Virus record (IMG/VR): IMGVR_UViG_3300029107_000039 | DNA: 18,596 nucleotides | Strand: one strand, 5' to 3' | From: a virus | Taxonomy: Duplodnaviria > Heunggongvirae > Uroviricota > Caudoviricetes | Shown here: one piece after another, positions 1 to 18,596 of the stretch | Numbering within the stretch: the first letter of the stretch is position 1 | Layout of the letters: each line of letters opens with the position of its first letter | The notes under the pieces: model-generated | What the model was told of the DNA's origin: nothing | Database searches by the model: none | Seen by the model: only the letters and a program-made list of their open reading frames with translations | Translations under genes and position numbers: made by a program

Positions 1-36
1 GGGCATTCTTCAGGCTATAGCCTTACAGGTTCAATC

Positions 37-96
37 ACCACCTCCCTAGGAGGTGGTTTAGGGATAACAATAAAAAAGCCAGCGGGCGCTGGCTTC
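37..96. terminator. Tandem hairpins, probable bidirectional rho-independent terminator at the leader-distal end of array A
   Basis: Hairpin 37-57 (ACCACCTCC-cta-GGAGGTGGT, 9-bp stem). Hairpin 78-93 (GCCAGC-gggc-GCTGGC) preceded by A6 at 72-77, which is T6 after the hairpin on the minus strand, and followed by TTCGTTT on the plus strand. Confidence 0.45.
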
Positions 97-97
97 G

Positions 98-546
98 TTT
101 CTAAGCTGCCTGTACGGCAGTGAACCGTTCGCACATTTCCGCGTACCCGTTGATGTCTTTCTAAGCTGCCTGTACGGCAGTGAACACCAGGACCGCGTAA
201 TCACTAATGTGGAGTTTTTTTCTAAGCTGCCTGTACGGCAGTGAACCATATAACGGCGAAAAAATGGGGGCACTATCCTTTCTAAGCTGCCTGTACGGCA
301 GTGAACGCGTGACAACCGAGCAATTTTCAGCGCTTGAATTTCTAAGCTGCCTGTACGGCAGTGAACCTGGCTGCTGAATATTTCGCAGAAAATCCGGGTT
401 TCTAAGCTGCCTGTACGGCAGTGAACTCCGCCTGTGGTATCAGGTCGGTGCTGATGAGTTTCTAAGCTGCCTGTACGGCAGTGAACATATGTGCGTCAAA
501 GAGCAAAGTTTGATTGATTTTCTAAGCTGCCTGTACGGCAGTGAAC
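98..546 (-). CRISPR. Type I-F CRISPR array A: 8 repeats, 7 spacers, transcribed on the minus strand
   Basis: Eight exact copies of the 28-nt TTTCTAAGCTGCCTGTACGGCAGTGAAC on the + strand (reverse complement of GTTCACTGCCGTACAGGCAGCTTAGAAA) starting at 98, 158, 219, 279, 339, 399, 459, 519. Spacers of 32-33 nt at 126-157, 186-218, 247-278, 307-338, 367-398, 427-458, 487-518. Leader-like AT-rich sequence lies on the right. Confidence 0.95.
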
Positions 547-817
547 TGGAATAATAGCAGACTATCCGATTGATTTACTGTTAAAACTTACAAAATCGCA
601 GATTCAACCCCTTTTTCCAGACTTCAAAATAGCAATAAACAAAATCAATGAGTTACATTTCAACCTAAAAAAAGGGTCGATTTGTTACTTCTTCAATCTC
701 ATATTTTCTGCATAGTTTTTGATAAACAATTAAACAGAACACATACGGTCATAATCTCCGTCACGCAAACAGCATGTTCATTGCGTAACCAAACGAATCA
801 ATCTCTATAAATTCTTC
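547..817 (-). promoter_or_regulatory. Leader of array A (AT-rich, expected to contain the array promoter)
   Basis: Directly abuts the last repeat. AT-rich. Shares motifs with the sequence right of array B (CAAAAT ... CCCCTTTTTT ... CAATAAC), indicating homologous leaders; by-eye alignment only. Confidence 0.5.
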
Positions 818-846
818 TTGACCGTTTTACTCCAACTCCCTATAGT
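818..846 (+). promoter_or_regulatory. Candidate sigma70 promoter of the tRNA-Ser gene
   Basis: TTGACC (818-823), 17-nt spacer, TATAGT (841-846), followed by a GC-rich discriminator AGCGCCCCG typical of stringently controlled tRNA promoters. The tRNA 5' end is at 890. Confidence 0.45.
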
Positions 847-889
847 AGCGCCCCGTTGCCACCCATGAGGTCAGGCTGCAAAACAATTT

Positions 890-977
890 GGTGAGGTGTC
901 CGAGTGGCTGAAGGAGCACGCCTGGAAAGTGTGTATACGGCAACGTATCCGGGGTTCGAATCCCCGCCTCACCGCCA
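890..977 (+). tRNA. serW: tRNA-Ser (anticodon GGA), long variable arm, encoded CCA end
   Basis: GGTGAGGTGTCCGAGTGGCTGAAGGAGCACGCCTGGAAAGTG... with anticodon loop CCT-GGA-AAG, T-arm CGGGG-TTCGAAT-CCCCG, 3' ACCGCCA. 88 nt, class II tRNA. Symbol assigned from its position next to clpA in E. coli-like genomes. Confidence 0.9.
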
Positions 978-990
978 TATTTTAAGAAGA

Positions 991-1018
991 GCTCGTACGA
1001 AAGTACGGGCTTTTTTTT
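991..1018 (+). terminator. Rho-independent terminator of the tRNA
   Basis: GCTCGTAC-GAAA-GTACGGGC (8-bp stem with one G-U, GNRA-type tetraloop) followed by T8 at 1011-1018. Confidence 0.6.
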
Positions 1019-1044
1019 CGCATTAATGCGCCTTAAATAAAAAA

Positions 1045-1071
1045 CACGTACTTCCTCTTCGAAAGTACGTG
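1045..1071 (-). terminator. Rho-independent terminator of the fimbrial operon
   Basis: Hairpin CACGTACTT-cctcttcga-AAGTACGTG. On the minus strand it is followed by TTTTTTATTT (plus 1035-1044). Lies about 30 nt downstream of the adhesin-frame stop at 1099. Confidence 0.5.
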
Positions 1072-1098
1072 AAAATCAGTGGCTGATTACTATACCCA

Positions 1099-2119
1099 CT
1101 AGTCGTAGGATACGGCAAATATGGCTTTGCTTTGGACTTCTCCTGGCTGTAGTGCTTCCTCATTCACGCGGACATATTTCGCGGTAATCGGGAAGGTGTA
1201 CTGATTCTCAATGGCCGCCATTTTAGTTAGTTTGTTCATCAGAGTATCACCCAGCTTTAGCTGGTGTCGTTGCGTTACCATTATAAATCTGGAACCCAAC
1301 CCCCTTAGCACCATTAAGCGATGTGTTTTTCAGAATGGTTCCACTATCATCCCATTCACCGCGCGCAACTTTAAAAGTCACTGGATTAGTCGTGACGTTA
1401 TAAACACTGTCACAATTTAAAACCAGATCTATAGAACCTGATTTTGTGTTATTGGCAGATTGCATCTCACTTATCGTTGTTTCTGGCATTCTTATTTCGT
1501 AAGTCGGTTGCGAGAAACTACAGGTTGTAGGTTTGTGTTTTGTTATATTAACATTTAAATTCTGTTGATAATCAGCATCAGTTGGTAACTTGTTGCCCCA
1601 CCAACAAAGTAAATAAATGAAGGCATTACTATAGCAAAGTTTATCAAAGAAGTTATTTTCAAATGGAAAGACAACCGCAGGAGCATTCAAGATGAATGAA
1701 TTAGAATATACTGTTTGAACATTCGCATTACTGTCAGGCGATTTTATATATGAAGCTGTTAATGCTATGCTTTTATTATTAATAGTATCGTTAACTGAAT
1801 AAGTCTTCCTGCCTCCCGTATCAACAGGAAATCCATCTCCGACATCAAGATTAAACTTAATATAAATTGATTGATTGCTGTTTTGATTTTCTTTCATCTC
1901 TACAACATAATTATCTAATGTTTTAAGCACATTTACCTTATCTTGAGTCGAATTACATGTAAATTCTCCCGTCAGATTAGGAGAAAATGTAACCGTTGCA
2001 TTTCCCGCAGTTAAGTCTAAATTAACCCCCTGTATTGCAGTAGAATTTCCGTTGATAGTACATTTAGCCTGCCCCCAAAATGGCAAAGCCAGTAGAAACA
2101 AAAACCAATATTTCTTCAT
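1099..2119 (-). pseudogene. Fimbrial tip adhesin (two-domain, FimH-like pilin-domain C-terminus), split by an apparent +1 frameshift near 1247-1252
   Basis: ORF 1247-2140 starts with a signal peptide at the ATG at 2119 (MKKYWFLFLLALPFWGQA, AAGGA RBS) and ends ...GVGFQIYNGNATTPAKAG-TGA. Skipping one nucleotide at GCT GGG (T) GAT continues into ORF 1099-1314 as ...DTLMNKLTKMAAIENQYTFPITAKYVRVNEEALQPGEVQSKAIFAVSYD, which resembles a fimbrial pilin-domain C-terminus (FimH ...LTANYARTGGQVTAGNVQSIIGVTFVYQ, from memory). Could be a true pseudogene or a sequence error. Confidence 0.6.
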
Positions 2120-2130
2120 AAACAAATCCT

Positions 2131-4617
2131 TTAGCGACAAATATAAACTTTATTCTCATCAATAACGTTATCAAAGGTAATAGTGCAGAATTGTTCCTGC
2201 TGTTTATTAACCGAGACGCGAATCGCCGCGGGAACATCATTGGTGCGAATAAATATCCGACTTCCCTGTCCTACCAAGCCCACATTGTTGCCGCTTTCAT
2301 CTTCAACCTCATAACCAAACGGCAACGGAGAGCCATCAGGGCGTTGGGAGATGAAATACCAAGGCTTGCGTTTATCAGTCTCAAACTGCGTCATCACTAC
2401 CGCACCACGATAAGGAACGGTGTTTTTACGGTTACCCAGTAGCGCCACATCGCTTTTACTGTCGGCAATATCCAACATCAACGTATTTTCACGATACGGC
2501 GTCAGGTTGTCATAAATAGCGTAGCCTCTGCTATCCGTGGTCAGGTAACGATATCCCTGCACCGCTGCTCCCTCCAGTCCCGGCGCTTTGACGATGGCGA
2601 ACGTATCAGAAAGTCTGGGAGCCAGTGCCACCCCGTCCGACCACGCGACTAAACCGCCTTGAATATTACCGCTAATCTGTTGATATCTTTTCGACTGGCT
2701 ATAGCTGCCACCAATGGTCGCCAATGGCGCACGCCAGGTCAGGTTTCCACCTGCGGTTGTTTCGCTACCCTGTTGCTGATGGCTTAAGTTAGCCCCGTAG
2801 CTGAACTGATCGCGACTCCCCGCTACACCGCTGAGACTGGTATTATTCGACCGATAGCCGTCTTTATCAAAAGTGGTCGAGTTAGAAACAAATAAATCTC
2901 GTCGTTTTTCAGTGATTCCATCGCCCCACGAGAAGGGAATTGAGAAATATAAGTTAATGCGTCTATCTTCGCGGTTATCTTCATCGTAAGTCTGGCTAAC
3001 AGACAAGGTATAACTAAGGCGTTCCCAGGAGTTCGAATAGCTGAGTTGATAATCTTTCCCTGTCCCGCTGCGTTCCCAATAATCCCGCCATTGACCGCTG
3101 ACCGACAGATATCCCCAATCATCTGGTAATGACTGGTTTATATTTACAGAAAAGCTGTTCTTGCGACCAAAATCGTACTGATAATAGTCGGCAATGTCAT
3201 AAACAGAGTCATCTTCTCGATTATATCTATTCCTGTTATTTGCCCATACGTGATCGTTAAAAGTACGATAATCCCGAGAGGAGTAACGCCAGGCCGCCAG
3301 AGAAAATTGCGTCCCACTCTGTGAGAGATATTTGTTCCAGGCAATCTGATAACTTTGACCATTAAATACATCACCGTTATCTTGTTCACTGTGGGAATGG
3401 GTAAAATCAACCGATACAGCACCAATCGGTGTATTCCATCCCGTGCCGAGAACAAACGATGAGTAATTATCAGACAACTGCGTGCCAGCATAGAGAGTCA
3501 GCAAATTATTAAGGCCATACTGATAGCTTCCCTGAATAAAATCCGACTGATTGCTGGCTCCCTCAATACGACTACGTCCGGCAGCAAATTCATATTTCGA
3601 AACGCCCGGTTGCAACATATTTGGTACAGATGAATAAGGTACACGATAACGCGATACCGAACCGTCAGCTTCTTTAACAGTAACTTCCAGATCGGCACCA
3701 CCACCAGCAAGTTGCAAATCATCAATGGCGAATGGACCTGGTGGAACCTCCTTCTGGTAAATAACAAAACCATTTTGTTCTATAGTGACGAGTGCGTTGC
3801 TCTGGGCAATTCCTCGCACTATAGGAGTAAAATTCTGTTTAGAGTTCGGCAACATCTGCATATCGCGCCAGAGGCGTACCCCGCGAAAACGCACGGAGTC
3901 AAAAACATCAGAGCCGGTATACATTTCACCAGCACGCAATGTGCCAAGAATTTGTGGAATTCCGCGCTCCAGATATAACGTGTTACTCTTCCATTTACCG
4001 CTGCTCTGGTCACTTTTCGTATAATTGGCATTTGAATGCAACTGCCAGCCCAGAAGATTCAAACCACTGTTCAGATTTAAATAGCTACTTTTATTATCTC
4101 CTCCGTGCTTATAATTACTGTAATACTGACTGGCATAATAAGATGTATATAATGCGTTAATCCCGCGATCCCATGCCTCAGGCGGGACATATCCGCGTTC
4201 ATACTCAACGACATAGGCTTGGGGTACACTTAACTTCAGGTTAAAATGCCCAATATCATAGTCAACGCTGCCGCCCTGTACCGCTTCCCGAAGTGGTACA
4301 CATTCTACGCTTTTATCGATATTAATGCCTTCTGTGAGGATACCTATTTGCTTTAACTGCTCCCAGGATAAACATGTTGCATCCGGATCATCTTTAATAT
4401 CGACATTATAATGTCCGCGCCACTGATTATTCAGGTATACATCCATATCATAGATACCGGGCATCGGCTTATTACTATCGATATGATAGTCAGAAATTTT
4501 TTCCCCATTTAATCCGCCAATCATAAAATGGGTGTCAAATGTTTCATCTTCCGCCCATGCAGACGAAGTTGCCAACACCGACAGGATAGCCAGCGTAATA
4601 GAATTAAGTTTAGACAT
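2131..4617 (-). CDS. Fimbrial outer-membrane usher protein
   Basis: About 828 aa from the ATG at 4617 (MSKLNSITLAILSVLATSSAWA signal peptide; CAGGGA RBS). Length and composition are typical of chaperone-usher ushers, with a C-terminal Cys pair (CTITFDNVIDENKVYICR). Sits between the chaperone and adhesin genes. Confidence 0.9.
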   Translation of the reverse strand: MSKLNSITLAILSVLATSSAWAEDETFDTHFMIGGLNGEKISDYHIDSNKPMPGIYDMDVYLNNQWRGHYNVDIKDDPDATCLSWEQLKQIGILTEGINIDKSVECVPLREAVQGGSVDYDIGHFNLKLSVPQAYVVEYERGYVPPEAWDRGINALYTSYYASQYYSNYKHGGDNKSSYLNLNSGLNLLGWQLHSNANYTKSDQSSGKWKSNTLYLERGIPQILGTLRAGEMYTGSDVFDSVRFRGVRLWRDMQMLPNSKQNFTPIVRGIAQSNALVTIEQNGFVIYQKEVPPGPFAIDDLQLAGGGADLEVTVKEADGSVSRYRVPYSSVPNMLQPGVSKYEFAAGRSRIEGASNQSDFIQGSYQYGLNNLLTLYAGTQLSDNYSSFVLGTGWNTPIGAVSVDFTHSHSEQDNGDVFNGQSYQIAWNKYLSQSGTQFSLAAWRYSSRDYRTFNDHVWANNRNRYNREDDSVYDIADYYQYDFGRKNSFSVNINQSLPDDWGYLSVSGQWRDYWERSGTGKDYQLSYSNSWERLSYTLSVSQTYDEDNREDRRINLYFSIPFSWGDGITEKRRDLFVSNSTTFDKDGYRSNNTSLSGVAGSRDQFSYGANLSHQQQGSETTAGGNLTWRAPLATIGGSYSQSKRYQQISGNIQGGLVAWSDGVALAPRLSDTFAIVKAPGLEGAAVQGYRYLTTDSRGYAIYDNLTPYRENTLMLDIADSKSDVALLGNRKNTVPYRGAVVMTQFETDKRKPWYFISQRPDGSPLPFGYEVEDESGNNVGLVGQGSRIFIRTNDVPAAIRVSVNKQQEQFCTITFDNVIDENKVYICR

Positions 4618-4631
4618 AATCAATCCCTGAT

Positions 4632-5312
4632 CTATTTGACGGTTTTTATTTTTTCACTCAAATAGTTTCCATTATCATCAATCAGCGTAACATTGTAATG
4701 GCTAACAACGGAGGCCGTGGTGACGGTCTGTTCTGACCAGGGAGCTAGTACCAGCGTTTCTTTATTTACTTTGGTATTACCTGTCAGTTCGGGAATAGTT
4801 ATCCAGTTCGCTGAATTATTTTTTATATTGATACCACCACTGACAGGTCTGATATTCAGTCGAGAAAAACTCCCTTTATCGACACCTGCTATACCTTCCG
4901 GACGATAAATAAATTTAATGCGGTTTTGCATCGCGAATTTAATCTGGTTTTTACTCTCATTTTTCTCACTATTAGGTGGAATATCCAGGACATTGAGAAA
5001 GAACAAGCTTTCGCGATCTTTAGGTAGGGTATTCGTCAGTTGCTTAATTTTAAGTTGCTGCCCCCCTCCTCCTTTTACGTGAGCTACCGGTGGCGTCAGC
5101 ACAAACGGAACATGAATTTTTTCTGGGGGCAGGCTGGTATCGCCATCATCAATCCACGACTGAATCAGAGCACTGCGCTCACCTTCATTCATTAATTGAA
5201 CGGTAATCTCTTTTTTCTGTTCTGGATAAATAACGCGAGTGCCGTAGATATAGACTCCGCCCCACACAGGCGTGACCATGCCGACCAGCAAAAAGGCTAT
5301 TAACTTTTTCAT
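4632..5312 (-). CDS. Periplasmic fimbrial chaperone (PapD-like)
   Basis: 226 aa from the ATG at 5312 (AAGGAG RBS 8 nt upstream). Signal peptide MKKLIAFLLVGMVTPVWG. PapD-family-like N-terminal region (TRVIYPEQKKEITVQLMNEGERSALIQSWIDDGD). Confidence 0.9.
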   Translation of the reverse strand: MKKLIAFLLVGMVTPVWGGVYIYGTRVIYPEQKKEITVQLMNEGERSALIQSWIDDGDTSLPPEKIHVPFVLTPPVAHVKGGGGQQLKIKQLTNTLPKDRESLFFLNVLDIPPNSEKNESKNQIKFAMQNRIKFIYRPEGIAGVDKGSFSRLNIRPVSGGINIKNNSANWITIPELTGNTKVNKETLVLAPWSEQTVTTASVVSHYNVTLIDDNGNYLSEKIKTVK

Positions 5313-5333
5313 GGCAACACTCCTTGTTGTAAA

Positions 5334-5352
5334 ATATCGGCGGCAGCCGCCG
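5334..5352 (-). other. Intercistronic hairpin between the major-subunit and chaperone genes
   Basis: ATCGGCGGC-a-GCCGCCGAT, a perfect 9-bp GC-rich inverted repeat between the subunit stop (5365) and the chaperone start (5312), with no strong T-run. Resembles the mRNA-stabilising or attenuating stem-loops found after major pilin genes. Confidence 0.4.
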
Positions 5353-5364
5353 ATAAGCAAAGTA

Positions 5365-5907
5365 TTAATCTGTTACGACAGTCATTGTCAACGCAGATTT
5401 AACATCACCAGAGGTCACTGAAGTATCAGATTTTGCATATCTTGCACTAAAGTTAAGCGTATATAAGTCATTCGTATCTTTCCCATTTAATTCAATAACT
5501 CCATCCTTTGTAATTCTCTTTTCCTCATCATTATTAACATAATAGACAGCAAACCCAGCGCCATTATTCGAAGCAGTATTAACCGTAATATTGTCATAAG
5601 AGTCAACAAATTGCGAACTAGAAAACGTAATTCTTGGCGTTTTATCTCCGGTACATTTAACTTTCAGAGGCACGGTAGTTTTATTTGAATAAGTATCAAC
5701 GGTACTGCCAACAGTTACATTTTCGAATTGATCAGCACCAATTTCGTTCATCGCAATTGTTGCAGTAGTACCGTCAATAAATTGACATGTAGTCCCCACG
5801 ACTTTACCGGTAATAATTAACTCCCCCTGTTGATTCCCTTCTGCAAATGCTCCTGCACTCATAAAAAGAGATGATAATACCGCAACTGCAATAATTGAAT
5901 GTTTCAT
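5365..5907 (-). CDS. Fimbrial major subunit (pilin)
   Basis: 180 aa. Signal peptide MKHSIIAVAVLSSLFMSAGAFA. Cys pair (TCQF ... KVKCTG) typical of pilins. First gene of the operon, with AAGGA RBS; followed by chaperone, usher and adhesin. Confidence 0.85.
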   Translation of the reverse strand: MKHSIIAVAVLSSLFMSAGAFAEGNQQGELIITGKVVGTTCQFIDGTTATIAMNEIGADQFENVTVGSTVDTYSNKTTVPLKVKCTGDKTPRITFSSSQFVDSYDNITVNTASNNGAGFAVYYVNNDEEKRITKDGVIELNGKDTNDLYTLNFSARYAKSDTSVTSGDVKSALTMTVVTD

Positions 5908-6323
5908 AGTCTATTCCTTAACTAATTTGCTTTACCTTAATAAGAGATATCAATCTCCTGACAAGAAACTTCTCAAAACGAAGATGTTGTAGCAATGTAA
6001 ATTATTTGTTTTCGTGACTTACATCAAATTATTTTAATTTAACACCGGAGAGAAATATTACACTACAAATATTTCCTAAGTTTATTTTATTTAATAATCG
6101 CATTTCTAATCAGAACAATAATAATGCTGGTTATTATTAGTCACCCAAATTCATATTTTTATGATTCGAGATAGATAATAAAAATTATTTTTAGCGAAGA
6201 AGACAACCTCCCTGATATGAACAACAACTATCGAACGCACTCAAGTTCCGCTTCTCAACGACCTGATCACACGGCAAAAAAAAGCCCAACCACACGGTCA
6301 GGCCTGTCCGAAATTGCAAACTA
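5908..6323 (-). promoter_or_regulatory. AT-rich upstream regulatory region of the fimbrial operon (promoter not pinpointed); also holds the csy4-distal A8/T8 tract
   Basis: 416 nt with no ORF of 60 aa or more, very AT-rich, containing AATAATAA-tgctgg-TTATTATT palindrome around 6115-6140. An A8 run at 6276-6283 is T8 on the minus strand, 40-47 nt after the csy4 stop; it may be part of a csy operon terminator but no clean hairpin was found. Confidence 0.35.
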
Positions 6324-6878
6324 TCAAAACCAGGGAATAGTTGCTGTTGCGCTTAATCCATAACTACTGAATTCCCCTTTCACCGGTTCAGTGAGCAAAT
6401 CACCATGACGGATAAACAGCTTGAACTGTTGCTGACTCGATAAACTCTTCATATTGAGAAAGGGTAAATCGGTCCGCCGTTCAGTTTGCGTCGCCAGTCG
6501 CTCAATTGCCTGTTCTTTAGTGAGCCAGCCCTTTTTTACTGAACGCCTTAACAGACGCAGGGGGTTACTTTTAACCTGCACACGGCTTACCACTCGCCAG
6601 CCTTTTATTTCAGGAATAGGAGTGACAGGTGAACATTGGCAATAGTCCGTAAGTCCTTTACGCCACGTTGAGGCTTCAAGCGCCTGCAATGCCGGGGCGC
6701 TGCCGTGTAAGCGTAAACGCGCTCCCGGCGTAACATTCACGTCCGGGAAACTCACGCCGATATCACCTTGCCCTCTTGCGCCTAATGCCCGGTGCAATTT
6801 GGCAAATAACGCTGCCATCAACATTTCACTCGAAAATTCAGGATCTGGCAGAACGCGGATCTCAAGGTAGTGCTCCAT
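6324..6878 (-). CDS. cas6f: Csy4 / Cas6f crRNA endoribonuclease
   Basis: 184 aa from the ATG at 6878 (AAGGAG RBS): MEHYLEIRVLPDPEF...AKLHRALG (conserved His)...FIRHG...YGLSATATIPWF. Closely resembles Pseudomonas Csy4 as recalled. The ORF track extends to 6920 using an upstream alternative start. Confidence 0.9.
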   Translation of the reverse strand: MEHYLEIRVLPDPEFSSEMLMAALFAKLHRALGARGQGDIGVSFPDVNVTPGARLRLHGSAPALQALEASTWRKGLTDYCQCSPVTPIPEIKGWRVVSRVQVKSNPLRLLRRSVKKGWLTKEQAIERLATQTERRTDLPFLNMKSLSSQQQFKLFIRHGDLLTEPVKGEFSSYGLSATATIPWF

Positions 6879-6888
6879 TGGCAGCTCC

Positions 6889-7890
6889 TTATTCCGCTTT
6901 CTCACCAAAGACACCGCCACGGATCAGCACTGCCATCACGTAGTGCTGTTGATCAACGTCTGGTTTCATCCCTTTAGTCACCCAATTGTCCAGTAAGGTA
7001 TAAAAATCGAGTTTTTCTTTCGGTTGGCGGCAGGCCACACCGCGACTGGTTACAGAACCGTAAGGTTCCACGGCGATAGCCCCCAACTCATCAACCTTCG
7101 GATGCCAGGTGTCAATAGTACGTAAAGCGTTGCCAATTTTTTGGGAGTGAATACCGGCAATGCCTGCAACCTGGTACAACACGCGACTTTTGCTACTGTT
7201 GCTGTCGAGCACCAGTTCCTGTGATGGGAAGACTTCTTGCCCGGCACCGAGGCGAACCTGCGCTTCAACGGTAAGCATCACCCACTCTTTTCCGCTTAAT
7301 CCTTGTTCAATTATTGTCGCCAGTTCTGTGACGCTACTCTGGCCTTGATCAAATTGACGCAAGGAGAAGTCATGACTGTTAAAAGTCCAGGACGAATCAT
7401 TAGCAGTAACTTTCACCTGGATCTGCTCAGCACCAATGCGGTTGCGCCACAAAAAACGACCATTTGCCAGATTCAGCGCATAGCGAAGCGCCAGCTCTTT
7501 AAAACCATGCTCGCTGATATAGCCGTCAATAACGTCGGAAAGCGCCTCCTGATAGGCCATATCATTACATACTGAAGGTGAAGATAAATTACCCAGCACT
7601 CGCAGCGTAAACACCACTTTTAGCGTATCAGCATCTACCGGAAGCGAGGCTACATCTACCCGCTGCAAGTTGGCTTTTTGGATTTCAGCATCCAGTTTGG
7701 TGGGGTCACTGGTAATCGTGTTTTTCAGGCGATTAGAAATGGTTCCGCGAACCGCTTTTTCCTGAATCTCAATGGGTTGCCATTCATTTCCTTGCCAGTT
7801 ACCTGCGTACATCGCCGCGTCAGACGTTGCCAGTTTGCGTTCAAATGCCAGTACCGACGCCGTTTTTATTGCTACAGGGGCCTTTGCCAT
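6889..7890 (-). CDS. cas7f: Csy3 / Cas7f Cascade backbone subunit
   Basis: 333 aa from the ATG at 7890 (AAGGAC RBS): [20 protein letters not shown]...[10 protein letters not shown]...LIRGGVFGE. Csy3-like. Stop at 6889, 11 nt before the csy4 start. Confidence 0.9.
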
Positions 7891-7900
7891 AATTATGTCC

Positions 7901-8824
7901 TTATTCTGAATCGTCATCTTCATTAGTAGTAGGGTCGTCAACGAGTGGTATTGCCGAGCAATAGTAGCCAGTGTCCGTCGTACGATAGCGCCACATCAGC
8001 GGTTGCAAATCAGTAATGCGATGTAATCCACGCCATTCGCCAATGCCATAAACCGCTTCGGCAAAGGCAAATGGCGTCACGGTATCGCGCGCATTTTCAA
8101 CTTCACCGGGAGCGTAAACAGGAGATATGCGTTGGTAACCGCACATTAACGGTACCAGGAAACCAGGCATTGGCTTCGGCTGGTATACCCATTGTGCGCT
8201 GTTGTCTTCTGCCGGAGATTCGGCCTGATATTTAATCGTGGCAAAATCAAGCCAGGCATCAAGCAACGATATGTCGGGATGTTGTTGGTGATGTTCAGCC
8301 AGCCATTCGCTGCGGTCGTAAAGCGCGTAACCTGGCATTAAACGCCAGATGATTTTACGCAGTTGCTTTTCATCTTCAGGCGCATGAAAAAGCTGAGGAT
8401 CGCGCATGTCAACAATGCTGCCGCCCGCCAGTTTGTGGCTCTGGCAGAGCATTTTCAGATGGTCACAAAGGGCTTTTCTACCGTATTCACCATTGGTAAT
8501 TTCGCCATTACATTCAATCAGCAGAGAGACCGTCAGGTGCATACGCCCCTCTTCATTAAATGAGGCGGTTTTACCTTCTCTGGTTAGTGGATTACGGGTG
8601 AGAGCGAACTGAAAATCGCGCCCGGAGCTGTACGCCTGAATATGTTGTTCATGGCTAACGACCGCGCAACCGTCAAAACTTACGCCAAATTCATCCACCA
8701 CTTTGCGAGAAAGCGCATGAACATAGCCGAGAAAATGGGTCATCGACGGGAATCCCCAGGTCAACCCGGAGACAGCGTTGGCGTTTTCGATACGTACATG
8801 GGGTAACAAGAGCAGATAACTCAT
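7901..8824 (-). CDS. cas5f: Csy2 / Cas5f Cascade subunit
   Basis: 307 aa: [27 protein letters not shown]...NPLTREGK...LHLTVSLL...GEWRGLHRI. Csy2-like. Its ATG overlaps the csy1 stop (ATGA at 8821-8824). Confidence 0.9.
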
Positions 8825-10128
8825 TTCAGCGCCTCCTGCAAAACGGCTTCCATTTCACGCATCCGTTGAGCGAACAGGGACTGACTGCGCCACTCTTTTT
8901 GCTCGATAGCACCTACATCGAAACTGGCTTTTTTCAGGCGATAGTTCAGCCAGCGCGCGAAATCCTCGGCCACCTTACCCTGCCAGTCGTTTTTTTCACG
9001 CTCCAGTTTGAAAGCCTCATCTGACAGGCTTCGCCACGGATCCAGCCACAGTTGCTGGTGGCGCGGTAAGGCTGGTGATTGCGCGGACCATCCCTGCCAT
9101 TTTTCTTGTTGAAAAGAGGATGCCTGCATAAACAGCAAATCTATCAACTCATCAATATATTTCGCCCGTGTGGTACGGATATGAACATTATTTTTGTCAA
9201 CTTTCAGAAGATAGGTCATACGGGCGATAATGCCCGAGGCCGCCCGATTGAAATCGCCACGTAAGGCAAAAATACTGCGCATGTTTTGTGGTGCGCGATC
9301 CAGCGCCGCCCAGGTGGGCGGCATTGATGGCAACAGCCAGACACGGCCAACTCTGGCACTGTTTAGCAGGGAGATATTCTGTTGATTTCCACCTCCATAA
9401 TGCATCTCTGCAAGATTCGGGAAACGAATATCTGGCTGTGAGTGCCATTTACCTGCTTTGTGCGCATCGCGAATAGCTTTTGATTCCTCGCTAAAGCGCA
9501 CGGCAGTTAGCTTTTCATACATCACCTGTGCCAGCGAACTGGAAAACAGCGGGCAGAGCAGATGATAGCCATCATCGACAGGGAAATAGATTTGCTTCGA
9601 AAGTTTATGTGCTTTTATCCACTCCGAAGCATATGCTTCACTAAAGCATTCAACCCATTGTTTTAATTGTTCATCATCCAACGCAAAGGCATTTAATGAT
9701 TGATAATCACCACGTTTTAAGCTGGCGAGTAATGAATCACCGTTGGCTTCCGTTAGCAGTAGTTTTGCAACATCAAAAACGGCTGCATTGCCTTCAGCAT
9801 CCTCTTTAATAATTGCCAGTGATGCTGTATTTAAATATCCCTCGCTGACGAATTTCTCCAAATAACGCCCATATGCTTTGGAGTCACCATTACTATATTT
9901 TGCCCCGTGGGAGATTATCCTTATAGAACGAACACGTTTCGCCGCATCCGTTAACCAGTTACGTGGCAGGTAGCGTGCTTCGAGTTCCTGTCGCTCCAGA
10001 GCGATAACGCTGGCGTCCTCGCCCTGTTCCAACCGCTTTGCTGCTTCTTTTTCAAAGGCTTCGATCTTGGGTTGCCTTCGCGAAGCGATGTAGTCAGTGA
10101 TAAATTGTATTAGCGCCGTTTTTTCCAT
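8821..10128 (-). CDS. cas8f: Csy1 / Cas8f large Cascade subunit
   Basis: 435 aa. ATG at 10128 with AAGGAG RBS. Csy1-like motifs (KQIYFPV, GGGNQQNISLLNS, WLLPSMPP, QQLWLDPWR). First gene after the 324-nt gap following cas2-3. Confidence 0.9.
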   Translation of the reverse strand: MEKTALIQFITDYIASRRQPKIEAFEKEAAKRLEQGEDASVIALERQELEARYLPRNWLTDAAKRVRSIRIISHGAKYSNGDSKAYGRYLEKFVSEGYLNTASLAIIKEDAEGNAAVFDVAKLLLTEANGDSLLASLKRGDYQSLNAFALDDEQLKQWVECFSEAYASEWIKAHKLSKQIYFPVDDGYHLLCPLFSSSLAQVMYEKLTAVRFSEESKAIRDAHKAGKWHSQPDIRFPNLAEMHYGGGNQQNISLLNSARVGRVWLLPSMPPTWAALDRAPQNMRSIFALRGDFNRAASGIIARMTYLLKVDKNNVHIRTTRAKYIDELIDLLFMQASSFQQEKWQGWSAQSPALPRHQQLWLDPWRSLSDEAFKLEREKNDWQGKVAEDFARWLNYRLKKASFDVGAIEQKEWRSQSLFAQRMREMEAVLQEALK

Positions 10129-10195
10129 CTCGGCTCCTTTCGTTAATCCATCAAATTGAAGTTGCTCCCTGACTTCACTGAAAAATCTCCGTAGC

Positions 10196-10258
10196 CTAAC
10201 CAGACTTCAGTACAACGACACACACAGCAAAAGGGGCAACGCCCGTGGTGATAATCAT
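10196..10258 (-). other. Candidate 20-codon hydrophobic mini-ORF (MIITTGVAPFAVCVVVLKSG) with SD, immediately downstream of the crRNA-like target site
   Basis: Minus strand AGGTGA-actatcc-ATG ATT ATC ACC ACG GGC GTT GCC CCT TTT GCT GTG TGT GTC GTT GTA CTG AAG TCT GGT TAG. Below the 60-aa ORF-track threshold. Could be chance. Confidence 0.2.
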
Positions 10259-10268
10259 GGATAGTTCA

Positions 10269-10281
10269 CCTAGAGGTATCT
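10269..10281. promoter_or_regulatory. Predicted Cascade binding site: CC PAM plus 11-nt seed match to the spacer of the crRNA-like element
   Basis: Plus strand CC-TAGAGGTATCT at 10269-10281 equals PAM plus spacer positions 1-11 of the mini-array spacer (10400-10410). The match begins exactly at spacer position 1 and is lost from position 12 onward. Confidence 0.6.
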
Positions 10282-10288
10282 ACGTTTT

Positions 10289-10316
10289 AATCTAGTTAAA
10301 CCCATGAAATAACCAA
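10289..10316 (-). promoter_or_regulatory. Candidate minus-strand promoter whose predicted start abuts the Cascade target site (may drive the mini-ORF and/or csy1-4)
   Basis: Minus strand TTGGTT (plus 10311-10316), 16-nt spacer, TAGATT (plus 10289-10294); predicted TSS near 10281. Hexamers are weak; by-eye call only. Confidence 0.2.
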
Positions 10317-10342
10317 GAGTGATATTACCATGCATAAAATAT

Positions 10343-10371
10343 TTGCAACACAATGGTTTAATAACTAACAT
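10343..10371 (+). promoter_or_regulatory. Candidate plus-strand promoter for the crRNA-like RNA
   Basis: TTGCAA (10343-10348), 17-nt spacer, TAACAT (10366-10371); the predicted start falls inside the first pseudo-repeat, just before its hairpin. By-eye call only. Confidence 0.25.
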
Positions 10372-10452
10372 TCACGCACTGCCATCGGCAGCTTAGAAAT
10401 AGAGGTATCTCCGGATACGGACTTGTAAACTGCCGTACAGGCAGCTAACCCA
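10371..10452 (+). ncRNA. crRNA-like mini-array (pseudo-repeat, 25-nt spacer, pseudo-repeat), inverted relative to the cas genes; candidate Cre-type regulatory RNA
   Basis: Pseudo-repeat 1 (10371-10399) TTCAC-gca-CTGCC-atc-GGCAG-CTTAGAAA keeps the Cas6f hairpin stem and an exact 8-nt 5' handle. Spacer-like TAGAGGTATCTCCGGATACGGACTT (10400-10424). Pseudo-repeat 2 (10425-10452) GTAAA-CTGCCGTACAGGCAG-CTAACCCA has a perfect hairpin with degenerate flanks and ends at the cas2-3 stop codon. Confidence 0.65.
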
Positions 10453-13400
10453 TCACAGGTTGCGAAACACACCTAACCAGGGGTGATAACGCCAGTCATC
10501 GACCGCATCTTCTTCACTGGCCGGTACTCTCACTTCAGCAAACATTTCTCCAACACGCTGTATTTCACAACTTTGCTTATCAGCTAAATTCAACAAAACG
10601 TGTTGGTAATCCATCACGCCCCAGCAAGCGACGCCGCTGGCGCATCTCACCTCTTCTCGCCTGAAATTCCCTTGCGCTTTACGCTCGTTGTCGCCCGTGC
10701 GGGAATAGAAACGCGCTTCGCTTTCTTCATCATCCATATGCAGAAAAAACACTGCCTCCGGCAAAGGGGAATAACGAAATGGCGTCTGGCGCTGCATCCA
10801 GCCGTTCCAGCTTAGCGGTGCACGCCACCATTGCGCCGCCACCACATGTTTGCTTTTACTGCTCATCAATTCAGCGGATAAACGACTATGCTCAAGCTCC
10901 GCCAGTTTGTTGTCATTATTGGCAGACAGGATCCGCGGCAAGGCGTTAATCGTCCGGTAGTCCGCGATCGGAATCAGTTCGCAAATATCGTGGCTATTAA
11001 GCAAGTGTTCTTTTGTTTCGAAACCAGGCTTACAAAATGCGGGGGCTTTTTTCTGCAATGATTTGATATTACTACGCAAAATAACCAGATTCTCACTAGT
11101 CGGCACATTTCTACGGTGGCGCTGAATACGTCCGGCAAATTGAATTATCGAACGCATGGAGCTTGGTTCGATAATTCCCCAGTCCGCATCCCAGTCACGC
11201 CCCACCTCTATAACCGATGTCCCCAACACCACAAACAGATGGTGCGATTCCGGACGGTTATGTAAGGCTTCAGCAATATCCTCGTTGTTCCAGAAATCGA
11301 GTTCGTTATGGCGGGTAAAAGCGCGGTCCAGGCGCTTCTCAATATCTGAACGTACTGCCAGTGGATGTCGGGAGTGGTAAACACAATAATGAATGCAGAC
11401 ATCTTCTGGTGATGGAATGGCGATCAGGGCTTTGGTCACTGCGACCAGTGGATTGATATTCGCGAAGCGCACCAGGCCCAGCGAAACGGTTTTACCGCTT
11501 TCTTGCTGCTGGCGATGTGCCTGATGCAACTTCAGCATTTGCGCATGTACCGTCTGAGCCACGCTTTCGGTAACATCCTGAATCGCGTTTGATGCAGATG
11601 AAATAGAAGCAATACGTCCGAAATGCAGTCGTTCTTTTTCGGCCAACATTAACGCTCGTCGCGCAACAAACTTTTTGTGCGTCTCACGAAAAGTAGCGCC
11701 ATCGCCAATTTGTATGGCGTCGGCATCTTTTTCATCAAACCAGGCACAGCAAATATTGACGGGTCTGCCGTTCGTACCGCATGACGACTGCCACATTTTA
11801 CGCCCGGCAAGATAAGCCGCGAACAGCGCCTGAATCAGCCCTGGCGGCAACGTCGCGGAAGAAAGTAATACCCGCGTTCCCAACATTCCGGCCCAATTCA
11901 TCAGACGACATACTGCATGAAGATCGGCAATATCAAAGTCGTCAGGTTCATCGAGCACTAAATCGCTGGTTAACAAACGCAACATCGAAGGAAGCTGTTT
12001 TCCGCCTCGCACACCTTCGGTCGCAGAAATAAGATGATCAATGGTTGCTACCAGAATCGGTGCGCTTACTAACGCCTTAAGTTTGCTGTCATCCTTCAAC
12101 CATTTTTCCAGCGCCCCGGTATGCAGACTACCTTCATATTTAACAAACTGTTGCTCCTCTGCCAGCGATTCTTGCGAAGCACTTCCGCAATCATTGTCTG
12201 TTTTTTCCTGCTGCCACAGTTGCTTAACTGCCGCCGAACCAATCAGTACCGCCAGCTCATCCTCACCCAGTCCAAGCCGACTGCGCAGAGCATCGCCGGT
12301 TTGCAAAGTCAGCGTGCGCAATCCCAGCGCGACGGTAAAACGGCACCCTTCCCGCTCATCGGTAAGCGCATACATAATGCGGGCGTTAGCAAAGGTTTTA
12401 CCGCACCCCGTCGAGGCCATATTGACACCGAAAAAACCGTCTTCCCGGCTTCGCTCACGTAACGCACGTGCCACATCCCAGGCTTTATCCTGCCAACGAT
12501 ATTTCGCGTCTGTGGCCCGTTGGCTAAAGCCTTTATGTCGGGCAATTGCCGGAAGCGATGCACGTGTGTGCATCAGTTGCCGCCCAAGTAGATACGCATG
12601 ATGCGCGACGCCGACCAGATGCTCATCTACCCGTTGTTTGAGCGTGCCGCTCTGCCGATCGCTATTTGCCCAGACGATATAATTCGGGTCTTGCCATTTT
12701 TGCTGCGCGTCGTTAGATGAATAGTAGTGATCGGCAAGCATCAGGCAAAAACGCGCCATATGTAACGGAAACAGTTGCTCCATCTGCCCCCATTCCTTTA
12801 GGCCGATCGCGTTACACGCCCTACGGGCAATCTGACGCGCTTTTTCTCGCCAGCTCGCGCTTTGAAGCGGCGTTCCTGACGGAAATTGCCAGACTTGCTC
12901 GAAATCCTGTTGTGACCAGTCATTCTTACGGTGGTTAACGGCATTCCAGTCAGCATTGAGTTGTTTCTCCAGCCAACTATCACAGCCTTTACATGATTGT
13001 TCCGGTTGTGGCGAAAGATTCTCCGGCATTCGATGATGGGAAAGGATCAACCAGCCTACCGTTTTGGCGAGTGGTTGCAGCGAACTGAATGGACTATTTG
13101 AAAAATGAGGCGTGTCTTTTTGCAGGCACTCAAGGATCGCGGTTTCATCATCTGCCGTTAATTTCCCAAGTTTTTCCAGCCACACTTCGTCTGGCTGTTC
13201 ACCGACAAAAGCCTGAAAAAGCCGCAGCGAAATCCACTCATGCCGATAAGGCTGATAACTGCGGGCATTCTTTTGGGTCAGGCTTTGCTGAAAGCTGCGT
13301 CCTGCTTTACCAAAATCATGAAATAACCCAGCGATAGCCGCCAGCAGCGCAATACTTTCCGCGCACTGCCAGCGATTTTCTTCTTTTTTCACCAGGCTGG

Positions 13401-13686
13401 TTTGCGTTGTTCGATTTGTGGGAACGCGTCCCTGAGCATTAAAACGACGAATATTGCCGACAATCCACATCAACTCCGTTTGCCCATTCTTCTTCAGCCA
13501 GTGACAAGCCACTGCGGTATTTCGCCGGGCAGTTTTGCGCAGTAAACGGCGAAGTGTATTAACCCCTTCCAGAGTAATCACCGTTTGCCATGCGGCGTCA
13601 CCAGTGCGTTCGGCAAATTGATCAATAATACGGCAGCTCTCCACTCGAGCATTTTTTGTGCAGCGCGAGATAATCAGGACGTTCAT
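10453..13686 (-). CDS. cas3: Cas2-Cas3 fusion (type I-F signature nuclease-helicase)
   Basis: 1077 aa. N-terminal Cas2-like region, HD nuclease motif (LFHDFGKAG), helicase Walker A (STGCGKT) and DExD box (LVLDEPDD). Its ATG overlaps the cas1 stop (ATGA at 13683-13686). Confidence 0.95.
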   Translation of the reverse strand: MNVLIISRCTKNARVESCRIIDQFAERTGDAAWQTVITLEGVNTLRRLLRKTARRNTAVACHWLKKNGQTELMWIVGNIRRFNAQGRVPTNRTTQTSLVKKEENRWQCAESIALLAAIAGLFHDFGKAGRSFQQSLTQKNARSYQPYRHEWISLRLFQAFVGEQPDEVWLEKLGKLTADDETAILECLQKDTPHFSNSPFSSLQPLAKTVGWLILSHHRMPENLSPQPEQSCKGCDSWLEKQLNADWNAVNHRKNDWSQQDFEQVWQFPSGTPLQSASWREKARQIARRACNAIGLKEWGQMEQLFPLHMARFCLMLADHYYSSNDAQQKWQDPNYIVWANSDRQSGTLKQRVDEHLVGVAHHAYLLGRQLMHTRASLPAIARHKGFSQRATDAKYRWQDKAWDVARALRERSREDGFFGVNMASTGCGKTFANARIMYALTDEREGCRFTVALGLRTLTLQTGDALRSRLGLGEDELAVLIGSAAVKQLWQQEKTDNDCGSASQESLAEEQQFVKYEGSLHTGALEKWLKDDSKLKALVSAPILVATIDHLISATEGVRGGKQLPSMLRLLTSDLVLDEPDDFDIADLHAVCRLMNWAGMLGTRVLLSSATLPPGLIQALFAAYLAGRKMWQSSCGTNGRPVNICCAWFDEKDADAIQIGDGATFRETHKKFVARRALMLAEKERLHFGRIASISSASNAIQDVTESVAQTVHAQMLKLHQAHRQQQESGKTVSLGLVRFANINPLVAVTKALIAIPSPEDVCIHYCVYHSRHPLAVRSDIEKRLDRAFTRHNELDFWNNEDIAEALHNRPESHHLFVVLGTSVIEVGRDWDADWGIIEPSSMRSIIQFAGRIQRHRRNVPTSENLVILRSNIKSLQKKAPAFCKPGFETKEHLLNSHDICELIPIADYRTINALPRILSANNDNKLAELEHSRLSAELMSSKSKHVVAAQWWRAPLSWNGWMQRQTPFRYSPLPEAVFFLHMDDEESEARFYSRTGDNERKAQGNFRREEVRCASGVACWGVMDYQHVLLNLADKQSCEIQRVGEMFAEVRVPASEEDAVDDWRYHPWLGVFRNL

Positions 13687-14666
13687 TGGTCAGCCTTAGC
13701 CAGGGCCTGAGCCGTTTCCTGCAGAGAGGTGATCATGACATCCAGCGCATCCGCTTGTTGAAAGATATTGATGCAGCGTTGACGAAACTCCTGAGCATCT
13801 TCTCCCGCCATTGCAGCGATAAATGCTTGTGGCATAACAAGGGCATCTTTAATCAGATCGGCAAGGTCAAAAACGAGACCACCGCGACGGGTTTTACCGT
13901 GCATTACTGCTAAACCGTGCGGGATCCCGGTTACCCACGCCGCCACTGCCGCCAGGCCATACGCCAGATAATTACCCTGATCGAGGAAGCGGTTGGCCAT
14001 ATCAACTCCGCCACCCCGTTTTGCACGAGTAAAGTCGCCGTAGCCCACGGATTGACTCACCATTTTGTAGAGTGCTTTGGTCAATTTCGCCTCTACGAGC
14101 ATAAGCTGCGTATGGCTTTCTGCCATGTCTATTTCTTCACGAGTGCGATTTAGCAGAGTCTGCAGCGCACTGGCATCAGGTTGAAAGGCGTGTTCACGCT
14201 GCATTTTCGCGCTGGTCCAGTACTTATCAATATGTGTCAGACGAATTAACTGAAAACGTTTCGCGGCGGCAAGGCGTTTGTCTTCAACAAACCAAAAAGA
14301 AACCCACTGCTGAAGATATTCAGTAGGACGATATTCGCTTTGCGGACTGAGCCAGGAGACATCAACATCAACTTCATTTGCCGAATACAGCGGCGTGCCA
14401 TCCGTACCACAAAAACCCACCATCACTCCAGCATGGGCAAATTCACGCATCGCCGCCTGGGTAACGGACGTTCCCATCCCCAACATCAACGCCGTGGTAT
14501 TCGCAATGGGGATATTCCAGTAATACGACTCCTTGCCTTCACTGGTGACATACTCCACTCGCCCACCATTCACCTGCACCCGGCATTTTTCCAGATAATA
14601 AATATTGGCACGCCTGGAGTGGAGAATGGTTTTGAGATCAGAAGGAGTAAGGTAATTTGAAGACAT
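13683..14666 (-). CDS. cas1: Cas1 integrase (type I-F)
   Basis: About 327 aa from the ATG at 14666 (AGGA RBS): MSSNYLTPSDLKTILHSRRANIYYL...NIPIANTTALMLGMGTSVTQAAM...HGKTRRGGLVFDLADLIKD. Strongly Cas1-like. The ORF track begins at an upstream GTG at 14672. Confidence 0.95.
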   Translation of the reverse strand: MSSNYLTPSDLKTILHSRRANIYYLEKCRVQVNGGRVEYVTSEGKESYYWNIPIANTTALMLGMGTSVTQAAMREFAHAGVMVGFCGTDGTPLYSANEVDVDVSWLSPQSEYRPTEYLQQWVSFWFVEDKRLAAAKRFQLIRLTHIDKYWTSAKMQREHAFQPDASALQTLLNRTREEIDMAESHTQLMLVEAKLTKALYKMVSQSVGYGDFTRAKRGGGVDMANRFLDQGNYLAYGLAAVAAWVTGIPHGLAVMHGKTRRGGLVFDLADLIKDALVMPQAFIAAMAGEDAQEFRQRCINIFQQADALDVMITSLQETAQALAKADQ

Positions 14667-14837
14667 AAACACATCCTGTGATTATTTTTATTTGAAGGAG
14701 TTAGGATTAGTACAGCATTGATTTCTGTGTGAGAAATTGATTCTCGTCGCAATTATCACAATTGTTATTGTGTGTCACAGCTAATGGTTCGGAGTTGAGA
14801 GCGCCATAACGCAGCTAAATTTCTGCCATCATCGTAT

Positions 14838-15406
14838 TTGTGAAACTGCCTGTACGGCAGTGAACTGAGGTGCTTTTGACGGCCGTCCATGCCTTTGCTT
14901 TCTAAGCTGCCTGTACGGCAGTGAACCAGAACTGGATCGACAATGAATTCGGGGATCTTTTCTAAGCTGCCTGTACGGCAGTGAACTACGACCTGTTAAA
15001 AACAGACAGTGACGGCATTTTCTAAGCTGCCTGTACGGCAGTGAACTTTTTTGAGGTTGATTATGAGTGAGCCAGCCTTTTCTAAGCTGCCTGTACGGCA
15101 GTGAACGTGGTTGGCATGGCGCTCCCTGAGTCGAAAGATTTCTAAGCTGCCTGTACGGCAGTGAACAGGCAGAAGAAGAAATGGATGTAACTCACAATTT
15201 TCTAAGCTGCCTGTACGGCAGTGAACAATAACGCCCGCGACGGCGACCGGTAAAACGTTTTCTAAGCTGCCTGTACGGCAGTGAACTAGCAACAGGTGCG
15301 GAAAGTGGCGCAATACCCTTTCTAAGCTGCCTGTACGGCAGTGAACGTGTTGTTAGCCGCGCCATGTGCTTTCCTCCGTTTCTAAGCTGCCTGTACGGCA
15401 GTGAAC
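14838..15406 (-). CRISPR. Type I-F CRISPR array B: 10 repeats including a degenerate leader-distal repeat, 9 spacers; upstream of cas1
   Basis: Repeats start at 14838 (degenerate: TTGTGAAA instead of TTTCTAAG), 14899, 14959, 15019, 15079, 15139, 15199, 15259, 15319, 15379. Spacers of 32-33 nt at 14866-14898, 14927-14958, 14987-15018, 15047-15078, 15107-15138, 15167-15198, 15227-15258, 15287-15318, 15347-15378. Leader on the right. Confidence 0.95.
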
Positions 15407-15560
15407 TCAAATACTACACGCTTAGCCCATTGTTAATAAAGCGAAACCAGCAAAATTCCTTGTCCAGCCCCTTTTTTATCCTTGCCTTCCAGCAGCATTA
15501 ATTATCAATAACTTACCTTCGCCCTCAAAAATAGGGTTTTTACCGCCCCACCTCACAAAC
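15407..15560 (-). promoter_or_regulatory. Leader of array B
   Basis: AT-rich sequence adjoining the last exact repeat; shares the CCCCTTTTTT-containing motif with the array A leader. Confidence 0.5.
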
Positions 15561-15593
15561 AAAAAAATCCGTAACCTCTTACGAGATTACGGA
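15561..15593 (-). terminator. Rho-independent terminator of clpA
   Basis: Hairpin 15568-15593 (TCCGTAA ... TTACGGA). On the minus strand it is followed by T7 (plus A-run 15561-15567). Lies 38 nt after the clpA stop. Confidence 0.55.
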
Positions 15594-15630
15594 CTTTATC
15601 AACCTACTTAAAAGGCTTCACGACCCCAGA

Positions 15631-17907
15631 TTAATGCGCTGCTTCCGCTTTGTGCTTTTGCGCACTCTGGAACCCGTAGGTCAGCTCATTTTTCTCTTTA
15701 TCCAGCGCAACAGTGACCTGACCGCCATCCACCAGCGAGCCAAACAGCAGTTCGTTAGCGAGCGGTTTCTTCAGGTTGTCCTGGATGACGCGAGCCATCG
15801 GACGTGCGCCCATTGCCCGGTCGTAACCTTTCTCAGCCAGCCAGTTACGTGCTTCCTGGCTCACTTCCAGAGAAACACCTTTCTGATCCAGTTGAACCTG
15901 CAACTCGACAATGAATTTATCAACCACCTGATGGATCACGTCGGTTGAGAGATGATCGAACCAGATAATATTGTCGAGACGGTTACGAAACTCTGGCGTA
16001 AAGATCTTTTTGATCTCTTCCATCGCATCGGTGCTGTTATCCTGGTGGATAAGCCCAATCGATTTACGCTCGGTTTCACGTACCCCGGCGTTGGTAGTCA
16101 TCACCAGCACCACGTTACGGAAATCGGCCTTGCGTCCGTTGTTATCGGTCAGCGTGCCGTTGTCCATCACCTGCAACAGGATATTGAACACGTCCGGATG
16201 CGCTTTCTCGATTTCGTCCAGCAGCAGCACCGAGTGCGGATGCTTGATGACCGCATCGGTCAGCAGACCACCCTGATCAAAACCGACGTATCCCGGAGGC
16301 GCACCAATCAGGCGGCTGACAGTGTGACGTTCCATATACTCGGACATATCAAAGCGCAGAAGCTCAATGCCGAGGGCTTTGGAAAGCTGCACCGTGACCT
16401 CGGTTTTGCCGACCCCGGTTGGACCAGCAAACAGGAACGAACCGACCGGTTTATGTTCGTGGCCTAAACCCGCACGCGCCATCTTGATGGCTTCGGTAAG
16501 CGCCTCAATGGCTTTATCCTGACCGAAGACCAGCATTTTCAGGCGATCACTGAGGTTTTTCAGAGTATCGCGGTCACTCTGAGAAACACTCTTCTCTGGG
16601 ATACGTGCGATACGCGCCACCACGGACTCAATATCCGCCACATTGACCGTTTTCTTGCGCTTGCTTACCGGCATCAGACGTGCGCGAGCGCCCGCTTCGT
16701 CGATAACGTCAATCGCTTTGTCCGGCAGATGACGATCGTTAATATATTTCACCGCCAGTTCTACCGCCGCACGCACCGCTTTCGCGGTATAGCGCACGTC
16801 GTGGTGCGCTTCATACTTCGGTTTCAAACCGTTGATGATTTGAACGGTTTCTTCGATCGACGGTTCAGTAATATCGATTTTCTGGAAGCGACGCGCCAGA
16901 GCACGATCTTTCTCGAAAATGTTGCTGAACTCCTGATACGTCGTCGAACCTATAACGCGAATTTTACCGCTGGAGAGCAGTGGTTTAATCAGGTTAGCCG
17001 CATCCACCTGACCGCCAGAAGCTGCGCCTGCGCCGATGATGGTGTGGATCTCATCGATAAACAGGATGCTGTTGGTATCCTGCTCCAACTGTTTGAGCAA
17101 CGCTTTGAAACGTTTTTCAAAGTCGCCGCGATATTTAGTTCCCGCTAACAGGGAACCGATATCCAGAGAGTAAATCGTACAGTCAGCCATCACTTCCGGT
17201 ACATCGCCCTGGACAATACGCCAGGCGAGACCTTCCGCAATCGCAGTTTTACCAACGCCAGACTCGCCAACCAGCAGTGGGTTGTTTTTACGGCGGCGAC
17301 AGAGAACCTGAATGGCGCGCTCCAGCTCCTTCTCACGACCAATCAGCGGGTCGATTCCTCCCACGCGCGCAAGCTGGTTCAGGTTCGTCGTGAAATTCTC
17401 CATACGATCCTCCCCACCAGCTTGTTCTTCACTGCCAGGCTGGTTTCCTGGTTCAGAAGACTGAGATGGCTCGTCTTTACGCGTGCCATGAGAAATAAAG
17501 TTCACCACATCAAGACGGCTGACTTCATGTTTGCGCAACAGATAGGCAGCCTGTGACTCCTGTTCGCTAAAGATAGCAACCAGAACATTCGCACCGGTAA
17601 CCTCACTGCGACCGGAGGACTGAACATGGAAGACCGCACGTTGCAGTACACGCTGAAAACTCAGCGTCGGCTGCGTGTCACGCTCCTCTTCACTGGCAGG
17701 CAGAACGGGTGTGGTTTGTTCAATAAAGGCTTCCAGTTCCTGACGGAGCGCCACCAGATCCACGGAACATGCTTCCAGCGCCTCCCGAGCCGACGGGTTA
17801 CTGAGCAATGCCAGTAACAAGTGCTCGACGGTCATAAACTCATGACGGTGCTCGCGCGCTCTGGCGAAAGCCATGTTTAAACTGAGTTCCAGTTCTTGAT
17901 TGAGCAT
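15631..17907 (-). CDS. clpA: ClpA, ATP-dependent Clp protease ATP-binding subunit
   Basis: 758 aa from the ATG at 17907 (GGGGGAGGTG RBS): [35 protein letters not shown]... Two AAA+ Walker A motifs ([16 protein letters not shown]). Near-identical to E. coli ClpA as recalled, with a few substitutions. Confidence 0.97.
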
Positions 17908-17937
17908 AGGCACCTCCCCCAATTTTTATGCCTGCAT

Positions 17938-18258
17938 TCAGGCTTTTTCCAGCGTACACAGCAATGGATGCTCGTTCTCCCTTGCGTACTTGTTCACCAT
18001 CGCCACTTTGGTTTCTGCAACCTCGGCGGTAAAGATTCCGCAAATGGCCTTCCCCTGGTAGTGAACAGCGAGCATCAATTGCGTTGCACGTTCTACATCA
18101 TAAGAAAAGAATTTTTGTAACACGTCAATAACAAACTCCATCGGAGTGTAATCATCATTGACTAATATCACTTTATACATAGATGGCGGTTTTAGCGCGT
18201 CACGCACTTTTTCTTCCGCCAGTTGATCAAAGTCCAGCCAGTCGTTCGTTTTACCCAT
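17938..18258 (-). CDS. clpS: ClpS, ClpA adaptor / N-end rule recognin
   Basis: 106 aa: [51 protein letters not shown]... Matches E. coli ClpS almost exactly as recalled. Immediately upstream of clpA. Confidence 0.97.
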
Positions 18259-18580
18259 TGTCAGTTATCATCTTCGGTTACGGTTATCGGCAGAACGCCC
18301 TGCCGCTGACAAGAGCTTATTTGCCTGACCAATCTACTCCACATGATAGATAACTATCATCTATCGTTGGCATCAGCGACATCTGTCACATTCCTGTCAA
18401 TAGCGTTAACTGCTTCAAATTTTTGATTCATACCTGCCCCCTGGCCCCTGTCAAATGCTTGACGGCTCGCCCTAATTCTCTAAATTGTATTTCTAGAGTT
18501 GGCGAGGTTTTGAACAGCCCCCTCTCTGACCCCGGTTTATTCCATCTTACTTGTATAAGATTTGCGAAGGATGTCGAAGC

Positions 18581-18596
18581 ATGGAAAAGGGTACTG
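18581..18596 (+). CDS. cspD: 5' end of cspD (cold-shock-like protein), truncated by the window edge
   Basis: ATG GAA AAG GGT ACT G = MEKGT..., the recalled N-terminus of CspD. AAGGA RBS upstream. Divergent from clpS as in E. coli. Only 16 nt present. Confidence 0.65.

What the first reader, a model, noticed from the sequence alone, without database searches (positions are those of the whole stretch)
98..15406. Two arrays with identical repeats and homologous leaders; only array B has a degenerate terminal repeat; 16 spacers available for target prediction
Arrays A (7 spacers) and B (9 spacers) are both transcribed on the minus strand, with leaders on their right sides sharing a CCCCTTTTTT-containing motif. 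The leader-distal repeat of B is degenerate (4 mismatches in the first 8 positions) whereas the distal repeat of A is exact and abuts a terminator, suggesting different histories at the array ends. Spacer content is the quickest route to the biology (phage, plasmid, or self-targets such as the adjacent fimbrial island), and I could not search it by eye.
Basis: seen in the sequence. Interest (0 to 1): 0.45.

Follow-up and report, generated by a model that had tools for sequence, protein, structure and literature searches.

The report
Ordinary I-F CRISPR locus, IS-interrupted array
This is the well-known Escherichia type I-F CRISPR-Cas locus with its two flanking arrays aimed at temperate phages; the only unusual point is that array A does not end naturally but is cut by an IS200-type insertion sequence that landed in a phage-derived, terminator-like eighth spacer.

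Summary
There are two minus-strand arrays of the identical 28-nt type I-F repeat (8 and 10 repeats, 7 and 9 spacers). The distal repeat of B has 4 mismatches. The leaders are homologous (79/154 identical in register, z=6.5). The locus is the canonical Escherichia I-F1 system between clpA and infA, 96-98% identical to Escherichia marmotae relatives, with all six cas genes intact.

One interpretation needs correcting. Array A's "exact distal repeat abutting a terminator" is not an array end. Positions 1-71 are the left end of an IS200-family element. Positions 72-97 are a truncated eighth spacer: a 24/26 match, with CC PAM, to an intrinsic terminator in an E. coli prophage. Four other spacers target that same prophage. 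Relatives all end array A with a degenerate repeat, as array B does.

Nine of 17 spacers (16 complete plus the truncated one) have protospacers, all in phages or prophages and all with a 5'-CC PAM. No spacer matches anything in the window, including the fimbrial island. No spacer is shared with 18 related arrays.

The shared CCCCTTTTTT motif is one arm of a conserved inverted repeat flanking an IHF-like site, which is the known I-F integration-leader layout. The locus is ordinary, with a neat IS twist.

The parts
1..71 (-). Left end (about nt 1-71) of an IS200-family (IS200/IS605) insertion sequence. tnpA lies just beyond the window start, co-directional with array A. The stem-loop at 37-57 corresponds to the IS200 left-end terminator hairpin.
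   Evidence: BLAST finds 1,405 places in 1,192 E. coli genomes, on chromosomes and plasmids, next to annotated IS200/IS605 tnpA. The common boundary is ...GGGATAACAAT, with unrelated flanks in other copies. Hairpin fold. The IS200 left-end description (707 bp, terminator hairpin at nt 12-34) is from PMC4513863.
72..97 (-). Truncated eighth spacer of array A (A8, 26 of about 32 nt): CGAAGCCAGCGCCCGCTGGCTTTTTT. It forms a terminator-like hairpin plus T-run on the transcribed strand.
   Evidence: It is absent from all relatives at this position. It matches 24/26, with a 5'-CC PAM, the terminator just after an endonuclease gene in the STEC379 prophage (L027 38629-38654). Terminator scan. RNA fold -14.6 kcal/mol.
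98..546 (-). CRISPR array A (infA-side array of the I-F locus): 8 exact repeats and 7 complete spacers. A1 is 487-518 (leader-proximal) and A7 is 126-157.
   Evidence: Protospacers with a CC PAM were found for A1, A2, A4, A5 and A7.
547..700 (-). Leader A. It contains the proximal inverted-repeat arm AAAAAGGGG (608-616), an IHF-consensus site AATCAATGAGTTA (643-655, plus strand) and the distal arm ACCCTTTTTTT (667-677).
   Evidence: Alignment with leader B and with E. coli and E. marmotae leaders. In-register identity statistics. The I-F leader layout (inverted repeat plus two IHF sites) is from bioRxiv 10.1101/2023.05.26.542337.
890..977 (+). tRNA-Ser(GGA), serW: the conserved landmark between array A's leader and the cas side of the locus.
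   Evidence: ARAGORN. It holds the same position in E. coli I-F loci.
6324..14666 (-). Intact type I-F cas operon: cas1f 13683-14666, cas2/3f 10453-13686, csy1 8821-10128, csy2 7901-8824, csy3 6889-7890, cas6f 6324-6878.
   Evidence: All six exceed the NCBIfam I-F equivalog cut-offs. Lengths are identical to relatives at 327, 1077, 435, 307, 333 and 184 aa.
14838..15406 (-). CRISPR array B (clpA-side array): 10 repeats and 9 spacers. B1 is 15347-15378 and B9 is 14866-14898. The terminal repeat 14838-14865 is degenerate only in its last 8 transcribed nt (GTTCACTGCCGTACAGGCAG|TTTCACAA).
   Evidence: The same degenerate terminal repeat occurs in all 16 E. marmotae-like relatives (some with GTC instead of GTT at the start), and near-identical, with one extra mismatch, in E. 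coli Rb-50. The hairpin is preserved. B2, B3 and B8 have protospacers with a CC PAM.
15407..15563 (-). Leader B. It contains the proximal arm AAAAAAGGGG (15468-15477), an IHF-consensus site TATCAATAACTTA (15503-15515, plus strand) and the distal arm ACCCTATTTTT (15527-15537). A promoter-like site lies at 15528-15501. The leader is bounded upstream by the clpA terminator at 15597-15564.

Best explanation
The window holds the canonical Escherichia type I-F1 CRISPR-Cas locus (the CRISPR-3/CRISPR-4 pair flanking cas1-cas2/3-csy1-csy2-csy3-cas6f between clpA and infA). It comes from an Escherichia marmotae-like (cryptic clade V) strain.

Inferred mechanism, from what is established for type I-F systems:
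- Each array is transcribed on the minus strand from its own leader.
- Cas6f cuts each repeat after the CUGCC-GUACA-GGCAG hairpin. This gives 60-nt crRNAs made of an 8-nt CUUAGAAA handle, the 32-nt spacer and a 20-nt hairpin.
- Csy complexes then find protospacers preceded by 5'-CC and recruit Cas2/3.
- New spacers enter at the leader-proximal repeat. The two leaders share the same in-register modules (inverted-repeat arms at about -65 and -125 with an IHF site at about -105). This matches the DNA that Cas1-Cas2/3 and IHF fold during I-F integration.

Shown here:
- Array B ends with the ancestral degenerate repeat. It is degenerate only in the 8-nt handle that no crRNA uses, so B9 can still be processed.
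- Array A's natural end is not in the window. An IS200-family element inserted right after the T-run of a terminator-like eighth spacer. That spacer had been captured from an intrinsic terminator of a temperate phage which four other spacers also target.

Inferred consequences:
- A8 is destroyed.
- Transcription from leader A probably stops at the A8 hairpin and the IS200 left-end terminator.
- A1-A7 are unaffected.
- The rest of array A (the 6-nt remnant of A8, older spacers and the degenerate terminal repeat) probably lies beyond the roughly 0.7-kb IS, outside the window.

The recorded immunity is against temperate phages: a lambdoid and P1-like ead/Ea22 gene, a P2-like capsid scaffold gene, a myovirus-type prophage integrated at ttcA, and an uncultured tailed phage.
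For: System identity:
- The repeat matches Rfam CRISPR-DR4 on the minus strand.
- All six Cas proteins pass the I-F equivalog models.
- Gene order is infA-array-serW-(fimbrial operon)-cas6f...cas1-array-clpA, as in E. coli Rb-50, A22 and TCM_B_2.
- The cas operon is 96-98% identical to relatives that include CP025979.1, an E. marmotae genome. It is 89-92% identical to E. coli.
- The literature describes I-F1 flanked by CRISPR-3/-4 between clpA and infA, including in clade V.

Leaders: plus the I-F leader architecture.

Protospacers: 9 of 17 spacers have protospacers, and 9 of 9 have a 5'-CC.
- A1 32/32.
- A2 31/32, A5 30/32, A7 31/32, B8 31/32 and A8 24/26, all in one prophage.
- A4 31/32.
- B2 and B3 32/32, on the same strand 1,067 bp apart in one IMG/VR contig.

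IS insertion:
-.
- At 6 independent sites examined, the window included, the left end abuts the T-run of an intrinsic terminator, with tnpA co-directional.
- Relatives carry a degenerate terminal repeat plus the infA terminator instead.
- The same A7-repeat-A8-IS junction occurs in a human-gut metagenome contig that is 99.96% identical over 5.35 kb.
Against: - Nothing to the left of position 1 could be retrieved. It is therefore not shown that array A continues beyond the IS; an IS-associated deletion or rearrangement could have removed it.
- No transcription, processing or interference data exist for this strain. The promoters are only consensus-level (one weak hit in leader B, none in leader A on the minus strand).
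- Eight spacers (A3, A6, B1, B4-B7, B9) have no match. B7 and B9 were not scanned in IMG/VR.
- The A8 match has 2 mismatches, one at protospacer position 1, and terminator hairpins are somewhat stereotyped sequences.
- The metagenome contig may come from the same strain lineage or the same data, so it is weak as independent confirmation.
- The species name rests on one accession-to-paper link plus identity values. Both genome-contig scans returned nothing.
Confidence: 0.85

Rival explanations
1. One reading: array A ends naturally with an exact repeat followed by a native chromosomal terminator, so the two arrays simply have different kinds of terminal repeat.
For: The repeat at 98-125 is exact, and a hairpin plus T-run follows directly.
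Against: In 12 related loci, array A ends with a degenerate repeat followed by a conserved, entirely different flank leading to the infA terminator. None contains the 72-97 sequence. The 26 nt match a prophage terminator with a CC PAM. Positions 1-71 are a multi-copy IS end.
Confidence: 0.03
2. The junction at 71/72 marks an IS200-associated deletion or rearrangement, or an assembly join at a repeated IS. On this view the distal part of array A no longer exists next to the IS, and the locus is not simply 'array + inserted IS + rest of array'.
For: The window stops inside the IS. The only retrievable contig with this junction also ends inside the IS, as expected when assemblers break at multi-copy elements. 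Nothing beyond could be fetched.
Against: IS200-family elements move by precise single-strand excision and insertion, without flank rearrangement (own knowledge of the IS200/IS605 'peel and paste' mechanism). The insertion site fits the element's preference seen at 5 other sites, directly after a terminator T-run and with tnpA co-directional. The spacer fragment is 26 nt, shorter than a full spacer, as a simple insertion into a spacer predicts.
Confidence: 0.15
3. The 26 nt at 72-97 were carried in with the IS as transduced flank from a previous insertion site at a terminator, rather than being a CRISPR spacer.
For: Other copies of this IS sit next to terminators, so a terminator-like flank could in principle be co-mobilised.
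Against: The left-end boundary is identical in all copies examined, and the flanks differ at every site. The 26-mer occurs in no IS copy found. It starts exactly at a repeat end. It matches, with the I-F CC PAM, a site in the very prophage that A2, A5, A7 and B8 also target.
Confidence: 0.03

Closest known systems
[quoted passage not shown]
   Same: Same chromosomal site, with clpS-clpA on one side and serW and infA on the other. Same six cas genes in the same order, same 28-nt repeat, 32-nt spacers and CC PAM. Leaders are homologous, and array B carries the lineage's usual degenerate terminal repeat. Nucleotide identity is 96-98% to E. marmotae-like loci and 89-92% to E. coli.
   Different: The spacer content is entirely strain-specific, with no spacer shared with 18 related arrays. 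Array A is interrupted by an IS200-family element. A Yeh-like fimbrial operon sits between serW and cas6f; this is shared with the E. marmotae lineage and E. coli Rb-50 but absent from E. coli A22 and TCM_B_2.
Pseudomonas aeruginosa PA14 type I-F system (Csy complex, Cas6f/Csy4, Cas1-Cas2/3 plus IHF integration complex)
   Same: Same protein families. The repeat differs at only 2 of 28 positions from the PA14 repeat as I recall it. The Cas6f hairpin is the same. The leader has an inverted repeat flanking an IHF site plus a second, repeat-proximal AT-rich IHF-like region within about 150 bp, as described for the I-F integration complex.
   Different: The genus and chromosomal context differ. 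The leader motifs here are inferred from sequence conservation only. Binding by IHF or Cas2 was not tested, and the exact PA14 motif positions were not compared.
IS200 of Salmonella/Escherichia (IS200/IS605 family, tnpA-only, about 707 bp)
   Same: The window shows about 71 nt of left end, with a stem-loop at roughly nt 15-35 where IS200 has its terminator hairpin (nt 12-34, PMC4513863). The full copies in E. coli are about 0.7 kb with a single 144-aa tnpA. There are no terminal inverted repeats.
   Different: Only the left end lies in the window, so tnpA and the right end were not seen for this copy. The strong association of this element's left end with intrinsic-terminator T-runs was observed here at 6 sites and not checked against the literature.

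Membership tests
Type I-F (I-F1) CRISPR-Cas | Cas1f integrase | tested here: met
   TIGR03637, 539.8 bits against a cut-off of 150.
Type I-F (I-F1) CRISPR-Cas | Cas2-Cas3 fusion (Cas2/3f) | tested here: met
   TIGR02562, 1218.7 bits, aligned over residues 1-1074 of 1077. The equal-length (1077-aa) homologues in relatives (cas region 97-99% identical in DNA) carry PF21384 Cas3_I-F_Cas2.
Type I-F (I-F1) CRISPR-Cas | Csy1 (Cas8f), Csy2 (Cas5f) and Csy3 (Cas7f) surveillance-complex subunits | tested here: met
   TIGR02564, TIGR02565 and TIGR02566 score 366.6, 317.3 and 443.8 bits, all above their cut-offs.
Type I-F (I-F1) CRISPR-Cas | Cas6f (Csy4) endoribonuclease and a 28-nt repeat with its 5-bp stem and 5-nt loop hairpin | tested here: met
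   TIGR02563, 182.6 bits. Rfam CRISPR-DR4, 50.1 bits, for 17 repeats. The hairpin is predicted at -8.6 kcal/mol.
Type I-F (I-F1) CRISPR-Cas | 5'-CC PAM next to protospacers (in spacer-sense orientation) | tested here: met
   9 of 9 protospacers of this window have it. So do 41 of 49 protospacers of related arrays.
Type I-F (I-F1) CRISPR-Cas | Leader with an inverted repeat and IHF sites that direct integration at the first repeat | tested here: inconclusive
   The sequence motifs are present and in register in both leaders and in all relatives. Protein binding and integration cannot be tested here.
Type I-F (I-F1) CRISPR-Cas | crRNA production and CC-dependent interference or priming | not testable with these tools
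   Needs RNA-seq and plasmid or phage challenge experiments.
Escherichia CRISPR-3/CRISPR-4 locus | Location between clpA and infA, with arrays on both sides of the cas-F genes | tested here: met
   clpS and clpA are in the window. The layout matches E. coli loci in which infA follows array A. infA itself lies outside the window.
IS200/IS605 family insertion sequence | Multi-copy element with subterminal hairpins, no terminal inverted repeats, and an adjacent Y1 transposase gene tnpA | tested here: met
   There are 1,405 places in E. coli genomes. tnpA (IS200/IS605 family) is annotated about 50 nt from the matched end at 7 of the 9 copies fetched (not at the SA186 plasmid copy, L035; a truncated pseudogene at L024). 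Hairpins. For the window copy, tnpA is outside the window, though contig L026 extends 50 nt further, towards tnpA.
IS200/IS605 family insertion sequence | Insertion without target-site duplication, 3' of a short specific target | tested here: inconclusive
   The left end always follows a T-run (TTTT, TTTTA, ATTA) at 8 sites. The right-end junction of the window copy was not available.

The most novel reading that the evidence does not exclude
A spacer captured from a phage intrinsic terminator may act as a liability inside a CRISPR array. First, it prematurely terminates pre-crRNA transcription. Second, it creates a preferred landing site for an IS200-family element that homes to terminator T-runs. 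If so, terminator-derived spacers would be a recurrent route to array truncation and loss of older immune memory. If general, IS200-type insertions in arrays should be enriched at terminator-like spacers.
Probability: 0.12. Interest if true: 0.5.

Novelty: already known. Interest (0 to 1): 0.22.

Why it matters
The result is mostly housekeeping. It files the locus as the described Escherichia I-F1 system and supplies its target list of temperate lambdoid, P1-like, P2-like and myovirus-type prophages, with no self-targeting.

Two points have modest value. First, an 'exact terminal repeat' in a lineage whose arrays normally end in a degenerate repeat is a good flag that the array is interrupted rather than complete. 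That matters for spacer-order and strain-typing analyses. Second, this single case links a terminator-derived spacer to an IS200-family insertion. It suggests a testable and cheap genome-wide question about how arrays decay.

Nothing here changes the understanding of CRISPR mechanism.

Tried and rejected
- **Self-targeting.** All 17 spacers were searched against the whole window at 8 or fewer mismatches. Only the spacers themselves were found, so the fimbrial-island idea is rejected.
- **Spacer sharing.** No spacer matched (3 or fewer mismatches) any of 6 array-B relatives, 9 array-A relatives or 3 E. coli loci. Spacer-order phylogeny is not possible with these data.
- **Sequence beyond the IS.** Exact-protein look-ups with the usher, adhesin and chaperone all returned only a 5.4-kb contig that ends inside the IS. 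Exact scans for the 26-mer in genome contigs, viral contigs and metagenome contigs found nothing.
- **Naming the species from GTDB representatives.** A 42-nt cas1-upstream pattern found nothing. The assignment therefore rests on CP025979.1 and the identity values.
- **IMG/VR scans** (with N at every sixth base). A3, A6, B1, B4, B5 and B6 found nothing, and B1 also found nothing in JGI metagenomes.
- **Local alignment of the leaders.** A stringent gapped local alignment gave only a modest score (26 against a mean of 17.7; 23 of 2,000 shuffles reached it). The in-register ungapped comparison is the appropriate and far stronger test.
- **Priming.** I considered it for B2 and B3, which are adjacent spacers matching the same strand about 1 kb apart. 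The pattern is suggestive only and is not claimed.

Full report
**1. Observation check**

The repeat finder and a direct read show two arrays of the same 28-nt unit. On the plus strand the unit is TTTCTAAGCTGCCTGTACGGCAGTGAAC; transcribed, it is GTTCACTGCCGTACAGGCAGCTTAGAAA.
- Array A has 8 exact copies at 98-546 with 7 spacers.
- Array B has 10 copies at 14838-15406 with 9 spacers.
- The lowest-coordinate copy of B (14838-14865) differs at plus-strand positions 3, 4, 5 and 8.
- All 17 exact repeats match Rfam CRISPR-DR4 on the minus strand at 50.1 bits, against a gathering score of 35.

**2. What the locus is**

The six minus-strand ORFs between the arrays pass the NCBIfam type I-F equivalog models:

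| Gene | Coordinates | Model | Bits |
|---|---|---|---|
| cas1f | 13683-14666 | TIGR03637 | 539.8 |
| cas2/3f | 10453-13686 | TIGR02562 | 1218.7 |
| csy1 | 8821-10128 | TIGR02564 | 366.6 |
| csy2 | 7901-8824 | TIGR02565 | 317.3 |
| csy3 | 6889-7890 | TIGR02566 | 443.8 |
| cas6f | 6324-6878 | TIGR02563 | 182.6 |

Context:
- clpA (15631-17922) and clpS lie upstream of array B.
- tRNA-Ser(GGA) at 890-977 lies between array A's leader and a Yeh-like chaperone-usher fimbrial operon at 1247-5907.
- The order infA - array - serW - (fimbrial operon) - cas6f...cas1f - array - clpA is found in E. coli Rb-50. E. coli A22 and TCM_B_2 have the same order without the fimbrial operon.

Origin:
- The window is 88-90% identical to E. 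coli overall.
- Its cas operon is 96-98% identical to ten loci recovered by exact Cas6f look-up.
- One of those loci is CP025979.1, a genome released with the Escherichia marmotae characterisation paper.
- The window therefore comes from an E. marmotae-like strain.

**3. Orientation and leaders**

Four independent lines agree on minus-strand transcription:
- the strand of the Rfam matches;
- the degenerate repeat at the low-coordinate end of B, and of both arrays in relatives;
- the conserved AT-rich sequence on the high-coordinate side;
- a 5'-CC before every protospacer when spacers are read on the minus strand (see section 5).

- Anchored at the first repeat and without gaps, 547-700 and 15407-15560 are identical at 79 of 154 positions.
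- 10,000 dinucleotide shuffles give 43.6 +/- 5.4, with a maximum of 64.
- Shifting the register by one base drops identity to 57 or 48.

Identity is concentrated in modules that are also invariant across 16 distinct A and B leaders from E. coli and E. marmotae-like strains:
- ACCCTtTTTTT at about -131 to -121;
- GTAAsTyATTGAT at about -112 to -100, whose complement fits the IHF consensus WATCAANNNNTTR in both leaders;
- shorter blocks nearer the repeat.

The first and third modules are inverted copies of each other. An inverted repeat bound by the Cas2 dimer, flanking a distal IHF site, with a proximal IHF site next to the repeat, is the leader architecture described for the type I-F integration complex (bioRxiv 10.1101/2023.05.26.542337). 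The match here is by sequence pattern only.

**4. The ends of the arrays**

Array B:
- Its degenerate terminal repeat, GTTCACTGCCGTACAGGCAG|TTTCACAA, is present in all 16 E. marmotae-like relatives examined (some with GTC instead of GTT at the start). It occurs near-identical, with one extra mismatch, in E. coli Rb-50. The other two E. coli loci have a different degenerate version. It is therefore an old, fixed array end.
- The degeneracy is confined to the 8 nt that would form the 5' handle of a following crRNA.
- The Cas6f hairpin is intact, so B9 should still be processed (inference).

- In all 12 relatives with an array A, it ends in a degenerate repeat: ...GTTTTTAAA in the E. marmotae-like loci, and ...GTTTTCAAA or ...GTCTTCAAA in E. 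coli.
- That repeat is followed by a conserved flank running into the infA terminator.
- The window instead has an exact repeat followed by unrelated sequence.

Positions 1-71:
- Positions 1 to about 82 match 1,405 places in 1,192 E. coli genomes, on chromosomes and plasmids, with up to 9 copies per genome.
- In seven of the nine copies fetched, the match lies about 50 nt upstream of an annotated IS200/IS605-family tnpA; the other two are a degraded plasmid copy and one with no tnpA annotated.
- Comparing copies puts the element's boundary at ...GGGATAACAAT, which is window position 71. Beyond it the flanks are unrelated.
- The full copies are about 0.7 kb. The stem-loop at 37-57 sits where IS200 has its left-end terminator hairpin (PMC4513863).

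Positions 72-97:
- This leaves 26 nt between the repeat and the IS: CGAAGCCAGCGCCCGCTGGCTTTTTT on the transcribed strand.
- They match 24/26, preceded by CC, a site 8 nt after the stop codon of an endonuclease gene in a prophage of E. coli STEC379 (L027 38629-38654). That site is the gene's intrinsic terminator.
- The same prophage carries protospacers for A2, A5, A7 and B8.

Insertion-site preference:
- At six independent sites, the IS left end abuts the T-run of an intrinsic-terminator hairpin, with tnpA co-directional.
- The sites are the window and the yfeX, hrpA, yehD, reiD and trhN terminators. The position within spacer A8 fits the element's apparent preference.

Support and limit:
- A human-gut metagenome contig that is 99.96% identical to window 1-5352 carries the same junction and runs 50 nt further into the IS before ending.
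- I could not retrieve anything beyond the IS. That the array continues on the other side is an inference.

**5. Spacer targets**

All 16 spacers plus the fragment were compared with INPHARED phages, PLSDB plasmids and 5,426 complete E. coli genomes. Most were also scanned in IMG/VR.

| Spacer | Window coordinates | Match | Target |
|---|---|---|---|
| A1 | 487-518 | 32/32 | ead/Ea22-like gene of lambdoid phages (ev099; HK629 at 31/32), of phage vB_EcoM-Ro157c2YLVW, of large (about 70-100 kb) non-mobilizable plasmids such as pO111_2 (P1-like phage-plasmids, by my reading), and of prophages in up to about 490 E. coli genomes |
| A2 | 427-458 | 31/32 | exodeoxyribonuclease VIII gene of the STEC379 prophage |
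| A4 | 307-338 | 31/32 | GPO capsid-scaffold gene of a P2-like prophage |
| A5 | 247-278 | 30/32 | tail-fibre gene of the STEC379 prophage |
| A7 | 126-157 | 31/32 | gene of unknown function in the STEC379 prophage |
| A8 (fragment) | 72-97 | 24/26 | intrinsic terminator after an endonuclease gene in the STEC379 prophage |
| B2 | 15287-15318 | 32/32 | tape-measure gene of IMG/VR contig UViG_3300011584_000016 |
| B3 | 15227-15258 | 32/32 | baseplate-wedge gene of the same contig, same strand, 1,067 bp from B2 |
| B8 | 14927-14958 | 31/32 | terminase small-subunit gene of the STEC379 prophage |

- All nine protospacers are preceded by CC. The chance expectation is about 1/16 each.
- A3, A6, B1, B4-B7 and B9 have no match.
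- No spacer matches anything else in the window at 8 or fewer mismatches. There is no self-targeting of the fimbrial island or the cas genes.
- No spacer is shared with any of 18 related arrays. This agrees with the published observation that CRISPR-3/-4 spacers are mostly strain-unique.
- The relatives nevertheless target the same phages with different spacers. Of their 246 unique spacers, 49 hit the same three phage loci, and 41 of those 49 have CC.

**6. Mechanism**

Shown: the parts list, the homologies, the protospacers and PAMs, and the IS junction.

Inferred from established type I-F biology:
- Leader-driven minus-strand transcription.
- Cas6f cleavage after the hairpin, giving 60-nt crRNAs.
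- Csy-complex recognition of CC-flanked targets and recruitment of Cas2/3.
- Polarised integration at the leader-proximal repeat, guided by the shared leader modules. This makes A1 and B1 the newest spacers.

Inferred for this strain:
- A8 is inactivated, because it has no downstream repeat hairpin.
- Transcripts from leader A stop at the A8 hairpin with its T-run (-14.6 kcal/mol) and at the IS200 left-end terminator.
- A1-A7 are unaffected.
- Any distal spacers are cut off from the leader promoter.

**7. Comparison, novelty and verdict**

This is the already-described Escherichia I-F1 locus, in a strain of a lineage where it has been noted before. All defining features that can be tested by sequence are met. 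IS elements inside CRISPR arrays are also known in general.

The only mildly new observation is the combination seen at 71/72. A spacer copied from a phage terminator later became the landing site of a terminator-seeking IS200-type element. As a single case it is an anecdote. Whether it reflects a general route of array decay is a cheap survey question.

Interest is low. The main value of this stage is the correction that the array-A 'end' is an IS junction, plus the target list.

Noticed in passing
window 1247-2119 (-): The fimbrial tip-adhesin gene is 290 aa, against 339-342 aa in relatives. A 1-nt insertion near its 3' end (CCAGCTAAAG versus CC-GTTAAAG) shifts the frame and removes the C-terminus, so it is probably a pseudogene. 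The N-terminal part is only 56% identical to the adhesin of relative L014, which points to receptor-binding-domain diversification. Metagenome contig L026 has the same 290-aa form.
   Followed up: partly
window 1247-5907 (-); L004, L013-L022: A Yeh-like chaperone-usher fimbrial operon (yehD-like subunit, chaperone, usher, adhesin) sits between serW and cas6f. It is there in this window, in all E. marmotae-like relatives and in E. coli Rb-50, but not in E. coli A22 or TCM_B_2. In several relatives (L013, L016, L018, L019, L020) the chaperone or usher is split or missing, so the operon is decaying in parts of the lineage.
   Followed up: partly
L019 about 14074-16555: In one relative, a phage-type integrase and a DUF3987 gene follow the adhesin where serW, leader A, array A and infA normally lie. 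This suggests an integrative element at or near the serW tRNA gene that displaces or separates array A.
   Followed up: no
L023, L025, L030, L031, L034 (IS left-end flanks); window 72-97: This IS200 variant's left end abuts the T-run of an intrinsic terminator (yfeX, hrpA, yehD, reiD, trhN and the A8 spacer), with tnpA co-directional with the terminated gene. Two further copies follow TTTT with weaker hairpins. This may be a real target preference. It was not quantified beyond 8 sites.
   Followed up: partly
L027 (E. coli STEC379 prophage at ttcA, NZ_CP091024.1 about 2688400-2732165); L029; L028: These three phage loci are recurrent targets of Escherichia I-F arrays. Of 246 unique spacers from 18 related arrays, 49 match them (36, 8 and 5 respectively) at 4 or fewer mismatches, and 41 of the 49 have a CC PAM, yet none of these spacers is shared with the window. 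This looks like independent, repeated immunisation against the same temperate phages.
   Followed up: partly
window 15227-15318 (spacers B3, B2); L029 5059-5090 and 6126-6157: The adjacent spacers B2 and B3 match the same strand of one viral contig 1,067 bp apart, both perfectly. That pattern is compatible with primed acquisition.
   Followed up: no
L005 11953-12939 (E. coli A22): cas1f is annotated as frameshifted in E. coli A22, although both of its arrays are long (9 and 19 spacers). The strain may have recently lost the ability to acquire spacers.
   Followed up: no
L017, array A (between spacers 7 and 9): One inter-repeat interval is only 9 nt, so two repeats nearly abut. This may be a deletion scar inside the array of a metagenome-derived relative.
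   Followed up: no

What the first reader, a model, noticed from the sequence alone, without database searches (positions are those of the whole stretch)
1045..6323. AT-rich chaperone-usher fimbrial operon embedded inside the CRISPR-Cas locus, separating array A from the cas genes
A four-gene fimbrial operon (pilin, chaperone, usher, tip adhesin) with its own terminator and a 416-nt AT-rich upstream region sits between csy4 and the tRNA-Ser gene. Sampled stretches are visibly AT-rich, roughly one-third GC against about half in the cas and clp genes (by-eye counts on 60-nt samples). This suggests horizontally acquired cargo inserted next to a tRNA gene. As a result array A and its leader are about 5.8 kb and a tRNA gene away from csy4, while array B abuts cas1. 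An adhesin operon co-localised with a defence locus is unusual and could reflect a shared island or later insertion.
Basis: partly seen in the sequence, partly recalled or inferred. Interest (0 to 1): 0.6.

Follow-up and report, generated by a model that had tools for sequence, protein, structure and literature searches.

The report
Yeh-like fimbrial operon inside CRISPR locus
A four-gene pilus (fimbrial) operon related to E. coli Yeh pili sits between a serine tRNA gene and the cas genes of a type I-F CRISPR-Cas locus; this is the usual, long-standing layout in Escherichia marmotae rather than a fresh insertion, and in this sequence the tip adhesin gene is broken, so the finding is real but fairly ordinary.

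Summary
A pilin-chaperone-usher-adhesin operon on the minus strand (1099-5907) lies between tRNA-Ser serW (890-977) and csy4.

Compared with a canonical E. coli I-F locus, the extra DNA is window 1018-6273 (5.26 kb). It sits exactly between the serW terminator and the cas-operon terminator.

- GC is 0.42, not about one third. Only the pilin gene, the adhesin gene and the upstream region are 0.32-0.37. The core yeh operon of K-12 is equally AT-rich.
- The adhesin gene carries a frameshift near 1261.
- serW separates array A from csy4 in every Escherichia I-F locus examined, with or without the operon.
- There is no integrase and no att repeat.

The operon belongs to the Yeh/Yhl/Stc gamma-4 group. 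Its usher is 64% identical to YehB, and 80-83% identical to the ushers at the yeh locus of Citrobacter and Salmonella diarizonae. The predicted adhesin head best matches the YhlD and YehD crystal structures.

The same cas-fimbrial-tRNA-Ser(GGA) layout occurs in every E. marmotae-type contig read, in Escherichia sp. E1V33, E. whittamii, and 1 of 241 I-F-positive E. coli. Synonymous divergence is close to that of the cas genes, so this is an old co-resident. Nothing indicates a functional link to CRISPR.

In E. coli, an IS1 composite transposon carrying half of serW has moved the operon onto IncF plasmids.

The parts
98..546 (-). CRISPR array A: 8 perfect 28-nt I-F repeats and 7 spacers
   Evidence: Rfam CRISPR-DR4 on the minus strand
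547..889 (-). AT-rich leader of array A (GC 0.36), conserved with E. coli I-F loci that lack the operon
   Evidence: window 274-1017 aligns to L003 at 86.5%
890..977 (+). tRNA-Ser(GGA), serW
   Evidence: 100% identical to E. coli serW
994..1017 (+). serW terminator hairpin and T-run; left boundary of the extra segment
1018..6273 (-). 5.26-kb segment absent from canonical E. coli I-F loci (the fimbrial module)
   Evidence: homology to empty-site locus L003 ends at 1017 and resumes at 6274; alignments
1045..1071 (-). intrinsic terminator of the fimbrial operon (11-bp stem followed by TTTTTTATTT)
   Evidence: conserved in relatives
1099..2119 (-). two-domain tip adhesin gene, frameshifted near 1261. 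The truncated ORF is 1247-2119 (290 aa) and the displaced C-terminal part is 1099-1314. The receptor-binding domain is encoded by ~1529-2065.
   Evidence: structure and fold search
2131..4617 (-). outer-membrane usher (828 aa), 64% identical to K-12 YehB
4632..5312 (-). periplasmic chaperone (226 aa), 55% identical to YehC
5365..5907 (-). major pilin (180 aa), 35% identical to YehD; strongly allelic among strains
5908..6273 (-). AT-rich (about 0.32 GC) upstream regulatory region of the operon. No yehE-like gene. Poorly conserved between lineages.
6282..6305 (-). terminator of the cas operon (T-run to 6272); right boundary, shared with loci that lack the operon
6324..14666 (-). type I-F cas operon: csy4 6324-6878, csy3 6889-7890, csy2 7901-8824, csy1 8821-10128, cas2-3 10453-13686, cas1 13683-14666
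14838..15406 (-). CRISPR array B: 9 perfect repeats plus a degenerate terminal repeat at the cas1 end. By inference its leader lies towards clpA.

Best explanation
Window 1018-6273 is a minimal four-gene chaperone-usher fimbrial operon (major pilin, chaperone, usher, two-domain tip adhesin) of the gamma-4 Yeh/Yhl/Stc group.

Location. It occupies the short gap between the serW terminator and the cas-operon terminator of the Escherichia type I-F CRISPR-Cas locus, which lies in the clpA-serW-infA interval.

History. It is an old accessory module. It is the normal configuration in the E. marmotae-like lineage the window comes from, and it is inherited or exchanged together with the adjacent cas genes. 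It is not a recent tRNA-targeted island.

Mechanism if intact (inferred from the family). The chaperone would deliver subunits to the usher. The usher would polymerise the pilin into a thin fibre. The fibre would be capped by an adhesin whose N-terminal domain has the beta-jelly-roll plus alpha-helical-flap fold of YehD/YhlD and binds a carbohydrate or mucosal ligand.

State in this window. A frameshift removes the last ~50 residues of the adhesin's pilin domain, which are needed for chaperone binding. The tip adhesin is therefore very probably non-functional and the organelle cryptic or defective.

Relation to CRISPR. The co-location appears to be positional only: two accessory modules in one permissive intergenic hot spot. 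crRNA processing and interference act in trans, and array A keeps its own leader, so 5.3 kb of extra spacing should not matter.
For: Identity of the operon:
- Pfam domains and gene order fit a chaperone-usher operon.
- Identity to K-12 YehB/C/D is 64/55/35%.
- The usher is 80-83% identical to operons flanked by metG-mrp-yehE and rcnB-thiM-thiD in S. enterica diarizonae and Citrobacter.
- The AF2 model of the adhesin head (pLDDT 89.9) best matches YhlD 8V9V and YehD 9N4G (probability 1.00, TM 0.57-0.65). FimH is next at TM 0.35.

Boundaries:
- Homology to the empty-site E. coli locus ends at 1017 and resumes at 6274.

Age and co-inheritance:
- The same layout occurs in E. coli Rb-50, Escherichia sp. 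E1V33 and E. whittamii.
- It occurs in all 6 places shown for the window's pilin (12 contigs carry it) and all 10 distinct places read for its exact Csy4, which is listed in 296 blocks.
- Four-fold-site divergence to other Escherichia lineages is 0.17-0.18 for the usher and 0.18-0.39 for cas genes.
- Low GC is a family trait.

Inactivation:
- The frameshift is shown and is reproduced in 6 contigs.
- About half of the related loci carry other, independent disruptions.

Species:
- The best adhesin hit is named Escherichia marmotae.
- PMC8148099 reports that a clade V strain's I-F cluster 'and adjacent genes' resemble E. marmotae.
Against: - Pilus assembly, the ligand and expression are inferred from family membership and a predicted structure. 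Nothing was measured.
- The usher is somewhat less diverged than most cas genes, while the pilin, chaperone and adhesin head are far more diverged. The module is therefore mosaic, and recombination blurs any simple 'old vertical' history.
- Whether the operon-containing state is ancestral (lost in E. coli) or derived (gained and then spread by recombination) was not resolved.
- No E. marmotae genome without I-F was examined, so linkage to cas could not be tested in that species.
- Read-through from the co-directional cas operon into the fimbrial genes cannot be excluded from sequence alone.
Confidence: 0.75

Rival explanations
1. Recent horizontally acquired island inserted at the tRNA gene by a site-specific integrase.
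For: - The operon lies immediately 3' of serW and is AT-richer than its flanks.
- It is absent from 240 of 241 I-F-positive E. coli.
- serW is a genuine integration site: one related contig (L039) has a P4-type integrase island beside a 17-nt serW 3' remnant.
Against: - The insert contains no integrase and nothing beyond the four genes.
- No repeat of the serW 3' end is present at the far boundary.
- The layout is shared by four Escherichia lineages, with 17-18% four-fold-site divergence in the usher.
- Equal AT-richness is seen in core yeh operons.
Confidence: 0.06
2. Reverse order of events: the fimbrial operon was resident beside serW first, and the I-F cas module with array B later inserted between it and clpA.
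For: - The operon abuts serW and cas abuts clpA, so either order gives the present map.
- I-F itself is accessory in Escherichia: 241 of 5426 E. coli carry it.
Against: - No E. coli genome has the operon at serW without cas.
- Cas without the operon is common, and it uses the same serW and terminator junctions.
Confidence: 0.12
3. Functional coupling: the fimbrial operon is co-regulated with, or contributes to, the defence locus. Examples would be read-through transcription from csy4, or surface remodelling linked to phage exposure.
For: - All genes from cas1 to the adhesin are co-directional.
- At this locus the operon was only ever seen together with cas genes.
Against: - A strong terminator and about 365 nt of AT-rich promoter-type DNA separate csy4 from the pilin gene.
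- The operon decays independently in about half of the related loci while cas stays intact.
- The same operon exists without cas on plasmids, in a pheV island and at the yeh locus of other genera.
- No spacer matches the operon.
Confidence: 0.04
4. Assembly artefact: a metagenome contig wrongly joined at a repeated tRNA gene.
For: - Window 5347-15907 is 100% identical to the stored part of a metagenome contig (ENA ERZ1745588 NODE_259, locus L032).
- tRNA-Ser(GGA) has more than one near-identical copy per E. coli genome (median three matching places per genome; serW/serX named from my own knowledge of K-12).
Against: The identical layout is present in complete chromosomes and many isolate assemblies (CP056159.1, CP025979.1, CP056697.1, AP025682.1).
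Confidence: 0.01

Closest known systems
Yeh pili of E. coli (K-12 yehDCBA, b2111-b2108; the Hultgren-lab naming is yehABCD with YehD as the adhesin)
   Same: - Four-gene minimal order: pilin, chaperone, usher, adhesin.
- Usher 64%, chaperone 55% and pilin 35% identical.
- Same low GC, about 0.42.
- The predicted adhesin head has the YehD-type beta core plus two-helix flap (PMC12778044).
   Different: - It lies at serW-cas6f, not metG-mrp/rcnB-thiM.
- There is no yehE-like gene upstream.
- The adhesin head has no detectable sequence similarity to YehA of K-12.
- The adhesin is frameshifted here.
Yeh-like (Yhl) pili of phylogroup E E. coli (adhesin head structure 8V9V)
   Same: - Best structural match of the predicted adhesin head (E 6.7e-07, TM 0.57-0.61).
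- Same minimal operon type (PMC12778044).
   Different: - Only 14% identity in the head domain.
- According to PMC12778044, Yhl is present in over 90% of phylogroup E and about one eighth of E. coli. This operon matches only 104 of 5426 E. coli genomes at megablast level, so it is a different type.
Operons at the yeh/stc chromosomal position of Salmonella enterica subsp. diarizonae and Citrobacter spp. (Stc-position fimbriae)
   Same: - Closest relatives outside Escherichia: usher 80-83%, chaperone 73-76%, pilin 59-64% and adhesin 46-57% identical.
- Same gene order and low GC.
   Different: - They are flanked by metG-mrp-yehE and rcnB-thiM-thiD.
- Four-fold-site divergence of 0.58-0.69 indicates genus-level age.
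Canonical E. coli type I-F CRISPR-Cas locus (CRISPR3/CRISPR4 between clpA and infA)
   Same: - Same order: infA, array, serW, cas6f ... cas1, array, clpA.
- Same 28-nt repeat.
- cas genes 88-94% identical at nucleotide level.
   Different: serW is about 110 nt from cas6f there. Here 5.26 kb of fimbrial DNA lies between them.
IS1 composite transposon carrying this operon in E. coli (IncF plasmids such as pEC416_1, and chromosomal islands)
   Same: - Same operon, with the usher 96% identical at nucleotide level.
- It includes the 3' half of serW and the fimbrial terminator.
   Different: - It is bounded by inverted IS1 copies, cut inside serW (window 921-923) and about 320 nt upstream of the pilin.
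- It has no cas genes.
- The window contains no IS.

Membership tests
Chaperone-usher fimbrial operon, gamma-4 Yeh/Yhl/Stc group | Genes for a PapD-type chaperone, a PapC-type usher and Fimbrial-domain subunits in one operon | tested here: met
   Pfam hits for PapD_N/C, PapC_N+Usher+PapC_C and Fimbrial (twice), all above gathering score except PapD_C
Chaperone-usher fimbrial operon, gamma-4 Yeh/Yhl/Stc group | Minimal four-gene order: major subunit, chaperone, usher, two-domain adhesin (PMC12778044) | tested here: met
Chaperone-usher fimbrial operon, gamma-4 Yeh/Yhl/Stc group | Usher groups with YehB/StcC-type ushers | tested here: inconclusive
   The usher is 64% identical to YehB over its full length, and 80-83% identical to the ushers at the yeh/stc position in Citrobacter and S. 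diarizonae. No usher tree including other gamma-4 types was built.
Chaperone-usher fimbrial operon, gamma-4 Yeh/Yhl/Stc group | Adhesin receptor-binding domain with a beta-jelly-roll core plus a two-helix flap | tested here: met
   The AF2 model (pLDDT 89.9) has helices at 139-144 and 148-156. Its top Foldseek hits are 8V9V and 9N4G, with probability 1.00. This is a predicted structure, not a solved one.
Chaperone-usher fimbrial operon, gamma-4 Yeh/Yhl/Stc group | Position at the yeh/stc locus (metG-mrp ... rcnB-thiM), used by Wurpel et al. to define the Yeh type | tested here: not met
   The window operon is at serW-cas6f. Only the Citrobacter/Salmonella relatives are at the yeh locus. It is therefore a related but distinct type, not Yeh itself.
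Chaperone-usher fimbrial operon, gamma-4 Yeh/Yhl/Stc group | All four genes intact (functional operon) | tested here: not met
   The adhesin is frameshifted near 1261
tRNA-associated integrative genomic island | Integrase gene next to the tRNA | tested here: not met
   The insert is fully accounted for by four fimbrial genes plus intergenic DNA
tRNA-associated integrative genomic island | Direct repeat of the tRNA 3' end at the distal boundary | tested here: not met
   No second copy of the serW 3' end within 3 mismatches lies near 5900-6330
tRNA-associated integrative genomic island | Variable presence among related genomes | tested here: met
   Absent from 240 of 241 I-F-positive E. coli; present in E. 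marmotae-type, E1V33 and E. whittamii loci
IS-bounded composite transposon | Insertion sequences at both ends | tested here: not met
   There is no IS in the window. The feature is met only in the E. coli plasmid and island copies.
Type I-F CRISPR-Cas locus (the context) | cas1, cas2-3 fusion and csy1-4, plus 28-nt repeat arrays | tested here: met
   Pfam hits for Cas_Csy1-4; Cas1 and the Cas3_I-F_Cas2 fusion in near-identical relatives; Rfam CRISPR-DR4 matched 17 times

The most novel reading that the evidence does not exclude
The I-F cas genes and the Yeh-like fimbrial operon form one exchangeable cassette. It moves between Escherichia species by homologous recombination at the clpA/infA flanks.

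This chromosomal cassette would also be the source from which IS1 captured the operon, together with half of serW, and seeded a family of IncF-plasmid-borne Yeh-like fimbriae in livestock and human E. coli.

A stronger version adds transcriptional read-through from csy4, so that pilus expression tracks cas expression.
Probability: 0.12. Interest if true: 0.45.

Novelty: new member of a known kind. Interest (0 to 1): 0.27.

Why it matters
The direct value is clarification.
- An apparently odd 'adhesin inside a defence locus' turns out to be two accessory modules sharing the clpA-serW-infA hot spot.
- The tRNA gene inside the CRISPR-Cas locus is normal for Escherichia type I-F.

Two modest points could interest specialists.
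- E. marmotae and some other non-coli Escherichia carry an unnamed Yeh/Yhl-family pilus. Its pilin and adhesin head are highly allelic and it is often pseudogenised. This bears on host and niche adaptation of the cryptic clades.
- The truncated serW carried by the IS1 transposon marks a chromosomal serW-linked operon as the origin of fimbrial operons now on E. coli IncF plasmids.

Neither point changes the understanding of CRISPR-Cas or of chaperone-usher assembly.

Tried and rejected
- Sequence search of the repaired adhesin against PDB chains found nothing at E<=1. The family link came only from the predicted fold.
- A yehE-like gene upstream of the pilin was sought and not found.
- A minus-strand sigma-70 promoter in 5908-6273 was not detected by the consensus scan. 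Only weak inverted repeats are present, and there is no convincing invertible-switch structure.
- Rfam found only CRISPR repeats in the window. At gathering score it did not call the 178-nt repeats of L006 as RtT.
- Spacers from both arrays were compared with the window and all fetched loci. Apart from the identical contig L032, none matched the operon or any other fetched locus, including the plasmid segment L004.
- No 9-bp target duplication flanks the IS1 composite on pEC416_1.
- Wurpel et al. 2013 (PMC3559732) was searched for a named E. coli fimbrial type at serW, clpA or CRISPR. No mention was found. The window's exact fimbrial type therefore remains unnamed as far as I could see.
- The four-fold-site calculation for the adhesin pilin domain used too few sites and is disregarded.
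Full report
**Map of the window**

All genes from clpS to the fimbrial adhesin are on the minus strand. From left to right the window holds:

| Feature | Coordinates | Evidence |
|---|---|---|
| CRISPR array A (8 perfect 28-nt I-F repeats, transcribed on the minus strand) | 98-546 | |
| AT-rich leader of array A | 547-889 | |
| tRNA-Ser(GGA) serW, plus strand | 890-977 | |
| Four fimbrial genes | 1099-5907 | |
| csy4, csy3, csy2, csy1, cas2-3, cas1 | 6324-14666 | |
| Array B (degenerate repeat at the cas1 end) | 14838-15406 | |
| clpA and clpS | 15631-18258 | |

**Check of the observation**

The four genes carry the expected domains.
- Pilin, 5365-5907: Fimbrial domain.
- Chaperone, 4632-5312: PapD_N and PapD_C.
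- Usher, 2131-4617: PapC_N, Usher and PapC_C, E = 3e-190.
- Adhesin, about 340 aa: its C-terminal half is a Fimbrial domain.

An 11-bp-stem intrinsic terminator follows the adhesin stop at 1071-1045.

Computed GC is 0.42 for the operon, against 0.50 for the cas genes and 0.52 for clpA/S. By part it is adhesin 0.37, usher 0.45, chaperone 0.43, pilin 0.365 and upstream region 0.32.

The adhesin is not intact.
- Alignment with five relatives shows one extra base near 1261 (ACACCAGCT versus ACACC-GTT). It is not in a homopolymer.
- The gene is split into a 290/297-aa ORF (1247-2119/2140) and a displaced C-terminal piece (1099-1314).
- The truncated protein occurs in six contigs of the public collection, including a human gut metagenome. 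It is therefore not a one-off assembly error.

**Exact limits of the extra DNA**

A canonical E. coli I-F locus (strain CEA212U, L003) reads infA, array, serW, cas6f. Only 110 nt separate serW from cas6f. Homology between the window and that locus ends at 1017, the end of the serW terminator T-run. It resumes at 6274, the T-run of the cas-operon terminator at 6305-6282.

The additional segment is therefore 1018-6273 (5256 nt). It replaces about 24 nt of the empty site.

The segment holds nothing but the four genes, their terminator and about 365 nt of AT-rich upstream DNA. There is no integrase. No second copy of the serW 3' end lies at the distal boundary.

serW lies between array A and cas6f whether or not the operon is present. 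The 'tRNA gene inside the CRISPR locus' is thus the normal Escherichia I-F layout and not a consequence of the operon.

**What kind of fimbria**

Identity to K-12 Yeh proteins:

| Window protein | K-12 counterpart | Identity |
|---|---|---|
| Usher | YehB | 64% |
| Chaperone | YehC | 55% |
| Pilin | YehD | 35% |
| Adhesin head | YehA | none detectable |

NCBI's annotation of the E. coli copies also labels the pilin 'YehD'.

A scan of species-representative genomes found 20 loci.
- The closest relatives outside Escherichia have ushers 80-83% identical. They are in Salmonella enterica subsp. diarizonae and five Citrobacter species.
- There the operon lies between metG-mrp-yehE and rcnB-thiM-thiD. 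This is the yeh/stc position.
- Wurpel et al. (PMC3559732) treat this position as ancestral to Escherichia, Salmonella and Citrobacter.

Sequence search of the adhesin against PDB chains returned nothing. The fold told more.
- An AlphaFold2 model of the head domain, built from a 40-sequence alignment, has mean pLDDT 89.9. It is beta-rich with two helices at 139-144 and 148-156.
- Its best Foldseek matches are the YhlD (8V9V) and YehD (9N4G) receptor-binding domains. Probability is 1.00, TM is 0.57-0.65 and identity is 14%.
- FimH follows far behind at TM 0.35.
- This is the 'alpha-helical flap' adhesin class described in PMC12778044.

The operon is therefore a distinct member of the gamma-4 Yeh/Yhl/Stc group.
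- It is not Yeh itself, because it is at the wrong locus and has no yehE.
- It is not Yhl. According to PMC12778044, Yhl is carried by about one eighth of E. coli. This operon matches only 104 of 5426 E. coli genomes.

**Composition is not evidence of recent arrival**

The core yehDCBA operon of K-12 has GC 0.425 against 0.51-0.52 in its flanks. The Citrobacter and Salmonella operons at the yeh locus have 0.43-0.45 against 0.50-0.55. Low GC is a property of this fimbrial family.

**Source organism and distribution**

Source:
- clpA/S is only 93-94% identical to E. coli.
- Window 5347-15907 is 100% identical to the stored part of ENA metagenome contig ERZ1745588 NODE_259 (locus L032). It is about 97% identical to chromosome CP056159.1.
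- The best adhesin hit (92%) is named Escherichia marmotae by NCBI.
- PMC8148099 reports that a cryptic clade V strain's I-F cluster 'and adjacent genes' resemble E. marmotae, and that its cas genes differ by 8.6% from phylogroup B2 E. coli.

Distribution within this lineage:
- The window's exact pilin occurs on 12 contigs; all 6 places shown have it directly after the csy genes.
- Its exact Csy4 is listed in 296 blocks of the collection. All ten distinct places read have the fimbrial operon directly after csy4 and before serW/infA.

Other lineages:
- The same layout occurs in Escherichia sp. E1V33, E. whittamii and E. coli Rb-50.
- In E. coli, 241 of 5426 complete genomes carry I-F csy genes. 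Only Rb-50 has the operon at serW.
- No E. coli genome has the operon at serW without cas.

**Age of the module**

Differences at four-fold degenerate sites, comparing the window with other genomes:

| Gene | vs Rb-50, E1V33, E. whittamii | vs Salmonella/Citrobacter |
|---|---|---|
| Usher | 0.17-0.18 | 0.58-0.63 |
| cas genes | 0.18-0.39 | not applicable |
| Chaperone | 0.40-0.43 | 0.64-0.65 |
| Pilin | 0.50-0.55 | 0.63-0.69 |

The module has thus been in this position for about as long as the adjacent cas genes have been diverging among Escherichia lineages.

It is also mosaic. Loci that share an identical Csy4 carry pilin alleles of 56-100% identity and adhesin alleles of 56-100% identity in different combinations. 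This pattern is typical of recombination and diversifying pressure on surface-exposed parts.

I could not decide whether the operon-bearing state is ancestral and lost in most E. coli, or derived and spread by recombination through the flanks.

**Decay**

About half of the related loci are disrupted at independent sites.
- One deletion runs from chaperone residue ~181 to usher residue ~120 (L033, L036, L037, L040).
- The chaperone is frameshifted in L039 and L042.
- The usher is frameshifted in L029.
- The usher carries a stop in L036 and L040.
- The pilin carries a stop in E1V33.
- The adhesin is damaged in L033 and in the window.

The cas genes next door are mostly intact. This argues for relaxed selection on the pilus and against any dependence of the defence system on it.

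**Mechanism**

Shown here: the gene content, order, terminators and boundaries, the frameshift, and the predicted fold.

Inferred from established chaperone-usher biology:
- The chaperone caps subunits by donor-strand complementation.
- The usher assembles a pilin polymer tipped by the two-domain adhesin.
- The head domain binds a glycan or mucosal ligand, as shown for YehD (pectin) and YhlD (colonic mucosa) in PMC12778044.

In this window the frameshift removes the last ~50 residues of the adhesin's pilin domain. The chaperone-adhesin complex that normally primes the usher cannot form. I infer that tipped pili are not made.

For CRISPR function, Csy4 processing, Cascade and Cas2-3 act in trans, and array A keeps its leader. 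The extra 5.3 kb should therefore be neutral. This too is inference.

**Mobility in E. coli (seen in passing)**

- Twenty-six E. coli records, both chromosomes and plasmids, carry a 93-94% identical copy. Their match begins at window 921-923, inside the serW anticodon region.
- In both loci inspected, an IncF-type plasmid (pEC416_1, L004) and a chromosomal defence island (L002), the unit is bounded by IS1 copies, inverted on the plasmid, with the same two inner junctions. One cuts serW. The other lies about 320 nt upstream of the pilin.
- The unit therefore arose once from a chromosome with the serW-operon-cas6f layout and then moved as a composite transposon.
- PLSDB holds 39 plasmids with the operon.
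- A more distant allele (87% identical) sits in a pheV island and on other plasmids, without any serW fragment.

**Verdict**

The interpretation as recently acquired cargo next to a tRNA is only partly right. The operon is accessory and belongs to a mobile family, but here it is an old, lineage-typical neighbour of the I-F cas genes. It was not delivered by an integrase and has no detectable functional tie to CRISPR. It is a new, unnamed member of a known kind of fimbria, and it is defective in this sequence.

Noticed in passing
L002 9112-15508; L004 1348-8180 (E. coli chromosome AP027886.1 and plasmid pEC416_1): An IS1-bounded composite unit carries the 3' half of serW plus the whole fimbrial operon. 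L002 and L004 share identical inner junctions, and all 26 E. coli records of this group start their match at the same serW position (window 921-923). The truncated tRNA marks a chromosomal serW-linked operon as the origin of the plasmid-borne copies. No 9-bp target duplication is seen on the plasmid.
   Followed up: partly
L033, L036, L037, L040, L039, L042, L029, L006 (fimbrial genes): Related loci show independent pseudogenisation of the operon: a shared chaperone-usher deletion, several frameshifts, and stops in the usher or pilin. The adjacent cas genes stay mostly intact.
   Followed up: partly
L006 13595-14186 and L017 13590-14183: In Escherichia sp. E1V33 and E. whittamii, three tandem ~178-nt repeats lie between serW and the operon. 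Each contains the last ~18 nt of serW, its terminator and ~110 nt of GC-rich sequence. The window has none. NCBI annotates 'RtT sRNA' beside tRNA-Ser in some E. coli, but Rfam did not call RtT here at gathering score.
   Followed up: partly
L039 12793-14282: One E. marmotae-type contig has a P4-type integrase gene (Arm-DNA-bind_3, Phage_integrase) directly beside a 17-nt remnant of the serW 3' end, next to the adhesin terminator. serW is thus an active integration site, although the fimbrial module shows no such signature.
   Followed up: partly
L017 14183-21558 (E. whittamii Sa2BVA5): Here the tRNA-Ser(GGA) next to the operon is followed by a 2-hydroxyacid dehydrogenase, a PHP protein, a NarJ-like chaperone and the curli genes csgGFED/csgBA. 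From my own knowledge, that is the serX neighbourhood of K-12, not infA. Possible causes are relocation of the module, serW/serX recombination, or a mis-join in an 8x-coverage assembly.
   Followed up: no
window 8821-10128 (csy1): csy1 (Cas8f) is much more diverged from other Escherichia lineages than the other cas genes. It is 83% identical at protein level with four-fold-site difference 0.36-0.39; the others are 94-97% and 0.18-0.35.
   Followed up: no
L031 6920-7473; L027 about 9030-9590: csy4 is split into two ORFs in one related contig. It is not called as a gene in chromosome CP056159.1. Some strains of this lineage may therefore have a defective I-F system.
   Followed up: no
window 1529-2065 versus L005 and P0002: The window's adhesin head allele is closest (88% amino-acid identity) to the allele in the E. 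coli pheV-island and plasmid group. It is only about 56-62% identical to other E. marmotae alleles. This indicates exchange of adhesin heads between otherwise distinct operon lineages.
   Followed up: no
window 60-97: A GC-rich hairpin with an A-run (AAAAAAGCCAGCGGGCGCTGGCTT) lies just beyond the leader-distal end of array A, towards infA. It looks like a terminator.
   Followed up: no

What the first reader, a model, noticed from the sequence alone, without database searches (positions are those of the whole stretch)
10196..10258. Hydrophobic 20-codon mini-ORF with SD directly downstream of the predicted Cascade site (possible toxin or leader peptide)
Minus strand AGGTGA-7 nt-ATG opens a 20-codon ORF encoding MIITTGVAPFAVCVVVLKSG, which is strongly hydrophobic, like small membrane-active type I toxin peptides. 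It lies between the Cascade target and csy1. In CreTA-type modules the crRNA-like antitoxin represses a small toxin gene by exactly this geometry, which would make the cell dependent on keeping functional Cascade genes. Alternatively it is a leader peptide of the csy1-4 transcript, or chance. It is too short to appear in the ORF track.
Basis: inference. Interest (0 to 1): 0.55.

Follow-up and report, generated by a model that had tools for sequence, protein, structure and literature searches.

The report
Mini-ORF in a Cascade-repressed csy leader
The 20-codon hydrophobic mini-ORF is really there, just downstream of a self-targeting site of a crRNA-like mini-array in an Escherichia type I-F CRISPR locus, but related loci do not conserve it, so it is more likely part of a self-regulated csy leader RNA than a toxin.

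Summary
ATG 10258-10256 opens a 20-codon ORF (MIITTGVAPFAVCVVVLKSG, TAG 10198-10196). AGGTGA lies 7 nt upstream and overlaps the PAM of a Cascade site.

The site is credible. A two-repeat mini-array on the plus strand (10371-10452, opposite to the cas genes) keeps the CTTAGAAA handle. Its 25-nt spacer matches CC + TAGAGGTATCT (10269-10281). Across 15 Escherichia variants, positions 1-5 and 7-11 always pair, 6 and 12 are free, and position 5 co-varies. This is the published CreR/CreA class of type I-F mini-arrays.

The toxin reading is weak:
- This window is one of only two of the 15 variants with a stop at codon 21; six others read 27 codons.
- 201 of 239 E. coli I-F genomes lack the ATG and SD region, and the sequenced variants of this type carry a 1-nt frameshift.
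- Synonymous excess is not significant.
- Hydrophobicity follows from GT-rich sequence.
- No terminator separates the ORF from csy1.
- An E. ruysiae genome with an IS in csy1 still has the ATG mini-ORF.
- The ORF start is the 3' arm of a leader hairpin kept in four diverged sequence classes.

Best reading: Cascade autorepression of a structured csy leader. An RNA-type CreT toxin is not excluded.

The parts
10453..13686 (-). cas2-3 (Cas3f), the upstream neighbour; its stop is TGA 10455-10453
   Evidence: Pfam Cas3_I-F_Cas2, Cas3_HD and Cas3-like_C domains; ORF list
10425..10452 (+). psiR2 of the mini-array, GTAAACTGCCGTACAGGCAGCTAACCCA. The hairpin is identical to the canonical repeat; the handle part is degenerate.
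   Evidence: 15/15 match to the hairpin CTGCCGTACAGGCAG on the plus strand, whereas both true arrays carry it on the minus strand. Rfam CRISPR-DR4 scores 22.7 bits on the plus strand against 15.3 on the minus. blastn to the array repeats.
10400..10424 (+). psiS, a 25-nt spacer-like guide, TAGAGGTATCTCCGGATACGGACTT
   Evidence: Read from the sequence. Its first 11 nt plus positions 13-14 match the target. The seed is conserved in 15 variants.
10371..10399 (+). psiR1, TTCACGCACTGCCATCGGCAGCTTAGAAA. It has a degenerate 5' part, a 5-bp hairpin and an intact 8-nt handle CTTAGAAA.
   Evidence: Compared with the canonical repeat GTTCACTGCCGTACAGGCAGCTTAGAAA. Rfam CRISPR-DR4 19.8 bits on the plus strand.
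10343..10371 (+). Predicted promoter of the crRNA-like gene: TTGCAA, 17 nt, TAACAT
   Evidence: Best plus-strand candidate in my relaxed scan. It falls below the stricter tool threshold. The TTG of the -35 and the -10 are kept in all variants. Inference only.
10322..10348 (-). Predicted csy-sense promoter: TTGCAA, 15 nt, TGgTAATAT (extended -10)
   Evidence: Best minus-strand candidate. The TAATAT hexamer is kept in 12 of 14 variants, with a single-base change in v6 and v8. The -35 is poorly kept. The TSS is not known, so this is inference.
10246..10315 (-). Predicted 5' leader hairpin. The 5' arm UGGUUAUUUCAUGG pairs with CCAUGAUUAUCACCA, which is the mini-ORF start codon and codons 2-5. The Cascade site and SD lie inside the loop.
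   Evidence: The same architecture is predicted in four sequence classes that are only 41-66% identical here. z-scores are -2.1, -5.1, -1.0 and -2.4. One position reads U.C, U-A or G-C in different classes.
10269..10284 (+). Cascade (Csy) target: PAM CC 10269-10270 and protospacer 10271-10284. Positions 1-11 and 13-14 match psiS; position 12 does not.
   Evidence: The PAM plus seed occurs once in the window, against 0.06 expected. Pairing pattern and co-variation.
10266..10271 (-). SD-like AGGTGA, 7 nt before the ATG. It overlaps the PAM complement.
10196..10258 (-). The mini-ORF of the finding: 20 codons plus TAG
   Evidence: Comparative data.
10161..10240 (-). Predicted long leader hairpin (GUUGCCCCUUUUGCUG ... 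CAGUGAAGUCAGGGAGCAAC). It spans mini-ORF codons 7-20 and the start of ORF2.
   Evidence: Window-only MFE. No broken pair in 14 sequences, but no compensatory change either. Variable columns are depleted in paired positions, 6/66 against 12/41, p=0.015. The MFE of the whole leader is not unusually stable (z = -0.15).
10143..10178 (-). Second small ORF: GTG, 11 codons (MKSGSNFNLMD), then TAA 14 nt before the csy1 ATG. In the 27-codon variants its GTG overlaps the mini-ORF stop (GTGA).
   Evidence: Present in all nine sequences examined and in L033. The region is nearly invariant, so coding cannot be tested.
8821..10128 (-). csy1 (cas8f), first gene of csy1-4 (csy2 7901-8824, csy3 6889-7941, csy4 6324-6920)
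   Evidence: Pfam Cas_Csy1 to Cas_Csy4. No terminator-like site between the mini-ORF and csy1.

Best explanation
[quoted passage not shown] The leader is the self-target of a crRNA-like mini-array.

Proposed mechanism:
1. The mini-array (10371-10452) is transcribed on the plus strand, away from csy1.
2. Cas6f would cut it into a roughly 53-nt RNA made of the handle CUUAGAAA, a 25-nt guide and the repeat hairpin.
3. Loaded into the Csy complex, this RNA pairs through its first 11 (+2) bases with the CC-flanked site at 10269-10284. That is too little pairing for Cas2-3 cleavage but enough for stable binding.
4. The bound complex sits between the predicted csy-sense promoter (10348-10322) and csy1, and blocks transcription of the leader and the csy genes.
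5. The result is negative feedback on the amount of Cascade, of the CreR/CreA type.

The mini-ORF itself is most likely not a conserved peptide gene. Its first codons are one arm of a conserved leader hairpin, and the rest overlaps a second hairpin. If it is translated at all, it would act as a leader ORF.

Basis of each step. Shown from sequence and comparison: the mini-array anatomy, its orientation, the PAM and seed match, the co-variation, and the non-conservation of the ORF. Inferred: the promoters and TSS, the processing, the repression, and any translation.
For: Anatomy and strand:
- psiR1 keeps the handle CTTAGAAA 8/8 and psiR2 keeps the hairpin 15/15.
- Rfam CRISPR-DR4 scores best on the plus strand.
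- The true arrays lie on the minus strand.

Target:
- CC plus an 11-nt seed is unique in the window, against 0.06 expected.
- In 15 variants positions 1-5 and 7-11 always pair. Position 6 varies independently in spacer and target, and position 12 never pairs, as expected for type I-F.
- Position 5 changed G to T in both spacer and target in the 503025 type and in L033.

The module behaves as a cassette:
- It is absent from the sampled relatives at 64-81% Csy1 identity, where cas2-3 and csy1 abut or are separated by only a short gap.
- In E. coli it occurs once per genome, only in I-F genomes.

The leader runs into csy1:
- There is no terminator-like site.
- The best promoter candidates are the divergent pair sharing TTGCAA.

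Against a conserved peptide:
- 201 of 239 E. coli I-F genomes align only from codon 3 onward.
- The S88 type has no ATG and carries a 1-nt insertion.
- Codon 21 is a stop in this window (TAG) and in L033 (TGA), but TGG in the six other ATG-type variants.
- Synonymous to non-synonymous counts are 7:10 in frame, against 5:12 and 2:15 in the other frames.
- Inside the hypervariable island 10375-10258, the PAM, seed and the two -10 hexamers are kept but the ATG is not.

RNA structure:
- The 5' hairpin recurs in four diverged classes.
- The long hairpin has no broken pairs, and variation avoids paired sites, p=0.015.

Published precedent:
- Type I-F1 mini-arrays between cas3 and cas8f are transcribed opposite to cas3, with a CC PAM and mismatches at positions 6 and 12. 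One was shown to repress the Cascade promoter (PMC10120712).
Against: - No experimental TSS exists. The tool's strict promoter scan found nothing, so where Cascade acts relative to RNA polymerase is inferred.
- A weak alternative promoter (TAGATA, 17 nt, CATGAT; 10282-10254) would overlap the target.
- The long-hairpin support rests on one-sided changes only. There are no compensatory pairs, and the leader as a whole does not fold better than shuffles (z = -0.15).
- Leader conservation equals the local background (cas2-3 third codon positions are 90-94% identical). It is therefore not evidence of function in itself.
- Every variant keeps some SD-like motif followed by a start-type codon about 7-10 nt later (ATG, or TTG/GTG in the S88 type). 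The codon-position pattern 6/2/8 leans towards coding. Translation, or an RNA-toxin function that depends on initiation signals, cannot be dismissed.
Confidence: 0.6

Rival explanations
1. This is a CreTA addiction module with an RNA-type toxin. The leader RNA (SD, start codon, short ORF and hairpin) is toxic when de-repressed, for example by trapping initiation components or ribosomes, as in the Acinetobacter and P. aeruginosa CreT RNAs. The peptide sequence would be irrelevant. Loss or inhibition of Cascade would arrest growth.
For: - The architecture matches published type I-F CreTA modules: creA divergent from an SD plus mini-ORF, the target in between, the TSS upstream of the target in WCHA45, and a promoter shared with csy genes in P. 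aeruginosa CreTA1.
- An SD-like motif plus a start-type codon about 7 nt later is present in every class even though the frame differs.
- Hairpins accompany the ORF.
- The module is a cassette absent from relatives.
- In E. coli SZQ1, the deletion that removed csy1 and csy2 also removed the module.
Against: - None of the known CreT signatures is present. There are no tandem rare codons and no Pro-Pro-stop; from reading the sequence I also saw no 5-bp hairpin centred on the AUG.
- The AGG core of the SD is dictated by the PAM and first protospacer base, so its conservation is not independent evidence.
- The predicted folds bury the SD and the start codon.
- E. ruysiae CP112983.1 carries an IS in csy1 yet keeps the promoter -10, the SD and the ATG mini-ORF.
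- No terminator defines a separate small RNA.
Confidence: 0.2
2. This is a peptide toxin. The 20-27 residue hydrophobic product inserts into the membrane like type I toxins (Ibs, ShoB, TisB) and is kept silent by Cascade.
For: - The peptide is hydrophobic (GRAVY 1.8 for 20 aa, 1.4 for 27 aa), which is rare in shuffles (0.3%).
- Its size is in the range of known type I toxins (my own knowledge).
- Frame A has the most synonymous changes, 7 of 17.
- The amino-acid changes are conservative: I/M/L, T/A, A/V.
Against: - The ATG and frame are absent in 84% of E. coli I-F genomes.
- The S88-type variants carry a frameshift.
- Two lineages have nonsense changes at codon 21.
- Hydrophobicity is compositional, since all frames read that way.
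- The hydrophobic run is only about 16 residues and contains Gly and Pro.
- There is no Pfam or NCBIfam match.
- There is no paralogue elsewhere in E. coli, plasmids or phages.
- The Cascade-null E. ruysiae genome keeps a near-identical 20-aa ORF.
- Published CreT mini-ORFs act as RNA, not as peptides.
Confidence: 0.07
3. This is a decayed remnant. The mini-array is a dead fragment of a CRISPR array, the seed match is fortuitous, and the mini-ORF is a chance ORF in a plain spacer region.
For: - ORFs of this length are common by chance (71% of shuffles).
- The region is unannotated in RefSeq.
- Leader conservation equals the background.
Against: - The PAM plus an 11-nt seed next to its own mini-array is expected 0.06 times per window.
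- The pairing pattern follows type I-F rules, with co-variation at position 5.
- The handle and the hairpin are kept selectively in the two different repeats.
- The seed and -10 boxes survive within a 53-66% identity island.
Confidence: 0.07

Closest known systems
Regulatory mini-arrays of type I-F1 loci between cas3 and cas8f (Shmakov et al. 2023, PMC10120712) and CreR, the Cas-regulating RNA (10.1101/2023.03.10.532045)
   Same: Two repeat-like units around a short spacer. The unit next to the seed keeps the handle. The element is transcribed opposite to cas3. It has a CC PAM, a partial seed match upstream of cas8f, and mismatches at positions 6 and 12. The spacer is shorter than a normal 32-nt spacer. 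The expected outcome is repression of the Cascade operon without cleavage.
   Different: The tested example was P. aeruginosa YL84. I found no description of the Escherichia element in the texts I could read, and the supplements were not available. Here the target lies about 140 nt upstream of csy1, inside a long structured leader, and apparently downstream of the best promoter candidate rather than in the promoter.
Acinetobacter sp. WCHA45 type I-F CreTA (PMC10097628)
   Same: It lies in the cas3-csy1 intergenic region. creA is divergent from an SD plus mini-ORF. The CreA target lies between the mapped TSS and the mini-ORF. The start codon is engaged in a hairpin.
   Different: The WCHA45 mini-ORF is 33 bp and conserved among its homologues, and its toxicity was shown to be RNA-based. 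Here the ORF is 20 or 27 codons, is not conserved across the family, has no sequence similarity, and has not been tested for toxicity.
P. aeruginosa CreTA1/CreTA2 proline-codon toxins (bioRxiv 10.64898/2026.06.02.729485)
   Same: A type I-F locus and the same intergenic position. The guide is 20-26 nt long (25 nt here). Positions 6 and 12 are unpaired. There is an SD plus mini-ORF plus hairpin, and CreT1 shares a promoter with the csy genes.
   Different: That toxin is a 15-nt ORF with two consecutive Pro codons, a stop and a GC-rich hairpin, and its -35 lies about 30 bp downstream of the target. Here there is a single Pro codon, no such motif, and no convincing promoter downstream of the target.
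A. baylyi ADP1 CreP (bioRxiv 10.1101/2024.01.05.574328)
   Same: A Cascade-repressed gene in the cas3-csy1 intergenic region of a type I-F locus.
   Different: CreP is a 103-aa KilAC-domain protein of phage origin. Nothing comparable is encoded here.
Type I toxin-antitoxin peptides of E. coli (Ibs, ShoB, TisB, Ldr; my own knowledge)
   Same: A small hydrophobic ORF whose SD and start are predicted to be buried in 5' UTR structure.
   Different: There is no antisense RNA antitoxin, no conserved ORF, no family match and no paralogues.

Membership tests
crRNA-like regulatory mini-array (CreR/CreA class) | Two degenerate CRISPR repeats around a spacer-like sequence. The first keeps the 5' handle and the second keeps the Cas6 hairpin. 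| tested here: met
   psiR1 ends in CTTAGAAA (8/8) after a 5-bp hairpin. psiR2 has CTGCCGTACAGGCAG (15/15) and a degenerate handle. Rfam CRISPR-DR4 gives sub-threshold hits on the plus strand.
crRNA-like regulatory mini-array (CreR/CreA class) | Partial complementarity, in the PAM-proximal seed only, to a nearby site with the cognate PAM | tested here: met
   CC plus 11 nt (and positions 13-14). Unique in the window. The pairing pattern and one co-varying position hold across 15 variants.
CreR (Cas autorepression) | The target lies in or next to the promoter or leader of the effector cas operon, so that binding lowers cas transcription. | tested here: inconclusive
   The target lies between the best csy-sense promoter candidate and csy1, with no terminator in between. 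The promoters are only weak consensus matches and no TSS data exist.
CreR (Cas autorepression) | Experimentally shown Cas- and guide-dependent repression | not testable with these tools
   Needs reporter assays.
CreTA (CRISPR-repressed toxin-antitoxin) | A toxin gene (SD plus mini-ORF) downstream of the CreA target and divergent from creA | tested here: inconclusive
   Present in this window and in 38 of 239 E. coli I-F genomes. In the other 201 the SD and ATG are replaced, with AGGAGA plus TTG/GTG in other frames in the sequenced S88-type variants.
CreTA (CRISPR-repressed toxin-antitoxin) | A known CreT signature: tandem rare codons, Pro-Pro-stop, or an AUG-centred 5-bp hairpin with a conserved loop | tested here: not met
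   The codons are ATG ATT ATC ACC ACG GGC GTT GCC CCT TTT GCT GTG TGT GTC GTT GTA CTG AAG TCT GGT. Judged by eye against E. coli codon usage (my own knowledge), none is a tandem rare pair, and there is only one Pro codon. I also saw no AUG-centred 5-bp hairpin on reading the sequence. Compared.
CreTA (CRISPR-repressed toxin-antitoxin) | Growth arrest or death when Cascade is lost or inhibited | not testable with these tools
   There is an indirect natural case against. E. ruysiae CP112983.1 has an IS in csy1 with the ATG mini-ORF and the -10 intact. One deletion, in E. coli SZQ1, removed the module together with csy1 and csy2.
Type I toxin (small membrane peptide) | A conserved ORF encoding a transmembrane helix | tested here: not met
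   The frame is not conserved. Synonymous to non-synonymous is 7:10, not significant. The hydrophobic run is about 16 residues with Gly and Pro. No family hit.
Type I toxin (small membrane peptide) | A cis- or trans-encoded antisense RNA antitoxin that pairs with the toxin mRNA | not tested
   I did not look for an antisense RNA. The only regulator identified here acts on DNA through Cascade. psiS has the same sequence as the plus strand, so it could in principle pair with the minus-strand leader RNA at the same seed, but I did not test this.

The most novel reading that the evidence does not exclude
The Escherichia type I-F leader could be a new kind of CreT. In this reading a Cascade-repressed toxic element (RNA or 27-residue peptide) is embedded in, and co-transcribed with, the csy1-4 leader. 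Anti-CRISPR inhibition of Cascade would then both boost csy expression and trigger growth arrest. The 20-codon forms (this window and E. ruysiae L033) and the S88 type would be attenuated or inactivated alleles, and this would explain why a csy1-null genome can survive.
Probability: 0.15. Interest if true: 0.7.

Novelty: new member of a known kind. Interest (0 to 1): 0.35.

Why it matters
E. coli type I-F systems (UTI89, LF82, S88, IHE3034, the type strain ATCC 11775, ETEC B7A) are widely used and clinically relevant strains. In all 239 complete E. coli genomes that carry the csy1-4 genes intact, this module is present once.

If the module is a self-repression circuit, it sets the level of Cascade. 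It would also make the system respond to anti-CRISPRs and to crRNA load, as shown for CreR elsewhere. That bears on phage therapy and on the use of the native I-F system as a tool.

If the leader also carries a toxin, it would be an addiction and abortive-infection device in a major pathogen lineage. For the specific claim handed to me, the result is mostly sobering: the mini-ORF is not a conserved gene.

Tried and rejected
- Rfam on the intergenic region gave only sub-threshold CRISPR-DR4 hits and no known leader or sRNA family.
- blastn of the intergenic region against plasmids and phages found no match.
- A 'distant' blastn of the leader against 5,426 E. coli genomes found no second copy anywhere.
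- Pfam and NCBIfam scans of the 20-, 27-, 37- and 21-residue peptides found nothing.
- More distant homologues could not be used to test ORF conservation. The sampled relatives at 64-81% Csy1 identity (Klebsiella, Citrobacter, Pseudocitrobacter, another E. ruysiae) have no comparable intergenic region, and Scandinavium (55%) has an unrelated one.
- I searched for a phage-encoded mimic of the handle plus seed. A 16-base pattern gave only random AT-rich hits, and the 21-base pattern gave none.
- I asked whether the leader derives from a CRISPR leader. Only the two repeat-like units match the arrays.
- I first took the 89-95% leader identity as a sign of selection. A sliding comparison then showed it equals the background of cas2-3 and the csy1 5' end. 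The unusual features are two hypervariable islands.
- RNAalifold and pair counting found no compensatory pair in the long hairpin.
- The strict promoter and terminator scan found nothing.
Full report
**1. What is at the coordinates.**
On the minus strand, ATG at 10258-10256 opens 20 sense codons that end at TAG 10198-10196, giving MIITTGVAPFAVCVVVLKSG. AGGTGA (10271-10266) lies 7 nt upstream.

By itself it is weak evidence. In first-order Markov shuffles of the 324-nt intergenic region, an ATG ORF of at least 20 codons appears in 71% of cases and one with an SD-like motif in 15%. Only the added hydrophobicity (GRAVY of at least 1.5) is rare, at 0.3%. The stretch is GT-rich, and its two other frames also read hydrophobic or Cys-rich. 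The AGG core of the SD is the complement of the PAM plus the first protospacer base, so the Cascade site fixes it.

**2. Context.**
The window is a type I-F locus on the minus strand. It contains clpA, a CRISPR array (about 14840-15405), cas1 (13683-14672), cas2-3 (10453-13686), a 324-nt intergenic region, and csy1-4 (10128-6324). Downstream lie a chaperone-usher fimbrial operon, tRNA-Ser and a second array (100-545). clpA is 93% identical to every E. coli genome, so the source is a non-coli Escherichia. The position between clpA and infA is the known E. coli I-F site (PMC3903273).

**3. The mini-array and its target.**
The canonical repeat is GTTCACTGCCGTACAGGCAGCTTAGAAA on the minus strand. 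The intergenic region holds two repeat-like units on the plus strand.
- psiR1 (10371-10399) has a 5-bp hairpin and an intact CTTAGAAA handle.
- psiR2 (10425-10452) has the complete hairpin CTGCCGTACAGGCAG and a degenerate handle.
- Rfam's CRISPR-DR4 model scores the plus strand higher, 22.7 and 19.8 bits against 15.3.
- Between the two lies a 25-nt guide, TAGAGGTATCTCCGGATACGGACTT.
- Its first 11 bases, and bases 13-14, match 10271-10284, which is preceded by the I-F PAM CC (10269-10270).
- The PAM plus seed occurs once in the window, against 0.06 expected.

The crRNA-like gene therefore points away from csy1. This is the arrangement described for type I-F1 mini-arrays (PMC10120712).

**4. Comparative test of the target.**
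I collected 15 distinct versions of the intergenic region.
- The window itself.
- Five E. coli types from 239 complete genomes.
- E. coli SCPM, E. whittamii and Escherichia sp. E1V33.
- Five further metagenome variants.
- E. ruysiae CP112983.1.

In all of them positions 1-5 and 7-11 pair. Position 6 varies independently in guide and target (G, A or T). Position 12 never pairs. This is the pattern expected if every sixth base is flipped out, as in type I-F. In the 503025 type and in E. ruysiae, position 5 is T in both guide and target. That is one co-varying change. The Cascade site is therefore well supported.

**5. The module is a cassette.**
The sampled relatives at 64-81% Csy1 identity have cas2-3 and csy1 abutting or overlapping, or separated by only a short gap (78 nt in P0004). 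These are another E. ruysiae, Pseudocitrobacter, Citrobacter koseri, Klebsiella oxytoca and unnamed metagenome contigs. The element could therefore only be compared within Escherichia.

**6.
- Eight of the 15 variants keep the ATG. In six of these, codon 21 is TGG and the ORF runs 27 codons (MIITTGVVPFAVCVVVLKPGWATEIFQ). Its TGA overlaps the GTG of a second 11-codon ORF (10178-10143) that ends 14 nt before the csy1 ATG.
- This window (TGG to TAG) and E. ruysiae (TGG to TGA) are two different nonsense variants.
- The seven S88-type variants have no ATG and carry a 1-nt insertion in the middle. The only start-type codons after their AGGAGA are TTG and GTG in other frames.
- Counted over genomes, 38 of 239 E. 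coli I-F genomes have the ATG type. The other 201 of 239, which include UTI89, LF82, IHE3034 and S88, align only from codon 3 onward.
- Among the ATG types, variable columns fall 6/2/8 on codon positions 1/2/3. Synonymous to non-synonymous counts are 7:10 in frame, against 5:12 and 2:15 in the other frames. This leans towards coding but is far from significant.
- There is no family match, no annotation in RefSeq and no paralogue.

**7. RNA structure.**
Folding from just after the TAATAT box gives a 5' hairpin. In it, UGGUUAUUUCAUGG pairs with CCAUGAUUAUCACCA, which is the mini-ORF start codon and the next four codons. The Cascade site and SD lie inside the loop.

The same architecture is predicted for the 503025, S88 and E1V33 classes, although they are only 41-66% identical to the window over this stretch. 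The z-scores are -2.1, -2.4, -5.1 and -1.0. One stem position reads U.C, U-A or G-C in different classes. The amino-acid-changing substitutions at codons 2-4 of variant v6 keep the predicted stem pairing.

A second, long hairpin (10240-10161) has no broken pair in 14 sequences, but no compensatory pair either. Measured against the window-only fold, variable columns avoid paired positions, 6/66 against 12/41, p=0.015. The leader as a whole does not fold better than shuffles (z = -0.15). Evidence for structure is moderate for the 5' hairpin and suggestive for the long one.

**8. A correction to my own first impression.**
The leader is 89-95% identical between types whose first 600 nt of csy1 are only about 75% identical. 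This looked like strong selection. A sliding comparison shows otherwise.
- The background is 90-100% in cas2-3, the mini-array, the leader and the first roughly 170 nt of csy1.
- There are two hypervariable islands: 10375-10258 in the intergenic region, and csy1 codons about 65-175.
- cas2-3 third codon positions are 90-94% identical.

Leader conservation is therefore uninformative. What is informative is what survives inside the intergenic island. The PAM and seed, both -10 hexamers and the hairpin pairing survive. The SD tail, the ATG and the frame do not.

**9. Natural experiments.**
- E. ruysiae CP112983.1 has an IS3-family element inserted after about codon 19 of csy1. It still carries the mini-array (with one stem mismatch in psiR1), the TAATAT box, AGGTGA and an ATG mini-ORF of 20 codons that differs from the window's peptide at three residues. 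This argues against a strongly toxic product once Cascade is lost. The caveats are that it is a single genome, that its shared hexamer is TTTCAA rather than TTGCAA, and that the 20-codon form might be an inactive allele.
- E. coli SZQ1 lost csy1 and csy2 through a deletion that also removed the module. This is compatible with either view.

**10. How it most likely works.**
The plus-strand promoter candidate TTGCAA-17-TAACAT (10343-10371) would drive the mini-array. Cas6f would produce an RNA of about 53 nt. The Csy complex carrying this RNA would bind the 11(+2)-bp seed site without recruiting Cas2-3. It would then block transcription coming from the divergent TTGCAA-15-TGgTAATAT candidate (10348-10322) into the leader and csy1-4. 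There is no terminator in between. This is Cascade autorepression.

The promoters, the processing and the repression are inferred. A weak alternative promoter that overlaps the target (10282-10254) would give promoter occlusion instead.

**11. Comparison with known systems.**
The element meets the sequence-level definition of the CreR/CreA class.

It resembles type I-F CreTA modules in layout. However, it lacks every known CreT signature, and the candidate toxin ORF is not conserved. I therefore do not file it as CreTA.

In the papers I could read, I found no description of the Escherichia element. Large-scale screens report repeat-like sequences in 25-29% of the untranslated regions flanking cas3 in I-E, I-D and I-F1 loci, and probably include it. 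Their supplements were not readable.

**12. Verdict.**
The toxin interpretation is not supported by conservation, and the leader interpretation is favoured. The wider module is a new member of a known kind. An RNA-type toxin embedded in the leader remains possible, at about 0.15-0.2, and would be worth a simple induction experiment.

Noticed in passing
window 9600-9929 (csy1 codons ~65-175): A hypervariable island lies inside csy1. Identity to the E. coli S88 and Rb-50 alleles is 47-80% here, against 83-97% in the flanking csy1 sequence and 90-100% in cas2-3. Combinations of intergenic and csy1 allele classes differ between strains, which points to recombination or diversifying selection on Cas8f.
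   Followed up: partly
window 10143-10178 (-): A second small ORF (GTG, MKSGSNFNLMD, TAA) is preceded by GGAG at 8 nt and is present in every variant examined. In the 27-codon variants its GTG overlaps the mini-ORF stop (GTGA). It ends 14 nt before the csy1 ATG. This could be a translational relay into csy1, but the region is too invariant to test.
   Followed up: partly
window 1247-5907 and 890-977: A yehD-like chaperone-usher fimbrial operon sits between cas6f and tRNA-Ser(GGA) and the second CRISPR array. Among 5,426 E. coli genomes only strain Rb-50 shares most of this arrangement. In E. coli SZQ1, cas6f is followed directly by tRNA-Ser and the array.
   Followed up: partly
L033 4700-6010 (E. 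ruysiae CP112983.1): An IS3-family insertion sequence interrupts csy1 after about codon 19, while cas1, cas2-3, csy2-4 and the mini-array module remain. psiR1 carries an A.C mismatch in its stem.
   Followed up: partly
L034 (E. coli SZQ1, NZ_CP173996.1) 2887-5965: A deletion fuses a truncated cas3f to csy3. It removes the cas2-3 3' end, the whole intergenic module, csy1 and csy2 in one event.
   Followed up: no
window 14840-14870 and 60-100 (-): The last repeat of the cas1-side array is degenerate at its 3' end (GTTCACTGCCGTACAGGCAGTTTCACAA). The other array is followed by a GC-rich hairpin and a T run (AGCCAGCGCCCGCTGGCTTTTTTATT) that looks like an intrinsic terminator.
   Followed up: no
L012 2830-2870 (Scandinavium sp.): A different and shorter cas2-3/csy1 intergenic region carries one repeat-like unit next to the cas2-3 stop, and a TTAGAAA-type handle 19 nt away without an upstream hairpin. 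I saw no PAM-flanked match on reading it by eye.
   Followed up: no

What the first reader, a model, noticed from the sequence alone, without database searches (positions are those of the whole stretch)
10269..10281. Spacer of the mini-array matches a CC-PAM-flanked site over exactly its first 11 nt
Plus strand CC-TAGAGGTATCT at 10269-10281 reproduces the I-F PAM (5'-CC on the protospacer strand) plus spacer positions 1-11, with identity starting exactly at position 1 and ending at position 12 (target ACGTTTT versus spacer CCGGATA). A PAM plus an 11-nt exact match elsewhere in a roughly 300-bp region is very unlikely by chance (on the order of 1 in 10^5 on a simple random model; my estimate, not computed). 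Seed-only complementarity would be expected to let Cascade bind without triggering Cas2-3 degradation, meaning repression rather than self-cleavage. The site lies 141-153 nt upstream of the csy1 ATG and 11 nt upstream of a good SD and a mini-ORF start on the minus strand, so Cascade bound here would sit on a candidate promoter or transcription start region.
Basis: seen in the sequence. Interest (0 to 1): 0.85.

Follow-up and report, generated by a model that had tools for sequence, protein, structure and literature searches.

The report
Self-regulating mini-CRISPR in Escherichia I-F locus
A two-repeat mini-CRISPR between cas2-3 and csy1 makes a short guide RNA whose first 14 bases match a PAM-flanked site just upstream of the csy genes, so the CRISPR complex most likely represses its own operon; it is a clear Escherichia example of a mechanism already shown in Pseudomonas and Acinetobacter.

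Summary
CC at 10269-10270 followed by TAGAGGTATCT at 10271-10281 equals positions 1-11 of the mini-array spacer (10400-10424). The expected number of such matches is 5e-6 in the intergenic region.

Position 12 does not pair in type I complexes, and positions 13-14 match again.

Across 11 Escherichia alleles the PAM and every pairing position are invariant. The one exception is position 5, which changed G>T in both spacer and target. All uncompensated differences fall on positions 6 and 12. The flanking DNA is only 55-60% conserved. This six-base periodicity points to recognition by the Csy complex.

The spacer is 25 nt rather than 32. ΨR1 keeps the 5' handle and ΨR2 keeps the hairpin. The array is transcribed divergently from the cas genes.

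This is the architecture of published type I-F CreR/CreA regulatory RNAs. Those repress without cleaving.

The most likely function is autorepression of csy1-4. The same site would also repress an SD-led mini-ORF immediately downstream of the target. Whether that ORF is a CreT-like toxin is unresolved. Its start codon and reading frame are not conserved in B2-type E. coli.

I classify it as a new member of a known kind, of moderate interest.

The parts
10343..10371 (+). Candidate promoter of the mini-array: -35 TTGCAA at 10343-10348, a 17-nt spacer, and -10 TAACAT at 10366-10371. The predicted start is about 10378, just before the ΨR1 hairpin.
   Evidence: CTAACAT is invariant and TTGC is kept in 10 of the 11 alleles (muskdeer has TTTACC); the 17 nt between them vary. 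It scores 8 of 12, below the scan threshold. This is a prediction only.
10371..10399 (+). ΨR1, a degenerate repeat. The hairpin is CTGCC (10379-10383), ATC, GGCAG (10387-10391). It is followed by an intact 8-nt 5' handle, CTTAGAAA (10392-10399).
   Evidence: Compared with the canonical repeat GTTCACTGCCGTACAGGCAGCTTAGAAA. Sub-threshold Rfam CRISPR-DR4 hit at 10377-10399 on the + strand. The handle is invariant in 10 of 11 alleles.
10400..10424 (+). ΨS, a 25-nt spacer-like guide: TAGAGGTATCTCCGGATACGGACTT.
   Evidence: It varies only at positions 5 and 6 across alleles. It is present once in each of the 239 E. coli genomes with a type I-F system.
10425..10452 (+). ΨR2, GTAAACTGCCGTACAGGCAGCTAACCCA. 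The canonical hairpin at 10430-10444 is intact and the 3' part is degenerate. It abuts the cas2-3 stop codon. The predicted mature RNA spans 10392-10444 (53 nt).
   Evidence: Rfam CRISPR-DR4 hit at 10430-10448 on the + strand. The processing sites are inferred from known Cas6f behaviour.
10269..10284 (+). Target site: PAM CC (10269-10270) and a protospacer pairing at positions 1-11 and 13-14 (10271-10284). The crRNA pairs with the minus strand.
   Evidence: It is an island of conservation: 1 of 13 columns varies, against 51 of 73 neighbouring columns (Fisher p = 3e-5).
10289..10294 (-). Candidate -10 (TAGATT on the minus strand), here called P2. It lies inside the 25-bp footprint of the bound complex. 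The predicted start is about 10282.
   Evidence: A -10-like hexamer sits at the same offset in all allele classes: TAAATT in E1V33 and TAATAT in the UTI89 class. The -35 is weak. This is a prediction only.
10322..10330 (-). Candidate extended -10 (TGgTAATAT on the minus strand), here called P1. The predicted start is about 10315, which would put the target at about +35 to +47.
   Evidence: The hexamer reads TAATAT in 8 of the 10 alleles, with single changes in SCPM (TAGTAT) and E1V33 (TAATGT), inside a variable region. This is a prediction only.
10196..10271 (-). SD AGGTGA (10271-10266), then a mini-ORF with ATG at 10258 and TAG at 10198-10196. It encodes the 20-aa peptide MIITTGVAPFAVCVVVLKSG. 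Six other alleles encode 27 aa.
   Evidence: An SD-like motif is retained in all alleles. The ATG and the frame are not conserved in the UTI89 class. The coding-selection test is inconclusive (7 synonymous, 9 nonsynonymous; P about 0.1).
6324..10128 (-). csy1-csy2-csy3-csy4(cas6f), the effector operon lying downstream of the target with no terminator in between.
   Evidence: NCBIfam equivalog hits. No terminator-like site in 10050-10520. In E. coli LF82, csy1-cas6f is a transcription unit separate from cas1-cas2/3 (PMC3506596).
10453..14672 (-). cas1 and cas2-3, the adaptation and nuclease genes upstream of the module.

Best explanation
The 324-bp cas2-3/csy1 gap carries a degenerate two-repeat mini-CRISPR, a crRNA-like regulatory gene of the CreR/CreA type. 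It is transcribed on the + strand, opposite to the cas genes.

Cas6f would cut at the two hairpins. This would give a 53-nt RNA: the 8-nt handle CUUAGAAA, a 25-nt guide and a 20-nt hairpin. The RNA would assemble with Csy1-4.

The loaded complex recognises the CC PAM at 10269-10270 and pairs guide positions 1-11 and 13-14 with the minus strand. The guide is short and the rest does not match, so a full R-loop cannot form and Cas2-3 is not licensed. The complex therefore sits on the DNA as a repressor.

The site lies on or just downstream of the only plausible start region of the csy transcription unit, and no terminator follows it. Binding should therefore lower transcription of the SD-led mini-ORF and of csy1-4. 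This is negative feedback that sets the level of Csy complex. It would be relieved when the complex is titrated by other crRNAs or blocked by anti-CRISPRs.

Shown here: the anatomy, the improbability of the match, and the selection pattern. Inferred: RNA processing, binding, absence of cleavage, and the promoter position.
For: Anatomy. ΨR1 keeps the handle and a hairpin. ΨR2 keeps the canonical hairpin. The spacer is 25 nt against 32 in both flanking arrays.

The match. CC plus 11 nt, extending to 13 of 14, has an expectation of 5e-6.

Comparative test on 11 alleles from E. coli, E. whittamii and Escherichia sp. (intergenic identity 80-95%), plus one further metagenome allele:
- PAM and pairing positions 1-4, 7-11 and 13 never vary.
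- Position 5 changed G>T in both spacer and target in the 503025 allele.
- Position 6 differs freely in spacer or target, and position 12 never pairs.
- The surrounding 10257-10342 is only 55-59% identical between classes.

The module is present once in all 239 type I-F E. coli genomes. No terminator separates the target from csy1.

Literature:
- LF82 RT-PCR shows that csy1-cas6f is transcribed separately from cas2/3 across the 330-bp gap, and is expressed (PMC3506596).
- A P. aeruginosa I-F1 mini-array with a shorter spacer and mismatches at positions 6 and 12 represses the Cascade promoter. It needs Cascade but not Cas3 (10.1101/2023.03.03.530964).
- Acinetobacter and P. aeruginosa I-F CreA RNAs repress adjacent promoters through partial matches with a CC PAM (PMC10097628; 10.64898/2026.06.02.729485).
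Against: No transcription start is mapped. The consensus scan found no sigma-70 promoter of at least 9 of 12 on either strand. My two candidate -10 elements have poor -35 boxes.

No expression or processing data exist for this RNA.

Spacer positions 14-25 are invariant although they do not pair with the target. The model does not explain this.

Close relatives do without the module. Csy1 homologues at 81% identity and below have cas3-csy1 gaps of 0-78 bp. It is therefore dispensable.

Only one compensatory event was observed.
Confidence: 0.8

Rival explanations
1. The module is mainly a CreTA-type addiction or anti-anti-CRISPR module. In this reading the mini-array RNA is an antitoxin (CreA). 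Its main job is to keep silent the SD-led mini-ORF just downstream of the target. That ORF would be a toxin, either a small hydrophobic membrane peptide or a ribosome-trapping RNA. It would be released when the Csy complex is lost or inhibited. Autoregulation of csy would then be a side effect of a shared promoter.
For: The layout matches the Acinetobacter I-F CreTA. There, creA is divergent from an SD plus mini-ORF placed directly downstream of the CC-flanked target, in the cas3-csy1 gap (PMC10097628). P. aeruginosa CreTA1 shares its promoter with the csy genes (10.1101/2024.10.29.618823).

An SD-like motif is retained in every allele although the sequence around it diverged: AGGTGA, AGGATGA, AGGAGAG.

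Six alleles encode an intact 27-aa peptide, MIITTGVVPFAVCVVVLKPGWATEIFQ. Its first 17 residues are strongly hydrophobic (GRAVY 2.56). Substitutions lean towards synonymous (7 synonymous, 9 nonsynonymous).
Against: The coding signal is not significant (P about 0.1).

In the majority UTI89/B2 class the ATG is gone and a +1 insertion changes the frame, so no peptide is conserved across classes. In this window the ORF is cut to 20 aa by TGG>TAG.

UTI89 carries a csy2 pseudogene yet keeps the mini-array and target and is viable.

There is no hairpin or terminator after the ORF, and the leader folds no better than shuffles (z = +0.37). No rare-codon or Pro-Pro motif is present. Pfam, NCBIfam and plasmid searches found nothing.
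Confidence: 0.15
2. The similarity is a non-functional relic. It could be a leftover of a duplicated or decayed repeat-spacer unit, or a chance match, and the Csy complex does not act there.
For: The mini-array is clearly a decayed array. Relatives carry either no gap or a full array at this position. No promoter reaches the consensus threshold.
Against: The chance expectation is 5e-6. The sequence upstream of the target bears no resemblance to a repeat.

The target is an island of conservation in a fast-evolving region (1 of 13 against 51 of 73 variable columns, p = 3e-5). The PAM is invariant. Position 5 co-varies, and the differences are confined to positions 6 and 12. A relic would decay uniformly.
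Confidence: 0.02
3. The small RNA acts as a plain antisense RNA, independently of Csy. Its 5' part would pair with the minus-strand mRNA just upstream of the SD and block translation of the mini-ORF, as in type I toxin-antitoxin systems.
For: The guide is complementary to the mRNA-sense strand. The duplex would end at the SD, and the PAM complement GG is part of AGGTGA. The compensatory change at position 5 fits any pairing model.
Against: A free RNA duplex of 11 bp should not tolerate internal mismatches specifically at position 6. All uncompensated changes fall at positions 6 and 12, which is the Cas7-imposed periodicity.

The conserved handle and Cas6f hairpins are unexplained without Csy loading. 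Homologous I-F RNAs act through Csy on DNA (10.1101/2023.03.03.530964; PMC10097628).
Confidence: 0.03

Closest known systems
Type I-F1 autoregulatory mini-array of P. aeruginosa YL84 (Shmakov et al. 2023, 10.1101/2023.03.03.530964); CreR 'Cas-regulating RNAs' (Liu et al. 2023, 10.1101/2023.03.10.532045)
   Same: A two-repeat mini-array in the cas3-cas8f(csy1) gap. It is transcribed opposite to cas3. The spacer is shorter than canonical. It has a PAM-proximal partial match with a CC PAM upstream of the Cascade genes, and mismatches at positions 6 and 12. Repression needs Cascade but not Cas3.
   Different: The spacer, the target and the whole intergenic sequence are unrelated to the Pseudomonas one. 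Here the target directly abuts an SD and a mini-ORF. The promoter is not mapped. Nothing has been tested experimentally in Escherichia.
CreTA of Acinetobacter sp. WCHA45 type I-F (PMC10097628) and CreTA1/CreTA2 of P. aeruginosa (10.64898/2026.06.02.729485)
   Same: It lies in the cas3-csy1 gap and has ΨR1-ΨS-ΨR2. ΨR1 keeps the handle and both ΨR keep the hairpin. The target is CC-flanked. An SD plus mini-ORF sits downstream of the target and divergent from creA. ΨS of 20-26 nt are known. CreTA1 shares its promoter with csy.
   Different: Known CreT mini-ORFs are 15-33 nt and act as RNAs, through Pro-Pro codons or effects on initiation, and they carry a stabilising hairpin. Here the ORF is 60-81 nt, hydrophobic, without a hairpin, and not conserved in the B2 class. 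Toxicity is untested.
CrePA of Acinetobacter baylyi ADP1 (10.1101/2024.01.05.574328)
   Same: The position is the same and a CreA-type guide is used; in ADP1 the guide matches positions 1-19 except 12. The repressed gene encodes a protein toxin rather than an RNA.
   Different: CreP is a 103-aa KilAC-domain protein lying about 120 bp downstream of the target. Here there is at most a 27-aa peptide with no detectable family.
tracr-L autorepression of the S. pyogenes cas9 promoter (from my own knowledge: Workman et al., Cell 2021; cited in 10.1101/2024.01.05.574328)
   Same: A natural guide with about 11 nt of complementarity directs the effector to its own promoter, causing repression without cleavage.
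   Different: It is a class 2 single-protein effector using a tracrRNA isoform rather than a mini-array, and it has no six-base periodicity.

Membership tests
crRNA-like regulatory mini-array (CreR/CreA, crlRNA) of type I-F | Two CRISPR repeat-like sequences flank a spacer-like sequence, outside the canonical arrays and inside the cas locus. | tested here: met
   ΨR1 at 10371-10399, ΨS at 10400-10424 and ΨR2 at 10425-10452 lie in the cas2-3/csy1 gap. The canonical arrays are at 98-546 and 14838-15406.
crRNA-like regulatory mini-array (CreR/CreA, crlRNA) of type I-F | ΨR1 retains the 8-nt 5' handle, and both ΨR retain the Cas6f hairpin. | tested here: met
   CTTAGAAA is intact. The hairpins are CTGCC-ATC-GGCAG and CTGCC-GTACA-GGCAG. 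The parts of the repeats that are not needed are degenerate.
crRNA-like regulatory mini-array (CreR/CreA, crlRNA) of type I-F | A partial, PAM-proximal match to a nearby site that carries the cognate PAM (CC for type I-F). | tested here: met
   CC plus positions 1-11 and 13-14, with an expectation of 5e-6. The E. coli I-F PAM is GG on the target strand (PMC3506596).
crRNA-like regulatory mini-array (CreR/CreA, crlRNA) of type I-F | Spacer and target co-evolve, with every sixth position exempt. | tested here: met
   There is one compensatory change at position 5. All other differences fall at positions 6 and 12. The PAM and the other seed positions are invariant in 11 alleles.
crRNA-like regulatory mini-array (CreR/CreA, crlRNA) of type I-F | The target lies in or next to the promoter of the effector cas operon (CreR) or of a toxin gene (CreA). 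| tested here: inconclusive
   The site is 141 nt upstream of csy1 with no terminator in between. LF82 RT-PCR places the start of the csy unit in this gap (PMC3506596). Only weak, though conserved, -10-like elements were found.
crRNA-like regulatory mini-array (CreR/CreA, crlRNA) of type I-F | Csy-dependent transcriptional repression without DNA cleavage. | not testable with these tools
   This needs reporter, ChIP and viability assays. It is inferred from the short spacer, the partial match and published homologous systems.
CreTA (CRISPR-regulated toxin-antitoxin) | A small toxin gene (SD plus mini-ORF) lies immediately downstream of the CreA target and divergent from creA. | tested here: met
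   SD AGGTGA at 10271-10266 and ATG at 10258, encoding 20 aa here and 27 aa in six other alleles.
CreTA (CRISPR-regulated toxin-antitoxin) | The toxin element is conserved among related loci. | tested here: not met
   The start codon is lost and a +1 frameshift is present in the UTI89/B2 class. The ORF has a premature stop in this window. The synonymous/nonsynonymous test gives P of about 0.1.
CreTA (CRISPR-regulated toxin-antitoxin) | The element is toxic when de-repressed, so the cell is addicted to the Cas effector. | not testable with these tools
   The only indirect evidence is that UTI89 has a csy2 pseudogene and still carries the module. This argues against an active toxin in that allele.
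Canonical self-targeting CRISPR spacer (autoimmunity) | A full-length spacer of canonical size, (nearly) fully matching a chromosomal protospacer. | tested here: not met
   The spacer is 25 nt against 32. Only 13 of 25 positions pair. No full-length match was found in 5,426 E. coli genomes apart from the mini-array itself.

The most novel reading that the evidence does not exclude
In the non-B2 Escherichia alleles, the SD-led ORF directly downstream of the target may encode a 27-aa hydrophobic peptide (MIITTGVVPFAVCVVVLKPGWATEIFQ) that resembles a type I toxin. It would be a Csy-repressed membrane toxin, and so a third chemical class of CRISPR-repressed toxin alongside RNA CreT and KilAC CreP. 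It would share one promoter with csy1-4. A single guide would then both autoregulate the effector and arm an abortive response to anti-CRISPRs. The B2 lineage (UTI89, LF82) would have lost the toxin but kept the autoregulation.
Probability: 0.15. Interest if true: 0.6.

Novelty: new member of a known kind. Interest (0 to 1): 0.35.

Why it matters
All 239 complete E. coli genomes with a type I-F system carry this module. They include well-studied pathogens and pathobionts such as UTI89, NRG857C and NC101. RefSeq annotates nothing in the gap.

If the model holds, the level of Csy complex in these strains is set by a built-in RNA-guided feedback loop. That loop would respond to crRNA load and to anti-CRISPRs. 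This bears on phage therapy, on CRISPR-based antimicrobials, and on attempts to repurpose the native I-F system.

The natural allele series is a ready-made mutational test of the rule that every sixth position is exempt from pairing in regulatory guides: a compensated change at position 5, and free variation at positions 6 and 12.

Conceptually it adds an enterobacterial example to a mechanism already established in Pseudomonas, Acinetobacter, haloarchaea and Salmonella I-E. It does not add a new principle.

Tried and rejected
[quoted passage not shown] A scan of IMG/VR for handle plus seed gave six AT-rich hits with no repeat hairpin, which I take as chance.
- **A second, fuller target that might explain why spacer positions 14-25 are invariant.** No additional place was found in any of 5,426 E. 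coli genomes. Matches of 16 nt or fewer would not have been detected.
- **A conserved RNA structure in the csy leader.** The alifold helix has no real covariation, and the minimum free energy is no better than shuffles (z = +0.37). One alignment was spoiled because I gave the wrong strand for three loci. I redid it.
- **Coding selection on the mini-ORF.** The result was 7 synonymous against 9 nonsynonymous changes, P about 0.1, which is inconclusive. Pfam, NCBIfam and plasmid tblastn searches found nothing. The big protein search refuses queries under 40 aa.
- **Wider phylogenetic sampling.** The genome-contig scan returned four loci, three Escherichia carrying the module and one Pseudocitrobacter without it. 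The metagenome scan added only one new allele. Csy1 relatives in Klebsiella, Citrobacter, Enterobacter, Cronobacter and Salmonella have no gap. An Erwinia locus has a full array there instead.
- **Supplementary tables of Shmakov et al.** These are not held. I could not check whether the Escherichia I-F1 mini-array is already listed there.
- **A promoter inside the leader (10129-10256).** I inspected it by eye and found none.

Full report
**Context**

The window is the Escherichia clpA-infA type I-F1 CRISPR-Cas locus, apparently from a human gut metagenome contig. All cas genes are on the minus strand: cas1 at 13683-14672, cas2-3 at 10453-13686, csy1 at 8821-10128, csy2 at 7901-8824, csy3 at 6889-7941 and csy4/cas6f at 6324-6920. 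All six reach NCBIfam equivalog or exception cut-offs.

Two canonical arrays, also on the minus strand, lie at 14838-15406 (10 repeats) and 98-546 (8 repeats). Their repeat is GTTCACTGCCGTACAGGCAGCTTAGAAA, with 32-nt spacers.

**The observation**

The 324-bp gap between cas2-3 and csy1 contains a two-repeat element on the + strand.
- ΨR1 reads ...CTGCC-ATC-GGCAG-CTTAGAAA and ends at 10399.
- The spacer-like sequence is 25 nt, TAGAGGTATCTCCGGATACGGACTT (10400-10424).
- ΨR2 is GTAAACTGCCGTACAGGCAGCTAACCCA (10425-10452).

ΨR1 keeps exactly what a mature I-F crRNA needs upstream: a Cas6f hairpin and the 8-nt handle. ΨR2 keeps what is needed downstream, the canonical hairpin. The remaining parts have decayed. 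Rfam's CRISPR-DR4 model finds both at sub-threshold scores on the + strand.

At 10269-10281 the + strand reads CC-TAGAGGTATCT. That is the I-F PAM followed by guide positions 1-11. The E. coli I-F PAM is GG on the target strand, facing the end of the handle (PMC3506596). The expected number of such PAM-anchored 11-mers is 5.4e-6 in the gap and 5.6e-4 in the window. None of 20,000 dinucleotide shuffles exceeded 8.

After the mismatch at position 12, positions 13 and 14 match again (family D10). Position 12, like position 6, is a base that type I complexes flip out and do not pair. The functional match is therefore a continuous 14-nt segment.

**Evidence that it is functional**

I collected the homologous gap from several sources:
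- nine complete E. coli genomes spanning the allele classes; eight enter the alignment, because strain 504211 carries the same allele as 503025;
- E. coli SCPM, E. whittamii and Escherichia sp. E1V33;
- four metagenome contigs.

The gap as a whole is 80-95% identical to the window. The stretch around the target (10257-10342) is only 55-59% identical between the two main classes.

Within that divergent stretch, the PAM and pairing positions 1-4, 7-11 and 13 are invariant. One of 13 such columns varies, against 51 of 73 neighbouring columns (Fisher p = 3e-5). The single variable pairing column is position 5. In the 503025 allele it is T in both guide and target, a compensatory double change.

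Every uncompensated difference lies at position 6 or position 12. At position 6 the guide is G or A and the target is G, A or T, in four combinations. At position 12 the target is A, G or T and never the guide's C.

A free RNA-RNA or RNA-DNA duplex would not show this six-base periodicity. It is the signature of a Cas7-backbone complex. It is the same pattern reported for experimentally validated I-F regulatory guides (10.1101/2023.03.03.530964; 10.64898/2026.06.02.729485).

The mini-array is present exactly once in all 239 of the 5,426 complete E. coli genomes that have a type I-F system. It has the window's spacer in 186 of them and a one-base variant in 53. RefSeq annotates nothing there.

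**How it most likely works**

A conserved -35/-10 pair, TTGCAA at 10343-10348 and TAACAT at 10366-10371, would start + strand transcription just before the ΨR1 hairpin. The 17-nt spacer between them is variable. Cas6f cleavage at both hairpins would give a 53-nt RNA with a 25-nt guide, against 60 nt for a canonical crRNA. Known I-F regulatory guides have 20-, 26- or 30-nt spacers.

Loaded into Csy1-4, the RNA would bind the CC-flanked site by pairing with the minus strand. With only 13 bp of pairing and a shortened guide, a complete R-loop cannot form. Cas2-3 recruitment is therefore not expected. In the YL84 system, Cascade and the mini-array RNA sufficed for repression and Cas3 was dispensable (10.1101/2023.03.03.530964).

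**What is repressed**

No terminator-like structure lies between the site and csy1. In E. coli LF82, RT-PCR across the 330-bp gap was negative while csy1 was expressed. The csy1-cas6f unit therefore starts inside this gap (PMC3506596).

I found no credible promoter in the leader downstream of the site. Upstream there are two -10-like hexamers on the minus strand that survive in all allele classes:
- TGgTAATAT at 10330-10322, which would put the site at about +35 to +47;
- TAGATT at 10294-10289, which lies inside the 25-bp footprint, with a predicted start at about 10282.

Neither has a good -35, and the consensus scan reported no promoter. The geometry remains inferred. Published I-F cases show that the geometry is flexible. 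In P. aeruginosa the target lies about 30 bp upstream of the -35 (10.64898/2026.06.02.729485).

My best reading is negative autoregulation of csy1-4, a CreR-like function, with confidence of about 0.8.

**The mini-ORF**

On the minus strand the PAM complement forms part of a perfect SD, AGGTGA. Seven nucleotides later an ATG (10258) opens a 20-codon ORF encoding MIITTGVAPFAVCVVVLKSG. Six other alleles encode a 27-aa version, MIITTGVVPFAVCVVVLKPGWATEIFQ.

An SD plus mini-ORF directly downstream of the target and divergent from creA is exactly the Acinetobacter I-F CreTA layout (PMC10097628). The peptide is hydrophobic in the manner of type I toxins.

Several things argue against a toxin:
- The synonymous excess is not significant (7 against 9, P about 0.1).
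- The majority B2-type allele has no ATG and carries a +1 frameshift.
- The window's own copy has a premature stop.
- UTI89 has a csy2 pseudogene yet retains the module.
- No stabilising hairpin or rare-codon motif is present.
- No family matches.

I therefore keep 'CreTA-type toxin module' as a rival at about 0.15, not as the main call. An SD-like motif is nevertheless retained in all alleles. The ORF could be a decaying toxin or a leader peptide.

**Distribution**

The module is lineage-specific. Csy1 relatives at 81%, 69% and 51-66% identity (unnamed contigs, Klebsiella, Citrobacter, Enterobacter, Cronobacter, Salmonella salamae, Pseudocitrobacter) have cas3-csy1 gaps of 0-78 bp. An Erwinia locus has a full 10-repeat array upstream of csy1 instead.

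This sporadic pattern was also reported for Acinetobacter and P. aeruginosa. I found no phage- or plasmid-borne mimic of this guide.

**Comparison with what is known, and novelty**

The element meets every sequence-level criterion of the type I-F crRNA-like regulatory RNAs (CreR/CreA). Only the promoter position and the biochemical behaviour remain untested.

I found no paper in the searchable library that describes the Escherichia I-F element. Almendros et al. noted the 330-bp gap but not its content. It may still be listed in supplementary tables that I could not read.

I therefore classify it as a new member of a known kind. Interest is 0.35.

**Unexplained**

Guide positions 14-25 are invariant in all alleles although they do not pair with the target. 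They contain an inverted repeat, GTATC at positions 6-10 and GATAC at positions 15-19.

Noticed in passing
window 1247-5907 (minus strand), 890-977, 98-546: A four-gene chaperone-usher fimbrial operon (fimbrial subunit, PapD-like chaperone, usher, adhesin-like subunit) lies between cas6f and the tRNA-Ser gene plus the second CRISPR array. It is therefore inside the CRISPR-Cas locus. E. coli Rb-50 has the same layout (yehD-like). UTI89 lacks the operon.
   Followed up: partly
L033 (E. coli UTI89, NC_007946.1 893065-893988): csy2 of UTI89 is annotated as a pseudogene with an internal stop. The strain still carries the mini-array and its target. This natural case argues against an active Csy-repressed toxin in the B2-type allele.
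   Followed up: partly
window 10400-10424: Spacer positions 14-25 (GGATACGGACTT) are invariant in all alleles although they do not pair with the target. The spacer also contains an internal inverted repeat, GTATC at positions 6-10 and GATAC at positions 15-19. No second target was found in E. coli genomes.
   Followed up: partly
window 10343-10348: TTGCAA is its own reverse complement. It sits between the divergent candidate promoters of the mini-array (+ strand) and of the csy leader (- strand), so it could serve as a shared -35 element.
   Followed up: no
L031 1-630 (Erwinia sp. CPCC 100877): A full array of about 10 canonical I-F repeats lies directly upstream of csy1, in the same orientation, and no cas3 is called within 1 kb. 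It occupies the position that the mini-array has in Escherichia.
   Followed up: no
L024 (Logan SRR30265174 contig), junction near 1001: A Csy1 homologue 81% identical to the window's has cas2-3 overlapping csy1 by 4 nt, so there is no gap and no mini-array. The module has therefore been gained or lost among close relatives.
   Followed up: partly
window 10129-10200 (minus strand, frame +1 relative to the mini-ORF): A second reading frame ending ...CTEAWLGYGDFSVKSGSNFNLMD* stays open up to the csy1 SD in every allele. In B2 strains the +1 insertion fuses it to the N-terminal part of the mini-ORF. Several substitutions are synonymous in this frame (TTG/TTA, AAG/AAA, GAT/GAC).
   Followed up: partly
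window 14838-14865: The cas1-proximal terminal repeat of the upstream array is degenerate at its 3' end (GTTCACTGCCGTACAGGCAGTTTCACAA), as is typical of the oldest repeat.
   Followed up: no

What the first reader, a model, noticed from the sequence alone, without database searches (positions are those of the whole stretch)
10371..10452. Inverted crRNA-like mini-array in the cas2-3/csy1 gap (candidate Cre-type regulatory RNA)
The only long intergenic gap of the cas operon holds two degenerate I-F repeats flanking a 25-nt spacer-like sequence, on the strand opposite to both arrays and the cas genes. Both pseudo-repeats keep what Cas6f needs: the CTGCC/GGCAG hairpin stem (loop shortened to 3 nt in the first, perfect in the second) and, in the first, an exact CTTAGAAA 5' handle. 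The flanks have decayed, so it looks selected for processing and Cascade loading rather than for spacer acquisition. The spacer is 25 nt, not the 32-33 nt of every array spacer. This matches the architecture reported for crRNA-like Cas-regulating RNAs (CreA of CreTA modules, CreR autorepressors); those reports are cited from memory. I cannot tell whether this particular locus has been described.
Basis: partly seen in the sequence, partly recalled or inferred. Interest (0 to 1): 0.9.

Follow-up and report, generated by a model that had tools for sequence, protein, structure and literature searches.

The report
Self-regulating CRISPR mini-array in Escherichia
A two-repeat, CRISPR-like mini-gene inside the cas operon of an Escherichia type I-F system most likely makes a short guide RNA that sends the system's own surveillance complex to a matching site just upstream of its effector genes, holding their transcription down; the same kind of element is already known from Pseudomonas and Acinetobacter, so this is a well-supported new example, not a new mechanism.

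Summary
Window 10370-10452 (+ strand, antisense to the cas genes and both arrays) holds two degenerate I-F repeats around a 25-nt spacer. Spacer positions 1-11 match 10271-10281, a site preceded by the I-F PAM CC, 131 nt away in the same gap and 140 nt upstream of csy1. Spacer and target co-vary at position 5. Mismatches fall at positions 6 and 12, which type I complexes do not read. The spacer and second repeat are almost invariant in all 239 E. coli I-F genomes, while the flanks and csy1 diverge. A conserved promoter would start transcription at the first hairpin. The best reading is a crRNA-like regulatory RNA of about 53 nt. It would load into Csy and bind without cleaving at or just downstream of the csy promoter, so that the effector genes repress themselves (CreR-like). 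A CreTA-like toxin role for the small ORF next to the target is less likely: E. coli UTI89 has a broken csy2 and an identical gap. The class is already published (Shmakov 2023; Li laboratory). I found no description of the Escherichia member, and it is unannotated in RefSeq. Nothing was tested experimentally.

The parts
10343..10371 (+). Predicted promoter of the mini-array: -35 TTGCAA (10343-10348), 17-nt spacer, -10 TAACAT (10366-10371). The predicted start is near 10378, at the base of the psiR1 hairpin.
   Evidence: It is the top-scoring + strand sigma-70 candidate, at the same aligned position, in all 10 Escherichia haplotypes in my PWM scan. TAACAT and TTGC are invariant columns. The stricter built-in scan did not report it.
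10370..10399 (+). psiR1, the first degenerate repeat: hairpin CTGCC(10379-10383)-ATC-GGCAG(10387-10391), then the 5' handle CTTAGAAA (10392-10399).
   Evidence: Sequence. Rfam CRISPR-DR4 scores 19.8 bits on the + strand. The hairpin folds at -6.6 kcal/mol. The stem is kept and the loop varies between haplotypes.
10400..10424 (+). psiS, the 25-nt spacer-like guide TAGAGGTATCTCCGGATACGGACTT. It contains an internal 5-bp hairpin, GTATC-TCCG-GATAC.
   Evidence: It occurs once in the window. It is identical in 186 and differs by one base in 53 of the 239 E. coli I-F genomes. Only positions 5 and 6 vary. Fold.
10425..10452 (+). psiR2, the second degenerate repeat: GTAAA, a perfect hairpin at 10430-10444, and a decayed 3' end. 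It abuts the cas2-3 stop codon (10453-10455).
   Evidence: Rfam scores 22.7 bits. Fold is -8.6 kcal/mol, the same as an array repeat.
10392..10444 (+). Predicted mature crRNA-like RNA of 53 nt: 8-nt handle, 25-nt guide and 20-nt 3' hairpin.
   Evidence: Inferred from the known Cas6f cut site at the 3' base of the repeat hairpin. The published P. aeruginosa CreA2, with a 26-nt guide, is 54 nt by Northern blot and sRNA-seq. Not tested here.
10269..10295 (+). Target site: PAM CC (10269-10270) and protospacer 10271-10295. The guide pairs with the - strand at positions 1-11, 13, 14 and 17.
   Evidence: The exact CC+11-mer match has 0.01 expected in the window. PAM and seed columns are conserved inside a poorly conserved stretch. 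Position 5 co-varies with the spacer, and mismatches fall at positions 6 and 12.
10322..10330 (-). Candidate csy-sense promoter: extended -10 TGGTAATAT, with a predicted start near 10315. This would put the target at about +20 to +46. An alternative is TTGGTT-N16-TAGATT, whose -10 at 10289-10294 lies inside the protospacer.
   Evidence: PWM scan. TAATAT-like hexamer in all 10 haplotypes (TAATAT in 9, TAATGT in L009; the scan's best-scoring hexamer in the three LF82-type haplotypes is the overlapping TTTAAT). The alternative is found only in window-type haplotypes. Neither is mapped, and the built-in scan found nothing.
10196..10271 (-). Small ORF directly after the target. The SD AGGTGA (10266-10271) overlaps the PAM complement. 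ATG is at 10258-10256, the product is 20 aa (MIITTGVAPFAVCVVVLKSG), and the stop TAG is at 10198-10196.
   Evidence: SD, start codon and a hydrophobic N-terminus are kept in all 10 haplotypes: 27 aa in most, 37 aa in the LF82 type. Function is unknown, there is no Pfam or NCBIfam match, and belonging to the module is uncertain.
6324..10128 (-). csy1-csy2-csy3-cas6f. These genes encode the complex that would carry the RNA and the enzyme that would process it. They are also the likely regulated genes.
   Evidence: Pfam Cas_Csy1, Csy2, Csy3 and Csy4, with E-values from 1e-64 to 1e-147.

Best explanation
The mini-array is a gene for a crRNA-like regulatory RNA of the CreR / I-F1 regulatory mini-array kind.

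1. It is transcribed from its own promoter on the + strand, starting at the first hairpin.
2. Cas6f cuts after each GGCAG hairpin, giving an RNA of about 53 nt with a normal 5' handle, a 25-nt guide and a normal 3' hairpin.
3. Csy1-3 and Cas6f assemble on this RNA.
4. The complex recognises the CC PAM at 10269-10270 and pairs with about 13 of the first 14 guide positions on the - strand. That strand is the non-template strand for csy transcription.
5. Because the guide is short and pairing is partial, the R-loop stays too short to license Cas2-3. The complex therefore binds without cutting.
6. The bound complex blocks RNA polymerase that comes from the promoter just upstream, and probably also read-through from cas2-3. 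This lowers transcription of the small ORF and of csy1-cas6f. The effector thus represses itself, and repression should ease when Csy is titrated by array crRNAs or inhibited by anti-CRISPRs.

Shown here: the anatomy, the PAM-flanked match, covariation, conservation and the conserved promoter motif. Inferred: expression, processing, loading, repression and which promoter is hit.
For: **Evidence in this locus and its Escherichia relatives**
- The anatomy is confirmed.
- The CC-flanked 11-nt seed match lies 131 nt from the spacer and 140 nt upstream of the csy1 ATG, with 0.01 expected in the window.
- Spacer position 5 (G to T) co-varies with target position 5 (G to T) in one E. coli lineage. 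Positions 6 and 12 differ freely. In Escherichia sp. E1V33 pairing is 1-5, 7-11 and 13-15, with mismatches exactly at 6 and 12.
- Positions 10406-10441 are invariant in 10 haplotypes, while only 33-47% of columns in the neighbouring stretches are invariant.
- All 239 E. coli genomes with I-F csy1 carry the element. The guide is at least 96.8% identical in all of them, while the 5' half of csy1 is only 60-80% identical in 202.
- The promoter TTGC[CA][AG]-N17-TAACAT (TTGCCA in 7 haplotypes, TTGCAA in the window, TTGCAG in 2) is conserved in all haplotypes.

**Evidence at the level of the class**
- Of 77 distinct short-spacer I-F mini-arrays from metagenomes, 43 have a CC+seed target nearby, against about 0.5 when spacers are swapped between loci.
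- Mismatch rates are 72%, 70% and 69% at positions 6, 12 and 18, and at most 25% at positions 13-17.
- Two Serratia loci show a double covariation at positions 7-8.

**Published evidence**
- I-F1 mini-arrays between cas3 and cas8f are transcribed opposite to cas3 and target the cas8f promoter with a CC PAM. Repression was shown for P. aeruginosa YL84 (PMC10120712).
- In I-F1, short spacers still assemble and bind, but R-loops shorter than wild type do not trigger Cas2/3 (PMC7296934).
- The Acinetobacter I-F CreA target lies downstream of the promoter it represses (PMC10097628).
Against: - There are no expression, processing or repression data for this locus.
- The csy-sense promoter is not fixed. 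The built-in scan found no promoter on either strand. My PWM scan gives two moderate, mutually exclusive candidates.
- Pairing is at the short end of the class, with 13 effective base pairs.
- In the commonest E. coli haplotype the psiR1 stem is only 4 bp, at -4.0 kcal/mol.
- The invariance of the unpaired guide positions 12-25 is not explained by this model.
- A small ORF with its own SD lies between the target and csy1. The regulated product may therefore not be, or not only be, Csy.
Confidence: 0.62

Rival explanations
1. CreTA-type addiction module. The same RNA acts as an antitoxin (CreA). Its main job is to silence a toxin encoded right after the target. The toxin would be either the small hydrophobic ORF (20 aa here, 27-37 aa in E. 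coli) or its mRNA, and cells that lose Csy activity would be arrested.
For: - The layout matches published I-F CreTA modules. The ORF is divergent from the mini-array, lies directly downstream of the PAM-flanked target and has its own SD.
- SD, start codon and a hydrophobic N-terminus are kept in all 10 haplotypes, through three different SD/start configurations in an otherwise poorly conserved stretch.
- Serratia marcescens I-F loci have an intact, conserved 50-aa single-TM ORF in the same position. Other lineages have other small ORFs there.
- P. aeruginosa creT1 shares its promoter with the csy genes.
- In a UTI89 transposon screen, csy1 insertions were depleted during intracellular growth (log2FC -4.9, q about 0.1).
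Against: - E. coli UTI89 carries csy2 with an internal stop, yet its gap is 100% identical to that of LF82. Loss of Csy is therefore not lethal with this module.
- Insertions in csy3 and cas6f were tolerated in that strain.
- In the window the ORF is cut to 20 aa by a TGG-to-TAG change.
- The ORF has no consecutive proline codons, no 33-bp mini-ORF and no strong GC hairpin like the known I-F CreT RNAs. Only a 4-bp stem is present.
- Similarity to the Serratia protein is not significant: profile E-values of 0.016-0.18 among 1,023 ORFs, blastn E at least 0.7, and no similarity to Hok.
- The substitution pattern in the ORF shows no clear excess of synonymous changes.
Confidence: 0.17
2. The conserved hairpins act mainly in cis on the cas-sense (- strand) transcript. 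They would serve as a terminator, insulator or Cas6f-cleavable processing site between the cas1/cas2-3 and csy transcription units. The guide-like RNA would be incidental.
For: - The element starts 1 nt after the cas2-3 stop codon.
- The - strand RNA would carry three consecutive hairpins. The palindromic CTGCC/GGCAG stems read the same on both strands.
- Guide positions 12-25 are invariant without pairing to the target and include a hairpin.
- psiR1 and psiR2 can also pair with each other.
Against: - This does not explain the PAM-flanked seed match, its covariation, or the mismatch pattern at positions 6, 12 and 18 across 43 loci.
- No terminator-like site was found, and there are no T-runs after the hairpins.
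- It does not explain the conserved + strand promoter.
- It could be an added function rather than an alternative.
Confidence: 0.06
3. A decayed remnant of an inverted array or of a stray spacer-acquisition event, with no function.
For: Both pseudo-repeats are degenerate at their outer ends and score below the Rfam gathering threshold.
Against: - The element is present in 239 of 239 E. coli I-F genomes and in three other Escherichia species.
- Its core is nearly invariant while the flanks and csy1 diverge.
- The decay spares exactly the handle, the hairpins and the seed.
- The self-target has a PAM and co-varies with the spacer.
Confidence: 0.03

Closest known systems
Type I-F1 regulatory mini-arrays between cas3 and cas8f (Shmakov et al. 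2023, PMC10120712; validated for P. aeruginosa YL84)
   Same: The location, the orientation opposite to cas3, and the two-repeat structure with a handle-bearing repeat next to the seed are the same. So are the shortened spacer, the partial match with a CC PAM upstream of cas8f/csy1, and the mismatches at positions 6 and 12.
   Different: The genus, guide and target sequences differ, with no sequence similarity outside the repeat. Here the target seems to lie downstream of the best promoter candidate rather than within it. There is no experimental test.
CreR, Cas-regulating RNAs (Li laboratory, bioRxiv 10.1101/2023.03.10.532045; shown for I-B, I-E and V-A)
   Same: Both are degenerate mini-CRISPRs. 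psiR1 keeps the 5' handle and psiR2 keeps the 3' hairpin. The guide partly matches a PAM-flanked site next to the effector-gene promoter, and the proposed outcome is autorepression.
   Different: For I-F, CreR was only predicted there (their Figure S7; the species is not given in the text). In this locus a small ORF lies between the target and csy1, so the 'no cognate toxin' criterion is not clearly met.
P. aeruginosa I-F CreTA1 and CreTA2 (bioRxiv 10.64898/2026.06.02.729485)
   Same: Both lie in the cas2-3/csy1 gap. The guides are 20 or 26 nt with a CC PAM, mismatches fall at positions 6 and 12, and an SD-led ORF lies downstream of the target. creT1 shares its promoter with the csy genes.
   Different: The P. 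aeruginosa CreT is a 15-nt mini-ORF with two consecutive proline codons and a GC-rich hairpin. None of these features is present here. There the -35 box lies about 30 bp downstream of the target.
Acinetobacter I-F CreTA (PMC10097628) and CrePA (bioRxiv 10.1101/2024.01.05.574328)
   Same: Both lie in the cas3-csy1 gap. creA is divergent from the toxin gene, and the target has a CC PAM and lies downstream of the toxin promoter.
   Different: Their toxins are a 33-bp mini-ORF RNA with a start-codon hairpin, or a 107-aa KilAC protein. No counterpart to either is present here.
RNA anti-CRISPRs and viral crRNA-like RNAs (Racr, PMC10651486; Cracr, bioRxiv 10.1101/2024.10.29.618823)
   Same: They are repeat-derived small RNAs that load into or compete for Cas proteins. 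Some copy host regulatory guides.
   Different: Those are encoded on phages and plasmids. This element is chromosomal and lies inside the cas operon. I found no phage, plasmid or viral-contig copy.

Membership tests
crRNA-like regulatory mini-array of type I-F1 (Shmakov 2023) / CreR | Two repeat-like sequences flank a spacer-like sequence in a cas intergenic region, outside the arrays | tested here: met
   psiR1 10370-10399, spacer 10400-10424, psiR2 10425-10452, in the cas2-3/csy1 gap.
crRNA-like regulatory mini-array of type I-F1 (Shmakov 2023) / CreR | The repeat next to the seed keeps the 5' handle, and the hairpins needed by Cas6f are kept | tested here: met
   psiR1 has the exact CTTAGAAA handle. 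Both hairpins fold on their own, at -6.6 and -8.6 kcal/mol. The stems are conserved across haplotypes.
crRNA-like regulatory mini-array of type I-F1 (Shmakov 2023) / CreR | The PAM-proximal part of the guide matches a site with the cognate PAM near the effector genes | tested here: met
   CC plus 11 of 11 bases at 10269-10281, 140 nt upstream of csy1, with 0.01 expected by chance. Covariation at position 5.
crRNA-like regulatory mini-array of type I-F1 (Shmakov 2023) / CreR | The target lies in or next to the promoter of the effector genes | tested here: inconclusive
   There are two moderate csy-sense promoter candidates. One is upstream of the target and one overlaps it. The built-in scan found none. 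No transcription start sites are mapped.
crRNA-like regulatory mini-array of type I-F1 (Shmakov 2023) / CreR | The RNA is expressed, processed by Cas6f and loaded into Csy, and repression depends on Csy and the guide | not testable with these tools
   This needs Northern blot or sRNA-seq, co-purification and reporter assays.
CreR specifically | No cognate toxin gene | tested here: inconclusive
   A small SD-led ORF follows the target. However, a natural csy2-null E. coli strain with an identical gap is viable.
CreTA (CRISPR-regulated toxin-antitoxin) | A toxin gene lies downstream of the CreA target and is divergent from creA | tested here: inconclusive
   An ORF is in the right place and orientation. 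There is no evidence that it is toxic.
CreTA (CRISPR-regulated toxin-antitoxin) | Loss of effector activity releases growth arrest or killing | tested here: not met
   This is indirect evidence for the E. coli LF82-type version only. UTI89 has csy2 with an internal stop and an identical gap, and insertions in csy3 and cas6f are tolerated. It was not tested for the window's own version.
Known I-F CreT RNA toxins (P. aeruginosa, Acinetobacter) | SD plus a 15-nt mini-ORF with two consecutive proline codons and a GC-rich hairpin, or a 33-bp mini-ORF with a start-codon hairpin | tested here: not met
   The ORF is 20-37 codons long and has single prolines only. The only nearby hairpin is a 4-bp stem.
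RNA anti-CRISPR (Racr/Cracr) | Encoded on a phage, plasmid or other mobile element | tested here: not met
   The element is chromosomal, between clpA and the cas genes. There was no hit in phages, plasmids or viral contigs.

The most novel reading that the evidence does not exclude
The guide-controlled transcript first encodes a small hydrophobic membrane peptide (20-37 aa in Escherichia, with a positional counterpart of 50 aa in Serratia marcescens and 49 aa in another lineage). This peptide would be a protein toxin or a 'csy0' accessory factor, co-regulated with the effector. That would define a new, peptide-based kind of CRISPR-repressed toxin in Enterobacterales, and the frameshifted and truncated Escherichia versions would be stages of its decay into a pure autorepressor. 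The evidence also leaves room for a second function of the invariant, unpaired part of the guide.
Probability: 0.15. Interest if true: 0.6.

Novelty: new member of a known kind. Interest (0 to 1): 0.35.

Why it matters
If this is confirmed, the type I-F system of Escherichia would have a built-in RNA-guided feedback loop that nobody has annotated. It is found in the B2-type strains UTI89, LF82, S88 and NC101, in the E. coli type strain, and in several non-coli species. RefSeq lists no feature at this position in any of the 239 genomes.

- **Tractable test system:** it would give a genetically tractable host in which to test how crRNA-like RNAs sense crRNA load and anti-CRISPR attack.
- **Known but unexplained behaviour:** it may explain why this system is reported as constitutively active but at low level.
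- **Practical relevance:** it bears on the design of I-F-based tools or phage therapies against these strains.
- **Usable screen:** the class-level statistics obtained here (43 of 77 loci with a self-target, and neutral positions 6, 12 and 18) provide a simple way to find more such elements.

It does not change the concept, which is already established.

Tried and rejected
- **Built-in promoter/terminator scan of 10050-10600:** it found nothing. I replaced it with my own PWM scan over 10 haplotypes. This fixed the + strand promoter but not the csy-sense one.
- **Mobile copies of the element:** BLAST against phages and plasmids, and a viral-contig pattern scan for a phage copy of the guide, gave no hits.
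- **Relatives in genome contigs:** the Csy1-based scan returned only four loci. A repeat-based pattern scan of metagenomes gave the diversity I needed.
- **Homology of the small ORF:** none of the searches gave a significant match.
  - Pfam and NCBIfam found nothing.
  - BLASTP against Hok found nothing.
  - blastn of the Escherichia leader against the Serratia leader gave E at least 0.7.
  - A profile of the Serratia protein gave only a 9-11-residue match, with E 0.016-0.18.
  - I therefore withdrew my first impression that the Escherichia ORF is a frameshifted homologue of the Serratia gene. Only the positional analogy and a short motif, VCxVxLKP, remain.
- **A second target for the invariant PAM-distal guide:** there is none in the window. 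No other long match exists in any of 5,426 E. coli genomes.
- **Whole-precursor folding:** the MFE structure pairs psiR1 with psiR2. I treat this as a consequence of the two stems being identical, not as evidence for a structure.
- **Literature:** I found no paper describing the Escherichia element. The supplements of Shmakov 2023 are not held.

Full report
[quoted passage not shown] Its order is clpS, clpA, an array of 10 repeats (14836-15408), cas1, cas2-3 (10453-13686), a 324-nt gap (10129-10452), csy1, csy2, csy3, cas6f, four further genes, and a second array of 8 repeats (96-548). Pfam confirms all six cas genes. The clpA gene is 93-94% identical to that of every E. coli genome, so the host is an Escherichia species other than E. 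coli.

**The observation.** On the + strand, 10370-10452 reads as follows:
- ATTCACGCA-CTGCC-ATC-GGCAG-CTTAGAAA (first pseudo-repeat, psiR1)
- TAGAGGTATCTCCGGATACGGACTT (25-nt spacer)
- GTAAA-CTGCC-GTACA-GGCAG-CTAACCCA (second pseudo-repeat, psiR2)

The array repeat is GTTCACTGCCGTACAGGCAGCTTAGAAA on the - strand, with 32-33-nt spacers. Of the 19 CTGCC-N5-GGCAG hairpins in the window, only the one at 10430-10444 has the repeat's sense on the + strand. Rfam's CRISPR-DR4 model finds both pseudo-repeats on the + strand at 22.7 and 19.8 bits, below its threshold of 35. The array repeats score 50.1 bits on the - strand. Each hairpin folds on its own.

The first 11 nt of the spacer recur at 10271-10281 on the same strand. 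They are preceded by CC, the type I-F PAM, and lie 131 nt from the spacer and 140 nt upstream of the csy1 start codon (0.01 matches expected in the window). Pairing continues at positions 13, 14 and 17 and is broken at position 12.

**Relatives within Escherichia.**
- All 239 E. coli complete genomes that have I-F csy1 also have the gap and the mini-array, once each and on the chromosome. RefSeq annotates nothing there.
- E. whittamii and Escherichia sp. E1V33 have it too. Pseudocitrobacter faecalis (Csy1 66% identical) has no gap.
- In an alignment of 10 distinct haplotypes, 10406-10441 is invariant. In the stretches between the target and psiR1, only 33-47% of columns are invariant.
- The 31 nt covering the guide and the start of psiR2 are identical in 186 E. 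coli genomes and differ by one base in 53. The 5' half of csy1 is only 60-80% identical in 202 of the same genomes.
- Only guide positions 5 and 6 vary. Position 5 changes from G to T together with target position 5 in one lineage. Position 6 differs freely between guide and target. In Escherichia sp. E1V33 the mismatches fall exactly at positions 6 and 12. Type I complexes flip out every sixth base, as cited for I-F1 in PMC10120712.

**The wider class.** A metagenome scan for I-F repeat pairs separated by a short spacer returned 97 loci.
- Of 77 distinct guides, 43 have a CC-flanked seed match within 900 nt. Where the gene is on the contig, the match nearly always lies between the mini-array and csy1. 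Swapping guides between loci gives about 0.5 such matches.
- Mismatch rates are 72%, 70% and 69% at positions 6, 12 and 18. They are at most 25% at positions 13-17.
- Two Serratia loci differ at guide positions 7-8 (TG versus CA), and their targets differ in the same way.
- In several lineages a -35 box (TGTTGACA-like) begins 1-3 nt after the PAM complement.

**Promoters.** My position-weight scan of the 10 haplotypes puts TTGC[CA][AG]-N17-TAACAT (10343-10371, + strand) first in every one of them. Transcription would then start near 10378, at the foot of the first hairpin. On the csy-sense strand the picture is not clear.
- One candidate is an extended -10, TGGTAATAT, at 10330-10322. A TAATAT-like hexamer is kept in all 10 haplotypes (TAATAT in 9, TAATGT in L009). 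It would put the target at about +20 to +46.
- The other is TTGGTT-N16-TAGATT, whose -10 lies inside the protospacer. It is found only in window-type haplotypes.
- The built-in scan reports no promoter or terminator here.

For csy-sense transcription the guide pairs with the non-template strand.

**Mechanism.** The most likely reading is a crRNA-like regulatory RNA. Cas6f would cut after each hairpin and give an RNA of about 53 nt (10392-10444). The comparable P. aeruginosa CreA2, with a 26-nt guide, is 54 nt and assembles into a Csy complex. In a type I-F1 system, complexes with short spacers still bind DNA, but R-loops shorter than the wild-type length do not trigger Cas2/3 (PMC7296934). A 25-nt guide with about 13 paired bases should therefore bind without cutting. 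Bound at 10269-10295, the complex would block transcription towards the small ORF and csy1-cas6f. Expression, processing, loading and repression are all inferred.

**Autorepressor or antitoxin?** Directly after the target, on the csy-sense strand, lies an SD (AGGTGA, overlapping the PAM complement) and an ORF. It encodes 20 aa here, 27 aa in most Escherichia haplotypes and 37 aa in the LF82 type. The N-terminus is hydrophobic, and the SD and start codon are kept through three different sequence configurations. This is the place and orientation of the toxin gene in published I-F CreTA modules. Serratia marcescens has an intact, conserved 50-aa single-TM ORF in the same position.

Several points argue against a toxin here.
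- The ORF has none of the features of the known I-F CreT RNAs.
- The window's copy is truncated by a nonsense change.
- Similarity to the Serratia protein is not significant.
- E. coli UTI89 carries csy2 with an internal stop while its gap is identical to that of LF82. In a published transposon screen of that strain, insertions in csy3 and cas6f were tolerated. Only csy1 insertions were depleted, and only in one infection condition, at q about 0.1.

I therefore rate autorepression at about 0.6 and a toxin-antitoxin role at about 0.17.

**Comparison with what is known.** The class is published.
- Shmakov et al. describe I-F1 mini-arrays in the 'typical location between cas3 and cas8', transcribed opposite to cas3. 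Their guides partly match the cas8 promoter next to a CC PAM, with mismatches at positions 6 and 12. They showed repression for P. aeruginosa YL84.
- The Li laboratory described CreR autorepressors for I-B, I-E and V-A, and predicted them for I-F. The same laboratory described I-F CreTA and CrePA modules in Acinetobacter and P. aeruginosa, all in the cas3-csy1 gap.
- I found no paper that describes the Escherichia element. It may be listed in supplementary tables that I could not read.

This is a new member of a known kind.

**Unexplained.**
- Guide positions 12-25 and the 5' part of psiR2 are invariant although they do not pair with the target. There is no second target in the window and no other long match in E. 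coli.
- The guide contains its own 5-bp hairpin. The 3' half of psiR1 is 85% complementary to the 5' half of psiR2.
- An invariant CATG at 10303-10306 reads ATG, then 0 or 1 codon, then TAA on the + strand in every haplotype.

Noticed in passing
window 1247-5907 (- strand): A four-gene chaperone-usher fimbrial operon (fimbrial subunit, PapD-like chaperone, usher, second fimbrial protein) sits between cas6f and the downstream CRISPR array. In E. coli UTI89 that interval holds only a tRNA-Ser gene.
   Followed up: partly
window 10196-10271 (- strand): A small SD-led hydrophobic ORF lies immediately after the guide's target. It is 20 aa here because of a TGG-to-TAG change, 27 aa in most Escherichia haplotypes, and 37 aa in the LF82 type through a 1-nt insertion and a GTG start. 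There is no family match and its function is unknown.
   Followed up: yes
L108 6001-6153; L088, L092; L038, L056: Serratia marcescens I-F loci encode a conserved 50-aa single-TM hypothetical protein (e.g. QFF90867.1) between the mini-array target and csy1, 20 nt upstream of csy1. Another lineage has a 49-aa ORF with a similar C-x4-KP motif. Homology to the Escherichia ORF is not significant.
   Followed up: yes
L017, L025, L029, L034, L067, L103, L107; L019/L081, L050; L104: Other metagenomic I-F loci carry different small ORF families between the mini-array target and csy1. These are a 76-86-aa family with no domain match, a 51-60-aa family with a C-terminal TM segment, and a DUF2188 protein. 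They are candidates for further CRISPR-repressed genes.
   Followed up: partly
window 10406-10441: The unpaired, PAM-distal part of the guide and the 5' part of psiR2 are invariant across Escherichia. The guide has an internal hairpin (GUAUC-UCCG-GAUAC), and psiR1 (10386-10398) is 85% complementary to psiR2 (10423-10435). No explanation was found.
   Followed up: partly
window 10303-10312: An invariant CATG lies within a poorly conserved stretch. On the + strand it reads ATG, then 0 or 1 codon, then TAA in every haplotype (ATGAAATAA, ATGCAATAA, ATGCTATAA, ATGTAA), with no SD.
   Followed up: no
L111 (E. coli UTI89, NC_007946.1 887000-896500): csy2 is annotated as a pseudogene with an internal stop. 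The cas2-3/csy1 gap, with mini-array, target and 37-aa ORF, is 100% identical to that of LF82.
   Followed up: yes
L096 versus window: One metagenomic contig has a cas2-3 product 99% identical to the window's, but a Csy1 only 87% identical. In E. coli the 5' half of csy1 falls into two very different classes (90-95% and 60-80%). This suggests exchange of adaptation and effector modules, with a breakpoint near the gap.
   Followed up: no
L038, L056, L088, L092, L020, L063, L041: In these I-F lineages a near-consensus -35 box (TGTTGACA, TGTTGATA or similar) begins 1-3 nt after the complement of the PAM. The Csy complex would therefore sit directly against the promoter. In Escherichia this promoter is missing and the ORF's SD takes its place.
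   Followed up: partly
window 14836-14867: The repeat of the cas1-proximal array that lies farthest from clpA is degenerate at its handle end (…GGCAGTTTCACAAAT on the - strand). This fits a leader on the clpA side.
   Followed up: no
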